From Rhodosorus marinus CCMP1338 (lineage: Eukaryota > Plantae > Rhodophyta), in assembly GCA_029953675.1 (NCBI GenBank), contig JAMWBK010000004.1, forward strand, positions 3,127,942 through 3,191,941: a stretch of DNA of 64,000 nt, read 5' to 3'. Both the position numbers and the translations under genes were made by a program. A model generated the notes under the pieces. It made no database searches, was not told the origin of the DNA, and worked only from the letters and a program-made list of their open reading frames with translations. Shown in pieces: positions 1 to 64,000 of the stretch. Positions within the stretch are counted from its first letter, which is position 1. Every line of letters begins with the position of its first letter.

Positions 1-494
1 ATTCAACCCCACACGCTAAAAAAGTTGCAGCAAAGCAGGATGCTAGTGTAGTTCGATAAATAAACACTCTACAAGATAGACGACTGTGGTCGTTGCCGGA
101 CAATCGCCAAAAAAAAGTTTCATACGTGCCAAAGCGTTTTCACCCTTTGAACCAAAGTTCTGTTGGAGAGTATTGGAATTGTTTGTTCAAGAGGGTATTG
201 ATTTGGTTTGCAACGGATTTCGAGTCGTAGCCGCGCCCAAATGGAATTCTTTTTGGGCGCGGCTCCGGAGATTGATTTGGGATAACAGATAATAGAATTA
301 CTACTAAAAATCATATGGATACTAAGACCATTGGTGACACTATCACTGATAGTCCAACAATGCTTATTAGTGTAAACGATGTGAGGCTTCATTACAGGTG
401 AACCTCCCTATGTTCTTGCGTGAATTTGGGGGGTGGGGGAAGGGGGGGGAGAGGGCTGTTTTCAGCGGAGCTGGACTATCGTTGGAGAATTGGG

Positions 495-3400
495 ATGGCG
501 TTCATTGGACAGGTTTCATTAGGAGGTAGGCAGAGAAAGGAGTTGTGTTCTTCCAGTAGACAATGGAGAGAATGGAAGTCACGAGTTCGGATGGCTGGTG
601 AAGGAGCTACTGCTGGTTCGCAACTGATCTGGTGTGAGGTGGGCTTTGAAGATCACTTTTCGTTTTCTCTCTGCGTTTCATACCCCTGCGTTTATCGGTG
701 TATCTCCCTGACATGCCGACTCCGTTCAACTCCCGTGATCAATGGTGTAGGGTATTTCAAAATCGTACGATGGCGTTCGGGTACAAGTTGAGGACGCCGA
801 TATTGTTCTTAAGAGAGGGTCAAAGCTGGGCGTTATTGGGGTCAATGGAGCAGGGAAGAGCACGCTCCTCAACTTATTGGCAAGTACGTTAGACTTCGTT
901 GACGTCGATCTCACACGTGCTCGAACTCTTACACGCTCTGGGGGAATATTCTCGTTGTCAGGGAAGGAGATACCGGACAGCGGGGCGGTTAGCTACCGGA
1001 AAGGCCTTAGGGTGGTCATCGTGGACCAAGATCCACAGATGGATGATGACTTGACACCTCTGGTAGGCTTATACGCCATCGCGTGTTGCCTGTTTTCAAT
1101 CATTTGGCGGAAAAATCGGGACAGATTATTCCCTTGCTCCTCGGACGGCTGGCACTTTAGAGTTGATCCACTGATGCCGTATTGTTTTTGCTCTTCACTC
1201 TTTGGCTAACGCTGTTCATGATCGTTATCGATTTGCCCATCCACAACTCGGTTCTCGTGTTGTTCTGAACCAATCAGGAATGTGTATTCGCCGCGGACAA
1301 TCCTACGAACAGAGCAATACGGGACTATGAAGATGCTCTAGCAAGGCTGGATAAAAAGCAATGTGGAGAAGAGGAACTTCAAAGAGTGATGAATAACATG
1401 GATTCACTTCAAGCTTGGGACGCCGAAGCGAATGCTAGACAGGTAGCACTGGTGCAATTGCTTTTCGTCTGTCATCCTAGCTCAAGGTGTATTTCGCTAA
1501 CTTGAGCCCCGTACGCCCCCCGTGTCCTTCGTCTTTTCTTGGCATCGTATCGATTTGGACCCCAGATTTTGTCTAGACTCGGCTTGGATTTTAGGTCGCT
1601 GCGAAATCGAAAGTTTCGCTTGCTCAGTGGTGGGCAGCAGAAGAGGGTTGCGTTGGCAGCTGCCTTGGTACAGAATCCAGATGTTTTGATACTTGATGAG
1701 CCAACAAATCACTTGGACATAGATGCTATTGAGTGGCTTGAAAATGCCATAAGCGTTCCGGAGCTTACGGTTGTGTTGGTGACTCACGACAGGTCTGTTT
1801 TCCCTGCCGTTGGGACAAAAAAATTCTTCATGGATGGATTTCCACTCCATTGGCATTCCTCTGCTTGTTCTTACGTGTTCCTTGCTCAAGAGCGACTGTG
1901 TTTTCTCAAACTCTTTTATGCCGCAGATACTTCCTGGACCGTTCATGCACGGATATCATGGAGCTCTACCAAGGAAGCGTTTATAATCATAGCGGAGGGT
2001 ATGACAAATTTCTTCTGGTAAGCCGTAGTTGACTTTCCGCGAATTAGAGTGCATCAAGACTCTTCCCACTGATGCAAATGTTCTCTTTCGGACATCTCGT
2101 AGAACAAAGCTCTCAGATTGAAGGAGGAGGATCACATTGCCGAGGTTGCGTTGGGACGGCTGAGAAAAGAAGCAGAGTGGATGCGCAGACAGCCGAAAGC
2201 GCGGTCCACTAAGTCGAAGTCTCGAATTGATCAGTTCTACAGTTTGCAGTCCATGGCGAAGAAACGAACACGCCCTGGTTCTGTTGAGTTCGCCTCCAAG
2301 GTTTGATGTGGACAAGGACCGATGTGGCAAGAGTGGGAGCAGCTCTTAAATAATACCACCGTTTCTCTGGCTCGTTTTCCTGCAAAGGTGTCAAGAATGG
2401 GTAACAAAACCTTGGAGTTTATAGATTCCAACCTTGCATTCGATCAAAGGATCATAATGAAGAGCTTCAGCTATGAGTTCAAGCGGAACGATCGAATAGG
2501 CATCGTCGGTGGGAACGGTGTAGGCAAGACAACGTTCCTCCGCGTTCTAATGCAGCTCCAGAACTTGGACGCGGGTGAGGTGATAATCGGCGAGACCGTT
2601 GTTTTCGGTTACTACAACCAGGCCGGAGTTGATTTTCCTTCCAAAGTCAGGGTTTTTGACTATGTCAAGGACGTAAGTGGGGATCAAAACGGGGGACATG
2701 CGCATCGGTTTACCTCGAAGCTGAACACTTCCAGCTCATTCTTCATTCGACTTCGCGCTGAAAATCAACTCAGATTTTGTACGCCAACGACGTCCCAGAC
2801 CCGAAGCCCATAAAAGTACTCGAACAGTACGGATTCGAGACCGAGCAAATGTACACTGAAATAGATCGTTTAAGCGGTGGAGAGAAGCGGCGTCTTCAGC
2901 TCCTTGAGGTGCGTATTCCCATCGCGAGCAGTACCAGGTGCATAAAAAGTCTGCCCGCCGACACAGAACGTAGGCGTTCAGGGTTATCGGAAAAGCAAGT
3001 TATCACGGGAGCTGATTGGTTCTTTCTGTTTCGGTACTCTGTCCTCTGCTTCTAGGTGATGGCAAAGGATCCGAACTTTCTGGTTCTTGACGAAGTCACA
3101 AACGACCTCGATCTGCAAACGTTAACCTTGCTGGAGAACTTTCTCCTAGACTATAGTGGAGTGCTGGTGGTCGTGTCGCATGATCGCTTCTTTATGGACA
3201 GACTTGCGAGCCACCTGTTCATTTTTGAGGGTGATGTAAGTGTAGAGCTCAGCCTGTAGCCGAATGCAATCTGCTGCGTCACTGACAGGACAGGGAAGCT
3301 TAAGGAAGAATCGCGGTTTTGCTTGACATCTCACCAGGGAAAGATACTTGACTTCAACGGTAATTTCAGTGACTACCTAGATGTTCGTCGGGAGAAGACG

Positions 3401-3929
3401 GCAGAGTCGGGCAGCGCCTCGTTGAATGACGGATCAGAGTCGAATGGCAGCTCACAAGGACAGCAGATGAGGAATTCCAAGACAGCTCCGAAAAAGGTAC
3501 TACGGGCTTCCTGAAGCCATGCTGAAAATTTCCCTCGAGCATCCTCCATATGATTTCTGACTTGAAACCGGGAACTTAGAAAATGTCCAACAAGGAACGG
3601 AAAGAGTATGAATCCATTCTGGGGGAAATTGACAAACTAGCAGCGCGTCAAGCAGATCTCGAGTCCACTTTAGTCTCAGGAAACCTGGACTACGATCAGC
3701 TTTCAAGCAGAACAGAGGAGCTTGTGAGTTTGCAAGAATCTTCTTTCCACATTTGCGTTCGGATACAACGCATGCGTTCCGTCATCAAGTTGATGGAGCG
3801 GAGAAATTTGTTCTGAATCTCTTAACATTCGTTTTGGAAAATCCACTGCGCCTTCAGGCTTCCGTAAGCACTTCCATTGACGAAAAAACCAATAGGTGGA
3901 TGGAGCTCGAAGAAATGTATGGGTCGTAA
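495..3929 (+). CDS. ABC-F family ATPase (Uup/ABCF-like), plastid-targeted, multi-exon
   Basis: ATG 495 begins MAFIGQVSLGG (transit-peptide-like). Two ABC cassettes: GVNGAGKSTLL, LSGGQQKRVALA, LILDEPTNHLD, then GGNGVGKTTFL, LSGGEKRRLQL, LVLDEVTNDLD. Last exon RWMELEEMYGS* ends at TAA 3927-3929. Exon limits by eye. Confidence 0.9.
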
Positions 3930-4153
3930 CTCGACTCCGACTCTCAGAAGTTGGGGAGACTTCGGTTTTCCAACGTGCAAGAGAGCAAATTGAATTTGTG
4001 TAAGCATCCCTAATCGTGATCACAGTATTCTATATACTACGTAGCTACTACATCTAACTGGGGTTCCATTCTGGTCAACTGGCGGGCTTCAACAGCGGAG
4101 GTAAAGGGTTCAGATGCAATGCAATTATTTGAGTGATCCCCTCAAATAATCGA

Positions 4154-5874
4154 CTACAAAATGATTAAGCACCTTCGTAACTGGCTTCCCGTTCCGTGTT
4201 GGCACTCCAAAGAAGAGGAAGTAGCAGCAACGGAATGGAATATATCTATTCTCCAAGAGCGCAGTACCTGTGCCTGACACGGTACTTCGCCGATCACTGT
4301 AGTTTGCCCCCATTGACAAGGCGAGATAAGCATGGCTAGGGCGTTTGCCTCTTCCTTCCTCTCCCTCGACTGGATAATAAATACGTGGATGCCCCGGCAA
4401 CAGCCATTGCCGCAATACATGCAAGCCCGCTTCGGCGTACAAACATAGTGTCCAGGAGTTGGCCTCGTATTGAGTATAGCAGAATCATCCTTGCGTGAAA
4501 CAAAAAAGGTGCAAAAACGGAAGCGTTGGTTGTCAGATACCGCATGTGCCACTAAGCAAAAGAGCATCTGAGCGCTGAACTGGAGCCAAGATGACGCCGA
4601 GCGCTAACATTGGCGGACGCTTGTGAACAAGGCAGCCAGCACGTTGCCCTCACCTGTGATAAAATACGGTCATAAGCAGAATGACAATATACTGAACAAC
4701 CAAAACAACTTTCTCCCGCCTATCTCTTGAGCTAATCATCAAGATGGGAGAAGATACTATGGCAAACCACGCGCAGCACAGCATCAGCAGTTGTACAGTT
4801 AACAACGCCACGCTGGCTTGTTGGCTGGCTATTGATAGGTCTCTCAGAGCAACGAACATATGTATACAAGCTGCTATCATCAGGATCCAAGAATTTATCA
4901 GCGCTGCTTTCGGTGTAACAATGCCACCGACTAATCGCATCATAGCGACGGTGATGATCCCCACGATGAGCAAGATCAAGGGTACCTTCACTATCATCTG
5001 TTTCAAGCCGGAAAACGAAGTTTTCAGAAAACCGCAATTTCGGCAACCGATGCTCTGACCCGCTTTAGTCGCGGAATGGGTAACAAGGTCGAGTCTTGGA
5101 TCCGTCGACTTCACACTATGTCCAGCCTTCGGACCCATCTCACCGACACTCAGTCGAGAACGGGACTATCCACTTTTCTTGTGTGCGTATCCTTACCGGG
5201 ACACGTCTTGACTCGATTGGAATCATTTCAGCAGTAGTGTTGTACGTACTGGATGCGATATCAACGGATGCAAGCAATAGGTCTGTGGTTAATGGGCTCT
5301 GAAGATAATCCCCGATTTCAACCGCCTGGTTGACGAAAATAGACTCAAGCGCTGGATTCTTTAACTGCCTGATCGCATGCATGTCGTCCTCAAGCGCATG
5401 AACGAGGGTTTGAAGCGATTTCAGGTGCTCATCGTTGCTCGCCTTCGCCGAATCCAGTTTATTCGTTTCTGCCTCCATCCGAGCCTTCAGGCTCTTCGCA
5501 TTTTCCTCAATCAGGTTTCTTTCAGTTTGCAGCTTTTCGACATGATCCTTGACCATCATTTTGTTGTTCATATTCTCCTGCACCATCCCTTGGCTCTGTA
5601 CAATCTTTTGCGCGTTCACCGCTTGCTGCTTCCTAATTTCAACAAGCTTCCCTTCCAGATCCACTACTTGCTTTTCGAGGTCAAGCAACCGGTAGTTGCT
5701 TGTCTGAAACACGGCGTCAACGGCCTGTTTCACTTTCTCGTCCTCAGTCTGAACCACTTTCATTAGCTCTTTCAAGTTCTGTTTCAAGCCTGGCAAGACA
5801 TCATCCGCATTCACACGCGCGAGTGCCAATCCGAACACAACGCCTACCACGCATAACAAAAGCGGTCTATTCAT
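4154..5874 (-). CDS. Uncharacterised membrane protein with signal peptide, long coiled coil, TM helices and Cys-rich tail; multi-exon
   Basis: ATG 5874 begins MNRPLLLCVVGVVFGLALARVNA (signal-like). Heptad-rich segment, hydrophobic stretches in ORFs 4650-5138, CMYCGNGCC near the end. 3' end uncertain. Confidence 0.6.
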
Positions 5875-7066
5875 TCTTCCTCCGAAGATGGGAGGGACAA
5901 CTGACCAAGGCAACATGCACATACACACCTCTACCACCCCGGTAAGATTCGCATAGCACACTTTTATCCGACAGAGCAATGAAGCTTTAGAATTCTCCCC
6001 GCTGAAAGCACGTCAGCATTCGACTGGTCGTATTTCTTGCTCCCTCTGGCTTCCCAACCACCCTTACAGAGTGGAGAACGTGCTTCGCACGCTCTTCTGC
6101 GGTATTCGTTCTGGAATCGTCGCACGACTCGCGGGCTTAGAAATATAGTGCTCACTTTGCTAGCCCTTTGAAAATCTCCAGAATCTGAAACCCGTCTTTG
6201 TGAGCAGTGGTATACAAGCATGGCATTTTACGTTTACATGGATACTGCCATTTTAGTGCAAAGCAAGGTCCCGCTAGATGTCCGCATTCCCAATGCGCGA
6301 TTTTCGGGCAGGGATCAACTGTCAATATTTCTTGGGTGGAGACTTGTTCTTCAACGAACGTTTTTAGTCTAGTTCTTGCAGGCCCACGTCACTAGGGGTT
6401 GTGCTGAATAACCTGAGGCATGCTCTTTCCTAGGTCACTGTAAAGCCACATACTTTGAACCTTATTCGGTTGCCCATAATGTGCTATTCACAATATGGGA
6501 CAGGTGTTGCGCGGAACTTAAGTCACCCCGTACCCCCCTTTGCTAACATGACTGAAATGCCGTCCATAGGCGATGCGACTCTTCGAAGAGTGCCCTTGCT
6601 AGAAAGCCCTATTCTCGTTTCAACGCAGTCTAACCTGATATGGGAGTGTAGCAGTTGTGGAGCAAATAGTTCTCCGTCCACGTCTGCAACGCTGGACCTA
6701 AGCGCGCACATTAAAATCGCTCCTCCGCAACCGTTTGATATCATTACAATCCCAGCTTGTAGCGCTCGCGTTCATATTTTAACCCTGAAGCATATGTTGC
6801 AAAGAGCTCCAAAAACTGAGGTAACCCCGGACTCCAAGAACGACAGCTGGCCAACCATGCGAGAAGCCTTGGAACCGGCCCAGCCCACTCACGCGTGTCG
6901 ATGGTTCTACGGCTTGTGCAGGACGGGAACCCAGTCGTTTATTTTGGAAGAACGAGCTCCAGCACCGGAGCAAGCAGGATACTAAGCGCGAGGATTCTTT
7001 CATTGTTTGTTGAGGGTCCAGTAAGGAAAACCTTGTCTGGTGAGGAATTTCCTTCTAGCCAGAACG

Positions 7067-7716
7067 ATGGGTGCGATGCTCAATTTTCCGGAGACCATGT
7101 TCGCCTATGGCATGCTTTGTGCGATAGTCGGCGGCATGGAAGTCGGTGGTAACGAAGCTGGACCATTGTACCCATTGTTTGGGCGCTTGGTGGTGGCGGC
7201 GCTATGCGTCGGTGTTTCTGCGGTAACCAGGAATACCTCACTGAAGAAAGGAGAAGAGGGCTACAAGGGGATGATGGCGGGAATTCACATCGGAATTCTC
7301 ATTCCAGTTTTGTATGCCGTGGTGAGTGCTATTAGGGCATCTACGACCGATGCCAGAAAGTAGTTCTCAGTTTACCGATACGTTAATGTCGGGTCTCTAT
7401 CAGAAGCTAAGTGGGTAGCAACTCGATTCTCTTGATTACTACTCAGGTTGCCGCGCTCAGACTCGTCTATGAATACGATCCACTGGAAAAGAGTAATCTT
7501 CTTCCTTTCCTTATTTGGGATATCGGTGTGTCAGTGCTGGCTTTTGCTTCAGCATTGTCCCAGAAGCCGAAGAAAACGAAGAGTCCACAAGCGGAGAAGC
7601 CTGCACTCGGAGCGATGACCACCAGGTCATTCTTTGGGAAGAGGACGCCAGCTGCAAGCCCAGCGCATTCAAACACGTCAGAATTTAAACCCTCGCAGGA
7701 TAAGAAGAAGGACTGA
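7067..7716 (+). CDS. Small multi-pass membrane protein, two exons
   Basis: Hydrophobic ORFs 7040-7363 and 7411-7716 join in frame through a GT...CTAA...AG intron; basic C-terminal tail. Confidence 0.55.
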
Positions 7717-9229
7717 AATGGCAAGCCGCACTATTAAACTGATTTCGTTTATGTGAAGTACCCACTTGTCTTTCACAACACTGAACGAAAAGGAAGTAGA
7801 GCAGAAGTTCATAGCTTAGATCACTGCCTGGTACTGCAATCCCTCGCAAGAAGCCGCAGAGATAATCAAAATTATGAACACCTCTCGTTTCCGCAATCTT
7901 CTCTGCTGTTTCGGCAGCGCCGAACGTCGTTTCCAACCTCCCTCCCTACTTCACGTTCCGTGATTCCAAAGCTTCCAAGCTCTGACTGCTGCTTCAGCTG
8001 ATGGCATAACGAAGCGTCTACTGAACGCTGAACAGACGTGAAATCGAGGTCTCTTCACTTATTAGCCATGCTAATTATAAATTAAGAGGAAACACTCGAG
8101 TCTCTAAAATGCTGGCCGCCAAGCACGAATTCCCTGTCGTACTTATAAAGTCCACAGAGGCCGTTAGCTCAGTCCGTCCACTTGAAAATTGCCTCAAACC
8201 GGTCCAAGGCTCTGTTGACCCTTTTCAGCGTCTCCGAATCTCCGCGAACGTACCAGTTAAAGGATCCCAGCGCAATCAGACCTGCCCATATATTTCGAAC
8301 TTAGCAACCGGGCTAATGGCATCATAGTCCAGAAGCTAATAGCCATACGTACCAGATCCCAATGTTCGAACAGTCAACCTTCCTCCACGAGTCTGGCCGG
8401 CGGATCTTGCCGAGTACCAGAGGAAGGCACCGGCAGCAACACATGTTCCGGTTGATATTGCCCGGCAACTAAAGCAGTCGAGGCCGTGCTCATTGTTATT
8501 GTTACTAGATCGAACCTAAGCAAGGCAAATCATGTGTATTGCGGTTTGTACCTATGTCAGGCCTGGCGAATAAGCAAGTAGTTCCGGCAACTACTTTTCG
8601 TAACTTTCCTGCCCGATGTCTATACAAGATTAGAAATGCTCAAAAGCGCTCACGCTCACTTACCTTGTCACTTTCCATTCATGCGGTCCCACCCACTTCT
8701 CTGAGAACTCTCGTGGGCATATACAACTTCTCTTCGTTTTACTGTGCTCCCGACCTCCGGTCTCTACAAAGATGTCGGCTAGCGCTCGACAGAAATGCTG
8801 GTGCGCTCGTCTCTGAACTCGCATTCACCTCTAGGTCGGGCAGTCGAAGGGACAGCCGCTCAGCAGGTTCTTGATACATCTGGGCTTCGTTCTTGAGGCT
8901 AGACAAGACTTTTTCTGACTTGGATGCTATGGAGACCGCCCGTAAAAGCAGGACGTCGCGACGCATACTACGAAGCGGTCCCGTGCGAAATATCAGGTTC
9001 TTCCAATTGCCATGAATGAATAGGATTATCCACCTCATCACGAAAGATGTGGCTTGCCAATCACACGGCTTGCGTTTCTGTTTCAGGCACGACAGCAATT
9101 TCACTCCAATGCGTGGCTGCTCAGATTGGCCACAAGCCAATTGAAGGAACTAGTACTGCGGAGCTCGAGGAGGGCAGCGCGCCCCACCCTTCTTTTTTTT
9201 GTTGGTTTTAACGGCGTAATTTCATTGGT

Positions 9230-9879
9230 TCAGTTCAAAAAGAGTCCGGCCAAGAAAGCATAGGAAATGCTCGTATTTCTGTTTTGCCGGCAAAGTCGAA
9301 ATCCGATAATCCGATAATCCGGCCATTCGTGAGTTCCAATAGTGTACCAATTCGAAGCCCATGTTGGAAACCACGGTTTTATATAGTTTGAGACGCTTTC
9401 AAGGTTATTTCTACCAAAAAGTGAACTCGCCATGGCGGGATATCGCAAAGTACGAACTTCGTAGGGGGTAATCCTTTTCGCACGTATATTTTGAAATTAC
9501 CGCCCGAAAATTAAGCCTATTCATATATAAACACAAGTCTGCTGATGAGTAACCCCCGATTCGCTTCGTGCTCTTGATGAAGAGTCGAAATTTGGACCGA
9601 TTCGGAGTCTTCGTCAAAAGCTCAATCAGTGGTAATTTCTTTTTTTGTATGAAAATTCGAAGGGATGGAACGAGTCATTGACCGGGTAGCTGGTTGAATA
9701 GCTGCTGGCTTGGTTTGGTGCAGCTTCGGTTCTGATGTGAAGATTTGCAAAGGTGAGGCCGGCTGCAGAGAGCTGGGGTCCTGGGGCGGCAAGATATGCT
9801 CGTAGTCGTGGACAAGCGGTGTTGTTTTGTATCTGTGCGGGATGGAGCAAATGTGAGAGCAGTTATTGTTTGAGGACAC
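9230..9879 (-). CDS. Probable uncharacterised multi-exon gene
   Basis: Protein-like segments (KSTKRIGG / DYPYEVRTLRYP...PWFPTWASNW) can be joined by a GT-AG intron; no family recognised. Confidence 0.3.
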
Positions 9880-10068
9880 ATTGAGGTTTGTGTTGCATGG
9901 TTAGCGAGTGCATATGGAATTCGAACTTTGTCTCTGAGAGTACTCTTTGAAGCGGCCTACAATTCCTTGACTATAAGGCAGATTGTTTGGGGCATTCAGA
10001 GCGCAGTTCCCTGATTTTTTTTGCGCCGTGGTCGAAGAGTTTTCAGTCTTGCGCTTCGGCAAGGAAAC

Positions 10069-10746
10069 ATGGTCAAGAACTTACACAGCGTGGAATTTTT
10101 CCATAGCACGTCCTTTGCTACCCAGTCAATCTTTGTCTACGGATCCTGGGATAATTTTGCCAATGGAACGTCGATGAAAGAGGAAGGCCGCACCTTGTAC
10201 AGATGCGACGTGAAAATTCCTGAGGGGGTGCATCTCTATCGATATCTGGTAGACGGGAAATGGGAGGGACCCACGTTCGGGCAGGTAAGTTTCGCATGTC
10301 GATTGCTACGAAACATTTCTCGTACTGACAGGTCCTCTCACTCTGCTTAGAGAGTTGAAAGAGGGGAGGAAATATACGGCGTGAAATTCGTTGACGGGCA
10401 GGTTCGAACCCTTAGCTATGTGAAGGAGGCTACAATACCGAACGCACGCGTTCCCTCAATGAAGCCTGCCACCCCAAAGACCACGTCCGCGCAAAGATCC
10501 CAGTCAAGCATCGCGGAAAATACCAGGTTCGAATCCCGCGTTGAGTCGTTGGCAGACATGTTCAACGCGAAAGGGGTCGAGATTGGGGAGTACTATGACG
10601 TGAAAGTAGACCGCAGACAGGCGAGGAAGAAGAACGGCGCACCGTCAAAGGTGAAGAGCGTTATGGATAAGTTCGCTTCCATATTCTCGAAGAAGAAGCA
10701 GCCCAGCTCGTTACGACCGAGCATGTACAACTATGACAATAACTGA
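10069..10746 (+). CDS. CBM48 / AMPK-beta-type glycogen-binding domain protein, two exons
   Basis: VYGSWDNF...IPEGVHLYRYLVDGKW matches the AMPK-beta CBM pattern; GTAAGT...AG intron at about 10285-10350. Confidence 0.75.
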
Positions 10747-11363
10747 ATACGCAACCAGCGTCGAAAAGTCACTTGTGCTTCGAAGCACGACCGAGCTAGC
10801 TGCTGCCCCAGAGGATATTTCTTCTTCCTTAGGGTGAGTGGTAGAGTGCGTTGGAGATCGACTTCAAATTTGAGGATCACCTGAGAGACACGGAAGGGGC
10901 TTATCAAGCAGACTTGAAGCTTCCAGGCCTGTACAACTCTCTGTATATAGTCTCACGACTTTGCACTGCCCGCATAGAGTCGAATAAAACTGATAATCGC
11001 CGAAATGATGCACATACCTAACACACTAATATCTGAAGCATTGCTGGAGCAAGCACTCCAGCAGCATGATTGATAATATTCAACTCCGAAATAGCCGCTC
11101 AGCAGTAAACCTTTGCCTTCCCCTCGACCCGCGAGAGTAATCCGTACGCTAAACGAAAACCACCCTCGACGCCGTCGATTCGTCGCCACGCGTACAGGGG
11201 AACCACCCAAAACAAGGCGATGTATGTGTGATTGCGCAACAGAGACTGGTCACGCTTCGGAATTCAAGGTAGAGCGCGTTTGCGCTTATCTGTTCGCAGA
11301 CCCTGCATGAATGGGCTCAGTGCTCTCCGACGTCTGTACCAGGTAAGTTCGGAATAAGGGCTC

Positions 11364-12455
11364 ATGAAAAAGAAGGGGAAGGTTCGGACAGCACGAAGGT
11401 CTAGTACGACCCGACCGTCCAAGGGGCGGGAGAAGAAGCCTCGAAAGTCGAACAGGTACGAGAGAAGGATTCGTGAACCAGATGCTCCACCGTCAAAGTC
11501 TGAGATTGATGATGACGGAGTCCCACGGAAGGTAGCGCAGTACCCCTACTCTAGTCCAAAGCAGCCATATACTAAGTTAAGTACTGGCTGGCATATTAGG
11601 CACGAGGAATGTTCGCAACAGCGGTTGTTGCACGGAAGAGACACGTTCTTGACAACGGAATGGACGGTGATAGCCCAAGAAAAAGGGGCAACCATAGTGT
11701 TAAGCCTGCTGTCGCCAAGCGTGGCTCGGAGACTCCAACCGTCCCTGATGCGGCTACGAAGCGGAAATATGTTGCCGAAGTGCTTGACAAGCAGTTGCCA
11801 GGTGAAACCTTAAACGATTTTGAGCGGCGTCTCAAACGGGGCACAGAGAGGATCTTAATGGGTGCCGAGACCATCACCCGTGAGAGAAGCGAGAGCAGAA
11901 AGCTCAAGAATCAAAGACGAAAGGAAAAGTCAAAAGCTCGATTTCAAGCTCGAAGCAGACGGAACACGGAGGAGGACGATTGGAGCGGAAAGCAACCAGT
12001 GGTTGGGTTGAGCACTAGTGCTTCTGAACCGCCCCGGATTACTATTCTTCCAAGGCAGAGGTGACATGGTCCTCAGAAGCCTCGAGTGGTCGCTAGAGGA
12101 ACGCACAACATGCGATTTCTGTGAGGTGAGGTTCAGTGCGACGACCCAAGCAACCTTTTTTACTTGATGATGAGTTTTCGAGATTTCTGTCTGAACCAAG
12201 AGATTGGTCATGATTAGAAACTTTGTTACATACCCTTTACCTACACTGAGAGCTTTTTCGTGGAGATTTTCGAGTTCAGGCAACACCCAAAGAGCATTCC
12301 TCTTACTCGTGATGTTTTATTGTCTTTCTGTGTTCAGGCGAATCGAAGTCAAAGAGCGACCTGCTCCTCTAAATGATCCGATCCGAAGATCAGGCATTGG
12401 AGCCATCCGCTCCATAAAAGTTCAAGATGATAGCTTTTGTGGCGGGTTGGGATGA
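11364..12455 (+). CDS. CCDC137-like basic coiled-coil nucleolar protein, multi-exon
   Basis: K/R-rich N-terminus, PGETLNDFERRL and EPPRITILPRQR resemble CCDC137 motifs (recognised from memory). Confidence 0.5.
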
Positions 12456-12656
12456 TTGTCACAGCCTGAATGAGTGCTGCGTGATTTCAATCCAGCTTTG
12501 CTTTATTATTGGTTTTATAGTTCGGAGTTTCAACATTATGGCAATACATAACAATTAGTGGGATGTAATCCATTAATCTATTGCATTGTTCCAAGCAGTT
12601 GTCTCCTCCCGCGATTAAAGGGCCCGACTACCAAGTCTGGAACATGCCGACAAGAG

Positions 12657-13350
12657 CTACTGAACAACCTCTGGTATACGGGGATCTCCCTGTGTAACAT
12701 ACTTGGTCGAGAGTTCGGCATTCACAACCGCTGCTTGCTCAGCCAAATCCTTGACAATATTTAGGATACCTGCACACGCGTGACAATTGGACCTCAGTCT
12801 CTCTCCTGTGGCAATGAAAGTCAGGATTGAACTGACTAGATCGGCGAGCTCTTTGCGTACCCTCTGCAGACTTTCCGTTAACATCTTGCGCCTCATAGAC
12901 TCCCCTCTCTGATTGAGGTACCAAGGTGGTTGCCCGATGAGAGAATTCAAAACCACAGGTTAGGGATCATAAGCTCCGAAAGTAACCCCTGTGGGAATGC
13001 GTCTGAACTGATCGGGACGCGAGCAGCAGAAGGAAACAAAACTCTCTGTATCGGAGAACCGTACCGTATCTCGCAAGTAGCTTTGCATCAACACCGTCGC
13101 AGGGACGAACGTAAATCGGAAGACCAGGGTTAAGAGTCTTTAATTCTGAGTAGTACTTCTTCAGGAAATCTCTGCCACAAATGGAAAAGGGCCTTAAGTG
13201 CACTGCCAAGCGTACTCACACAGTGGCCCTTCGCTGGATAGCCACATATGTAGTTCGCACTCACCTTGTCCCCTCTGAGCTCCCAGACTTAGTACAATAC
13301 ACAACACGCAGCTCGTTCAGTGTCACCGATAACCGCGCTTTCCAGCTCAT
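12657..13350 (-). CDS. NDUFA2: NADH dehydrogenase 1 alpha subcomplex subunit 2 (CI-B8; L51/S25/CI-B8 family), multi-exon
   Basis: MSWKARLSVTLNELRVVYCTKSGSSEGTR|DFLKKYYSELKTLNPGLPIYVRPCDGVDAKLLARY is a typical B8 sequence. Confidence 0.85.
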
Positions 13351-14251
13351 GATTCTCGATAATACTATCAGTTCCACAAACGCAGCCCAGTCTGAAGCTG
13401 CGCACTTTTACCTTCCCCCTTCCTTCCTCGGCACACCAACTTGAGATCTAGACCTGCTCCCCCGCCCCCCCCCCCGACCGCAAAAGAAACAAACCCACCT
13501 CAGCGCTCTGACGGCACTTCGTTCCCTATATGGCAACGCACTGCGTTTTTAACCCCGGCTTGAGGAGTTCTGCTCAATCAGATCAGCGATGGTCCCACGT
13601 ACAACGAACAAGGAAAAGCAGTCCCGCTTGGTTGGATTATGGAAGGGTTTGAATAGTTCTTCAAGCTTGCTGAAGAGGCTGATTCATCACGCGTTTCTAG
13701 AAAAGCTTATCGGGCATGAGCCAGGCGCGGACACGAAGAATTGAAGAAGTACTCTGCAATGGACTGTTCAAGCTCGAGCTGATGGCATTGGATCATTCCA
13801 TACATTGCGCTCACGTGCTTCTTTTAGGATTTACTTCGCGACGTATTCGCCGTCAACAGTTTGGTTAATTCTGATTGAAGGTCCTTGACTGAGTCGAAGG
13901 AGATGCGACTTGGTTTCCAATCATTTTTCGTCACACAGGACGCACGAATTCGAGATACAGCGGTTGTTTCAGTAGAAGAACCAATTTGTTGGCGCCACGC
14001 AGCGGCTGGTTTCGATCAGTGCTGCCCGCGGGCTTCTCTATATCCGATTGAACCATCCTCGCGAAAGCCTTAGAAAGGCCATTGCAAGTCCACAGCAACT
14101 ATGCTAAAGATTGCTGATGGTTTCGTACAACCACAGCGTCGCCCATCGCATCATTGGGAATTACTGACGTTCCGTTTAAGTTACCCAGGCTTTCGCATGT
14201 GGTTGAAGCTACGTGCTCACTAGCAGCAAACTCCGTTCGGAGGCCTGCCCT

Positions 14252-14758
14252 TTACCAGACTTTGTTCTCCACAACAATCTCGACCAGCTCTTTTACGAGC
14301 TCCTGCGGAACTGAAGTCGCTTGCAGAGAAACACAAAGAATTATAGGTAAACTTGTTGTAGATGCCATAGCAACAGACTCGATGATTCTTCGAGCGCAAA
14401 GATCCAGTGAAAGATCATCACTCGGAGCGCCCAGGAGAGTCTGCACAGTAAACGAAGGGTTTCCTTCCATAGTGATTTCTCGCCCCGCTTGTATCTGTTT
14501 GAAGAAGAATACGAGCGGATCAGTCTCCGGCAAGAAAAAAGGCATCTTCAGTCTTGTCGGAATGCTGTTTGAGATGAAGATGTGCATCAGGCTCACGATT
14601 GTCCCGATCTTCCCAGTTTGAGTTATGAGAATGAGAATACGATCGGAAAACTTTTCGGCAAAGAATTTAGTTTTGACTCCAGCAACATCCGCCTCAAGCT
14701 GCTCTACAGAGTGCACCGGGTGACTCTCATCTGCCCCCGCAAACTTCATCGCTCGCAT
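14252..14758 (-). CDS. PSMG3: Proteasome assembly chaperone 3 (PAC3), one intron
   Basis: FSDRILILITQTGKIGTI, TVQTLLGA, CARRIIE, IILCVSL and C-terminal ENKVW. Confidence 0.8.
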   Translation of the reverse strand: MRAMKFAGADESHPVHSVEQLEADVAGVKTKFFAEKFSDRILILITQTGKIGTIVSLMHIFISNSIPTRLKMPFFLPETDPLVFFFKQIQAGREITMEGNPSFTVQTLLGAPSDDLSLDLCARRIIESVAMASTTSLPIILCVSLQATSVPQELVKELVEIVVENKVW

Positions 14759-15702
14759 TCCACTCGAGCCTATTCAGTTTAAATTGTGGACTGGAAATAC
14801 GTTTCTTAGGTGTTCCCGTAGACTCGCGCTCTACCTCCCGAGGCAAGCTTGCTCCAGCCACTGCAGCTCTTCCACTTTCCTTTTTCCTTGTACGAAATTC
14901 CGAATACATAAAGAAAGGCAATTGGCTTCCCACGTAGCTCGTGATTGACCTCAGTATTGCTGTTCTCAATTACTTGCCTTTGGCGTATACCCTTGGGAAA
15001 GAAATTATGGGACGGAAGACGATGAGAGCATTAGCTCAAGATTGAGACTTTGCTTGCTAATAGGTAAACCCCCAACTGAGAAATTCCCAAGCAGCCGAAG
15101 AAAATTGGTAGGAACGAAGGGTTCTTTTTAGTGAAGGCCGTCCTATCTACCAGCGTATGAAGCTTTCCAGTTTCGCACGGGACAGTAGTGAGGAGTGCAA
15201 CTCGTTGTATAGTACAATACTTCCAGTCATTTTTTATCCACACGCTATTACTTCTTTTTGAACCACTCGGCGAGCAGCAAATCAGAACAACGACAATCCT
15301 GAAAGAAGAGACTTCGCAGTCAAGCTCGACTGGTTGTCACTTTTGAGGATTGGGAGTACTTGCTGCTGATAGCCACAACGAAATGAGTCGTACAAGGGGG
15401 ACAGAAAGGCACGCCAAAAGCTGATATCCCGGACACAACCAAACCAACTTAGTAGGAGTGCAAAACTGCCAGATTCTCGCCCCTTATCTCAGATACAATC
15501 TCATCCGTTTCGTGCTGGTGGTCTTTGCTTACAATTTGTCGCAGCTAACTCGGTGAAGTGTCCAAACCTTGTTAGACCATCGTACATGCCGAGGTCTTGA
15601 AACCGAGATAAAATATATGTCCCTCGCTTAAATTGATCACGCAAGCGTTTCGCCGTGCTTCACTCGCCACAGCTGAACCTGCACACGTTGGCAATCAGCA
15701 GC

Positions 15703-16989
15703 TCATGATCCCCTCGCTAGGTGACCCTCCTCGTGCTTCTTTAAGTCCCATCTTTGGAAGAATCTGCGACCGCATTCAATACATTGATATTTCCTCTCAC
15801 CCCTATGTACGGACAGGATGTGCCTGTTAACCTTCGACTGATTCTTGAATCCCTTTCCGCATTCTGGACACTCGGCAAGAGCAATCTTGTAGTGCACGGA
15901 GTAAATATGGTCCCGAAGATGTGTGCGGTGAATGAAATGTCTATTGCACATTTCACACTCAAAATTTCTTTCTTGTAGGTGTACAGTTCTAACATGCCTT
16001 CTGGTGTCGTGTTTCCGCGTAAACTGTGCCCCGCAGATAGGACATGTTAGATCATCCTCCGCCGCATCTGCACCAGTTCTCTTGCTGATAATCCTATCCA
16101 CCGACCCATCGATCGACCCATCGGTCAGCAGCATCGGACTCCGCGGACCCGTCGCACACATCACTACAGACTGAGCATATTTGATACGCGCTGCCTCCGC
16201 AACGTACCCGTTTGGGGCATAATTATAAAATTTCGGAAAGGAGACGGCATGGTGCACCATTTCCATACTACCCTCGCCTTCTGGAGTGGACATCACGCCG
16301 GTCACCTGGAACTTTCCCTGGAACACTCTACTGAAAACCTCGCAAAGCGCTCCGTTAAGGAAATGTAGATCCTGACTGTTCGAGAAGGAGACTCCCTGTA
16401 TGATAGACTCACGGGTTATGTCGGTGAGGGATTTCGTCCTAATGTTATCCTCGCACTCGCATGTGAAGCCTTCCCTTGCACAATAGCTGCAGAGTTTTCG
16501 TTCTCTCGTTGTGAACCCAAAATAAACATTTGAGGGGTTGCTTTTCTCGTAAACATAGTTAGAACAGGTCATATCACCACTGGGTAGAAACTTGAACGTC
16601 ATTAGTTCGACAAGACCACTAGAAGAACGATGACAAACGTTAGCAGTTATCGTAGAACCCCGGCTGTCCACTATGTACCTGCTCGTTGTACTGTGTTCGA
16701 GAGGAAACATTGCGCTAAGAATACTCCGCCCACCGAACAGCGTCCCGTACACAGCCCCGTTTCTCGCTGCCTGAGGAACAAACATAGGAGCCCAAGCCGT
16801 AATTGGAACGAGTAAATCGTCACCAGTCAATTTCATGTGATTTATTTGCAGCAGAGCTCCGCCCTCGAAGTCGAAGTTGGGGTCCGGCGCATCCCCATAA
16901 AGCCACGCTGACATCCCGTCGACTTGGAGACTCATATCCGCAAGAAGGCCTTCCATAGTCAATGAATTTCCAATCTCATGTTCGTCCAT
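15703..16989 (-). CDS. C2H2 zinc-finger protein, paralog 1 (intronless; unknown N-terminal domain plus 4 fingers)
   Basis: Four C-x2-C-x12-H-x3/4-H fingers at the C-terminus; N-domain has a CxxC...CEC motif. Confidence 0.85.
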   Translation of the reverse strand: MDEHEIGNSLTMEGLLADMSLQVDGMSAWLYGDAPDPNFDFEGGALLQINHMKLTGDDLLVPITAWAPMFVPQAARNGAVYGTLFGGRSILSAMFPLEHSTTSRYIVDSRGSTITANVCHRSSSGLVELMTFKFLPSGDMTCSNYVYEKSNPSNVYFGFTTRERKLCSYCAREGFTCECEDNIRTKSLTDITRESIIQGVSFSNSQDLHFLNGALCEVFSRVFQGKFQVTGVMSTPEGEGSMEMVHHAVSFPKFYNYAPNGYVAEAARIKYAQSVVMCATGPRSPMLLTDGSIDGSVDRIISKRTGADAAEDDLTCPICGAQFTRKHDTRRHVRTVHLQERNFECEMCNRHFIHRTHLRDHIYSVHYKIALAECPECGKGFKNQSKVNRHILSVHRGERKYQCIECGRRFFQRWDLKKHEEGHLARGS

Positions 16990-17537
16990 ATTCTGAAGTG
17001 TTAGCCCGAAAACGTCCGAAAGCGTTCCAAGCAAAGCGTTTCCAGCCCATATTCAAACTAGCTTCCCTCCCTGCTATGGTTGTCTCACAGAGTCCAAATA
17101 CAAATGAGTCTACTGTCGCTCTACATGCCACACCCAAACTAGCCCTCGCAGGCGCCTGGGCTTCTCCCGACCCAACAATCCGGTTTCCTGCGGACTAGCC
17201 CGACCCCCACATATACCGCACCTCCATGAGTGAGGCATAGAGTGAGGCAAAGCGGAATTCTGCATTTTCTCCAGCCGGCATTCCGCTGATACCTCGGAAC
17301 ATTATAACATTAAAAAACACCAACACGTTTGGCCCCGAACTAACCTTGCTGAACAGGCTACGAATTCGTGGTGCTTCGTTGTTTGCTCCAACGAGCGACT
17401 CCGTTAAGAGGCAGGGGATGTGGACCGCGAGGGGCGTATGGGCCGCGTCAGACAATGAGGGCGGGGGTATTGTTCTGAAGCGGTTCGCATGATCCGATAG
17501 ACTTTTTTCAGCAGTGAAAGCCACGGGAATATAGTTA

Positions 17538-17875
17538 GGCCCGTGACCAACATGCCCGGAGCTTTTGAATGAATGCTCCTCGATTTCGAAATGAAATTAG
17601 GGCGCTGTGGAAGAGCGACTCACCACAAACCTCAAAGATAAATAAGGGATATCAGACGGTTCCTGCATGAGTTTACGGACGAGGGACTGGCCATGGAATA
17701 CTTCAGGCCCGTGACTACCATGGTGGAAGCTGTCAAATGAATGCTCCTCGATTTCGGAATGAATTTGCGACGCTGTCGAAGAGGCGACTCACCGCAAACC
17801 CCAAAGATGAGTAAGGGGTATGTTACGGTTCCTCCATGAGGTAGCGGACGAGGGACTGGCCATGGAATACTTCAG
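17538..17875. repeat. Diverged 168-bp tandem duplication
   Basis: Units start GGCCCGTGAC at 17538 and 17706 and both end GGCCATGGAATACTTCA. Confidence 0.85.
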
Positions 17876-18730
17876 GGTTTTTTTTTGTGTTTTGACCGTT
17901 GATATCGGAATAGCTATACACCAAGAGACTGAATCTTCAAACAATAGCCACATTTCAACCTCTAGGTACCAGTTTCCAGCAGATTCCGTAACAATCTTGG
18001 ACGAACTTCTACTCAGCGAATCGCATACGGTCAACCATACCAGATATTATCCAATTCAACAAACCTTTGCGCGCAGCCAAAGACCAGAAACCTCCATCAG
18101 GGGGCAGCTGACTCGAACTGGACTCATGAGCACCACTATCGGGCTGCTTCAGCCCCTCTTCACACTTGTCCTCGTCACTGAACACATCCACTATTGAGAA
18201 AAAAGCAAACCCAGCGCTATGAGGACATGTTCAATAGGAGGGTTCGAAGGCCCATGGATTATGCACCCCACTGCTGTCCCCGCCCAAGTTGGCTCTCACA
18301 TGGGTGTCGTTGTTGTCATCCTAATTCACACCCTAAAACGCTCTACTCTCTGGTTAATGCCTGCTCGAGCAACGCAAAATAAAAGGTTCTCCTTTGTTCG
18401 TTGCGCGATGGCACTGAACGCCTTCCACTGTGTGTTACTGAACAAGCAACTTCCCGAAGGTTCTGCCTAAGGGATGCTTCAGCGAACCCGGCGAAGCTGT
18501 AACAGTCGAATGATCCCAGTACAAGCGAGTCGCAGAAGATGATCTGCACCTGTGAGTTTTCAAAAGTCCGACCAGCTTCCTTGAGTCCAATATGCCGCGA
18601 CCTCGGAACAAGGACAGAGCTCCGATCATGTCAAGGCGTTTTCTCTCACGCAAAAGAAAACCTAAGTCTTTAAACCGATAACAGTACGTGAATTCCTCGA
18701 GCGTCGAAACATGACCGAAAATACATACAC

Positions 18731-18844
18731 CTAAGAGTCAAGCCTTTGTCTCTTGCGTCTATGCTGTCGCTTATCCTCATCGGATGAAGAACTCCATCCG
18801 TGCCTGCGAGCTCCTTCTTCTTCATGCTTCTGCCGTTCGCGCTC

Positions 18845-18875
<31 letters not shown>

Positions 18876-19294
18876 CTCTTCTTCTTTTCGGATTCCTTAT
18901 GCTTTCTCCTGCCTTGGTCCTCATCCGGTACCTCGTGTGCGTCATTCTCAGCACTTGCCTCAATATCGTTTCCTGCCAGCTCACTCCGCATCGCTTCCTT
19001 CACCGCGTCTGTTGCAGTGGCACCCGACAGAGCCCGATTCATCATATCCGCTTCCCTTTTTTTCACTGCCAGCAGCTCTTCTTTCCGCTTGAGCGCTATT
19101 TCCTCTTTGGAAGTGCCCTTGTTTTTCGCATACCATTGCAGGTCCTTTCCCTCTTGCCACCTGCCGACCGGAGCATTGAGCGAATGGCCAAGATAATTCT
19201 CCCTGTGCTTATCATTTTTCACTTCCTCCCAATCGAATTGGTCCCTCCCGCCCCTTGTTCCCCCTCTCCTACCAGCACTGCTCACTAAATCCAT
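18731..19294 (-). CDS. MMTAG2 / C1orf35-like protein
   Basis: RGGTRGGRDQFDWEEVKNDKHRENYLGHSLNAPVGRWQEGKDLQWYAK followed by a K/R/E-rich tail. Confidence 0.9.
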
Positions 19295-20175
19295 CGCAGC
19301 CTCAGGCCAGCAACTTCGATCACCTCTCCGTCAAGTCCTTCGGAGAATCACCAGACGAATCAGAAGGTCACCCACATTTACGCTTTGCTTGCCGAAGCGA
19401 ACGCGAACACCAATCTCCGCAAAAAAACCCACGAAATCTGTTCTCTTGCAACAAGCAGTATGCGTGTTGGTCGCTTCCTTCAACGTTGCCTAGGAGGCCT
19501 TTGTGCATAGACCTTCTAGCTAAAATCCACACACCCCTGCTGTCCGGACTAAAGGAAGCTGAACGAGTCACAAAAGGCTGAAGCGCAGCTGGCGGTGCTC
19601 ATTTACCAGAGAGAATGGGCGTGGGATGCGAATCTCGTGTAGAGGTGTTTCCACGAACAGAGTTTGGTGTTCGGGCGTTCGAGTTACGACCAGCCATCCG
19701 TCTGGCAACTGATGTCTCGGTTCGCACCACCCTCTGAAGTCTATCGACGTCTTTTCACATAGAAGGGGCAGTCTGCAAGTGGTGCTGAAAGCCGAAAGCT
19801 GACGAGTGCGCTAAACCGGGTCTTTGTCACTTTCGTTAGCAAGTGTACCTTCTGATTCTTGATTGTCCTCGCACGCACTCTGACATCAAGATGCGTATTC
19901 TCCTTCTCGCTCGGACTCACCATCTGGAGAGCGTTGCGCTCGCAGAGCTGTGAAGATGGTATTATCCGTGGGTGGCAACCTCGTCTGGGTGTAGAATCCG
20001 TTCATCAACGTTTGCTCATAGCATCTAATTTCCCTTCGCTGAAGAATTCGAAAGCTGCCAATAACCAAGAAAACTGGTTTTTACATATTACTTTTCATAA
20101 AAACCACCAAAGATAAATAAGCGCTACAGCAGCATAGGGAAAAATGTAAGCCTTGACATGCACAGGAGTAAATGA

Positions 20176-21438
20176 CTACCTCTGAGACTGATGCGTCTCA
20201 CAGTGTTTCTTCAGATCCCATTTCTGGAAAAAGCTTCGGCCGCAAACTTCACAAGAATGCCGTTTCTGCTTCCTATGCACAGCGAGGACGTGCCTGTTCA
20301 CTTTCGACCTGCTTACGAAACTTTTCCCGCACTCTGGACACAGCGCTTTGTTTAGCTTGTAGTGTACTGATGCAACGTGATCGCGCAAATGTGTCTTGTG
20401 CACAAATCGTCTTGAGCACAAGGAACACTCGTATTCCCGTTCCCCGACACGAAGCAACCTATAATGTATATCATCATCTTCTTTGCTCTGAAGCTTTGCC
20501 CCACACTCAGTGCGCGTAATGCTACCATCACCGTGGGCGAGGCGTGAATCGTTTGACTCCTTTCGTTTGGGGGAATCTGCATCCTCACTGCACCCGCTGC
20601 TGTCAGTCAAAAACAAAGCGGAATTGGGCGTGTGAGAAGAAATGTACATTTGGGCATGTCCTATTCTTGCGGTGTCCACGACTCTCCCAGAAGGCATAAA
20701 GCTATAGCTTTTCGGAAAATGACAGTGAGAGTGTATCAACTCGGTCGAGCCGAAATCCTTGCGCATAGCGAGGGTACCCCACAGTGAGTACTTCGTGCTG
20801 AAAAGTAAGGAGAATGCTTCAGCAATGCCTTCGCACATAGTAACATGATCGTTCGACTTCGAGAATGAGAGTCCTGTCCGCTGGTAACCGTGTTCCACGT
20901 CCGCAAGGGCTCGTATTCGCATCCCCTCGGAGCACTCGCACACAAAACCCCGCGAAGAGCAAAACGGACATAGTCTTTTTTCTCTCAATTGAAACTTGAA
21001 AAAGATTTCATCTGGATTGCTCTGCAGATAAACAGCATTTGAGCATTTTGTGTCGCCAATTCCATCCAGTTGGACGCGCAACAGTTCTATGGACCCCGCT
21101 TCAGATCTGTGGCAAAAGTAGAGCGTCATAAATTCACCGCGGCAGTCAATACAATATCGGCTCGAGTTGCCGACTTCCATAGGGAAGACAGCGCTGAGCA
21201 AACTGCGACCGCCGAATACCGTCCCGAAAAGTACCCCGTCCTGAGCGTACTGGGGCACAAACAACGGAGTCCAGACATTCGCTGGAAGCTCCAAGTCGTC
21301 TGACCTAAGCTTCATTCGATTTGATTGTAGCAGTGAACCCCGCTCAAACCTAAAGGGAAGGTCTGGCACGTCACAATATAGCCATTGCATCATCATTTCG
21401 TCGGGAATCCATTGGTCAGGCCTGGTTTCCGGTTCCAT
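20176..21438 (-). CDS. C2H2 zinc-finger protein, paralog 2 (first finger degenerate)
   Basis: Same N-domain as the paralogs. Three intact fingers; finger 1 reads TECGAKLQSKEDDDIHYRLLR. Confidence 0.85.
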   Translation of the reverse strand: MEPETRPDQWIPDEMMMQWLYCDVPDLPFRFERGSLLQSNRMKLRSDDLELPANVWTPLFVPQYAQDGVLFGTVFGGRSLLSAVFPMEVGNSSRYCIDCRGEFMTLYFCHRSEAGSIELLRVQLDGIGDTKCSNAVYLQSNPDEIFFKFQLREKRLCPFCSSRGFVCECSEGMRIRALADVEHGYQRTGLSFSKSNDHVTMCEGIAEAFSLLFSTKYSLWGTLAMRKDFGSTELIHSHCHFPKSYSFMPSGRVVDTARIGHAQMYISSHTPNSALFLTDSSGCSEDADSPKRKESNDSRLAHGDGSITRTECGAKLQSKEDDDIHYRLLRVGEREYECSLCSRRFVHKTHLRDHVASVHYKLNKALCPECGKSFVSRSKVNRHVLAVHRKQKRHSCEVCGRSFFQKWDLKKHCETHQSQR

Positions 21439-22736
21439 TTTTAGCTTTCTACACCAAAGCCACCAGCAAATTTCTGCGCATTCTAGGACACTTGCGCCGG
21501 AACCATATTTAAAGCCCCTCGTTAATACTCAAAGTTCCTGCTACAAATGGACCAAGTACAGACCCCACCCTTTTCATATCCACCTCAAAACGTCCGCTCG
21601 TAAAAGACCTCCCTCCTTAAGAAATTGCCTTTCGCTGACGGTTCGCTTTCCCTCGTGCTAAGCCAACTCAAAAAAATTTCACTCTACTCCGCTCCACTGT
21701 ACGCTACTAGCTTTTGCGGCTAGACGCAGGGTTTGCAACTGCTACCGACACGGTGCGTTTAGATACTTTGGCTCATAACTGAAGAAAACCAACTCCACAA
21801 CATTGTGAGACGGACAGACAAAAATAAATTTTCCAGAGAAATGGTTGGGTTTGCTTACGACAGCCCAAAACAAGGAGCATTCAATCCAGATTGTTCCGAA
21901 ATTGATTAGCTTAAGTTTCTCCAAAACCCTTTCCGACCTTTGGTCGCGAATCAATAAAAGCGAAGCCTGGGCGGAAACAATCCTATTTTCGCTCAAAGGG
22001 CTATAGACTATGTCCCCATTCGCCACCATCCAGCACCATTCTTGATCCAAACTCGATGAACTCAATCGCTGTACTGGAGGATGCTCAGAGCTTCGGCTTA
22101 TCCACACCTAACTATGATTTGTTTCTCAGCCCAGCTCCGGCAATAACTGAGCACGCACGAGGAGCCGGAGGAAAAAGCAAATGAGATTGTTGCAGAAGCG
22201 TAAGCTTGTAGGCTTTTCTGTTAACGGAAATTCTTTGTGCCCCGCAACCCTTTCATTGTAACGGATGGTAGTTGAGACTTCACCGCATTCTGAATTTGCT
22301 TCTCATCAGCAGTAGCTGCTGTGTTTACTTGGGCGTACGGGTCTGAAGCAACTACGCCATGATGCGATCAACACCTTTTTCCAAAACAAATTGACCATAA
22401 TAAGTCAATACGTGCTGCTTCCGCTTGTCAGAGCAAGGTTTTTTACAAAACGTGCGCTCGTTGCCGTGGGACAAGGACCTGGGAACCCAGGGTCGGGGAC
22501 GAGCAAAGAGGTCGAGTGCTCAGCGAGATATTCAAAATCTATGTGCTTGGGAAACTGCGGATGAACAGGTGATGATTTAGCAAAGCACCGATCTCCGAGA
22601 ATAGTATGGACCTCTGCGTAACCTTGGATTGCACTAGTACGGGTTTTGCGATTTACAGACGACCAGTCCCATGCACACCTATGAAAGGGCCATACAGACG
22701 TAGGCAATGAAAAAAATGTGCATCAAGGTGTCATGA

Positions 22737-23993
22737 TTAGATACAGTGCTTTTGAGCATGCTTCTTAAAGTCCCATCGCTGGGAGAAGGCCTTCCCACAC
22801 ACGCCGCAGGAGTACTGCTTCTGGTTCTTGTGCACTGAAAGAATATGCCTATTCACTTTCGACTTGCTGACAAAGCCTTTCCCACACTCAGGGCACGTCG
22901 CCGGGTTGAGCTTGTAATGAACCGAGGCGACGTGCTCCCGAAGATGAGTTCTGTGGACGAATCGTCGTGAGCACACTGAACATTGGAAGTTCCTCTCGCC
23001 GAGGTGAATAGAACGGTAGTGCCTCTCAGCATCGTGTTTCCGAGTAAACTGTGCTCCACACTCCGAGCACGAATTCATACCGTCAACGTCGATTAGCCTG
23101 GCAGAGTTGCTAGAGCTGTTTTGTCGGTCGGAAGCTCTGTCGCTAAGCGTGGCGCCGTCGGTCAAAAAAAGAGCAGAACTGGGAGTCTTCGAAGAAAAGT
23201 ACATTTGAGCATGTGCAGATCTCGCAGCTCGCACGACACTACCGTCGCGGATACAGCCGTATTTCTTCGGAAATTGGATATGTCTGTAGGTCAACTTGTT
23301 CACCTCGAAATCCTCTCGTACTGCGATTCTGCCCTCTAGAGTGTACTTTGCTCTCAAGAGCTGGCTAAACGTGGTGCTCAGCATTGCGCTCAACATGACT
23401 TGATCGCTGCAGTTTGAGTATGACAGACCGCTTCTTTTGTATGGATGCATTACGTCCGCGAGTGCACGTGTTCGCATACTCTCAGTGCACTCGCAAACAA
23501 AACCGCGGGACGCGCAAAACAGACACAATCTCTTCTCTCGCACATCAAACTTAAAAAAGACTTGTTCCGGATTGTTCTGGAGATAGACAGCATTTCTGCA
23601 TCTGGTATCTCCTATATGGTTGAAATGCACGCTCATCAGCTCAACCGACCCGGCTACAGACTTGTGGCAAACGTAAATTGTCATGAACTCCGCGCGGAAG
23701 TCAATGCAATATCTACTATATTTGCCAATCTGCAAGGGAAACACCGTGCTTAGCATCCCACGTCCTCCGAAAAGCGTTCCGAAGAGGACCCCCTTCTCAG
23801 CGTACTGCGGGACAAACAACGGTGTCCACTCGCTAGGAAGCTCCAATGCGTTCTCTTCCCCCCAGGGTTTTAGCCTACTGTTTTCCAACAAAGTGCCCCG
23901 TTCAAATTTAAACGGTAGATCTGGGATATCACCGTAAAGCCACTGCATCATCTTTTCGTCTGGAATCCATTGGTCAGGTCTCGAGTCTGACAT
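22737..23993 (-). CDS. C2H2 zinc-finger protein, paralog 3
   Basis: MSDSRPDQWIPDEKMMQWLY aligns with paralog 2; four C2H2 fingers. Confidence 0.85.
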   Translation of the reverse strand: MSDSRPDQWIPDEKMMQWLYGDIPDLPFKFERGTLLENSRLKPWGEENALELPSEWTPLFVPQYAEKGVLFGTLFGGRGMLSTVFPLQIGKYSRYCIDFRAEFMTIYVCHKSVAGSVELMSVHFNHIGDTRCRNAVYLQNNPEQVFFKFDVREKRLCLFCASRGFVCECTESMRTRALADVMHPYKRSGLSYSNCSDQVMLSAMLSTTFSQLLRAKYTLEGRIAVREDFEVNKLTYRHIQFPKKYGCIRDGSVVRAARSAHAQMYFSSKTPSSALFLTDGATLSDRASDRQNSSSNSARLIDVDGMNSCSECGAQFTRKHDAERHYRSIHLGERNFQCSVCSRRFVHRTHLREHVASVHYKLNPATCPECGKGFVSKSKVNRHILSVHKNQKQYSCGVCGKAFSQRWDFKKHAQKHCI

Positions 23994-25442
23994 ATCAACC
24001 ACATTACCAGAGGGACCCCAGCAGTTCAGAATCACACAACGAATAACAATGAATCCACTCAATCATACATCAAACCTATGCAAGAAGAATCGACACTGCT
24101 TACGATGTGGTCATCCCTTCCACCATGACCCCAAACTTCCGTAAGAAGAAACCTTGACGAAGATGTACTAGGAACCTACCAATAAAAGAGGACTCATCCA
24201 GATGATTTTGCCTATTCGCCCGGGTGCCGTTAGGTATCACCAGAACCCAGCATCATCCGAGTTTGTAACTCCTGGCCAAACTAGAGAGCGTTTATTTCTT
24301 GGCTTCGCGATTGGCGGCATGGCTATACAACTGCTGAAGCTAACTAGAGAGTTGTCGAACTCTTGCTTCTAAAAAAAACACACGGAGCAAGACCACAGGA
24401 GAAGTTGACGATTTACTGCACTTTCCTAGGGGGAAAATCTTGGGGTTCCGGGCCTGCTACCAGTGCCCTGACAGCCGCTTGTGCAGTGCGGGTACTAGTT
24501 TCCTGCAACCGAAAGGTATTCAGCGACCCCGCCGTTGCCTACGTTCTTCTCGCGATTGGACATTGTGTCATCGCAATCCGTGACTCGGCTAAGACAATTC
24601 GAGATTTGACGCGATCGTAGAAGGACCTGTCTGCATCCAAGAAACACCAAACTGCCGTGGTAGAATAGCTCGACATCCAAGGAGGTGCACATTGCATGCG
24701 TCCCCGACCTCGTGGTAGCCCCCAACAAAAAAAAAAAGTGTCTTCACGACACGTCCAAGGATTCCTAATTTTGGATTTATGGGCACAACTAGCGAGGCTC
24801 TCCAGCAAACGGCTCAGGTTACGTTGGCACCCTGTTCGAACACTGTTCTATACTGATCAAACGATCATCGTTCTATATTCCCTCACTTTGGGGGTCGCGG
24901 AAAGAGTTCTCACGAGTGCTTGCAACAATTCGGTTAATGCAATTGCGCTGCTAGTGCTACATGCTGATCATAAGACAGGGGTTGACGCGCTCTGAGGATG
25001 CCTAGTATCGGCGTTCATCTGAAGGCCGAAAGCGATCAAGTCCAGAAATGCTCGGCGTAATTCGAAGGTTCGTCCATTCAGCCTTGAGCGCAGCACCGAA
25101 GTCCCAGATTCATGACGGGAACTTGAAAAAAAAAATTTAATTCACTGAAACGCGCGCCGATTCGAATATCATCAGCCAGAGTGGATTACGTTCTCGGTTT
25201 TCTTCTCAAAACCAGCTCCTGGCTACTGCTTCTCCCCTCAGTTCCAATGTCCCGGGTCTCCTCGACTTCGGAACAATAAGCGCTGGCCAGGGTGAACAAG
25301 GCTTTTGTAGAAGTAAAGGACTGATCTTCCCAGGAGAGGGTCTTTGTTAGCTCAACCGCTGCATTAGTAGCACTTAACATCTGCAACGTTCGTCTCTGAA
25401 TTGACTACATAGCCTTGAAAGCAGATGACTACACAGAAAGTT

Positions 25443-26213
25443 TCAAATCAAGCGCCCGTGATATTCACAGAGTCGATACCTGTCGGAGAGAAGTGGCCAC
25501 TGCACTAAAAACCTGTCCGCGAAAGGGTAGACGACCTTACCGGATAAAGACAGAGACTGTTGGTTTTGTTCGCAGAGCTCAGGTCAGAAAAGAATCTGTC
25601 CCCACACCTGACGCCGGCGGGGGCATGATCTTACCTTCACTCTTGCCACGCTCTCAACAAAAATGATTCTGCATTTCGTAACCAGCATAACGTTGAACAA
25701 AAAGGCGGATATAGCAAGCGGTACACACGTGCCAGGGCCGTTGACCAGCAGTACCCCTGGACTTTCACGGGGTACAATTGACAAGGAGTACACAAGAGCA
25801 TATACTGTGGAGATCGCTGCGGTCCAGTAGCTCTGCCCTACCTCGCGCGCACGTGGAACAAAGTAAAACTTATGTGGAACATTCTGGAGCAACTCCTCAT
25901 GATTATTAGCTGCTTTTGAGGCTGAATGACTATCGGTCTTAGCAACCACGTACACCACGCGTTCCAAACGCACAGGTGATGCGGAGATGTGCTTCAGCAT
26001 TTCCAGGGCTTCAGCAGTGTGGCCTCCTGACCCGAGGACAACCAACAGAGACCCGGTGTAATTCCTTTGCAGACTAGCCTTCTCTCGGTTACGCCAAATT
26101 CTTCGCAGCAATAGCGCAAATCTGAGAAAAACCAACCCAATGCACAAAAAAGCCAAGATCGTTGTCCAAGGTGAGGATTGCTTAACCCCGGAATCACCAT
26201 GTGCTGCCCTCAT
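25443..26213 (-). CDS. ALG14: UDP-GlcNAc transferase subunit ALG14, two exons
   Basis: N-terminal TM helix, VLGSGGHTAE, VPRAREVGQS, LVNGPGTCVP, IFVESVARV; last exon DRFLVQWPLL...HGRLI*. Confidence 0.92.
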
Positions 26214-29145
26214 TGAATATCAGCCTTTCCAAAAGGTAAAGAAAAGCGAGAACCACTCAGAAACCGAGAGGAACTGAGAGCAGCTTCACCGTTCCATCCA
26301 GATTCAGTACAAGCGTCCATTGTTGAGCAAGTTGGTCGTCACCTGTCTAGGAACCTCCATCATAAGGGTTTTGCGCTTGTTGCTCCGGCGCTTGAAATTG
26401 GAGGTTAATAATGACAGGTGGTTGAAAAGAAACTCGTGCACGAGTTTCTGTTACGTTTGCTACGTGCATCTCCCCTCTAGGATTACATTAAGGTTGAAGT
26501 CCAATTCCGATTTCTAGGAGGGCAATGAGGTACGAATCGAATTGCGAGCGTTGCGCTATACCAAGAGCATGGGGTAGACAGTTGTTGTTGCTGCCACTCA
26601 CGCGGAGCTAGGTACTCCGCTAATGATAGGGAACTACTATGCTGAGGTTTGACCTAGATCTCTGGGGAAAACCAGGGCTTTATCCAGCACTAGCTTGAGT
26701 CAGGTTCAGCACGAACCTGAGAAGCTCAAGGGTGTACATCGGAATGTTGTTTGTACAGGCATCTCCTTGATTGCCTCCGTTATCGTTTCCGGATCATCTC
26801 CTACCCTCAATCACTCCCTTCGGTTTCGCTTGCTGTCTTCGGAACTCGCCAAGCTCATTCGGCAACCCCATCCAAAACTTGAGTTCAAGGAGTCCAAGCG
26901 ATCTGCAAGGTTGAAAACCAATGTCCGAGTCTCAGTGGACCTCTATGGAATATGAACCCTTTAAACAAGCGTCCGGCTCTTGCAAGAGCGTTCTACATTG
27001 ATAGTCGGAAAGTCGTTCGGACTGTGAACGCTGCTTTTTGTCATAACCCCGTCTCAGATCCCCCTAGGTCGGACGGCGTTTCCATACTCAGAGTAACACA
27101 TCTGGATCATCAGGAAGTTTGTGCCTTCGCATGCTCCACTGAAGAAACGCCTTCGTGCACCTTCGGACTACATAGAACACGACACATACACTCTACAAAG
27201 CTCAACTAAGGTAGACGGGCATGTACTTGCCCAAAAACACGTAGCCGACCCAAAATGAAACGCAAGAGATGCGTCCTCCATTGCGATGAGCTTGTGAGGA
27301 GGAGCTCGCGTCGCTATGCAGTGGCAGCAGCTACAGAAGCGGACGAAGGATTGGAGCGAACGACAACATTTAGCAGAGCACCTATCCGTATCGGACGTCG
27401 TTTCTAATCGACTACGACTGTGTCTTCGAAGATGGCTTCTGCTGAGATTGGGAGATGCTGCTGAGCCTGACCAAGATCAGGATCTCCTGTTGTGGGGTAC
27501 CCTTTAGCAATCACCCTTTTGCAAGAAATCTGCTCAAGCATTTAGAACTCCGCCATTGGCCAGCTGACAACCATTAGCCACATGTTAGCATCTGTCATCC
27601 AATTACAGTTCTGTACTAATAGAGAACCCCCTTTGGCGGGAAAATTGGGCACTCATTCCTCTCTAGCAGCTTCTCTTCATGCGGTTGTAGTCAATGGGTT
27701 TAGCCGAATGCTGGCCCCGGGGGGATCCAATTGACTACTATCCGGAGCTTGTCGGCCATGGAGCTGGAGGGTAAAAACGCAAGCGCGGTCTGTTTTACAT
27801 GGGCAAACTAATCCGACCAGAGACACTGAGCATGTTCGGCAACGGGAGATCGTTTAGGTGCTGCACAAGAGTATTCCGCAAGAACTGGAGAAGGAATTTC
27901 GTAAGATGCAAGAGCAATTGAGAGCGGAATAATGACGTCGGGTCAGCAATGTAGCCAACTTAAGCCTTTTTACTGCGGTTTCCTCCGGTTGAGAACTTGT
28001 TTCTCCACCTACGTAGGAGGATGCAGGAGTCCTAAACGGAATAACGGCCTCGTTTTTGTTTCTGAACTTCTTGGTGGTTCAACCCTCCGACTCCTCCATT
28101 TGCTGGCCCAGGCTCGTTAAGAGTGCCCAACCTCCCCCTGTGCATGGCATGAAACATGCTCAATGTCACTATGCATAGCATTTTCGAGAGTGCGGCTGTT
28201 CAGGCCGAATTTCGCGAGAAAATCTTGTTGGTATTTATTCATATTGGATATTGTACTAATCAATATTGGTTCGCACCCGGGGGTAACCTTGTTGCTCTTT
28301 TGCGCGAAGCGGCAGTGAGGGGTTCGGGCCCGAATCCTTTAGTGAATTGTAATAAAGTGGGTTCGGGGCATGCCCCATGCTCATTCAGGTATGCCCCCGC
28401 TGCCTCACGGGAAGACTGGAGCAGATTTCTCGAGTTTTGATGCAACCATATCGACGATTCCAAAGGTCTACCCAAAATGTGCCCCGAAAACAAGGGCGAC
28501 CCATCGAATTTGGGTTAGTATCGACGACAGGGATTCGATCTTATCGGGGATATGCCCCAATGCCCCAATGCCCCACCCTGATTTTAGCCGATAACTGTGG
28601 AACCCCTTTCACCCCCCTCTTCAATTTGCCGAGAGGTAACAGCGTTGTCCGGGGGTTTAGACAAAGGTGAGCTAGTATTGCGAACCATTGCTACCTTGGG
28701 AGGCTGATTCTGCCAAGGGAAAATCCTAAATGCAACCCCAGGCAACTCTTAAGGATTGGGAGAGACTTCCAATCTCAGGTGAACAGCGGCAGTATCGACT
28801 AGGAAGGAGCAAGTGGAGCGAGGAAATTTTTGCATTCTGCAGGACGTCATTTTGTGTGCTTACAGTCAAAAATTTCTGAAGAAGTCTTGAAGTGGGAGAG
28901 AACTGAGTGGAATTGACTTTCCAGGATCACGCGTTCCTGACAATTGTACCTGCCCGCAGTCGTCTACGCCAGACCACAGTCGAGAAACTCTGTGGAACAG
29001 AGGCACAAATGATTCCTGGAGCCTAAAAACTAGTGCTCAAAAATAAGAGGTACATCGGATAATTAGCTAAGGAGCTACGTTAGGCCCGGTACTCGGAATT
29101 GAGGCGCGGATTGCATGAGGATAGTTTGCTGTGGAGGATAGAGCA

Positions 29146-31647
29146 ATGAAGAAGGACGGCCGGAACGGAAACATCAAGACCGACGAAGTGAAGAGAGCCT
29201 ATTTTAGCGCCAACCCTCCAGAAACAAATGAAGCCCATGACCTTGAGGAGCACGAGCTTGAGGCGAGGTCTTCAATGGTCCGTAGGCAGGTGAGCGTTCT
29301 CAAGGCTTCTCCTTCAGTCGGGCTGAGTGTCTGAGTGATGCCCCGGCGGACTGTGATGCTAACCTCTTTGTGATTATGACTTCTTTCAGACTCTTACAAG
29401 CGGATACGGAGCTACGAATAATGAAGAGGTAGGAAAGCTGCCCTCTGTCCCATCTTAGCGTTAAAGCTGACGCGTTTTACACCCGAACGCTGCAAGAATG
29501 GACACGTCGCGGACGTTGGATGAGACGCTCTTCGCAAGGTCAATGGGCAAGCCTCGTGAATATTTTTGAGAGCGCGCGCTGATGTACTTTTCTCATATTG
29601 ACACAGATTTCGAAGCAAGCCGTTGAAGTCCAGAGGGTCAATTCGAATCCTGTTTATTCAAATCTGCCGGTAAGCAAAAATCTTTACGTATTGATGCTAG
29701 AGCAGGACTGGCATTTATTTTCTCCTAGCTGTGTTTGTTGATCATCTACGGACTCCTGTTGGGCGTCGCCAGTTGCAAGGAAACGATTTTAGAGTCTTTT
29801 TCCACGGCGCTCTTCAGGCAGCATTGAGGGCATTCGGCCACGACCAGCTGACGCAGTGAATTGGCGTATTTCTCTTTTGCAGTGCGCGGATGAAAAAACG
29901 TTCTTGAGGGGAGATAGGAGTCGCGCAGGTGGGAAGCAAAGCGCAGGGAAACGGTTGAGCTCTGGATATGGGGGTGGCCATGTTCACATGTCACAGGTTG
30001 GAGTTTGTTCAACAACGAATCCGCGTCGTGCCGAAAAGAACTAAACTTCAAAATTTCTCCACCGGATTACAAAGATTTCCCAATACACCGAAGGTGTTCG
30101 GGATGGACTCAGCGGACTCGAGGGCTATTGGTCAACCTTGAACTACCTATTGATATTTGTGCCGCTTGGGATATTAACTGGGTTTTTTGGCGCGCCGAAG
30201 GTGATGCGTAGCCCTCAAGCTCCCCATCAGGAAGCCAGGAGCCTATGATTTCGGTCATAAGCACCTGTCTTCATTGATGGGGGCCACGCATTATCCTCAT
30301 TCGCTATTATGAGGACCCTCATGTCTCATCGAAGATTGCGCTAACGTTCTTGCTCCTCGTTCACTCCATTACGGACTTGGCTTGATCATGTAGGTGCTGG
30401 TTTTCATTCTCAATTTTGTTGGATGTGTACCGCTTGCGACTATCTTGGGAAAAGCCACTGAGGACCTGGCAACTCATACGAACGCGACTGTGGGGGGCTT
30501 GTTAAATGCCACTTTTGGGAATGCAGTTGAGATTATTCTCTCGATTGCAGCTCTCCGTCAAGGTCTTCTAGATGTCATTCGGTACACACTTGTGGGTAAG
30601 CGTTCCATAGAAGCTCGAGTAGTTGAATGGACCCGATTAACGGAGATGGACTATATACCATGTTTTTGAAGGTTCGATCCTTTCAAATCTTTTGCTCGTG
30701 CTCGGGAGCTCGTTTTTCTTTGGCGGTCTTATTTATCGTGAGCAAGAGGTACACAAAGTTGTCGCGGAGTCGAACGCGGACCTCCTTGTCGCAGCTTCGT
30801 TCGGCTTCGCTTTGCCTTCCGTGTTTGGAGTCGCGCTACCGGAAGGGAAAGGCCATGAGCGCGTCGCGGAGATTTTTTCACTTGTAACTGCTGTCTGTTT
30901 GCTCTTGATATACGCGATGTTTCTATACTTTCAGCTTTTTACACACTACGATAGCTATTTGGATGAAGAGGATGAGGAAGCAGGCGGTTCAAGGGTTTCA
31001 GTAACTGATCCAACAGCAGTTGAAAGCGAATCGCTTGACGGTGGTGAAGAGGAAGTGGAAGCTGACGATGAAGAAGAAGTCGTGGCTTCGTTTAACGTGG
31101 CTTTTGGGATTCTTCTGGTTGTGGTTGTTCTTGTTAGCATATGCTCGGAATATATCGTATCATCGATTTCAGAATTCTCTCAGGCAGCTGGCCTTGGCCA
31201 GACGTTTGTTTCGATCATTTTTCTTCCGGTGATCGGTAATGCAGTGGAACATTTCAGCGCGGTAATGGTATGAATACGTCCGAAGAGTTTTGAGTGCACT
31301 TGTTCATTTATTGTTCTGCTCCGCGTCTTACTGTTCGTGATTTGGTCCGCGTTTTCCTGAAGGTGGCCATGAAAGACAAAATGGACCTGAGCATTGGTAT
31401 CGCTTGCGGGAGTAGCGTGCAGATTGCCGCCTTCGCCTCGCCCGTGATGGTAATTCTATCATGGATCTTTGGGCAAAATCACTTAACCCTTGACGTGGGA
31501 ATATTCAATTCTATATGCATAGTGATGAGTGTTTTCCTGGTGAATACGACCATGAGGGATTCTCAGACTAATTGGCTGGAGGGAGCATTGCTTCTGACTG
31601 TGTACGTCGTTATCGGCTGCGCTCTCTTTCTTTTTGACCAAGTTTGA
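29146..31647 (+). CDS. CAX: Ca2+/H+ exchanger (CAX, CaCA superfamily), multi-exon
   Basis: GGLLNATFGNAVE and LPVIGNAVEH alpha-repeats, acidic loop, GSSVQIAAF, NWLEGALLL. 5' exons are less certain. Confidence 0.9.
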
Positions 31648-32371
31648 GGAGTTTTGCATGAATTGAGTGTTCAAAAATGCGAAAGAAAAACTAGGTAGTT
31701 CCTGCTGTTCTTAATCTCTTGATTGTAAAGCGTCCAAAATGTGTATAGTTTCTTGCCCCCCCATCCTTCGGATCAGCGCGACGCAGCCCGTCCTTTTTTC
31801 TACATCCTCCTCCTCAATCACCAGACTTTCGTCGGGGAGGGGAGGCATTCTAGTCCAAAGCGAAACGTTCACTTCCACGTTCGCCCCGTTCTTATCTGCC
31901 CGTATTCCAATTGCTCACCGCAAGTCGTCGCAGCCCCAGGGAAGCATGCAAAGAGCACCTCGAAATCAGTATTTGCGTTATTTGCTGACCGTCACCTTAC
32001 CGCCTTGGGCGCAATACCCGAAGAGATCACAAGACATCGGGCTATCATAATCCCTGACTATATCCTAACCTAAGGGAGTTCCTCAAGCTGCTACCAAATC
32101 GACTCACACAAACCGTCTGCATCCTAATTCGTCGGCTTTACCTGGTGCACTAACGCCTATATTCAGGTGTCAGCGATAATCAAGTCGGATTGAAGAGGTA
32201 ATCGCGTTGGTAAGAGTTCCGTGAGAGCCACAACATTGAATCCAAGCCATGAGGGTCGAGTGGAGCTTTCCACTGTCATTTCTTATTTCTTGGAACCGCT
32301 TTCAAAAATGGTTTATTCATGAGGTCAAGCTGTGCAGGGGTGAAACCTGAAGGTGCACTTAGCCGACTAAA

Positions 32372-33975
32372 ATGAATCTCGATGGACGCATTGTGGTCAC
32401 AGGGGACGATCTTGGCCTTCTCAAAGGTACGAATCGAGTTTGGTTCTTGTGACATATAACTGTAGGCTGTAACAGTTGCGACTGTGCACCTAAATTTCAA
32501 GTTCGTATTCCACGCAGCTATCGATGTTGGAAGTGGCAAGGTAGTGTTCCAAACCAGCATTTCGTCTGCGGATGACCGGAGGAGAGTAGCTGTGACACAT
32601 CTTAGCCGTACGGGAGCGAGAGATAATATTGTTGTATGTACTTCGGACGGTGCTATTCATCAGCTGCTCAACTTCCGAGATGTTGCAACTGTGCCTGGAC
32701 GTCTTGAAGGTGGTACTGTAGGCATTGGCGAGCTTGATGAGCATCGAGCCCTGCTTTGTTCGCCGGCCGGAGAGTTACACTTTCTTCAGGATAAGATCCT
32801 GATCCCCTCGAGTATGACCGTTGGGAACAACATTCAGTGCATGCAGACTTCTCAAAAGGAAAGAATCTTAGCTGTCGCTGGAAAGGAGCAGGAACTAGAG
32901 CTGTGGGACTTGCAACATGAGAAGAGTACCTTCAGGTGGGTAATTTACCATTGTTCTTGCTGGGTTGCTTGAACTCCTGATCTCCCGGGAGAGGGGCTGA
33001 GATTTGTCGCGCGATCTATGGCTGTGTATTGCTCAAAGTCGTCGGGAAGCTCATGTCTAAAGATTACGTTCTACCCCTTTCATTCACATGATAGAGCGAA
33101 AAACGTTGCTTCAGACGAACTTGGCCTTAGGGTCCCAGTGGACAACCGGTGTATTGCTTTTACTTCCAAGGAAGACACCAAGATTGTGGCTGTTGGTACT
33201 GGACTTGGCCGCCTTAGGCTTTACGACACTCGGTGAGTGCAATCTTTGAAAACTCAAGTCCTTTGCACAGTGTGCTGGCTGAGGCCTTTGCTGACGAAAT
33301 TGGTTGCCTTTGCACGATTATTGGATCCTTACCCGCCGCTTCTAATCTAGATGCGGTCAAAGGCGCCCAGTCCAGGACCTGGACACCAGTTTGAATCGTC
33401 GGAACGGAATTCCGTCGGCTTGCACGGCAATAGATGTGTGGAACCGGAGTGAACCTGGATCTGTGGTGGTAAGAAATTTGAGCTAGACTATGTGAAGTCG
33501 GAAGCTTCGGTTTTGAAAGCTATTCACGATTCCCACTGTTGTGCGTGGACTGCAGGTGGCTACAGGTGATGGGGACTTACGAGCTTTCGACCTTCGATCG
33601 AAGCAGGTCCAAGGCGTTTTTCGTGGTCACTCGGGTTCAATCAAGACGATTAGAAGTCACCAGTCGGAGCCGCTACTGGCAAGCGGCGGCTTCTCTCGCT
33701 TCCTGCTTATCCACGACGTAAAATCCCGGGCACAGCTTGCAAAGGTAATACGACTAGTCTTCTCCGTTCTTCGTTGCATTTAGTTCTTTCAGCTTTGACA
33801 GATACTTGTGTGGACACAGGTGTACGTGATCAATCGAGTTATGGGGGTTGTCTGGGCCCCAGAAAATTCCGGGAAGCAGTTGGCCTCAAAGCTACCCGCC
33901 GACGTGAATCTTAGCCGAGGATCGAGCTTGACTCACTCTCAACCTAAGAAGCGGAGATCTGAGTCCAGCAGGTGA
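32372..33975 (+). CDS. WDR74: WDR74/Nsa1 WD40 ribosome biogenesis factor, multi-exon
   Basis: VTGDDLGLLK, AVAGKEQELELWDL, AKNVASDELGLRVPV, LRLYDTR, VFRGHSGSIKTI, ASGGFSRFLLIHDV. Confidence 0.88.
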
Positions 33976-34366
33976 TGTTCCAATTGTTGTGGTGGGGTGT
34001 GGCGCTTCTCAAATTAGATTTGACTGGAATTGCACATGGAATGCATCGTCCAGTAGTCCCGGATGGGCCTGGCCTCGCTGTTTGAACGAGAGTTGTTGCC
34101 GCGGAAGACTGGAATGAGAGTTCGTAGAAAAGCAGCCGCGGCCTGGGAGTCTTTTTATGCAGTTTCCAGACTGGCTGAAAAACGACAAGCAGTTCAAGGG
34201 CAGGGCCACCGCAGCCTGTTCAAGTTGAGATCTCGGCAATACTTGCAAGATGTCAAGCTCCACGATCCGAACGGAAGGAATTCTTCATGTTTGCTATGTA
34301 AAATATCCCCTTGACGGCCAAGCTGTCACCGCCCACCTCAAACGAGCCGGTTTGAGTCCACGAATA

Positions 34367-35178
34367 TTACCGCCTTGTGTAGCAACTTTGTGAGAGGAAA
34401 GCATTACTCCCATTCCTCAAGCCTTTGCTTTTCAGCATCGTCGAGAATTTTCTTTGAAAAGGAGAACGGGATCAACGCTTCAAGCGTAGTTCGTCGTATT
34501 CGACCACTCGGCTGCATCATGTACACGTCCATGTTTCCAAACTCGGACAAAACTTGCCTGCACGCACCTGGGCGGAACATGAGGCCAGAGCTTTAGCCAG
34601 ATGCTAAATTAAGGTTCATAGCTCTTGAAGCGCAACCGCAGACATGGTTAGATACTTGAGTCTCACCACATGGGTAAATGAATTCCTCTGAATGGTCAGA
34701 GGTAACGACGATGGCCTTGAAATTTCTCTCGCCATTGCTCGCAGCCTAGGGTTGACGACGGATGGTATGGAAGATTAGCTGTTTCAAGTAAAGATGAAGA
34801 AATTGGTCTACGGCTTCATCCTTGCGTACTTTGAACAAAGCAGTACGCTCTGCGCATATAGTCAAACCGTACGAAGAATTTTCGACGTTACATCCACCAT
34901 ATGTATCCCCGCTTGAGGCAAGGAGAGCCGCTCCAACCCGATAGTTTGAGTAAGGCGAGTACCTGAAAAGACACAACTTGTAGGTGAAAAACCGAGGCCT
35001 AAGATCGGATTTCGAAATACCGCGCGATCCCAAAGATTTGGAGGGACGTTGACACGCATTTGATGCAACCGGAGAAGATGAGATCTTACGCTTTCAATTT
35101 CGCCTTGTCGGCAACTGCCATGAGTTGATCCAGCTCTTCCTCGTCTAACGACGGAGCAGTACTACTTTCTAGCTCCAT
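34367..35178 (-). CDS. CDA: Cytidine deaminase (homotetrameric type), multi-exon
   Basis: [49 protein letters not shown]. Confidence 0.92.
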
Positions 35179-35596
35179 TCAGTTGCTTATTCGTTTTACT
35201 TCGCTACGCTTTCTCCACCTCGCGAGCAATCACCAAACCGGTAACCACGCAAGCCGATTTTCGGGCCTAAGCCGGTCCTGGAGCACAATATTGGGGTTTA
35301 AACTACTAAAATGCACATCATTTCGGGATTTCCGTTGCGAGCCTGTATTCCTGGGCTGGTTCGTACCCTTGCAATTAAGTTCGATTCCTCGCCGCCTCTG
35401 CTCGACCAATTCCTTGGGTTTTGTCTAGTTGTTTGCACTGTGTCACCATTGCTGCAACATGTGCCGCTATCGGCGAAGTCAAGCCGTGAACACCCATGCC
35501 CATTGAGAGTTCGTCGAGAACCTCCTAAACAGAAGGTACCCTTAATTATCTGAATTCTATTTCTACTCGGAACAAGTGGTAACATTGTCTGGGGTT

Positions 35597-36182
35597 CGCG
35601 GTGGCTGAACCAATGTCAATTTCGGGAGATCATGCAGGAGCCAACAGACTACTTCGAGAACTATGACAAGAGGCCGCCACCAGGTGGCCATCCACCCGAG
35701 AACGTGGCAGGGATTCGCAATTGATGTGCTGTGGGCTCGCCACTACATAGCAGACGGCTTCCACTGGGCTGAGAAACAAATGCAATTGGAGCCAAGCATG
35801 CGGAGCACTGAAAACTCGCACATTACAAGGAGGCAATATCGATTGAGCACCCGGACGATACATGCACACCGATCGCGATCGAGACATTTAGACGGATAGG
35901 AGAGATCACACAAGAGTTTCTTCGGGTAGGATGCAGTCATATGATGACAAAGATCGAGGAGCTGAGCAACGTACGCGCTCAGATAAACGGGACGCTTTGG
36001 GAAAGGAACGAAGAGCTTGCATTAGCAGCTCTTCGTGTGGATCAGTGGGACCAGCCGCTGATTCCGTAATTTTCTCTTTATCGTAGCTAGAGACCAGGGG
36101 GTGCGGGGTTATGCCATCCTTTCTGTAGATAGTGATCCAATTGGTGTTGCCCTGCATTAGGCAGCTGCCCAATAAAGGATAC
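35597..36182 (+). mobile_element. Decayed 5'-truncated relic of the telomere-targeting CRE-like element (endonuclease region plus 3' UTR)
   Basis: Aligns to WLNRWNF..EQEP..YFENY..RPD..HPRT..AIDV. Preceded by GTCTGGGGTT; ends CTGC-ATTAG-GCAG...AATAAAGGATAC. Confidence 0.8.
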
Positions 36183-37044
36183 AGCTACTAACAATGCATG
36201 CTAGTCGCAATAGAACCGATCACGCCAGCAATGAGACCTGAAAAATGACGGTGACGTGGGCGTTTCTACACGGCAATTTCCCGTCGAAAAGTGATCGTCG
36301 CCTGCTCACCACCATCTGGGTCACCATCATCTAGGGTATTGGTTGAGCGTCAGCCTAAACTACCTACATGGCGAAGCTTTGGATACAGGACAGCCTACAT
36401 AGACAGGTACGCAGCGGTGATAAAACTCCGATTGAGCTGATCAAGTTTCTTTCTGCCAAGACCAATTGCAGGTTTGTCACGAGCTCCGCTTTATTCCCAT
36501 GGATGCTACTCTGCCAATTGCGGGATGACAACAGGTGCTAACAGGACTAACGTAACCCACGAGGCCTTGATTGCTGTGGTTCCGGCTTGCTGAAGAATCG
36601 AAATCCCCGGAAGGAATTCATGAGTTGCCTACATGCACATATGACAGAACCGTGATCGCACGGGCCGATTCTATTCTTTATATGCAAACAATGTGCAACA
36701 GAAAGCTACAGGTGCGCATCACCTAGAACTTGCGAGCGGAATGTTTTGTAGTAGAAAAGTTCTGGCAGCGTGGCGAGTACACAGATTCCCAGTTCTGCGT
36801 TTTTAAAGTAGGTGATTACAACTTTTGGATGCTGCTGGTTTGCAATCGAAAGACATAGGTAGGTACCAGAATAATGTGAATGAGTAAAGCGTTCCCGCAT
36901 GATAGCGTCGGTGCTATGTGATCATTCACAGTGGTGAACAGTTATAAGTAGGAACAAAACATAACCGGATTTCCATTTATAAATCCTAGCGCGACATTAT
37001 AAGCTCCTAAGAAAGAAACAATTTAGCAGAAGCGCAGGAAACAA

Positions 37045-37374
37045 TTACTTGTTCTGATCGGCTTCCCTCCTCTTCCTCAGGTACTCCTCGAAGGAATCAG
37101 CCTTGTGGATTGCCTTCTGTTTTCCCTTGGGATCATTGGGATCAATTCTAGTCGGTTCCGGGTCACGAGTTGCCTCACCACCTATGGGATAACCAAGAAA
37201 TCAGTCCATTAGTCTCAAGAGAGCCAGTCATCTTAAAATCTATGGGACCACTGGTCACAAGCCCAGCCTACCTCCAAAACCCTTGCCGTCCATGACAACT
37301 ACAAGCGATCTCTGGCAAGTTGCGGAAGCATTCTTACTTGCCACATTGGGCCCAAATCCAGCAATGAAAGCCAT
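37045..37374 (-). CDS. Small (79 aa) plastid-targeted protein, two exons (37272-37374 and 37045-37181); not in ORF track
   Basis: Spliced product MAFIAGFGPNVASKNASATCQRSLVVVMDGKGFGGGEATRDPEPTRIDPNDPKGKQKAIHKADSFEEYLRKRREADQNK*. GT-AG intron keeps frame (240 nt CDS). Confidence 0.8.
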
Positions 37375-38881
37375 TTCTTCCGATATCACTCAAAGCACAA
37401 CAGCAACCTCTATGGAACACTCTTCTATGAAATCTGTGAATCACCTTCGCCTCTAGCTCCCACCCCTCTCCCACCGCCACCGGTGGATCGCAATTTATGG
37501 TATCCGAGGACCTTCGAAATCCCGCAAATCAAAGCCAAAATTCCCTTCGAAATTGAGTGGTCGGAGTGAGTGGTGGGAGTTCATCAAGCAACAGTGCAAA
37601 AACAGGATTCTGCCATAAATTAAAAACATTCGATATCCTCACGTTCGAACGCACCGAAGCCGAACCCACCGTATCAAGAAAAAAAGTTCTTCCCATAATA
37701 TTTCAACGTTTCACCTGGCGCTTGAAAGATTTGAGTTTTCATGGGATGAATCTCCACCATTCGAGATCCTTGCTCATAGCGGCAAATATGGGTATGTCAT
37801 GTCTGCGCGAATCTAACTGAGAACTTGGGGGGGGGGCAGGAGGAAAATGGGATGGGGCTTTTGCCCACCCCACCAAGGTACTTTGCCTTTTGGCAGTACC
37901 TTGGTTCATGCAAAGCAACGGCCGCGGGGGATGATTCAACAGGTAGCTGTGGAAACGGACTTCCAAAAACGTGAACACCTGAGGGACGAGCAATGCCTCG
38001 ATGAGAACTCCATCCCCGCTCCCTGCGATACGTTCGCATGTTGCTCTGGGTAAGTAGCATTGTTCTACTGAGGATAGTAGAGAGAATGCCCAGAAAGACA
38101 GCACTGGGCCCTCACACATATCTTCACAACTAGACAACTGTTCAGCTAGGCATCGCGCTTTGGAAGGCGTCCAGTTGAGCTCACATGCATTGTAGGAGTA
38201 CATTTTTGCATTCTTGACTGCCAATACATACTCAACGGATTTCTGACTCTAGACTAGAATAGGAAAAGCACGCGAACCAAGAGCTTCGAGTTGGTACCAA
38301 AAAAAAATCCATGCTCGGTCAACCAGACGGAGTTTCAAGCGATTGGACTATGTGATCTTTTACGAACTATGGACCCGCCATCTAACATTCCTGGCCGAGC
38401 AATCCAATTCGTCTAGGCGAGGTGCGTTCCCACCCTACGACACTATTTTCCTCATTCCGGAAAGATTTAGAACTAGTCCCAGAATAATTTCCCCGTCGGG
38501 AGCTCAGAAGTCAAAGAATGATTAGGGAATCAACGCCAACAAGTCCTAGCCCCGATTCTGAACATCGAGCTTGCTCACCCAGATAAGCGCATCGGGGTCA
38601 AAAAAATCTAGCGGATAAGATCATTAGCAACGCTTAGCAGTACCTCTAATCCAGGCATTCTGCACCGTCCCCAAAACCACACACAACGAACCCCACCCAG
38701 CCAACGGCTGAAGCCCGTGGAAAAAAATCGACGACCACACGAAGTCTCAGAAAACGAATTATCACTTGACATTGTGGCTACAAAACCCAACCAATTAAAA
38801 CAGAACAAGTATAGCTAAGAAATAAAATCAGAAAACTCTTATCCAATGAAATCAACCAACGTTTTAGGGTTTATGTAGCGT

Positions 38882-38986
38882 GGTTAGTCTGGGGTTGCGG
38901 TAGTCTGGGGTCAATCGTTTTCAATGTTTTTAATCTGGCTTACTAACATGCAAAAAAGTGTTTAAAGTCCCTGCGCTCTGGGGTTA
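38882..38986 (+). repeat. Degenerate interstitial telomeric repeats
   Basis: GGTTAGTCTGGGGTTGCGGTAGTCTGGGGT at 38882-38911 and CTCTGGGGTTA at about 38976-38986. Confidence 0.8.
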
Positions 38987-40847
38987 GGCCTCGCACCGTT
39001 CCTAAAGGCTCTGCGAACAAAGTTCTACGATCTAACGATTGTCGCTATCCATGACGATATTACCATCGTAGGACCCCTACAGGAACTGAAACAAGCACTA
39101 GCCTGGAGCCGAACTATGCTCCCAGCTCTTGGGGCCCGCCTGAAACTCAACAAATGCACGCTCTACAGCCGAGCATTGACGACGGCACGCGTCATCAATC
39201 GCGAGATACCTGACGTATATGTTACCCGAGAAGGCGTCACAATCCATTCTATCCCGCTAGGAAACCGGCAATACATCGAGCACGAGTGCCATGCGCTTCA
39301 AAATAGGCACGAAAGGCTCATCAAGGAAATAGCACAGCTACTGCAACATGAACTTAACACACAGGTCGCATTGCTCAGGTACTGCGCTGAAACGCGCCTA
39401 GATTATCTTCTACGATGCCTAGCCTACCCGTTCGGCCGCAGTCTGGCTTGGGAGGCGGATACCACGACCAGATATCACCTGGAAACCCTGCTCGGCGGCC
39501 TCGCTACCTCTGCCATGGAGGACGAGGAGTACCTGGAACACCCCTGGGAACAGATTGCGCTGCCATGCCGGTGGGGGGGGATTGGGGTTCGCTACTCGAC
39601 GGCGTATCCAGCCTATCGCATACTACTCGGCTTGGACAAATACCTTTCGAAGCAATGCAAGAGACTGGCCTTACATCACTGAGCTGCAGAGGCAGGTTTA
39701 TACAGACATAACTCCGGCTACGGACACCGCGACACGACTACGATGGTCCACAGAACAGCTCGCAGACCAGATCTGATCATCTGCTCGAGCGATACAACGT
39801 AGACTGCGCCCCCAAACTGCGCCCCGGATCAGAAGACTTGCCACCCTGCAGCAGACGAGGGAAAACCACCCAGGAGACGCCCCAGAAGAATGCGGCGATT
39901 GGAATAATGGTTCTACACAACAAATTCTCTCTCGGGAGGCACGCCATTCGGCATTCCAACGCCTGGTGAACAATCCGCGCGTCTCCGGGGAATATCGTGC
40001 TCGTATCAGGTCCGCGGCGGGCTCTGGATCGGGAGTCTGGCTGCGAGACTGCCGACTTCGGAGCGAAAAAGCTGAGCTCAACGGAAATGCAGGTTAATAT
40101 CCGACAACTACTGGGGCTACCGATTCCGGGGCTGCGGACTACGGAGAAGTGTACTCGATGCCGTGGTAAACACGATGCAAATGGAGTACAACGCTTTCAT
40201 CATTGCCCCACGTCGACTGGGCTGTGGCAACGTCTGCATGACGAGATATGCCCGCAGATCGCAAGGTGGCTGAACAGGTGGAACTTTCTAGACATCGAAC
40301 AGGAGCCAGAGAAGTACTTTGAAAACTACGGGCTACGGCCAGACATTATTGCTACGCATCCGAGGACATTCGAACGGTATGCGCTGGGCGTGACGGTTGT
40401 GTCCCCTCTGCAAGGGAAGTATCTGAGGCGTAGTGAGGGGGAGAATGGATATGTAGCAAGATGTGCAGAGAGCTGGAAGAAAGCGCACTACAAGGAGGCG
40501 ATGACGATAGAGCACCCGGATGACAAGTTCATCCCAATTGCGATAGAAACGTTTGGGCGGACGGGAAATATGGCACAGGAGTTTCTGCAGGACAGCTGCA
40601 AACACCTATTGCACAGGAGCGAGGAGCTGAGCGATGTAAGATCGCATATCAACCGGCAACTGTGGCGAGGTAATGCGGAGATAGCGATAGGCGCTCTGCG
40701 AGTGGACCAGTTGGAGAATCCACTGGTCCCTGTTTTTTCTTTAGAACGTAGCATGAGACCCCGGTAGCGGGGTTCGAGTAAGTATTCCCCTAGATAGCGA
40801 CAGAAGTAGTGTTACGCTGCAGTAGGCAGCTACCCAGTAAAGTTTAC
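38987..40847 (+). mobile_element. 5'-truncated non-LTR retrotransposon, family A (RT C-terminal half, zinc knuckle, REL endonuclease), frameshifted
   Basis: AIHDDIT at 39044-39064, LNKC, WGG.G, CTRC...HHC, RPDII, FIPIAIETFG. Stop 40767; 3' end joins GGTTAGG. Confidence 0.92.
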
Positions 40848-40935
40848 GGTTAGGTTAGTCTGGGGTTTGTCTGGAAAGTTTACGGTTGCGTTAGTCTTGG
40901 TCTGGGGATTGTTTGGATTAGTCTGGGTCTGGAAA
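40848..40935 (+). repeat. Degenerate telomeric repeats separating tandem elements
   Basis: GGTTAGGTTAGTCTGGGG, GGTTGCGTTAGTC, GTCTGGGG and TTAGTCTGGG variants. Confidence 0.8.
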
Positions 40936-42972
40936 GCACAGCTTGTTCGTGGTGAGAAGCAGGAGGAAAGCATTTCCAACGTTGGTGAGCCCCCCCCCGT
41001 GGGGGAGGAAAACCCAAGCAGTGAGAGTGCCCAGCGGGGTGACAATTTCCGTCTCGTTGATCCGCTTGAGGAGGGGGAACTCGACGAAAGCCAAGTGCAG
41101 TATATACCTGAGGTTGCACACTGTGATTCTCCAACGGAAACAATGGACACTGCGTCCACGGTTCAAGAAGAGGAATTTCTACAGGACTTCATGGATAAGG
41201 TCTCGAAGTACACCGCCCTTTACGAAGATGTTGGGGTGGAAGCTGCAGAGATGCAGCGATTTTTTGTCAATGTCGATCGTTTATACACCAGGGCAGGCAC
41301 AACCGCCGATCTGAAGGGGATCAACGATCATCTGGAGCGGTTGGGTGCAAACCCCATGCTGTGGAACCCTTCAGAAGTGCGCAACGCAGGGCACCAGCGT
41401 CGTGGACAGAACGCGAAGATACCCTATCAATGTTGGAGTCAATCCAGAGATCAATGAACCGAGCTGTTTGGGATGGGACACCGTGAGCAACAAGACACCC
41501 TGGGACAACCGCAATTAGGACAGCAGACTATGGGACAGTCGAATGTGGGGCAACAGACTCCGGGACAGCCCGGGGTGGGACAGCAGGATCTCGCATTTCC
41601 CGCCCCAGGACATACCGCTCCCAGTGGCACCTACGCACAGCGTGCGGCCAAGGCAGCCGGCATGCGTCAACAGACAGCCCTCCGACAACTGCACGCCACG
41701 GTTGGAGGGAGTAGATGGGGCCCTGATACACACCCGGTGCTCGCGACGTTGCGCAACGTACGCCCGCCGCGCAACGAATTGGTGGCGCTCTCGGATTACA
41801 AACAAGTCCTGTGCACAGCGTTGGGTATTCCGGTACACCTGATTGCACATATCGATTTTGTTGCCACCCACGCACTGCTGGTATGTCATCCTGGCGCGAT
41901 ACCGTTGATCACCAGCGCCATTGCGAGGGGAGTGTTCCGCTCAGGTGTGTTCGGATCCTTCGCGAGACGCCGCCAAGATCACCAGGTAACAATACACACC
42001 GGAGTCGAGCCAGAAGCGCGCAACCTGATTGGGTACAATGAGAGGCTCACACTGCAGCCACATGAAGTTAGCCAACGCACACTTGAACGAGCCATTGAAC
42101 AGATGGAGAGAGTTAAGCGCCTGATTTCCCTGCGGTCGATGCCGTTCACTACCTCGGCTTCCATACATGCGCACCTGGAAGCTCGCATGGAGTATCTGCG
42201 CTCGTGCCTCGAGTCGCAGGAACCCGCAGCCCAGCGCCTACTGTCACGGAAGGAGAGAGTGAGATCCCCATGCAGGCAGGAGCCGATAACGAAGGTGCAC
42301 TGATCCCTGAAGTCACACCGGGCAATGCACAAAATGAATTACCGCCAGATATTGGACCCTCTGAAACTTCGGGTACCGGCAGCCCAGAGGCCCAGCCGAG
42401 CAGTATGGAAGTGGTTCATGATGAAAATACCCCCCCCCACCGACGAGACACGATCTCTCAAGAAGCCGAGACAGGAGGATACCCCATCTGCGCCCGAAAA
42501 CGCCCAATCATGTTCGTCCCAGGTTCGAGAAAGCGGTCGCGAGACACCGCGCTGATCACCACGGATCCAGAGGCTTGGGAACAACGGCTTCACATGTTCC
42601 TAGTTGCGCACACGGATGACGGCCGCCGCTGGTGGATGGTCACACATAGCCCCGTACGGACCCGTGAACACGTACCTAATGCCCAGGTCAAGCATTGGAA
42701 CCTACTACTCCACCGTGCTCTAGGTCTCGCATTGAACACTGCAGCGGCTCCGCTTTTACGCCTCTTCATCATGGCACTACCTGGCCTGGCGCTAGGGATC
42801 TGTGATCTTCAGACCGGGGAACAAATGGGGCATCTCTTGGAGGGGTGATTTCTCAGTTGTATGGAAGGCGTTAAATGTGGCGGCCACCAGTCAGCCCTCT
42901 CCTCGTGAGAGGAGAGCGGATAACCAGAGACATACATGGAAGGATAAACAGGTTGTGAAGCTTGCACGTCTC
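40936..42972 (+). mobile_element. 5' part of a telomere-targeting element (ORF1 with in-frame stop and frameshifts; ORF2 start at ATG 42510), cut off at the Ty3 LTR
   Basis: ORF1 core QLHATVGGSRWGPDTHPVLATLRNVRPPR is shared with ORFs at 55902 and 58682. ORF2 N-terminus TDPEAW...WWMVTHSPVRTREHVP...KQVVKLARL. Confidence 0.88.
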
Positions 42973-43267
42973 AACAGCCAGCTGGGTATTACTCAAATTA
43001 TTCCATATTTCGAGTTTTATTCCCCCCCCTAATTACTCCCAAATTAGGTAATATATCCCAATTCTATCTTGTTCTTCTCTATCTTCTCCTTGTCTTCTCT
43101 CCAGCTAACCTGGGAATATCGAGTTTGCCCATCGTACTTATACTCTTGCTCCATCGGGATGTGCAATAACGATTAAGCTCAAAAGGGTGTTGCACCTCCA
43201 GAGATTTTGGCACAGCCCGAGCATAATTTTGCATAGCCGGACATTGCTGGAAGGTGGAGACGTCACA
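42963..43267 (-). repeat. 3' LTR of the Ty3/gypsy element
   Basis: Near-identical to 47996-48286; terminal inverted repeat TGCACGTCTC...GAGACGTCACA. Confidence 0.9.
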
Positions 43268-46200
43268 TCCCTCCCACCGAAGAAGAAGCGCGGGGTCGGG
43301 CAGATTCTGCAGCACGATGAAAAATCATGTAGTAGCGAATTTGCCTTTTTGTAGCAGAGGTGTGTGGCAACTGGTGAGCTGCAATCCATCGAGCATCAGC
43401 TACAGTTTCACCCTCGAAGTATACCATATATTCGCTGGTTCCCTCTGGTTTCATACGATGACCAAGTACGGATGCGATTTCGCCTCCAGTCGCTGCTTCA
43501 GCTACCAACTCGGGTATGTCGGGTTGTACGTTGTCGGGAGAACCGACAACTTTCCTCAGCAGGGAAACGTGGAACGTTGGATGTACCTTCATTTCGGTTT
43601 GTAACTGCAGGGTATAAGCGACATTGTTCACCTTACGCTGGATTCTGAAGGGTCCGATGTATCGAGGTCTGAACGGTTTGGGATCTCGTAGCTGCAAGTT
43701 CGTGGTTGATAAGAGCACCATTTCGTCAGGGAAAAACTCAGGGTCTCGCCTTCCCGCGTCGTAGCGGATTTTCTGTACTTGCTTTGCGTACAACATGTTG
43801 TTCCTTGCTGCCATGTATTGATCCTGCTGATGCCGTAGCAAGGCTTCGGCTGCTTCGGGTATTGGTGAAGTGGTAGCTTCCTCTGCACGTGGTACTATGA
43901 ATGCTCCGGGTAACTCGGGGTTTCGGCCGTACAAAAGTTCAAAAGGTGAGTACTTAGTAGATTCCGAGATTTGCGTGTTGTAGACCAACTCCGCCATGGG
44001 AAGATCTGCGGCCCATGTAGTTCGGGTACTGTTGCATCGGAGGTATGTCTCCAACGTCTGATTGACTCGCTCCGTTTGTCCGTCCGTTTGCGGGTGATAG
44101 GCTGTACTCAAATTCGTTCTGACCTTAAGTATACCCATCAGTCGTTGCCAGAATAGGCTGGTGAACTTAGAATCCCGGTCTGAAATTATGGTTCGGGGTA
44201 ATCCCGCGAACCGTACCCAGTGTTCGAAGAATAATTCTGCCGTTTTCGCCGCATCTGCGTCCGTCCGGGTTGGTATAAATTTCGAATATTTTGTGAAGCG
44301 ATCGACAATTACTAGGATTGCATCAGCTCCCGATGTAGTCATGGGAAGACTAACGATGAAATCCATGGTGATGTCCTGCAACTTTGTTTCTGGTACAGGT
44401 AGCGGCTGTTGAAATCCTTGTTATGCCAGGAGTGGTTTCTGCTTTTGGCAGATTTCGCACTTTCCAACCATTGATTGAACGTCATCCCTCATTGTGCGCC
44501 AATAATAACGTCTCTTCAAAAGGTTGACTGTTTTATGAAGACCGAAATGTCCTCCCGTGGGTTCCTCATGATATCGCCGTAGTAAGTCCGGTACGAATTT
44601 CTGGGGCACACATACTCGATGGTGCCTGAACAATATGTCTTGCTTCTTCCGAAACCCTTGTTCCACATATTTGTTAGCTTCCAGATGAATTGCTTCGAAG
44701 TCAGGGTCCTGTGCGTAGGCTTCCGACCAGTTTTCATAAGGTAGAACGCTGTACATCGCCAACTGGTTGATTGCTCCCCGGCTGAGTGGGTCCGCAATAT
44801 TTTCCGCCCCTTTCTTGTATTCGATATCGAAGGAAAACGGCATTAAGCGATTCACATATCTCGCCTGTCTCTTGGTAAGCTCCTTTTGCGAGTGTAGAAA
44901 ACGCAAAGGGTTATGGTCGGTGCGAAGCACGAAGCGTTGCGCCTCTATATATGTCCGCCAGTGTAGTATTGCCAGGGTCAACGCGTATAACTCTCGTTCG
45001 TACGTTGAATATTTTTCCTCCGTAGGAGTAAACCTCTGGGAGTAGTACGCGATCGGGTGTTCTCCGTCTTCAAACGTCTGTAGTAGTACTGCGCCCATTC
45101 CCTTGTTACTAGCATCGGTACAAATCGTAAAGGGTTTATCGAATTCCGGGTTACGCAGAACCGGCTGCTGCTTCAGTTTCTCTCGTAGGGTATCAAAAGA
45201 TTCTTGTTCCTCTGGTCCCTACTGAAAATCCACGTTTTCCTCGTAAGGTTGGTGAGAGGTGCTGCTACAAGGCTAAACTTGGGCACGTAGTTTCGTAGAT
45301 ATCCGGTGAAGCCCAGAAAAGACCTTACGTCATGTACATTCCGCGGAATCTCCCAATTCGTTAAGGCGGCAACCTTGCTGGGATCGGGTTGGCGTTGTCC
45401 ACTGCCTACTATATGTCCCAGATACTTAGTCTCCGGCACTCCGAATACGCACTTCGATCGCTTTGTATACAGCTTGTTAGCTCGTAACTTCGTAAAAACT
45501 TTGGCTAGGTGCTGCTTGTGGTCAGCCATATTCGAAGAGTATATAATGATATCGTCAAAGAAGATAGTGACGAAGTCATTCAACTCATCGAAGAAGATGC
45601 TGTTGAGCAATCGAGTAAACACCGCAGGAGCGTTTGTGAGACCAAACGGCATCACTAACCACTCGTAAAGACCAAATGGCGTCGTGAACGCTGTTTTTGG
45701 AATGTCCTTCTTCTCCACGCGTAGTTGCCAGTAACCACTCCTCAAATCGATCACACTGAGATGTGTGGCTTTGCCGAGAGCATCTAGACAATCGTCTATC
45801 CTTGGCGGGCTGGTCTTGTTGACGATGGTTGCCTGGTTCAGTTTGCGGTAATCGATGCACAATCGCCGCCCACCATCTTTTTTGTCCACAAAAAGACAGG
45901 GTGAAGCAAAAGGCGACGAGCTAGGTCGAACGAGGTTTTTGCTCAGCAAATCTTGTAGTTGAGTTTTCAGATCCTTCTGATCTGCAAGACTCATTCGGTA
46001 TGGTCTTTGGGATGTTGGTTCAGTTCCCGGTTTCAGATCAATTGTAAAGTTGACGTTTCGCCAAGGGGCCAGGTTCTTAATGTCTTCCACAAAAACGTCA
46101 CCGTATTTATCCGTAATAAATTCCTCCAGATCTTTCGCCTCTTCCAGTCGTTTTTGTGTAAATTTCGTTATATTTTTGATTTCGGGTTCCTCCAATGTTT

Positions 46201-46974
46201 CACCTCTGACCAACTTCGTTTGATTCGTTACATTTTTCTGGTTCTGCACAACTAATTTTTCAGTAATGTCTTCACAAGGTGCTTTTCAAGGTTTCCTTCT
46301 GTGTAGTTGTCTAGGCTTTCCTCCGTATAATTTTCAGGTTCTGAGTGCTCAGGTTGTTTGTCGGGTTGTTCAGGTTCTACTTCAGGGTTTTGTTCAGGTT
46401 CGGCTTCAGGGTTTTGTTCAGGTTCTTCTTCATTGTAATTCTCCGGGTTTTCAGGGTTGTGTTCAAGGTGAGCAGCAGAACATTCAGCTGCTTCTGGTTG
46501 ATTTTCTGGTTCTTCAGGATTTTCTGGTTCTTCGGGATTTTCTGGTTCTTCGGGATTTTCTGGTTCTTCAGGATTTTCTGGGTTATTTCCTTCGTTGGGG
46601 TTCAGTGTCAGCGCCTGGTTTGATAGATCGAGTTGCGCCTTATATTTGTGGAGGAAATCTCTTCCCAGATACCCTGGGCTTGTGGCGTCTTCTACAACGT
46701 AAGGTCGCCAGTTGAAGCTGTGACCGCCCAGTTGTAAGGTTACCTTGGCTTCGCCCAAGATGCTTATGGATGTGCCTGGCGAGGCCGTGTCCAATTTCCC
46801 GTGTTGGGTTGAGATAATTGGAGCAGCATCTGGAATACCTCTCAAAACAGAATGACTGCTGCCGGTATCAACTAAGAGAGAAATCTCTCGACCTTTGATC
46901 CGCCCAACTAGTGTCATATCTGCCGTCAATGGGATCGAGACGCCTGGGTCGGCAACAGTGTCGGCGTGTGTCAC
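43263..46974 (-). pseudogene. pol: Ty3/gypsy Pol (PR-RT-RH-IN-chromodomain) broken by two frameshifts and two in-frame stops
   Basis: ORF pieces 46252-46974, 45173-46249, 44421-45098 and 43263-44381. TAG replaces the conserved W near 45220; in-frame TAA at 44421-44423. Confidence 0.88.
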
Positions 46975-47684
46975 TGCCGCCCCTCGTTTAACTGTTGGGT
47001 TCGTGGAGGTGTAGACTTCGAGACTGTCGGGTCCCGATCAGGGTTGTTCCAGCAGATCCTTTGTGTATGCCCCTTCTTCCCGCAGTAGTTGCAAACAATG
47101 TTGGTGTAGTTACGCTTCTGCAGCGCTTGCGTTCCGGGTTGGTAAATGCGTCCAGACCTGGTTCCCCTGCTTACAGTGGTCTGGGGCGTTGCCATTTTTT
47201 TGGGAAATTTCTCTTCCCGTCTGGAAGGTTGGCTGGCTGCCTCAGCTCCCTCAATTTTTAGGGCAAGTGCCTGTGCCGCCTCAAAATCCTGCACGTCCTG
47301 TATGTAGATGTATTTCTTGACCTCGGGTTTAAGGCCTTCGACGAAGCGGTCGAATTTCTCTGAATCAGAAATTTCTCCAACCTGGATCAGACATTTGTTG
47401 AAATATGCGGAATATGCTGCTACACTCGTTTTCTGCTCTGCCCGTGCGAGTTGCTGTTTCGCGCGGATCTTAGCGTCCGCTGGGTAGAATTGCGACTTTA
47501 AAGCATCCTCAAATCCAGCGTAGCGCGTGGGTTTTTGCGATTCAGGTATCAGGGACCACCAATACGAAGCGTCGCCAGTGAGATAGCCCTCTGCGAGGGT
47601 AATCTTGTAGTCGTCGTCGTCGTCAGGCAGACGAGCCAACTTAAAATACGTGCGTAGGCTATTCAAGAAGGTACTGATAGTCAA
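46971..47684 (-). CDS. gag: Ty3/gypsy Gag (N-terminus degenerate, extends upstream to about 47846)
   Basis: PKPYDGRRDA upstream, YLTGDASYWW, FVEGLKPEVK, CCHC knuckle. Confidence 0.9.
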   Translation of the reverse strand: MTISTFLNSLRTYFKLARLPDDDDDYKITLAEGYLTGDASYWWSLIPESQKPTRYAGFEDALKSQFYPADAKIRAKQQLARAEQKTSVAAYSAYFNKCLIQVGEISDSEKFDRFVEGLKPEVKKYIYIQDVQDFEAAQALALKIEGAEAASQPSRREEKFPKKMATPQTTVSRGTRSGRIYQPGTQALQKRNYTNIVCNYCGKKGHTQRICWNNPDRDPTVSKSTPPRTQQLNEGRQ

Positions 47685-47995
47685 AGCATCGCGCCGCCCG
47701 TCATAGGGTTTCGGTTGCGGAGCCCTGGATCTTGATTAGCGACGGCATTCTGGGTTTATCTCGAATGCAGGTTCAGGTATCAAATTGTCAGGATCAGCTT
47801 TTTCTGGTTTTCTGGTTTCTCAAAAGGTCTCTGGTTGCGGGCTCATATTCGTCAGGGTTTCTGGTTATATAGGATTCCTCTGGTTCAACTGGTTATATAG
47901 GATTCCTCTGGTTCTTTTCTGGTTCTAGTAGTACTGGGCTCACTTTTCAGGTTCGCATAATGGTTCCTCAATCGCAACTTGCGATGAGACCAGAT

Positions 47996-48286
47996 TTCAC
48001 GTCTCCAACAGCCAGCTGGGTATTACTCAAATTATTCCATATTTCGAGTTTTTCCCCCCTAATTACTCCCAAATTACGTAATATATCCCAATTCTATCTT
48101 GTTCTTCTCTATCTTCTCTCCAGCTAACCTGGGAATATCGAGTTTGCCCATCGTACTTATACTCTTGCTCCATCGGGAGGTGCAATAACGATTAAGCTCA
48201 AAAGGGTGTTGCACCTCCAGAGATTTTGGCACAGCCCGAGCATAATTTTGCATAGCCGGACATTGCTGGAAGGTGGAGACGTCACA
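47996..48286 (-). repeat. 5' LTR of the Ty3/gypsy element
   Basis: Matches the left LTR apart from about two substitutions, a homopolymer difference and a ~12-bp indel. Confidence 0.9.
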
Positions 48287-51073
48287 GCTACCAATAATAC
48301 TATGACAGCCTGTCGATTTCAAAAGTAACCGTGCGTGCGGTATACTTTTTGTAGTTTGGCTCCAATCCCTGGCGTTGGACAGTTTTTGGTTTCGTGAGGG
48401 TGTATGGTGCTGGCTTTTGGTGGTTTTGAGTCGCAATTGTGTTCTTCGGTGGGAGGCGCTTCTTTCTGCAGCCTTTTCCCCCGCATCTTCTAGTGGTGTG
48501 GTGCGTGCTGGGGGTTGCTAGCGCCCCTTGGAGGTCGGGGTGGTTTTTCTTTGGTTGCAAACGTTGGGAACAAGTTCTCTTTTTGGGGGTTTCGTGGGGA
48601 ATCGGTTTTTCACACCTTCCAATCGTAATGGTTGGGGTTTCCCCACCCATTCCGGCGGACGGAGCCGTTCTCTCAGCGCGCGTGGAGCTCAGCGTGGGCG
48701 GGTTTAGTACCGCGGCCACCCTCACGGACTGCGCTGACGAGTTAGCCCATGGGATCTGCTCGAAACTGACGAGTCTTATTGTGACTGCTTCCCAGGAACA
48801 CCGCCTGCCCCTGCTGATCGCCTATTTGGAGCGCTTCTCCGCCTCCGCGCCTGCCCCATACCCCCCGGTGCCCGTCCCCGCGGATCCGCACGGTACAGCG
48901 GGGCCTGCCTCCACCCGACCCGAGCGCTCCGCTCCGGTCATTCCTGATTCCGCCTGGCCTACCCCTATTCAAGGACAGACGCCTCCTGGGCCCACGTCGG
49001 GCCCGAATCCTGCTCCCTCCAGTGCCCCACGTGCGACCTATTCGCAGGTCCTGCGCAGGGGCTCTTCTGAACAACGCACGACGGCAATGGTGCGTATGAT
49101 GCCACAACACATCCCTATTGACTCTTCTCGCCAACTATCTCCGTTCCACTTTGTTTGGATGACGAACGTCCCCAGACCCCCTCTCGTGGTCGGGGCCGCG
49201 CGCCCGTCAACTACCGCGATTTTCGCGACACCATGGCTTCCTCCCTTGGGGTCGCCCCGTCTGAATTCCTATATGTGGACTTCACGGCCCTCATGCCTGT
49301 TTTCTTGTTACGGACTCGGCTTACCAGTTCCTTCAATCGCTTGTAACCACCCCCGCGCCCCAGCGCTCAGCTCTGGCCAACATGATACTGACTCGTCCTC
49401 ATGTCTCTTTGTTTGTCGAGTTCGATCGTTTTGACGCCGGCTGGGTTCCTCCGTCAGCCTTGCAAAACCTGGATGCCTCGCAGGCTTCGGTTGTCGCGCT
49501 ACACACTCATGCGGCGCGGCTCTCGCGCATACAGGCGAGCCTCTTCGCGCGTTTTCCTCCTCGCGGGGTCCTCCGCACCGCGCTAGAGGCCTTCCTCTCC
49601 ACTGAGGCCACCCTGCTGGAAGCCCACCCTGCGTTTGACCTTCTGCCGCCGACTCTTGAGCACCCTTCCTCCCCTCGCCCTGTCTCCGAGGCTCGTGACA
49701 CCGACATGGCAGAAGCACCATCGGCCTCTCCGAATCCGCTGGCTAAGGACACCCTCAGTGAAGACTCCGCTGCTGAAAACCCTGTGTCTACTTTCTTCAG
49801 GTCTTTTAGTTCCTTCGTGCCCCCCCCACGTAAGCGTCGTGCGGCTCCTGAGCCTCCCTCCGAGGCACCTCCTCCGGATATTCGATCTGCCTTCCCAACT
49901 GAGGGGAGGCCCGATGTCTGAGTCTTCCTCCTCCTCGTGCGTGTCGTCCCGGTTACCCTTGTTTACCAGTGACCGCTCAGCCTGGCATGAGCGTGTTCTC
50001 TCGTGGTTTTCGCACCTTGTCGCCTCCTACCCGGACGGTTCCCTTCCCCTTTGTCGTCAGAGCACGGCCGTACGGCTCCCTCGTCGACTTCATAAGCCCC
50101 TAGGATTGGTGTTGGATTTTCTCTGGCAGCAGGTCGCCGCGAACCCTCACTGCTCTCTTCGCTGGGAACTCTTGTTCTTTTTTCCCCGCCTCGTGCTCAC
50201 CTCCTCTACCGTCCCCCTCAACCCACATCCTCGCCGGGTCCACCCTCGCCGAAAACTGCAAATGTTCCTTTCCGGCGACTTTGAGGACCTCGAACATCTT
50301 TATTTCGCTTCTCTCTCTTCCTTTTCTCCTAGTGCTCCCTCAGCTTTTAGGTCTTCTCGACAGAATCGGGCGCGTCACGCGGTGGCAGGCGGTGATCTGC
50401 GGCGGGCAGCCGGGATCCTCCAGCAGCGGCAACCTGTGGTTCCATACTCCGATGATCTTTCTTCACCGCTCCGTTTGCTCTTTCCCTCGGAAGGCTCCCC
50501 TTGGGACTCCTCGTTTGAATCACTGTTGGAAGAGTACCGCGCCGCGCCAAATCCCAGTGCGCGGTTAGTGGTCAATCTGGAGGAGGTGCGTGAGTTGGTT
50601 CATGATGCTCCGAAGGGCCGTTCCCCAGGGCCCTCGGGGCTGCGGGTGGAATATCTCCGTTTCTTAAGTGATGAAGGTTTGAAGGCGTTGGCGTGGGTGG
50701 TCGAAGCGCTTGTGAATGGTGATCCCCTGTGTGAGTGTGCGTGGTTCTTGGTCGGGCGTTCGCAATTGTGTCTGCTTTCAAAGCCCGGCCACACGGCCTC
50801 GAGCCCTGCTATTCGCCCTATTGGCCTGGTTGAGATGGTCCGCAAATTGGCGGCGCAATGGTTAGTGAAAATCCTGGTTCCCGAATCCCGCCGTTTCTTT
50901 GGGCACGTGCAGTTAGGCGTGGGCTATCGTGGTGGCTGTGAGTTGTTGTCTGTTTTACTCCGTTCGGAAATGGCGTACTCCCCAGATTCTGGGCTCCTCT
51001 CTGTAGATTTACCAACGGAGAACGTGTCAGCTACCAATAATACTATGACAGCCTGTCGATTTCAAAAGTAACC
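48285..51073 (+). repeat. 46-bp direct repeat pair (48285-48330 and 51028-51073)
   Basis: CAGCTACCAATAATACTATGACAGCCTGTCGATTTCAAAAGTAACC is present identically at both positions. Confidence 0.95.
48331..51010 (+). mobile_element. Divergent CRE-like non-LTR element (family C): frameshifted ORF1, ORF2 from ATG 49914, 3'-truncated inside RT
   Basis: WELLFFFPRLVL, GRSPGPSGLRVEYL, LSKP...IRPIGLVEMVRKL, VQLGVGYRGGCE; breaks off at LLSVDL. ORF2 ATG overlaps the ORF1 TGA (ATGTCTGA 49914-49921). Confidence 0.85.
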
Positions 51074-51300
51074 ATGATTCATTACATGATAATGGCAACG
51101 TTTCATCGGGAGAAATAATCATGATTCAATACCTAGGTCAGAGATGATTGATTATTATGTTAACATTGATAGAATATCGGACGATTTTTCAGACCGATTT
51201 ATCGCACGACAGGTAATCGGATCTGGTTTTACGGAGAATTTCAATCAGACCCCGCCGGGTAATTGCTTACTGTGTTTCAAGAGTCTAGCCACTTCGAAAA

Positions 51301-51417
51301 TTTATCGGACCGTCCGATAAAGGTTATCGGACGGCCCCCATGACTCTACCCCACATAGATCCACTGTCATAAATGTTATCGGACGGCCCATGACTACCCT
51401 ACATAGATCCACTGTCA
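51301..51417. repeat. Perfect 21-bp palindrome plus ~47-bp imperfect tandem duplication
   Basis: TTTATCGGAC-C-GTCCGATAAA at 51301-51321; GTTATCGGACGG...CCACTGTCA at 51323-51369 and 51375-51417. Confidence 0.8.
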
Positions 51418-52394
51418 GTCGGTGAGGCCGGGACGTCCGTGTTTTTTTTTTTAATCAGTAGTGTCGGGCGTTTACCCTCAACTATATCTTATCCTAATAA
51501 AAACAGGGGGAGAGGGGAAGCTCAAGTTTGCAATACTTCTTTTAGAAGGATCCCCAAGTAGGTTTTTCTTATACCGCTTGGATAGGGATGTTTGGGACTT
51601 GCCACTAAGCATTTGATGTTTTGTGATTCTATGAGACCGCCCCGGTGGGGGGGGGGCGCGATGACGAAATAGATTCCACGCCATCATGCTGCGTTTGTAC
51701 GGGCTCATCCGCACTACATGATGGTTGATAACGAAACGTTTCTCCTGGTCTGAACGAAACCCTGGGGCGGTGGCCAGTTTCCAAACTATACGTTTGCACA
51801 GGATTCTACGTGATTCAACCGTTTCTTCTCAAAATGTACTCGGATGGAGTTTCCTGCTGCGGCGTATGACACTGTTTTAAATGTGTCGGATGAACGCGAT
51901 CGTCGCTGGCTGCCGCGCGTGGCGGAGTCCTTTCTTTTTCACTCTGTTTTTTTATTTAGTCTGCGATTAGACATAATCATTCAACGATGATTTGCTGTCT
52001 CGGCTTTTCGACAGACGGCTGCAAGGGGTAAATTGACGAAAGAACAAACGAAAGGCTTGGGGTTGGGGGGGCGGGGGTTTGATTTACTAATGCTCGTGAG
52101 TGCGGTGTCCCAAAAAGAAATGGGACATCTGCAATAAAATCATAAATGTAACGTTTTCCGGATTTTTTGACACACGCTTTTTTCGATAGAAAGCTTGTTT
52201 TTTTGCCCCCATTTTGAAAATACCGTCATCGCTAAAACCCACGTTCTGGCAGAAATTTGCTGCACTGGAATGGGCTGGGAGGAAGACAACCGGGCTGGAA
52301 GGGGTGGCGGTCTGACCCTAAGATGGAACTGGACGAGATCTGGGTTGGGGGGAGGAAAAAGGTCTGGGTCTCCTGGACAGGGGGTTTGGGTATC

Positions 52395-53151
52395 TTCAGA
52401 GCGCCTGAGTGATTTTTTGTTGCGCTGCGGTAGGTAGCTGCCGAATAGAGGCTACGGGGATACGAGAGGTGTACTACCTGTCATAGTACTCATCGTACTA
52501 ACGACGGACAAAGATTCCACGACTGTCAGACCTCGACTGGGCCGTGGCAACGACACGATGAGATCCGTACCAAGCTGGCGATATGGCTTAACCTATGGTT
52601 CCGGGAGGCTAAGCAGGAACCCACAGACTAATCTACGAACTCCAATCTGAGACCCGATCTAGTAGCCATCCACCCTAGAACCCTACCCCCATTTGCGATC
52701 CATGTGACGGTGGTCTCGCCCCTACAAGCTAGAAACCTCCCAAACAGCAAAGACACCAACAAATATGCAGCAAAGCACGCCTAGCGCTGGAAACTTGCTT
52801 GTACAAAGAGGCCAAGGCGACTGAACTTCTAGACGACAAAATTCATTCCGATTACCTTCGAAAGGACTGGACAGATCACCCAGGATGTTCTGCGAAAAGG
52901 TTGTGGTCACATGCTGACCAAAGCGGACGGGGCGAGCAATGAGCTCAAATCAAAAGAACACTTTGGGTCGGGAACGTAGAGCTTGCATTGCCGGCTCTGC
53001 GTGGGGATCAGTCGCACCAGCCACAGACTCCTTATTTTTCTTTTTATCGTAGCTAGAGACCCCGGGGTGCAGGGTTAAGCCCACTCATCTTGCCTAGCTA
53101 GTGATAGAATTAGTCTTGCCCTCCAATAGGCAGCTGCTAAGCAAGGTTTAC
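52395..53151 (+). mobile_element. Two decayed relics of the telomere-targeting elements: 3' tip (about 52395-52455) and 5'-truncated copy (52464-53151) separated by GGGGATAC
   Basis: ERCTTCHSTH...QRFH, TSTG.WQRHDE, LRPDL..IHP, KFIPI. 3' UTR matches the 36070-36182 relic; preceded by degenerate telomere-like text at about 52310-52390. Confidence 0.75.
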
Positions 53152-53540
53152 ATATTCTTCTCATGCGCACACACATATCTTGTTCTCAAAATCTTGTGTT
53201 CGATCGCAGAAGCTTTTACTGGGTATTGGCGAGGAAATGTACACAGTGCTTTTATTGAAATGTCGTGGCCAATCAGAAGAACAACTAGTAATTTGCAATG
53301 AAAATCAAGCGAAACCTCCGTACCGTAGCTTTCGAAGGTAACAACTCCGTCTAGCTGAACCTTGAAGAGGAAATAGAGATACCACATATCCACTCAAAGC
53401 TGAAAACTGTACGGAGTACATTTAACTCGAATCTTGGACAGTCTTCCACACAAGTAGGTGGAACTAGCTTTTCGCCGTAAGCTTTTGTCCCAGCTCGTTT
53501 CCGCGTTTTTCGATCTGTTTGACCTTCTTCCCCCACCCCC

Positions 53541-53680
53541 CTAACCTCCCCCTCTAAACAAAAAATGCTAGCCAACCACTACTTCGTCGCCCACCCCCCA
53601 AAAAGAAAAACTAACCTCCCCCTCTAAACAAAAAATGCTAACCAACCACTACTTCGTCGCCCGCCCCCTAAAAAGAAAAA
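53541..53680. repeat. 70-bp tandem duplication
   Basis: CTAACCTCCCCCTCTAAACAAAAAATGCTA...AAAAGAAAAA at 53541-53610 and 53611-53680 with about three substitutions. Confidence 0.92.
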
Positions 53681-54281
53681 CTTTTTCTTTCACAAATCGA
53701 TCATTATGTTTATAGTTTAGGGAAACAATGAACTGTGTCTTTTGTTATTTTGGGAAATAATATAAACAGGTATGGATTGATATATTTAGGTGTTAGGAAT
53801 TTTCTCAATTAGCTTAAATAACTTTTGGAATTTTTGCATGTTTCTCCGATTTGGTTATTGTCGGGCTTGGTATGGGTTTCGGAAGGAAGGAAGGATTTAA
53901 TCGGAGGCTAAAAACAAAAACCCCGAGGGAAAAAAGACTAAGCACCGCGAAGATCGCGGGCCTCCAATAACAACGCAGCGTTCATACGCCACAGCAAGAA
54001 GCTCAGGCGAGTAAACAAAGATTGTAACCGGTCCGGGCGTTCGCGAAATATCTCCCGTAGCCAACGAGATCCAACGGAGTCCACAAAGCCGAAGGATTCG
54101 ATGACCACACGTACCTCGGGGGGGGGGGGTAGACAGTGCTTTTCGGAAGGCGCGTACTTCGAGTGAGCGCTACGCTATAAGAAGCTTTGGACAGAGGTTT
54201 GAAGACAGTTGGGGTGGTTGAAGGTCAACACCTATTAAACAGAGGACAGGTAAGAAAAAAAAAAAAAAAGGGGAAGAGAAA

Positions 54282-55376
54282 ATGGCGAATACAATACTGT
54301 TCGGATTGGTTTTGGTGGTGGCACTCTACGTGAGTGCCGCTCAGCAAGCGAATGTGGTGGTCGTCACTGGGGATAATCAGAACATCATCCAGCTCAACCA
54401 TGCGCACACGATGGACATTGTGCAGACTATTCAGCATAGTGAAAAGAAGCTGTTTCAGGTCCTTTCGCTGGCGACAAATGTGTACGTGTCGGCCGTGAGT
54501 ACCCCCAGTAACTACCCCCAGGCTGAGATTCTGATGTATGAAGTCCAATCCGGAACGAACACGCTTAAGTTTGTGCAAAAGGCGACGTTCGCACCTGATT
54601 GTGGGCAGCCGGTCGCGTTGACAGCAAGCTACGACTACACCGACCAGGCGGTGCTGGCTATGACGTGCTCGGATACCGAATGGGTTGTGGTTATGGATGC
54701 GTGGACACTGTCGGTGGACCAGATAGTTGGGAAACCTAGAATCAAGGACATCACTATCACAGGTATCACCGAGTCTGCGTTGACCGCCAAGTACCTCTAC
54801 GTCACCTACGGCATCAGCGCTGTTGACAACGACGACAAGGGTTTGCTGGTCCAGTACAGCCGGACCACCCCGTATGAGATCCTCAACACCCTCGTAGTTC
54901 GTGGTCAGTATTCTCACCTCTTGATCGCCGGAGGCAGTAATCTTTTCCTGACGACGTCGGGCAACGGCCCATCCTACCTCCTCCAATTGAACCCAAACAC
55001 CCTCGAGGAAATTGATCGGAGAAGCCCAAAGAACCTCGATTTTCTCCGGATGACCATGAGTCCCGACCAGCTGAGTATGTACATGTACGTTCAAAATCCA
55101 AATGGGAGAAGGGGAAAAATTCGAAGCTTCGACCAGAGGAGTTACCCGGCCCAGAAGTATTGCCCCGATGTCGAAATCGACTTGCCCCCTGGCACCCAAT
55201 CCATCGTCGTCGAGGGCTACCTGTTTATCAGGACCGCCGGGACGGTGACAAGGTTAAACCTCGTGGATGAAACCGGATGTCCCAGTCCGGATGTTCAGGG
55301 CAACATTATTCTAAACGACGACGTAGTTTACTCTGGCGTTGCTATGGCCTGCCTGGAATGCCTTCCGATCGCTTAA
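54282..55376 (+). CDS. Secreted 364-aa protein, probable beta-propeller fold, intronless
   Basis: Signal peptide MANTILFGLVLVVALYVSAA, ~45-aa beta-rich repeats (KYLYVT, NLFLTT, SMYMYV, YLFIRT), paired cysteines. Confidence 0.8.
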   Translation: MANTILFGLVLVVALYVSAAQQANVVVVTGDNQNIIQLNHAHTMDIVQTIQHSEKKLFQVLSLATNVYVSAVSTPSNYPQAEILMYEVQSGTNTLKFVQKATFAPDCGQPVALTASYDYTDQAVLAMTCSDTEWVVVMDAWTLSVDQIVGKPRIKDITITGITESALTAKYLYVTYGISAVDNDDKGLLVQYSRTTPYEILNTLVVRGQYSHLLIAGGSNLFLTTSGNGPSYLLQLNPNTLEEIDRRSPKNLDFLRMTMSPDQLSMYMYVQNPNGRRGKIRSFDQRSYPAQKYCPDVEIDLPPGTQSIVVEGYLFIRTAGTVTRLNLVDETGCPSPDVQGNIILNDDVVYSGVAMACLECLPIA

Positions 55377-55552
55377 GGCAGCTTTGAACCCACGAGGAGG
55401 AAGCTACTCTGTCAGAGCGCTCCGCAACGCAGAGGAACTTTCAGTTAGGAACGGAACTGGCTGTTGTGATTATTCTGGCTGTTATGGGGAGCCAGGTTGT
55501 TGTTTCTTTAGAGAATAGTGTAAATTTTCGTTGAAGAGTTCTGTGGTTCTAC

Positions 55553-55574
55553 CTCTCTCTCTCTCTCTCTCTCT
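55553..55574. repeat. (CT)11 microsatellite
   Basis: Direct reading. Confidence 0.95.
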
Positions 55575-55784
55575 GTACTGTCGCCATCCGTTAACCACCC
55601 CACTGTCGCCTGGCTCTTGTGAGGAGTTGTGATTGAGTAAAAAGATACTTTGAAATCGATCACTGTTTCGAATGCCAGCGTTTAGAAATATTAGAAACCG
55701 CTGATGCGAGTTGGATTTGAATGCATCATGTTGAATAGTGAATGTCGTTCTGCTCCCCAGATGTGGCTGGGGTTACGTTAGTCT

Positions 55785-57726
55785 ACTGGCGAACCCCCCC
55801 TGACTGGGGAGGGAAACTCGACAAATGGTACCTGTGCACCCGGGGGAGAGAATCTCACCCAAGCTGATCAACCACGGGAAGCGGAACACGCAGAACAGTG
55901 TGTGCCCTCTGACCACGATGCTCACCAAGGAGAAAATACTGACGCAGAGATGGAACCAGCGCCCGCCTCTCCAGATGTTGATGCCGTACAAGAGGTCTTG
56001 AGGCAGCTGGCTAAATACACCGACTTTTACAGGGATGTTGGGGTCTGTCGGACGGAGATCCTTCGATTCTTTACGGGCGTACACAAGTTATATTCGAGAG
56101 CAGGGAACACCGGCGACCTCAAAGGCATCACCGACAGCATCGAGGAGCTGAGCGAGAACCCCCTTACCTGGGTCCCTGGGGCACAACAACCACCCGGCAG
56201 ATCTGGGGGTGAGCGGCCTGCTCAGATACCCAATCAACTGGGGAATCAGCCTCCGTTGGTCACCAACTTGGGACACCGACAAATGGGACACCCGCACCTG
56301 GGACAGGCGAGGACTGGAGCACCCAATTTTGGCAATATGGGACAAGCTGGGCTGGTGGGCCAGGGACAGCCAGGACAGCAGCCGCTGGGACAGTCCCATC
56401 CCGGCACCATGGGACAGGAGAACGAAGAATTTCCAACTTTGCTACAATCAGTTTCTGGGTTCTCCCTGGGACACACCACCCCGGGACATACCCCTGTAAG
56501 TGGAACCTACGCCCACCGGGCCTCTAAGGCAGTGGGCATGAGACAACGCACTGCCTTACGCCAACTCCATGCGACCGTAGGAGGCAGTCGATGGGGTCCG
56601 GACACCCATCCGGTACTGGCAACCTTGCGCAATGTTAGGCCGCCGCGCACAGAGGTGGTGGCGCTGGCAGACTACAAGAAAGTGCTCTGCACGGCTCTGG
56701 GCCTACCGGCACACCTGATCGCGCACATTGATTTCGTCGCCACCCATGCGACGCTGATCTGCCACCCAGATGCCATGCCGCTTATTACCAGCGCAATTGC
56801 GGGGGGAGTTTTTCGCACCGGAGTGTTCGCTTCGTTTGCAAAGCGCCGACACGACCACCAAGTGATGGTGCACACGAGTCACGAGCCAGATGCCCAGAAC
56901 CTACTCGGGTACACCGAGAGACGCGGCCTGCGTCCGGAAGAAATTGCACCGCGGACCATCGACCGCGCTATCGAGCAGGTGCAGCGCATGAAACACACCA
57001 TGACTCTGCGGGCGCTTCCGTTCTCGACGTCTGCGTCGATCCATACGCTCCTTGACGCACGCATGGAGTATCTGCGGACAAACCAGAGTTCTCTAGCACG
57101 AAAGGGCGATCCTGAGAGCCTCCCTGCGATGGGAGGTTGTGAGGCGAGGGTGAACACCGCGGGGCACGACTCCGCCAACGCCGAGGCCTCCATGGCTGCG
57201 AACGAAGGGGAAACCACCACTGAAGAGGACGAAAATCCTCATGCAGAGTTGCCCATTAACCTGGACACAGCACCACCGTGCGAGAGCACTATGAACGCCA
57301 TCGACCAGTCAGCCTCGATGGAATTCGAGCATGGACAGGAGGAAGATGCTGACGACAACCCGCACGCGGAGCTCCAGTGCAACATCCAGGAGCCTCCTAA
57401 GCAGAAGCGCACGCGCGTGGACGCTACGGCAGTCGCAGATGAGAGCATGGAGATGGACACCCAGGACGGCCAAGACAATACTCCCCAGTAATGCCGAGAC
57501 GCCCCACGAGTACTAAACGCCCGCGCGACGACTACACACCGAGCCCCTCTCGCTCACCTCGCAGAGCAAGCGCTCACCGACAACGACCTACTCCTGGGGT
57601 GCTGATAACCACCGACCCTGAAGCATGGCAGGCAAAACTCCACACGTTCCTGGACACCGCAACAGACTCCGGACGGTACTGGTGGATGGTCACCAACAGC
57701 CCAGTACGCACTCGAGAGCATGTCCC
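55785..57726 (+). mobile_element. Telomere-targeting element family D: ORF1 (open 55785-57491), TAATG, first ~78 codons of ORF2; 3'-truncated
   Basis: Follows CTGGGGTTACGTTAGTCT (55767-55784). ORF1 is homologous to ORF 58682-60265; ORF2 stops abruptly at TREHVP in telomeric repeat. Confidence 0.9.
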
Positions 57727-57752
57727 TAGTCTGGGGTTACGTTAGTCTGGGG
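57727..57752 (+). repeat. Perfect telomeric repeat tract capping the truncated family D element
   Basis: TAGTCTGGGGTTACGTTAGTCTGGGG. Confidence 0.92.
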
Positions 57753-57827
57753 GGTAACCCCTGACCAATAGGATCCTTATTGCTTCTTAATGGGCTCCAA
57801 TAGGGAGTTCTTCAGTAAAGTGTACGC
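57753..57827 (+). mobile_element. ~75-bp 3' tip of a further family
   Basis: GCTCC-AATAG-GGAGT hairpin and CAGTAAAGTGTACGC end, then GGTTACG. Confidence 0.6.
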
Positions 57828-57847
57828 GGTTACGTTAGTCTGGGGTT

Positions 57848-58557
57848 ACAACGGAGCAGTGCACCAGTTGCCGTAGGAAACATGGCCCAAATGGGGTGCA
57901 ACGATTTCAACACTGTCCAACATCGACGGGACTATGGCAGAGACGGCACGACGAGCTCTGTACGGAGCTAGGGAGATGGCTCAACCGATGGAATTTTCTT
58001 GACATACAGCAAGAACCGCAGAGGTATTTTGAGAATTACCAGCTGCGACCAGATATCGTGGCGACCCATCCAAAGACCTTTCAAAAGTACGCGATCGATG
58101 TGACGGTGATTTCACCGCTACAGGAAAAGTACATAAGGCGTGGCAGTGCAGAAAACGGGTATGCAGCGAAACTGGCGGAGAACTACAAGCTCGCGCACTA
58201 TAAAGAGGCGATGAGTGTGGAAAAGCCCGAGGAGAAGTTCATCCCGATCGCGATAGAGACCTTTGGGCGGAGCGGGAGGTTGACGCAAGACTTTTTGCGG
58301 GACAGTTGTAAACACTTGTTGCATCGAGATGAGGAGCTGAGGGATGCACGATCCCAGTTAAACAGGATCCTATGGCAGGGCAACGCGGCGATTGCGCTTG
58401 GCGCTCTACGTGCGGACCAGTTGGAGAACCCACTGGTTCCTGTTTTTTCTTTTGAACGTAGCATGAGACCCCGGTAGCGGGGTTGTTGTGAGTGATTCCC
58501 TAGATAGCAATCGGCTTAGTGTTACGTCGCATTAGGCGACTGCCCAATAAAGCTCAC
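57848..58557 (+). mobile_element. 5'-truncated copy of family B (about 710 bp)
   Basis: Matches 62772-63481 with one difference noticed (CTG vs CTA near 58340 / 63263); flanked by telomeric repeats. Confidence 0.95.
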
Positions 58558-58629
58558 GGTTACGTTAGTCTGGGGTTTACGGTTACGTTAGTCTGGGGTT
58601 ATGACGATAGTCTGGGGTATCTGGGGTTA
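58558..58629 (+). repeat. Telomeric and variant repeats between elements
   Basis: Two perfect units plus GATAGTCTGGGGTATCTGGGGTTA variants. Confidence 0.9.
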
Positions 58630-58681
58630 TTGGATAAGGTTCGCAATTAAGTTTGTAGGTTTGGTTCGCCTGGGGTAAAAT

Positions 58682-60265
58682 ATGCCAAACACTGGCACTT
58701 CCCCTCTGTTTGGGGAGGGGAATTCGAAGAATACCGGTGCAATGAGCGGAATGCTGCCTGCCTCTCCAATTGCTGAACGAGAGGACGGGCATGGGTCACA
58801 TGATGGACTACAAGCGACTACTTTACGCCCAGAAGAACCGTGCCAGGAGGGGAGTCGGACAGAGCCTTCTACGTCATTCTCTCCCGCTAACACGTTCCTC
58901 CACCAACTTCGAAGCTACGATCAGTGCTATCACGCCCTCGGAATTGGGGAGCAGGACATCGCGAACTTCTACAAAGCAGTCTTCAATCTCTACTCGCGCA
59001 TTAACAGTACCACAGAGATACATAATGTCACCAGCCGCCTCACGGAACTTGCACAGAAGCCCCACATGTGGCAAGCTTCTGCACAGACTTCGAATCCCTC
59101 GGGAGCTTCGGCGCATCACCGGCCGACGGCGGTGGTCAATCAACTTGCGGCCGGAACGGGCTTCAATCAAGTTCCAGTCGGGACAGGTGTCCCTGCGGGT
59201 GTCCGGTTTGAGACGGCTTTCCCGGCCCTTGGGAATGACACCCCCAGACCCACCTACGCGGCGGTTTCGGCGGTAGAAGTACCAGAGAACGGTGTAGAGA
59301 CACCCATCCGCACCATGCGAAGGCCTGGGCCGCAGACGCAACATGCCGCCCTGAAGCAGTTACACGCCACAGTGGGAGGGGCCAGCTGGGGCCCTGAGAC
59401 CACGCCAGTGCTTGTTACCCTCCGAAATATCCGTCCCCCACGACAGGATGAGGTGGCTGCTTCTGACTTCACTACGGTCCTCTGCCGGGCGTTGGGCATT
59501 CCCGGCTCGTATGTGGCGCATTTGGACTTTATCTCTTCACACGTGAGCCTCGTGTGCCACCCTGATGCAATTCCTCTTCTCCAAAGCGCAATCAGCCGGG
59601 GTGTGTTCCGGACTGGGATTTTCGGATCCTTTACCATGCGACACCCCGATCGACAGGTGAGCCTGTACACCGGGCACGGTTTAGAGGCGGATAACCTGCT
59701 GGGGTTCAACGAGCGGCAACGACTCGCCGGCGGAGATGTCAGGGCTCAAACGCTGAGACGAGCGATCGAGCAGATCATACGCATCCGCGCGCGGCTGAGC
59801 CGTCGACATCTCTCGTTTACAACTCTCGCCCGAGTGCACGAGATGCTGGACCAACGGCTTGAAAAGTTACAAGCCCTTCAACAGCAACCTGCGGTATCCA
59901 GGGAGAGCGCGGAACCCCTAACGACTGCAGCCGCACCAAACGCAGCCGCTGAAGCCTCGTCGTCTCCGGACGATGCACAGGCAGCCTGTGGGACTGTTGC
60001 CACTCAGGGTGACTCCGGTGGAACATCCCAAGTACCGCAGGATGTGGAAGAAGAGGACAATCCCCATGCGGAACTCTCGTGCAACTTGCCGGAACCTCCT
60101 CAACTTAAGCGCTCGCGCCGGTCTGCCAACGGATCTAGCACGGATGCAGAAATGACACCAGCTCCCCTCGACCCCACACCGAGCGAGAATGGACTACAAC
60201 CTGAAACTGCAGCCAATACAAACCCGTCGGTTCAGCAGGAAGCGCAGGACAACGAGCAATCATAA
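58682..60265 (+). CDS. ORF1 protein of family B (527 aa, no recognised family)
   Basis: ATG-initiated intact ORF with homologues in three other elements in the window. Confidence 0.88.
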   Translation: MPNTGTSPLFGEGNSKNTGAMSGMLPASPIAEREDGHGSHDGLQATTLRPEEPCQEGSRTEPSTSFSPANTFLHQLRSYDQCYHALGIGEQDIANFYKAVFNLYSRINSTTEIHNVTSRLTELAQKPHMWQASAQTSNPSGASAHHRPTAVVNQLAAGTGFNQVPVGTGVPAGVRFETAFPALGNDTPRPTYAAVSAVEVPENGVETPIRTMRRPGPQTQHAALKQLHATVGGASWGPETTPVLVTLRNIRPPRQDEVAASDFTTVLCRALGIPGSYVAHLDFISSHVSLVCHPDAIPLLQSAISRGVFRTGIFGSFTMRHPDRQVSLYTGHGLEADNLLGFNERQRLAGGDVRAQTLRRAIEQIIRIRARLSRRHLSFTTLARVHEMLDQRLEKLQALQQQPAVSRESAEPLTTAAAPNAAAEASSSPDDAQAACGTVATQGDSGGTSQVPQDVEEEDNPHAELSCNLPEPPQLKRSRRSANGSSTDAEMTPAPLDPTPSENGLQPETAANTNPSVQQEAQDNEQS

Positions 60266-63200
60266 TGCCGTCCAGACGCAGGGGACGTAAACGCCCACGA
60301 GAAGAGCCTCTGTTCTTCTCTGACCGGGAGGCCTGGATTTGCCGCTGGAACGCTTTCGTAGCTGAGATCACGGAGGAGGGGAGGCATTGGACGCGCATCA
60401 CACATTGCCCGGTGCCCACACGACGCTTCGTGCCCCGAGCACACGTTTCTACATGGCGCCGGCTTCTTCGGGCTGCCCTCGAGCTTTCTCTGGACGCGAC
60501 AGCACCTCCATTAGCGAGCCTGCTTCTCGTCGGCCTTCCGGGTCTGGTCCTGGGCCACTCCACCCTTGACACAGGGGTACAGGTCGCACATGTACTAGAA
60601 GGAGAGTTCCAGCGGGCCTGGACGGCCCTTGAGGAGAAAGCCGCCTCAATGAAACCCCCACCTACACCACACGGTGCCGAAGACGTTCGTCGACGAGTCG
60701 ATGGCCGCCGCAAACAAGCACTTAAACTAGCACGACTCGGCCGCCTCTCGGATGCTGCAAGAAGACTCGAGGCCACCGAAATGGCGCCTTTCACAGCGGC
60801 TACCTGGCGGCAACTACAACAGCTCTTTCCGAGCCCCGCCAGTGTGGATTCACCGGTGGAGATTGTGGAAGCCCTCCAAGGCCTACTCACGACGGCCAAC
60901 GACACACTGAAGAGGCGGTGGGATCCAAAAACGGCTGCCGACGAAGGCCTCCTCTCAATCGTGGCACGACTACCTCAAGGGACGAGCCCTGGACCGAGTG
61001 GAATGCGCGCGGAACATTTGCAAGGGGCGAACCAACAGACTCAGGTAGCACTGATTCGGGTCTTGCGCCAACTCGCCACCGCGCCCGGGCGATTCTCACC
61101 CCTTCTGCTACGAGCCTTGCGTAGCAGTAGACTTCTGCCTTTCTCGAAGCCAGCACAGGGGGTAACTCCCAGGCCAAGGCAGGGATCCGCCCAATAGGCG
61201 TGCCGGAGGTCCTACGCAAAGTGGCAACTCAGTGGGCGCTGCGAGCGGTGATGGACCGGGTCCGCGAGCTGTTGGTGCCGTTGCAGCTGGGAATCGGGGT
61301 CAGCGGTGGCTGTGAACGGTCACTGCACGCCATCCAGGCCCACCTGTCATGTGAACCAGACTCGGTTGCACTTCGACTGGACCTCGAGAACGCCTTTAAC
61401 CGCATTGATAGGCGAATTGCCAAGAAACTGGTGGCCCAGCACTTCCCTGAGCTCACAGCGGTGTATAGGCTCGGATATGGAGGCGATGGGGAAACACCGA
61501 CGCTTTGTGGATGGCGGACGACGCAAGAAGACAACCACCTGCACAAGGACAGACTGACGCTGCAAGCAGAAACCGGAGTACAACAAGGCGACCCTTTAGG
61601 TCCGGTGCTACATGCGCTCTCCCTGGCCCCTTTTCTCAAGGCACTCAGCAACAAGTTTCAGGGAGTCACGATCGTCGCCATCCATGACGACATCACTCTG
61701 GTCGGCGCATTGCCTATATTGAAGGAGGCTCTCCAATGGGGACAGACCCTGCTACCGTGCCTGGGAGCCCGCCTGCAGCTCAGCAAATGCAGCCTTTATG
61801 GTCGATCCCTCACCACTACACGCTTGGTGAACCGTGCGATTCCCGGCGTGCAAGTGACTAGGGAAGGCCTCACAATCCACTCCATCCCCATCGGCACTCG
61901 GCAGTACATCGAGCACGAGTGTAGACGGCTGCAGAACAAACACGAGACGCTGTTCAAGGAGATTTCGAGCCTGCCAACCGATGAACTGCCTATCCAGCTT
62001 GCGCTTTACAGGTATTGCGCTGAAACGAGGTTGGATTACACCTTGCGATGCCTTGCCTACCCGTTTGGACGAGCTCTGGCCAGGGAAGCGGACAGTATGA
62101 GCAGATACCACTTAGAGGTCTTGTTTGGTGGCCTCTGCACGACGGCCTTGGTCGAGGATGAGCTGATACACCCGGTCAACGAGCAGATTTCGTTGCCCTG
62201 CCGATGGGGCGGATTGGGGTTCGCGACCCGTGCAAGAATACAGCCGATTGCGTTCTTCTCGGCCTGGGCGCAGACCCTGAGAGACCATGCGGGTCAGTGG
62301 CCCTATATAACGGAGGTGGAGCGACAGGTCAGGCAAGGTGGCGACATACACATCAGCCACCTAGGCCGACTGCAGGTGTCAACGGAGACGATCGGTGAGC
62401 AAATCCGCGCGTCTAGTCGTGCTATAGAGCGGAGACTGTGCCCAGACACGGCGCCGCGGATCCGGAGACTGGCCAAGCTGCCCGAATTGAGAGACGAAGC
62501 CGCACCTGAAGTAGCGGACTCCCCTCGCGATTGGAACCATGGTTCAATACAACAAACCCTCTCTAGGGAGGCACACCATCGCGCGTTCCAACGTTTGGTC
62601 GGCAACGAGGGCGTTTCGCATGAACACCGTGCAAGAATCCGATCGGCGGCCGGCTCGGGTTCGGGGGTATGGCTGCGGGAACTACCGTTGCTAGAGCCGA
62701 GAAAGCTGGACTCACAGGAATTGCAGGTAAATGTTCGACAACTGCTGGGGCTGCCGATTCCGGGGTTGCGGACAACGGAGCAGTGCACCAGTTGCCGTAG
62801 GAAACATGGCCCAAATGGGGTGCAACGATTTCAACACTGTCCAACATCGACGGGACTATGGCAGAGACGGCACGACGAGCTCTGTACGGAGCTAGGGAGA
62901 TGGCTCAACCGATGGAATTTTCTTGACATACAGCAAGAACCGCAGAGGTATTTTGAGAATTACCAGCTGCGACCAGATATCGTGGCGACCCATCCAAAGA
63001 CCTTTCAAAAGTACGCGATCGATGTGACGGTGATTTCACCGCTACAGGAAAAGTACATAAGGCGTGGCAGTGCAGAAAACGGGTATGCAGCGAAACTGGC
63101 GGAGAACTACAAGCTCGCGCACTATAAAGAGGCGATGAGTGTGGAAAAGCCCGAGGAGAAGTTCATCCCGATCGCGATAGAGACCTTTGGGCGGAGCGGG

Positions 63201-63401
63201 AGGTTGACGCAAGACTTTTTGCGGGACAGTTGTAAACACTTGTTGCATCGAGATGAGGAGCTAAGGGATGCACGATCCCAGTTAAACAGGATCCTATGGC
63301 AGGGCAACGCGGCGATTGCGCTTGGCGCTCTACGTGCGGACCAGTTGGAGAACCCACTGGTTCCTGTTTTTTCTTTTGAACGTAGCATGAGACCCCGGTA
63401 G
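60265..63401 (+). CDS. ORF2 of family B: reverse transcriptase plus restriction-like endonuclease (~1045 aa; one -1 frameshift near 61160-61195)
   Basis: SPGPSGMRAEHL, GIRPIGVPEVLRK, LDLENAFN, GVQQGDPLGP, AIHDDIT, LQLSKC, CTSC...QHC, RRHDELC, RPDIV, IDVTV, FIPIAIETFG. Confidence 0.93.
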
Positions 63402-63481
63402 CGGGGTTGTTGTGAGTGATTCCCTAGATAGCAATCGGCTTAGTGTTACGTCGCATTAGGCGACTGCCCAATAAAGCTCAC

Positions 63482-63535
63482 GGTTACGTTAGTCTGGGGT
63501 TACGTTAGTCTGGGGTTACGTTAGTCTGGGGTTAC
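63482..63535 (+). repeat. Three perfect telomeric units between elements
   Basis: GG(TTACGTTAGTCTGGGG)3TTAC. Confidence 0.97.
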
Positions 63536-63729
63536 AGGATCCTATGGCAGGGCAACGCGGCGATTGCGCTTGGCGCTCTACGTGCGGACCAGTTGGAGAA
63601 CCCACTGGTTCCTGTTTTTTCTTTTGAACGTAGCATGAGACCCCGGTAGCGGGGTTGTTGTGAGTGATTCCCTAGATAGCAATCGGCTTAGTGTTACGTC
63701 GCATTAGGCGACTGCCCAATAAAGCTCAC
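63534..63729 (+). mobile_element. 196-bp 5'-truncated copy of family B (most distal insertion)
   Basis: Matches 63286-63481. Confidence 0.95.
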
Positions 63730-64000
63730 GGTTACGTTAGTCTGGGGTTACGTCTGGGGTTACGTTAGTCTGGGGTTACGTTAGTCTGGGGTTACGTTAG
63801 TCTGGGGTTACGTTAGTCTGGGGTTACGTTAGTCTGGGGTTACGTTAGTCTGGGGTTACGTTAGTCTGGGGTTACGTTAGTCTGGGGTTACGTTAGTCTG
63901 GGGTTACGTTAGTCTGGGGTTACGTTAGTCTGGGGTTACGTTAGTCTGGGGTTACGTTAGTCTGGGGTTACGTTAGTCTGGGGTTACGTTAGTCTGGGGT
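63730..64000 (+). repeat. Terminal telomeric array (TTACGTTAGTCTGGGG)n, about 16 units plus one 12-nt variant
   Basis: Homogeneous 16-bp tandem array with the G-rich strand running 5'->3' to the end of the sequence. Confidence 0.93.

Follow-up and report, generated by a model that had tools for sequence, protein, structure and literature searches.

Several diverged LINE-type retrotransposon families inserted at a fixed position of the 16-base telomere repeat at a chromosome end of the red alga Rhodosorus marinus

The DNA analysed here (the window, 64,000 nucleotides) maps exactly to the last 64 kb of contig JAMWBK010000004.1 in the R. marinus assembly GCA_029953675.1, confirming the algal host assumed in a preliminary description of the sequence. 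The terminus of the contig is (TTACGTTAGTCTGGGG)n, and the terminal telomere array (63730-64000, + strand) contains about 17 units, including one 12-nt variant, and reaches the contig end, with its G-rich strand reading 5' to 3' toward that physical end. A scan of the window for the 16-mer revealed 26 occurrences at no more than two mismatches, compared with 0.03 expected by chance, all on the + strand and at positions 38895 or higher. No element copies were found by tblastn in the first 35 kb.

Mapping by tblastn and blastn located ten element copies in the range 38882-64000, every one on the + strand and together representing at least five families (A, B, C/F, D and E), whose amino acid identities to family A span about 26-74%. 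This substantiates the previous description of about ten + strand copies (full, truncated or relic) from at least four families. An additional old relic lies outside this range (35587-36186, + strand), in which a telomere remnant, GTCTGGGGTT, is followed by a 5'-truncated 3' fragment (restriction-like endonuclease domain and 3' UTR) of an E-like family. The relic shares 47% identity with ORF2 residues 591-757 (tblastn) and 68% nucleotide identity with copy E (blastn), and the conserved 3' motif can be read in its sequence, with no telomere flank now present on the 3' side.

Degenerate telomere units (38883-38911, + strand; junction phase 5) separate the unique subtelomeric DNA from the first element stack and look like an old telomere seeding point. 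Copy B (38912-40849, + strand) is 5'-truncated, and what remains is a frameshifted ORF2 that starts at about residue 159 and reaches its end, followed by the whole 3' UTR; the copy showed 56-74% identity across three frames (tblastn) and 69% to A (blastn), and its 3' junction reads ...CAGTAAAGTTTACGG/TTAGGTTAGTCTGGGG (junctions are marked here by a slash). The degenerate telomere units that follow (40850-40927, + strand) hold a minimal 3'-tail fragment, AAAGTTTACGG, at about 40873-40884, and variant units run into the 5' end of copy C (about 40928-42963, + strand), which comprises a 5' region, ORF1 with one in-frame stop (41455-41457) and ORF2 to about residue 150, with identities of 38% in ORF1 and 47% in the ORF2 N-terminus (tblastn) and 71% nucleotide identity to copy F (blastn). 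Copy C is cut by a decayed Ty3/gypsy LTR retrotransposon (about 42964-48286, - strand), which interrupts the stack and is not part of the LINE system. Its LTRs (about 42964-43267 and 47992-48286) are 93% identical, as detected by blastn as a direct repeat, and its gag, PR, RT, RNase H and IN regions are split over five ORFs with Pfam matches to Retrotrans_gag, RVP, RVT_1, RT_RNaseH, Integrase_H2C2, rve and SH3_Tf2-1.

Copy D (48334-51016, + strand), the most divergent family (26-36% identity by tblastn; translation containing ...SKPGHTASSPAIRPIGLVEMVRKL...), has a broken ORF1-like region, an 8-nt stop/start overlap, ATGTCTGA, and ORF2 as far as the early RT motifs; it lacks a telomere flank and has a 44-47-bp direct repeat on both sides (48287-48333 and 51029-51076). 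Copy E (52452-53153, + strand; 39-49% identity by tblastn) is a 5'-truncated restriction-like endonuclease fragment with a decayed 3' UTR, likewise without a telomere flank. Also located between copies are a host-like gene, annotated at 54282-55376, and unrelated DNA of about 4 kb.

A telomere unit, CTGGGGTTACGTTAGTCT (55767-55784, + strand), marks where unique DNA gives way to the distal stack, its junction with the unique DNA being in phase 11. Copy F (55785-57726, + strand) retains ORF1 from about codon 5 (35% identity by tblastn), a TAATG overlap at 57489-57493 and ORF2 to about residue 78 (40% in the N-terminus). It is 3'-truncated within ORF2 and followed by telomere repeats from phase 7 (...GTCCC/TAGTCTGGGG), an arrangement that we read as probable erosion of the chromosome end and subsequent healing. 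Copy G (57753-57827, + strand) comprises 75 nt from the 3' end of a different family (...TTCAGTAAAGTGTACGCGG), with telomere units on either side; an inverted telomere piece, GGTAACCCC, was observed at its 5' junction. The first family A fragment (57850-58557, + strand) is 5'-truncated, retains the 3' UTR and the part of ORF2 downstream of about residue 862, and is 99.9% identical to the full-length family A element. Between the two (58558-58618, + strand) are two perfect telomere units separated by TTTAC, possibly a minimal 3'-tail insert, and then variant units (TGACGATAGTCTGGGG, TA) leading into the 5' end of the full-length element. Downstream of that element, 3.4 perfect units (63482-63535, + strand) precede the second fragment (63536-63729, + strand), which consists of the last 194 nt of family A, is 100% identical to the full-length copy, and is directly followed by the terminal array. 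Hence, the earlier statement that nearly all copies are bounded by telomere-derived sequence holds for about seven of the ten, but not for D and E, and for C on the 5' side only. Similarly, head-to-tail stacking up to the array is limited to 38883-42963 and 55767-64000, the stack being interrupted by the minus-strand Ty3/gypsy element, the host-like gene and unrelated DNA.

The full-length family A element (58619-63481, + strand; about 4.86 kb) comprises a 5' UTR with a conserved motif, TTGGATAAGG (about 58619-58681), ORF1 (58682-60265, 527 aa), ORF2 (60265-63401, 1045 aa if one 1-nt frameshift is read through) and a 3' UTR (63402-63481) containing a hairpin (63450-63464) and AATAAAG (63470-63476). 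The copy previously described as complete at 58630-63481 is full-length, though not strictly intact, since ORF2 is split by the 1-nt frameshift at a G5 run (61158-61162), where its relatives are continuous; this site is a homopolymer in an ONT assembly polished with short reads. ORF2 contains an RVT_1 reverse transcriptase domain (about 61263-61799), which aligns to R2 and L1 ORF2p, and its C-terminal CCHC...RHD...PD...D-V-T-V region (about 62784-63144) aligns with the restriction-like endonuclease of R2. No AP-endonuclease domain was detected in ORF2, in agreement with the RT-endonuclease organization originally proposed. Residues 1-300 of ORF2 are all-helical, with no match in a fold search and no zinc-finger or Myb motif found. 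ORF1 encodes a separate orphan protein, as had been noted; a set of 1.84 billion representative proteins contained only 12 relatives, and zinc knuckles are lacking. The core of the ORF1 AF2 model has a beta-alpha-beta-beta-alpha-beta order, and the best fold matches, with probabilities reaching 0.98 but E values no lower than 0.012, were RRM-like RNA-binding domains. The TAATG stop/start coupling noted earlier is present at 60263-60267, and an overlap of the ORF1 stop and ORF2 start is kept in six elements of different families (TAATG in three, ATGA in one and longer overlaps in two). In addition, the 3'-terminal motif is kept even at about 45% protein identity (locus L004), and the 3' UTR hairpin shows compensatory changes in three of its five pairs (7 sequences).

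We found that all element 3' ends still adjoining telomere sequence meet the 16-mer in one phase (...AC[G/A]G/TTACG...): the element terminates in GG or AG, and the repeat continues from T1. The junctions counted were those of the three A copies, B and G in the window, one (at 8722) at a second chromosome end (contig JAMWBK010000007.1, L003) with the same architecture and orientation as the window, and those at 7890, at 9690 and of a minus-strand copy in an interior cluster (L007), about 0.95 Mb into a 3.48-Mb contig. The probability of six further junctions falling in the 1/16 phase of the first is about 6e-8. Constancy of this phase over at least five families and three loci indicates site-specific insertion into the 16-mer, as the preliminary description had supposed for a 16-bp target. 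Eight of nine 5' junctions lie within 0-4 nt of the same site (phases 16, 1, 1, 1, 2, 3, 4 and 4), and locus L006 provides one more phase-1 5' junction. The 5'-truncated copies retain exact 3' ends, and poly(A) tracts are absent from the 3' junctions; in two JGI contigs, A-type 3' ends are followed by TCTCC... rather than TTACG. In contrast to element 3' ends, junctions from unique or internal sequence into telomere repeats start in phases 5, 6, 7, 11 and 11, and the capping of 3'-truncated copies by repeats in other phases fits telomerase healing.

These elements are therefore likely to be site-specific non-LTR (LINE-type) retrotransposons of the restriction-like-endonuclease group living in the R. 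marinus telomere repeat. They probably belong to the CRE clade, as the CRE-like character noted before agrees with the genome authors' LINE/CRE label, an automated RepeatModeler/RepeatMasker assignment for the LINE families of the genome that is not tied to these exact copies. In the cycle we propose, a bicistronic RNA would be transcribed (a step shown in part), from which the ORF1 protein, an orphan with an RRM-like core, would be translated first and the ORF2 protein would follow by termination-reinitiation at the overlapping UAAUG, as in SART1. Judging from the constant 3' junction, the ORF2 endonuclease would nick the C-rich strand at a single position, 5'-...ACGTAA^CCCCAG...-3', opposite GGGG/TTAC on the G strand, with an ambiguity of 0-2 nt. 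The freed 3'-OH may then prime reverse transcription from the conserved RNA 3' end (hairpin, A[A/G]TAAAG and ...AC[G/A]G), with no poly(A) tract copied; second-strand cleavage would occur 0-4 nt away, and incomplete reverse transcription would yield 5'-truncated copies. Because the sense strand is the G strand, element 3' ends face the chromosome tip, so that terminal erosion or breakage takes away 3' parts. Telomerase would re-cap the eroded stump in an arbitrary repeat phase, providing fresh repeats as targets for later insertions, and the stack thus built over time would later decay and take other insertions and rearrangements. More speculatively, copies may carry telomere units along, in which case interstitial clusters could grow too.

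Within the window, family A copies share 99.9-100% identity; the value is 99.0% against a copy from a different chromosome end and 98.4% against a JGI contig that most likely represents a transcript and belongs to a separate R. marinus data set. We count this identity, together with the exact 3' ends, in favour of retrotransposition and probable recent activity. MMETSP transcripts of R. marinus encode relatives of ORF1 and ORF2, and some related transcripts start in upstream telomere repeats while some run past the element 3' end. Confinement to telomeric chromosome ends, a point raised with the preliminary description, did not hold. Both strands of the interior cluster carry copies, the telomere-unit fragments that accompany each copy share its orientation, and LINE/CRE sequences make up 9% of the genome (2.82 Mb; R. 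marinus genome paper, RepeatMasker table), which exceeds the terminal 15-25 kb or so of about 26-34 ends, indicating that targeting is not exclusive to chromosome ends. Together with transcript L005, which begins in telomere repeats, and the variant telomere-like units incorporated in the 5' ends of full-length copies, these data count in favour of a reading in which the endonuclease recognizes the 16-bp unit anywhere and elements carry their own units via read-through or upstream-initiated transcripts, most copies residing in interstitial self-expanding nests of which end stacks are one manifestation. We consider this unlikely as the principal account, since both chromosome ends examined carry stacks oriented as expected for terminal-array insertion and the first 35 kb of the window are free of copies; it refines rather than contradicts insertion into the telomere repeat.

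That the 16-mer is not telomerase-made, but a tail repeat produced by the elements with ends kept by retrotransposition as in Drosophila, is improbable to a much greater degree. Short tandem repeats end many LINEs, and here an element fragment immediately precedes the terminal array. However, priming from the chromosome's own 3' end would place the poly(A)/3' end toward the centromere rather than the tip, tracts were added to broken unique sequence in variable phases as telomerase healing predicts, the array is G-rich on the 3'-running strand, and the genome authors scored such ends as telomeres in 12 contigs (R. marinus genome paper). Least probable of all is that ordinary LINEs without sequence specificity piled up in gene-poor subtelomeres, like Zepp in Chlorella, and acquired telomere units by recombination and repeated healing: the missing flanks of D, E and the relic (3' side), the other repeats gathered here, such as the Ty3/gypsy element, and the non-telomeric 3' flanks of the two JGI contigs are in its favour, but it is opposed by the constant 3'-junction phase, the 5' junctions grouped within 4 nt of the same site, the strict orientation relative to the G strand, including in the interior cluster, and a restriction-like endonuclease typical of site-specific LINEs.

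Several known systems can be compared with these elements. CRE1/CRE2, SLACS and CZAR of trypanosomatids are restriction-like endonuclease LINEs with strict site specificity, and SLACS and CZAR have two ORFs; their target is the spliced-leader gene, not the telomere, and the tie to R. marinus rests on the RepeatModeler LINE/CRE label. Among solved structures, sequence similarity to both the RT and the C-terminal CCHC/PD-(D/E)xK endonuclease was detectable for R2 of arthropods and vertebrates alone; R2 likewise lacks poly(A) and has a 3' UTR recognized for target-primed reverse transcription, as we propose for R. marinus. R2, however, targets 28S rDNA, and its one ORF includes zinc-finger and Myb DNA-binding domains at the N-terminus, neither motif being detectable in R. 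marinus ORF2. GilM/GilT (Genie) of Giardia, which have a single ORF, are also LINEs with a restriction-like endonuclease and are arranged head to tail at chromosome ends; they are reported as tandem arrays at telomeres and not as fixed-phase insertions in a long repeat. The algal LINE Zepp reportedly nests in other Zepp copies and not at a fixed telomere-repeat site. GilM/GilT were grouped with CRE by RT, and Zepp accumulates at a chromosome end in Chlorella vulgaris (PMC10088271); unlike the R. marinus elements, Zepp is of an L1-like clade and has a green algal host.

The closest known systems are MoTeR/FoTeR/Cnl1, with the opposite insertion orientation, and SART1, which has the UAAUG coupling in common. 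MoTeR1/MoTeR2 of Pyricularia (Magnaporthe) oryzae, FoTeR of Fusarium oxysporum and Cnl1 of Cryptococcus are CRE-clade LINEs targeting telomere repeats and share the RT and restriction-like endonuclease. As in R. marinus, the fungal elements form head-to-tail arrays in telomere repeats with spacers of a fraction of a unit to several units, variant telomere-like 5' units, truncated copies, capping after breaks, LTR-retrotransposon insertions in the arrays and interior relics (PMC7367193; PMC12857005). MoTeR 5' ends face the chromosome end (PMC7367193) and FoTeR 3' ends are followed by TAACCC (PMC12857005), whereas in R. marinus it is the 3' ends that point to the chromosome end, with the G strand after them. 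Further differences are that the host is a red alga and not a fungus, and that the target unit, probably cut at a single phase, is 16 bp long instead of 6 bp. The R. marinus elements also have an orphan ORF1 of its own, whose stop overlaps the start of ORF2; at least five families, diverged from one another, occur side by side, and if the LINE/CRE label covers these copies, they account for up to about 9% of the genome. SART1/TRAS1 of Bombyx mori (R1 clade) similarly have two ORFs, sequence-specific insertion at a fixed telomere-repeat position and several families alongside an active telomerase-type repeat, and translation of SART1 ORF2 via a UAAUG overlap has been shown experimentally (PMC3894237), but they have an AP-type endonuclease at the ORF2 N-terminus and poly(A) tails, in contrast to the C-terminal restriction-like endonuclease and junctions without poly(A) of R. 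marinus, where ORF1 also has no zinc knuckles.

In the library searched, we found no paper describing these elements or the 16-mer telomere repeat, consistent with the earlier suggestion of an undescribed lineage. The last 28 kb or so of this R. marinus chromosome is largely made up of several diverged LINE-type families with a fixed insertion position in the 16-base repeat, and their diversity may reflect long co-evolution with the telomere. On the literature searched, they represent an undescribed lineage within an already known kind of telomere-specific element.

According to the annotated-gene coordinates, the window comprises the last 64,000 bp of contig JAMWBK010000004.1, and its final position, 64000, coincides with the contig end. 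This is an assembled chromosome end of Rhodosorus marinus, a unicellular red alga (Stylonematophyceae), as the preliminary description had assumed in naming an algal host. The nuclear genome comprises 13 large contigs, 12 of which have at least one telomere (Lee et al. 2023, PMC10250338), and ONT reads were assembled with NextDenovo, with three rounds of Pilon polishing, to give GCA_029953675.1 (PMC10250338). At this end, about 17 units of the 16-mer TTACGTTAGTCTGGGG form a terminal array (63730-64000, + strand) running head to tail up to the contig end, with the G-rich strand reading 5' to 3' toward the tip. We found 26 matches to the 16-mer with two or fewer mismatches in the window, all on the + strand and all at or beyond 38895, compared with 0.03 expected by chance. 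The pattern first noticed in the sequence is real and far beyond chance, with details corrected here. A unit of 16 nt is unusually long for a eukaryote other than yeasts. Literature searches for the unit, in any rotation or on either strand, gave chance primer matches only, and no telomere sequence is present in the text or supplements of the genome paper (PMC10250338); the unit appears to be unreported in the literature searched. If it is of telomerase origin, the RNA template would contain at least one circular permutation of CCCCAGACTAACGTAA.

Copies of the retroelements were mapped by tblastn with the proteins of family A, which serves as the reference, and by blastn self-comparison of the window. 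The reference copy, A-full (58619-63481, + strand), has a 5' UTR of about 60 nt, an ORF1 of 527 aa (58682-60265) and an ORF2, extending to 63401, with reverse transcriptase (RT) and restriction-like endonuclease (REL) regions; ORF1 stop and ORF2 start overlap in TAATG (60263-60267), and no terminal repeats surround the copy. The copy previously regarded as complete (58630-63481) is indeed full-length, but its ORF2 frame is broken. The others, also on the + strand, are B (38912-40849, 5'-truncated and with frameshifts), C (about 40928-42963, with one in-frame stop in ORF1 and ORF2 reaching about aa 150), D (48334-51016, belonging to the most divergent family and ending within the RT, without a telomere flank), E (52452-53153, an REL fragment), F (55785-57726, in which ORF1 is present from about codon 5 onward and ORF2 as far as about aa 78), G (57753-57827, a 3' tail, 75 nt long, from another family) and two family A fragments, A-frag1 (57850-58557) and A-frag2 (63536-63729). 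Amino acid identities to family A range from about 26% (D) to 74% (B), and the window therefore contains at least five families. The earlier count of about ten copies, all on the + strand and from at least four families, holds for strand and is raised for families, but one relic with a telomere remnant upstream (35587-36186, + strand) lies outside the range then considered (38882-64000). Of the last 28.4 kb of the window, about 15.8 kb is element sequence. The elements are unannotated in GCA_029953675.1; neither the window's ORF1 nor P0003 has an annotated-gene record.

The 5'-truncated copies A-frag1, A-frag2, B and G keep exact 3' ends. Judged by this truncation pattern, the absence of LTRs, a Pfam RVT_1 domain in ORF2 and an RT that aligns to those of L1 ORF2p and R2, the elements are best classified as non-LTR retrotransposons (LINEs). 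The broken frame of A-full ORF2 maps to a run of five G residues (61158-61162), where it switches between ...LLPFSKPAQG and GNSQAKAGIRPIGVPEV.... Programmed ribosomal frameshifting was rejected, since ORF2 is uninterrupted at the same point in the copy of L003, a locus near the end of contig JAMWBK010000007.1 (65-73% identical), in that of the JGI contig L004 (45% identical) and in P0123, an 840-aa MMETSP protein. For the same reason, the break more likely reflects a 1-nt indel specific to this copy or an ONT/Pilon homopolymer error.

In comparisons with the PDB, ORF2 matched R2 in both the RT and a C-terminal block and LINE-1 ORF2p in the RT only, with no other relatives in that database. The segment at about aa 841-940 (C-x2-C...HC, RHD, PD, D-V-T-V) aligned to the R2 endonuclease (9nl2) with a weak per-domain E value (0.47) and with all motif residues aligned, and Pfam did not find an AP endonuclease (Exo_endo_phos) in ORF2. 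The CCHC and PD-(D/E)xK motifs, together with the lack of an N-terminal AP endonuclease, argue for membership in the group of LINEs with restriction-like endonucleases (R2, R4, NeSL, HERO, CRE and Genie). The "CRE-like" label used in the preliminary description is supported in that it agrees with the automated LINE/CRE label of the genome authors, a label set on the LINE families of the genome, to which these exact copies may belong. As a query, the REL domain alone matched only eight proteins, all from Rhodosorus. The first 300 aa of ORF2 are predicted to be all-helical (AF2 model of the N-terminal 310 aa, pLDDT 67); a PDB fold search with the N-terminal 310 aa gave no match (best E = 1.1), and the second half of aa 1-300 shows homology to the N-terminal extension found in RTs of other restriction-like LINEs. 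No zinc-finger or Myb DNA-recognition module is evident in ORF2.

ORF1 is a separate orphan, as had been proposed. A search of 1.84 billion representative proteins yielded no more than 12 relatives, comprising R. marinus fragments, sequences from MMETSP/JGI and from two Logan contigs, and one spurious match to a repeat protein. ORF1 also matches no Pfam family, and Pfam gave no match for the N-terminal part of ORF2 or for any ORF in copies C, D and F. The AlphaFold model of ORF1 (mean pLDDT 58, cores 80-89) contains a three-helix bundle, a beta-alpha-beta-beta-alpha-beta unit (aa 243-330) and a helical hairpin. Its best PDB folds were the RRM-like RNA-binding domains of DbpA/YxiN (probability up to 0.98, E values sub-threshold at 0.012 or above), and it is therefore plausible that the ORF1 protein binds RNA. 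The overlap of ORF1 stop and ORF2 start, noted earlier as TAATG, is present in every readable family, being TAATG in A, F and the L003 copy, ATGA in L004, and longer in D (ATGTCTGA) and in the further related element L009 (ATGCCCAGTGA). A UAAUG overlap also occurs in SART1, an unrelated AP-type element, in which it drives termination-reinitiation (Kojima et al. 2005, as cited in PMC3894237), and by analogy we infer that ORF2 may be made in the same way.

The 3' tail is conserved at the 3' ends of every family (...TAGTGTT-hairpin-CTGCCCA(A/G)TAAAG-NNN-AC(G/A)G), even in L004, the proteins of which are about 45% identical. Its hairpin (63450-63464 in A-full) comprises five pairs, with pairing in 86% of cells, compensatory changes at three of the five and a covariation score reached by 2 of 500 shuffles; with seven sequences, this is suggestive only. 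At every 3' junction that keeps telomere sequence, the repeat begins at the first position (T1) of TTACGTTAGTCTGGGG, and the sense strand coincides with the G strand throughout. T1 junctions were found for A (three copies), B and G in the window, for L003 at 8722, and for three copies in L007, an interior locus of contig JAMWBK010000002.1; given the first, the probability of six further junctions falling in the same one of 16 phases is about 6e-8. On the other side, eight of nine 5' junctions have upstream telomere tracts ending at phases 16, 1, 1, 1, 2, 3, 4 and 4, i.e., 0-4 nt from the site of the 3' junction. One more phase-1 5' junction is present in the Logan contig L006, where unique DNA is followed by telomere units and a truncated copy. 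Telomere tracts preceded by unique DNA or by the interior of an element begin at phases 5, 6, 7, 11 and 11, and junctions of this healing type lie at 57727 (copy F), at 21412 and 20869 in L003, and at the window boundaries 38883 and 55767. No poly(A) tract was found at any junction examined. The fixed position and orientation within the repeat unit argue that the elements are telomere-repeat-specific, and together with the REL motifs they support the original reading of two-ORF REL retrotransposons targeting the telomere.

Priming from the chromosome end, as in Drosophila, was rejected because of the orientation of the elements. The phase patterns of the junctions fit a scheme of target-primed reverse transcription and telomerase healing, which we consider probable. 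In this scheme, the endonuclease would direct a nick in the C strand at 5'-GTAA^CCCC-3' (with an ambiguity of 0-2 nt) that primes reverse transcription, the second strand would be cleaved 0-4 nt from the first nick, and eroded or broken ends would be healed by telomerase. Because the 3' ends of the elements face the tip, erosion would remove 3' parts, thereby explaining the 3'-truncated copies, which would otherwise be unusual. At two independent 5' junctions (57749-57765 in the window and 21433-21452 in L003), a telomere G-run is directly followed by an inverted piece of telomere (GGGGTAACCCC...), perhaps a trace left by snap-back or template switching when the second strand was made.

The preliminary description of a head-to-tail stack holds for 38883-42963 and 55767-64000, with other DNA intervening between these two stretches. 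A decayed Ty3/gypsy LTR retrotransposon (about 42964-48286, - strand), with 93% identity between its LTRs and five broken ORFs that encode gag, PR, RT, RNase H and IN domains, sits within the LINE stack; its two flanks are unlike each other, and comparison of these flanks revealed no clear target-site duplication. About 4 kb of unrelated DNA also lies between the old copies and the distal stack, as does an annotated gene of 364 aa (54282-55376, + strand), the sole gene called in the last 20 kb, with a signal-peptide-like N-terminus and no match in Pfam. Since the segment containing this gene is distal to old element relics, its position suggests that it reached the chromosome end via subtelomeric recombination. 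Copy D, ending within the RT and without a telomere flank, is therefore not a simple target-primed insertion; it is bracketed by a direct repeat of 44-47 bp, GCTACCAATAATACTATGACAGCC...AAAAGTAACC (48287-48333 and 51029-51076), and a 60-bp blastn repeat around it gave no coherent insertion model. Elsewhere in the window are three tandem paralogous annotated genes of about 420-440 aa with C-terminal C2H2 zinc fingers (15703-17034, 20176-21438 and 22737-24062, - strand). The second is single-exon, and the three together resemble a subtelomeric gene family. Two short, unrelated tandem duplications were also observed (17568-17876, 1.8 copies of a 169-bp unit; 53541-53682, two copies of a 70-bp unit), and an Rfam scan of the whole window gave no match.

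Elements are present at both chromosome ends sampled, those of contig 4 (the window) and contig 7. In L003, 2-24 kb from the end of the latter, all copies are oriented toward the contig end, and normal genes are followed by a telomere unit, a 5'-truncated copy, a divergent RT, telomere units, a family A 5' end and another copy. The family A 5' end, 99% identical to the window copy, breaks off at aa 142 of ORF1, where telomere units cap it. Downstream of the divergent RT (14074-15968, 32% identical to A), a short tandem (GCCAATAAA)n-like tail occurs at about 16940-17000, and a tail of this kind is also found in L007 (about 12010-12060); the divergent RT may belong to yet another LINE family, one whose 3' end differs. 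JGI sample 3300016967, the source of L004, L005 and L008, is most likely a transcript assembly, because its proteins are shared with MMETSP R. marinus transcriptomes. L005 begins with telomere units, followed by the 5' UTR and ORF1 of another family, whereas L004 (4125-4187) and L008 (1861-2128) extend 70-260 nt beyond the element 3' end (...AATAAAGCTCACAG) into a flank of TCTCC..., not TTACG. L008, in which a family A fragment is 98.4% identical to the window copy, has an inverted telomere unit about 55 nt downstream of the element 3' end. The nearest relative outside Rhodosorus, P0004 (32% identity), is encoded on a 30-kb metagenome contig with two RT copies head to tail, on which no telomere-type repeat was recognisable.

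Copies are not confined to telomeres and subtelomeres. L007, at 938,022-958,342 of JAMWBK010000002.1 (3,480,314 bp), is an interior cluster with elements on both strands that adjoins ordinary genes; as it runs past the edge of the locus, 938-958 kb is a minimum extent. Its copies abut telomere-unit fragments in matching orientation, and the 3' junction phase is that of the chromosome ends. In the RepeatMasker source data of the genome paper, LINE/CRE comprises 4036 elements in 24 RepeatModeler families, several at about 1% divergence, and covers 2.82 Mb (9.04% of the genome and 98% of all LINE DNA), so that chromosome-end stacks of the observed size cannot hold all copies; the others may lie in longer terminal arrays, in unassembled ends or in interior nests like L007. 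The supplement of that paper, the main text of which does not discuss LINE/CRE (PMC10250338), suggests that these LINEs dominate the repeats of the species, at 9% of the genome.

The closest analogues of the Rhodosorus elements are MoTeR, FoTeR and Cnl1, the telomere-targeting elements of the CRE clade in fungi. Both groups have RT and a restriction-like endonuclease, head-to-tail arrays with a few telomere units between copies, variant 5' units, capping after breaks, LTR-element insertions in arrays and interior relics (PMC7367193, PMC12857005); the Ty3/gypsy insertion, for example, parallels the MAGGY insertions into MoTeR arrays. However, MoTeR has its 5' ends toward the chromosome tip (PMC7367193) and FoTeR has the C strand after its 3' ends (PMC12857005), so that insertion in Rhodosorus has the reverse orientation. 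The Rhodosorus elements also differ from the fungal elements in having a separate orphan ORF1 with putative UAAUG coupling, in using one phase of a 16-bp unit, and in the coexistence of at least five diverged families.

Insects (AP-endonuclease type), fungi and Giardia (both restriction-like type) are known to harbour telomere-repeat-specific retrotransposons, and we found no description of telomere-specific LINEs of red algae in the literature searched. The Rhodosorus elements form an undescribed lineage of a type already known, LINEs with restriction-like endonucleases that insert site-specifically and live in telomere repeats, and would be the first such system described in red algae. A more speculative and rather unlikely extension is that the elements carry their own target: transcripts starting in upstream telomere units or reading into downstream ones would copy 16-bp units, so that a rare interior insertion would create a new landing pad, and such self-seeding could have let a telomere specialist spread to about 9% of the 31-Mb genome and form interstitial telomere/LINE nests, while at true ends the elements and telomerase would jointly shape the 16-nt repeat recognised by the endonucleases of at least five families. 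If so, the interstitial nests might act as heterochromatic or even centromere-like blocks. At the chromosome end, the stack is a record of rounds of insertion, erosion and healing. Because no DNA-recognition module of the zinc-finger or Myb type is evident, a long, information-rich 16-bp repeat targeted at one phase would be a favourable natural system for studying how an REL LINE reads its target, and the combination of at least five diverged families, one insertion site and recent activity, seen in copies that are 99-100% identical, would allow tests of co-evolution between the telomerase template and the endonuclease.

Follow-up and report, generated by a model that had tools for sequence, protein, structure and literature searches.

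To our knowledge, the way in which a bicistronic RNA yields ORF2 protein is understood for very few non-LTR retrotransposons, namely SART1 and L1, both of the APE type. Reinitiation of translation after a long open reading frame (ORF) normally requires a helper element. SART1, a telomere-specific non-LTR retrotransposon of Bombyx mori, is reported to couple its two ORFs through UAAUG (Kojima et al. 2005, reviewed in PMC10275272, PMC5972666, PMC2699510), and PMC10275272 and PMC5972666 report a downstream RNA structure as necessary for this coupling. For human LINE-1, in which the ORFs are separated by a 63-nt spacer, translation of ORF2 is reported to depend on that of ORF1 (Alisch et al. 2006, reviewed in PMC5972666, PMC2881922).

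Comparable junctions are known from viruses, with UAAUG in influenza B segment 7 and in the hypovirus CHV1, AUGA in feline calicivirus and AUGucUGA in RHDV (PMC2699510, PMC10275272). UAAUG, AUGA and AUGUCUGA are established classes of termination-reinitiation junction (PMC2699510, Table 2 and Discussion), mutation of the AUG abolished expression in CHV1 (PMC2699510), and viral termination-reinitiation needs the stop and the start within ~20-30 nt of each other (PMC2699510, PMC10275272). Here we describe junctions of these kinds in telomeric retrotransposons of a red alga, for which a first-pass annotation had proposed convergent use of termination-reinitiation.

Results

R2-like elements inserted in telomere repeats

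The window analysed here, a 64-kb stretch of DNA to which all coordinates below refer (+ strand throughout), is the terminal end of contig JAMWBK010000004.1 of Rhodosorus marinus CCMP1338. Telomeres are present on twelve contigs of the assembly, GCA_029953675.1 (PMC10250338). The window terminates in an array of 16-nt telomere repeats and holds head-to-tail R2-like (REL-endonuclease) non-LTR retrotransposons. ORF2 contains a reverse transcriptase of the non-LTR type (Pfam RVT_1, E = 1.7e-7), and a profile built from ORF2 and its relatives matched the R2 reverse transcriptase with E = 6e-32 and L1 ORF2p more weakly (1e-10 to 1e-11). Positions 753-901 of the profile aligned to residues 990-1136 of R2 (domain E = 5.5e-4), that is, to the C-terminal CCHC and PD-(D/E)XK endonuclease region, with the alignment covering C..C, RH[ND], EP, [RK]PD, DVTV and K; CCHC/REL-endonuclease motifs were also visible at the C-terminus of ORF2 in the family designated B. 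The N-terminal 310 amino acids of ORF2 matched no Pfam family, hence no APE domain was found, and RVT_1 was detected alone further downstream. Insertion is sequence-specific, four 3' ends meeting the telomere unit at one register: the joint between ...AAAGCTCAC and GGTTACGTTAGTCTGG lies at 58557/58558, 63481/63482 and 63729/63730, and an A-type 3' end shares this register at 40847/40848.

On this sequence evidence the elements are to be classed as REL-type (R2-like) and telomere-specific, and thus as unrelated to the APE-type SART1, in agreement with the first-pass annotation. The best relatives with solved structures were R2 and other REL-endonuclease elements (PDB 9nl3, 9dou, 9nl2, 8gh6), a match that holds above the level of individual clades (CRE, NeSL, R2 or other). 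The algal elements share with R2 the reverse transcriptase, the C-terminal CCHC...RH[DN]...EP...[RK]PD...DVTV...K region and site-specific insertion at a fixed register. They differ from it in having a separate 527-aa ORF1 and the 16-nt telomere repeat as target, R2 being a single-ORF element that targets 28S rDNA.

Elements of families B and D carry UAAUG junctions

The family B element begins with a 5' UTR (58597..58681) in which variant, telomere-like repeats occur together with a uORF of 25 codons (ATG at 58601, TAA at 58676-58678), which stops 3 nt ahead of the ORF1 ATG. ORF1 is intact and encodes 527 aa (58682..60265), and its stop TAA (60263-60265) overlaps the ORF2 ATG (60265-60267) in the pentamer TAATG at 60263-60267. 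The N-terminal part of ORF2 (60265..61197, 310 codons) consists of a basic NLS-like head followed by a conserved PLFFSDREAW...THCPVPTRRFVP domain, and the part containing the reverse transcriptase and the C-terminal CCHC/REL endonuclease spans 61182..63401. Between the two parts the reading frame slips by one base, the shift falling between 61150 and 61182, close to a G5 run (61158-61162). No such shift interrupts the corresponding stretch of copy B', which represents a third, diverged subfamily and lies at a different chromosome end of this genome (L001). The 3' UTR (63402..63535) contains a conserved 23-mer, GGCGACTGCCCAATAAAGCTCAC, and the fixed-register joint to telomere repeats 63482-63535.

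Family D has an intact ORF1 frame at 55902..57491 (529 codons as listed, with the first in-frame ATG at 55950), whose stop TAA likewise overlaps the ORF2 ATG in TAATG at 57489-57493. Only the first ~79 codons of its ORF2 are present (57491..57726), the element being cut at 57726/57727, a healed break at which telomere repeats begin; these are followed from ~57848 by a 5'-truncated family B 3' end. Both pentamers that the first-pass annotation had reported were thus confirmed, in the contexts TCA-TAATG-CCG (B) and CAG-TAATG-CCG (D). In both families ORF2 lies in the -1 frame, whose first start codon is the ATG at the junction. No copy with a verified intact ORF2 was seen.

As in SART1, the target of these elements is the telomere repeat, there are two ORFs, and ORF2 follows in the -1 frame at an identical UAAUG, with no intergenic spacer. 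SART1, by contrast, is an APE-type element of the R1 clade, whereas the algal ones have a C-terminal CCHC/PD-(D/E)XK endonuclease and an ORF1 of no recognised family. The family B ORF1 matched no Pfam family, and its structure model was of moderate quality (pLDDT 69.7). In a PDB fold search the model gave no match at E <= 0.001, its best matches being the RRM-like RNA-binding domains of DbpA/YxiN (E about 0.01-0.2), which weakly suggests a predicted beta-alpha-beta-beta-alpha (RRM/ferredoxin-like) core. Because all of these matches lie above E 0.001, RNA binding by ORF1p is only suggested.

The deposited R. marinus annotation has no gene called for the B or D elements despite their clear ORF1/ORF2 pairs, and a look-up of the family B ORF1 as a called gene returned no record.

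Other families and relatives show different junction forms

In the family C copy, the C-terminal ~180 codons of ORF1 are in an intact frame (49382..49921), the copy being frameshifted farther upstream, near 49400. The junction, ATGTCTGA at 49914-49921, is an 8-nt overlap in which the ORF2 ATG (49914-49916) lies 5 nt ahead of the ORF1 stop TGA (49919-49921). The overlap had been correctly recognised earlier, but ORF2 is in the +1 and not in the -1 frame. The reverse applied to family A (42301..42512): relative to the main frame of ORF1, its ORF2 ATG at 42510-42512 is indeed at -1, yet the supposed overlap does not exist, since 207 nt separate this ATG from the ORF1-frame stop TGA (42301-42303). 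The family A ORF1 has, in addition, an internal stop at 41455-41457 and a tail shifted into the ORF2 frame. The copies of both families are clearly degenerate.

Outside the window, copy B' has TAATG at 11396-11400 of L001, with the TAA closing a frame that encodes a homologous ORF1 tail. A relative with 47% ORF2 identity, L002, has the junction ATGA with ORF2 in the -1 frame; its 4187-nt contig, probably an RNA assembly (JGI sample 3300016967), runs unbroken across the 3' part of ORF1, the junction, ORF2 and the 3' UTR. In a C-like family, ORF1 stops at TAG and the ATG comes after a spacer of 31 or 42 nt, in varying relative frames, so that the TAATG pentamer itself is not essential. Another contig, L004, begins one base ahead of the ORF1 stop, a start that would fit a subgenomic RNA and equally an assembly break.

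Three distant relatives were set aside. The very GC-rich L003 (30% identity), in which ATGAATGA stands between ORF2 and an ORF of 645 aa, was kept as a hint only, since this putative ORF1 has no similarity to that of family B and long spurious ORFs abound there; L007, with a 164-nt gap to the upstream ORF, and L008, with a single ORF, were uninformative. Metagenome contigs scanned with the ORF2 N-terminal alignment and with the 3' UTR 23-mer gave no match to either, in a collection that also lacks L002.

The algal junctions fall in the same classes as those of viral termination-reinitiation: the family C octamer is that of RHDV and the overlapping copies lie within the ~20-30 nt range of the viral systems, in contrast to the 31-42 nt spacers of the C-like family, which rather resemble the short spacer of LINE-1. 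The algal RNA would also share with LINE-1 its bicistronic nature and the dependence of ORF2 translation on that of ORF1, LINE-1 differing in being APE-type, in having separated ORFs and in starting ORF2 without an AUG requirement. Unlike in the viruses, the upstream ORF here belongs to a cellular, retrotransposon RNA of a red alga.

Stop and start remain together through sequence divergence

TAATG is common as such, with 70 occurrences in the window against 91 expected; it is its position, not its presence, that goes beyond chance. In a crude shuffle null constrained to leave the two ORFs viable, one-base sharing between stop and ATG arose in about 2% of cases and any overlap class (-8 to +3) in 11-16%; overlaps of 1, 4 or 8 nt were found in five copies (B, D, C, L001 and L002). 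The ORF1 proteins of B and D are only 35% identical, both being intact over ~527 codons, which points to long purifying selection on active lineages. The DNA flanking the junction is essentially unalignable between the two, and amid it (R)TAATGCC stands out as an identical block that L001 shares with B and D. The ORF1 tail after the CNxxEPP motif varies from 36 to 60 aa and the ORF2 head before D[RP]EAW from 18 to 41 aa, with indels in both, and despite these, and even despite the change of relative frame in family C, the stop-start distance stays within 8 nt. That stop and start remain together while the segments on either side vary in length and can hardly be aligned indicates selection on their juxtaposition, which is kept in families that have diverged deeply from one another.

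In all families the homology of ORF2 starts with a conserved ATG at its head, which in B and D opens the conserved N-terminus M-P-x-R...KRPR[DE][DE]. In B, D and B' a ribosome would have to travel a further 195-384 nt to reach another in-frame AUG, and its use would drop the conserved N-terminal domain. Since the ORF1 tails and the ORF2 heads are homologous, TAATG is ancestral within the algal families, its homologous position in B, D and B' indicating a single origin in a common ancestor. The distance between the flanking motifs is nearly equal in B (221 nt) and D (215 nt), with TAATG at differing offsets inside it. Re-creation of the junction at a new position was considered and rejected because the first 14 ORF2 residues of B and D align (MPxR....KRPR[DE][DE]); family D simply has a shortened ORF1 tail and extra sequence inserted into the head of ORF2. 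The convergence proposed earlier could accordingly hold only with respect to SART1 and the viruses, not among the algal families themselves.

Sequence signals around the junction

ORF1 contains 23-31 AUG triplets, which excludes leaky scanning. Upstream of its AUG the ORF2 frame is closed after 11-45 codons, and no slippery heptamer common to the families was found. UGGGA (TURBS motif 1), which in caliciviruses and influenza B is complementary to 18S rRNA and flanked by pairing segments, was absent from the last 150 nt before the stop in all copies inspected (0/6). No consistent RNA structure was found around the junction: fold z-scores were unremarkable save downstream in family D, those of the 120 nt following the junction being -0.28 (B), -3.44 (D), +1.63 (B') and +0.68 (L002), from too few sequences for covariation, and a local hairpin at the B junction was absent in B'. 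The downstream structure described as necessary in SART1 thus has no consistent counterpart in the algal elements.

Discussion

What the DNA shows is the anatomy of the junction, the conservation of this anatomy and a lack of signals that would point to the obvious alternatives; from these we infer a bicistronic transcript on which translation of ORF2 depends on termination of ORF1. Termination-reinitiation is in our judgement the best explanation of the algal junctions, with a probability of roughly 0.55. The full-length element RNA would most likely be the bicistronic mRNA, on which ribosomes would read ORF1 (~527 aa) and terminate at the UAA. A minority of the post-termination ribosomes would remain bound and start again at the AUG whose first base is the last of the stop (UAAUG) or, in related families, at AUGA, at AUGUCUGA or at an AUG 31-42 nt downstream, with the outcome that far less ORF2 protein (reverse transcriptase and REL endonuclease) than ORF1 protein would be made. 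The anatomy fits this proposal of the first-pass annotation, several known junction forms being represented; no TURBS motif or consistent structure accompanies it. Weighing against termination-reinitiation are the lack of the helper element normally needed after a long ORF, the family A copy without overlap and the lack of any copy with a verified intact ORF2. Coupling has been demonstrated in SART1 and would apply to the algal elements by analogy.

An unlikely alternative is that translation of ORF2 does not depend on termination of ORF1 and proceeds from an IRES or from a subgenomic or spliced RNA starting near the end of ORF1, the overlap reflecting only the compaction of a small element. 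The failure to detect a motif or structure promoting reinitiation would fit this reading, the start of L004 at the ORF1 stop would suit such an RNA, and the C-like family tolerates spacers of 31-42 nt in different frames. Compaction alone fails to explain why stop and start stay within 8 nt through changes in flank length and frame, L002 is continuous over the junction, and an Rfam search of the window matched no family. Somewhat less probable still is a juxtaposition of no present function, the copies being decaying relics that merely inherited TAATG from a common ancestor. The degeneracy of families A and C, the truncation of D by a healed telomere, the presence of one or more ORF2 defects in every copy and the one origin implied by the homologous position of TAATG in B, D and B' are compatible with such decay; the ORF1 frames of B and D, kept intact at 35% identity, argue against it. 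An unconstrained 5-mer and its register would, moreover, be lost amid two-sided indels at such divergence, and ATGA and ATGTCTGA retain the overlap in different letters.

It is highly improbable that ORF2 is made as a fusion with ORF1 through programmed -1 ribosomal frameshifting shortly ahead of the ORF1 stop. B, D, B' and L002 do have ORF2 in the appropriate -1 frame, this frame is open for 11-45 codons upstream of the ATG, and family B has one heptamer of the X_XXY_YYZ type, AAACCCG. This heptamer is absent from D, B' and L002 and is not among the efficient slip sites known to us, and a conserved downstream structure was not found. Family C, with ORF2 in +1, and the C-like family, with its spacer, do not conform to such a fusion, and in every family it is an ATG that heads the ORF2 homology.

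If termination-reinitiation operates here, the algal junctions look like a further example of a known stop-start translation mechanism, expected rather than surprising. A REL-type lineage that keeps stop and start together through deep divergence would nonetheless extend the principle to the other major branch of non-LTR elements and to red algae, and sibling families with differing junction forms are convenient to compare. The elements may also aid annotation, the B and D ORF1/ORF2 pairs having been missed by the deposited gene calls. A more speculative version, which we regard as doubtful, is that coupling occurs without a TURBS-like motif or downstream structure, with help perhaps from A-rich, unstructured RNA or from the peptide at the tail of ORF1. 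Were it true, bicistronic non-LTR retrotransposons in general, early-branching REL-type lineages included, would use reinitiation after a long ORF, perhaps as an ancestral trait, and the mechanism would not be peculiar to SART1 and certain viruses; the sibling families, with UAAUG, AUGA, AUGUCUGA and the 31-42 nt spacer, would then constitute a natural mutant series in a small red-algal genome.

TAATG junctions and their relatives

Families B and D each join ORF1 to ORF2 through the pentamer TAATG on the + strand, at 60263-60267 and 57489-57493, respectively, in contexts exactly as quoted in the first-pass annotation, and the observation at both sites is real. The TAA closes an intact ORF1 of 527 codons in B and 529 in D, and the ATG is in both the first start codon of the -1 frame, a frame closed 16 codons upstream in D and 20 in B. 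The conserved ORF2 N-terminus starts from this ATG and consists of a basic KRPR[DE][DE] motif and then PLFFSDREAW or LITTDPEAW. B', a third subfamily and sister to B at a different chromosome end in the same genome (contig 7, L001; 65-74% protein identity), also has TAATG; it is frameshifted upstream, and its TAA still closes the frame of the homologous ORF1 tail (...CNLPEPPQHKRSR...MDTQDSQETPTQ-stop; in D, ...MDTQDGQDNTPQ-stop). In the B/B' DNA alignment ATAATGCC forms an island of identity within a poorly conserved stretch.

Other relatives vary the arrangement. The 4.2-kb contig L002 (JGI sample 3300016967), which shares the 3' UTR 23-mer GGCGACTGCCCAATAAAGCTCAC identically although its ORF2 is only 47% identical, has ATGA with ORF2 in the -1 frame. 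The junction of family C reads ATGTCTGA, with an ATG homologous in position to that of B (M, 13 residues, then PLFTSDRSAW); its ORF2, previously placed in the -1 frame, is in fact in +1. In the C-like family (L001 and L004), a spacer of 31 or 42 nt lies between the TAG stop and the ATG downstream of it. The more distant L003 (JGI 3300004791, a very GC-rich organism; 30% identity) carries ATGAATGA at 6951-6958, where an upstream ORF of 645 aa gives way to an N-terminally extended ORF2 with a zinc-finger-like motif, which suggests that the overlap habit may reach beyond Rhodosorus; the 645-aa ORF may be spurious in GC-rich DNA. For family A, an overlap of the ORF2 ATG with the ORF1 end had been proposed, but 207 nt separate the stop of the ORF1 frame (42301-42303) from the downstream ATG at 42510. 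This decayed copy, its ORF1 tail now read in the ORF2 frame, is neither for nor against coupling. It is interrupted downstream by a minus-strand Ty3/gypsy-type LTR retrotransposon (43263-47684) encoding a gag-like CCHC protein, a protease region, a reverse transcriptase (RVT_1, E = 4.5e-34) and an integrase with a Tf2-type SH3 domain.

TAATG occurs 70 times in the window versus 91 expected; the pentamer alone is uninformative and its position is informative. ORF1 identity between B and D is 35% and their junction DNA is hardly alignable. Across families the ORF1 tail varies in length from 36 to 60 residues and the ORF2 head from 18 to 41, so that indels have occurred on both sides of the junction; despite these, and despite the changed frame relation in C, stop and start codons stayed close together. 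Under a crude null, in which the inter-motif region was shuffled and only cases with both ORFs viable were kept, a one-base overlap arose in about 2% of cases and any overlap from -8 to +3 in 11-16%. The juxtaposition is conserved beyond chance and, given the shared ancestry of the families, reflects retention under selection rather than repeated origin.

Translation of ORF2

Termination at the ORF1 stop followed by reinitiation at the junction AUG would yield ORF2 at a low ratio to ORF1. Leaky scanning was excluded by the 23-31 AUG triplets within ORF1. Frameshifting, by which ORF2 would be reached from the ORF1 frame, was unsupported. Upstream of the ATG, just 11-45 codons are open in the ORF2 frame, neither a slippery heptamer nor a structure is common to the copies, and both C and the C-like family have different frame relations. 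Only from the junction AUG can the conserved N-terminal domain be encoded in B, D and B', where the following in-frame AUG is 195-384 nt away on the 3' side. Established termination-reinitiation classes include UAAUG, AUGA, AUGUCUGA and a short spacer, all forms seen here (PMC2699510), and such systems require a stop close to the start (PMC10275272). Because the alternatives lack support, only the junction AUG fits and the junction forms match known classes, termination-reinitiation is favoured as a reasonable, if unproven, reading of the sequences.

Motif, folding and Rfam checks identified no helper element for reinitiation. None of the six copies examined has TGGGA in the 150 nt before the stop, and Rfam had no match in the window. 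Folding of 120 nt on either side of the junction gave ordinary z-scores, except downstream in D (-3.4); B' does not preserve the 9-bp hairpin that B has about 30 nt past the junction. L002 is continuous across the junction, and the first base of L004 is the one preceding the ORF1 stop, a start that may reflect an assembly break or the 5' end of a subgenomic RNA; a bicistronic RNA thus has limited support. ORF1 matched no Pfam family; the moderate model of its conserved core (pLDDT 69.7) predicts a beta-alpha-beta-beta-alpha unit whose similarity to RRM-like RNA-binding domains is weak, no hit reaching E <= 0.001.

Functionally, the silkworm element SART1 comes closest, with the pentamer, the -1 frame and a telomere-specific lifestyle all in common. 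SART1 is APE-type, in contrast to the REL-type elements of the window, which are not members of its family, and it is reported to need downstream structure (PMC10275272, PMC5972666). The proposal of SART1-like UAAUG coupling in an unrelated element held for non-membership and for the similar junction anatomy, whereas SART1-like working would follow by analogy only. A search of an incomplete literature collection returned no paper on Rhodosorus retrotransposons or on REL-type stop-start coupling.

Element class and telomeric setting

Non-LTR retrotransposons and their fragments lie head-to-tail on the + strand between about 38.9 kb and the telomere. Their ORF2 has a Pfam RVT_1 domain, and Pfam detected no N-terminal endonuclease domain. 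A profile built from ORF2 and related sequences matched solved R2 proteins at E = 6e-32, versus about 1e-10 to 1e-11 for L1 ORF2p, and the R2 match spans the C-terminal endonuclease region (CCHC/RH[DN]/EP/[RK]PD/DVTV/K); the window elements are REL-type.

The coordinates of the annotated gene at 54282-55376 place base 64000 at the end of the 3.19-Mb contig JAMWBK010000004.1 of Rhodosorus marinus CCMP1338 (GCA_029953675.1), where at least 17 copies of the 16-nt unit GGTTACGTTAGTCTGG (G-strand form GGGGTTACGTTAGTCT) occupy 63730-64000; the region is therefore a red-algal subtelomere. This unit is unusually long and differs from TTAGGG-type repeats. Further stretches lie at 63482-63535, 58558-58596, 57727-57750, 57828-57845 and 40848-40863. 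The R. marinus assembly has twelve contigs with telomeres (PMC10250338); in that genome paper the word retrotransposon is absent and we found no description of the 16-nt unit. The identical unit occurs 12 times at 2816-3032 of L005, a 3.5-kb JGI contig (sample 3300017118) that apparently belongs to an RNA-derived assembly and has the appearance of a further subtelomere, either of this strain or of one close to it. It carries, in order, a gene with a HemolysinCabind (calcium-binding repeat) Pfam hit, a truncated B-like RT fragment, the twelve repeats and the ORF1 of one more family, 59% identical to D; the stretches concerned are 71-1993 and 3066-3446.

Element 3' ends read ...AATAAAGCTCAC (A-type end, AGTAAAGTTTAC) and join the telomere unit in one fixed register at all four joins (58557/58558, 63481/63482, 63729/63730 and 40847/40848), and the elements are therefore telomere-repeat-specific; the shared join base indicates register-specific insertion. 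The G-rich strand carries the sense sequence of the elements, whose 3' ends point to the chromosome end, an orientation that would fit endonuclease-nicked, target-primed insertion into the array and not chromosome-end addition. In a 248-nt tandem duplication (63286-63779) the last ~195 nt of a B element plus telomere repeats appear twice, so that beyond the full copy, towards the chromosome end, lies a very short B insertion truncated at its 5' end. Near the telomere a single gene is annotated (54282-55376, +); its 364-aa product has a signal-peptide-like N-terminus and matched no Pfam family, and an ORF of 324 codons runs antisense to the gene (54225-55199, -). The deposited annotation calls no gene in the B and D retrotransposons.

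Integrity of the B and D copies

Only about 79 codons of D ORF2 are left, the element being cut at 57726 with telomere repeats directly after, which points to a chromosome break that was healed. From 57727 to 57850 the order is telomere repeats, an unrelated stretch of ~75 nt, one more repeat and the 3' end of a 5'-truncated family B element. The 5' UTR of B (58597-58681) comprises degenerate telomere-like repeats and a uORF of 25 codons that ends at 58676-58678, 3 nt short of the ORF1 ATG; this uORF could be a second place where reinitiation matters if transcripts start upstream of 58601. B ORF2 runs for 310 codons to a one-base shift, bracketed at 61150-61182 near the G5 run 61158-61162, immediately ahead of the RT domain; B' keeps the frame across the homologous stretch and has its own single ORF2 frameshift elsewhere (L001, about 11875). 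In B the shift stems either from one mutation or from a long-read homopolymer error in the assembly; in the second case the B element would be intact throughout.
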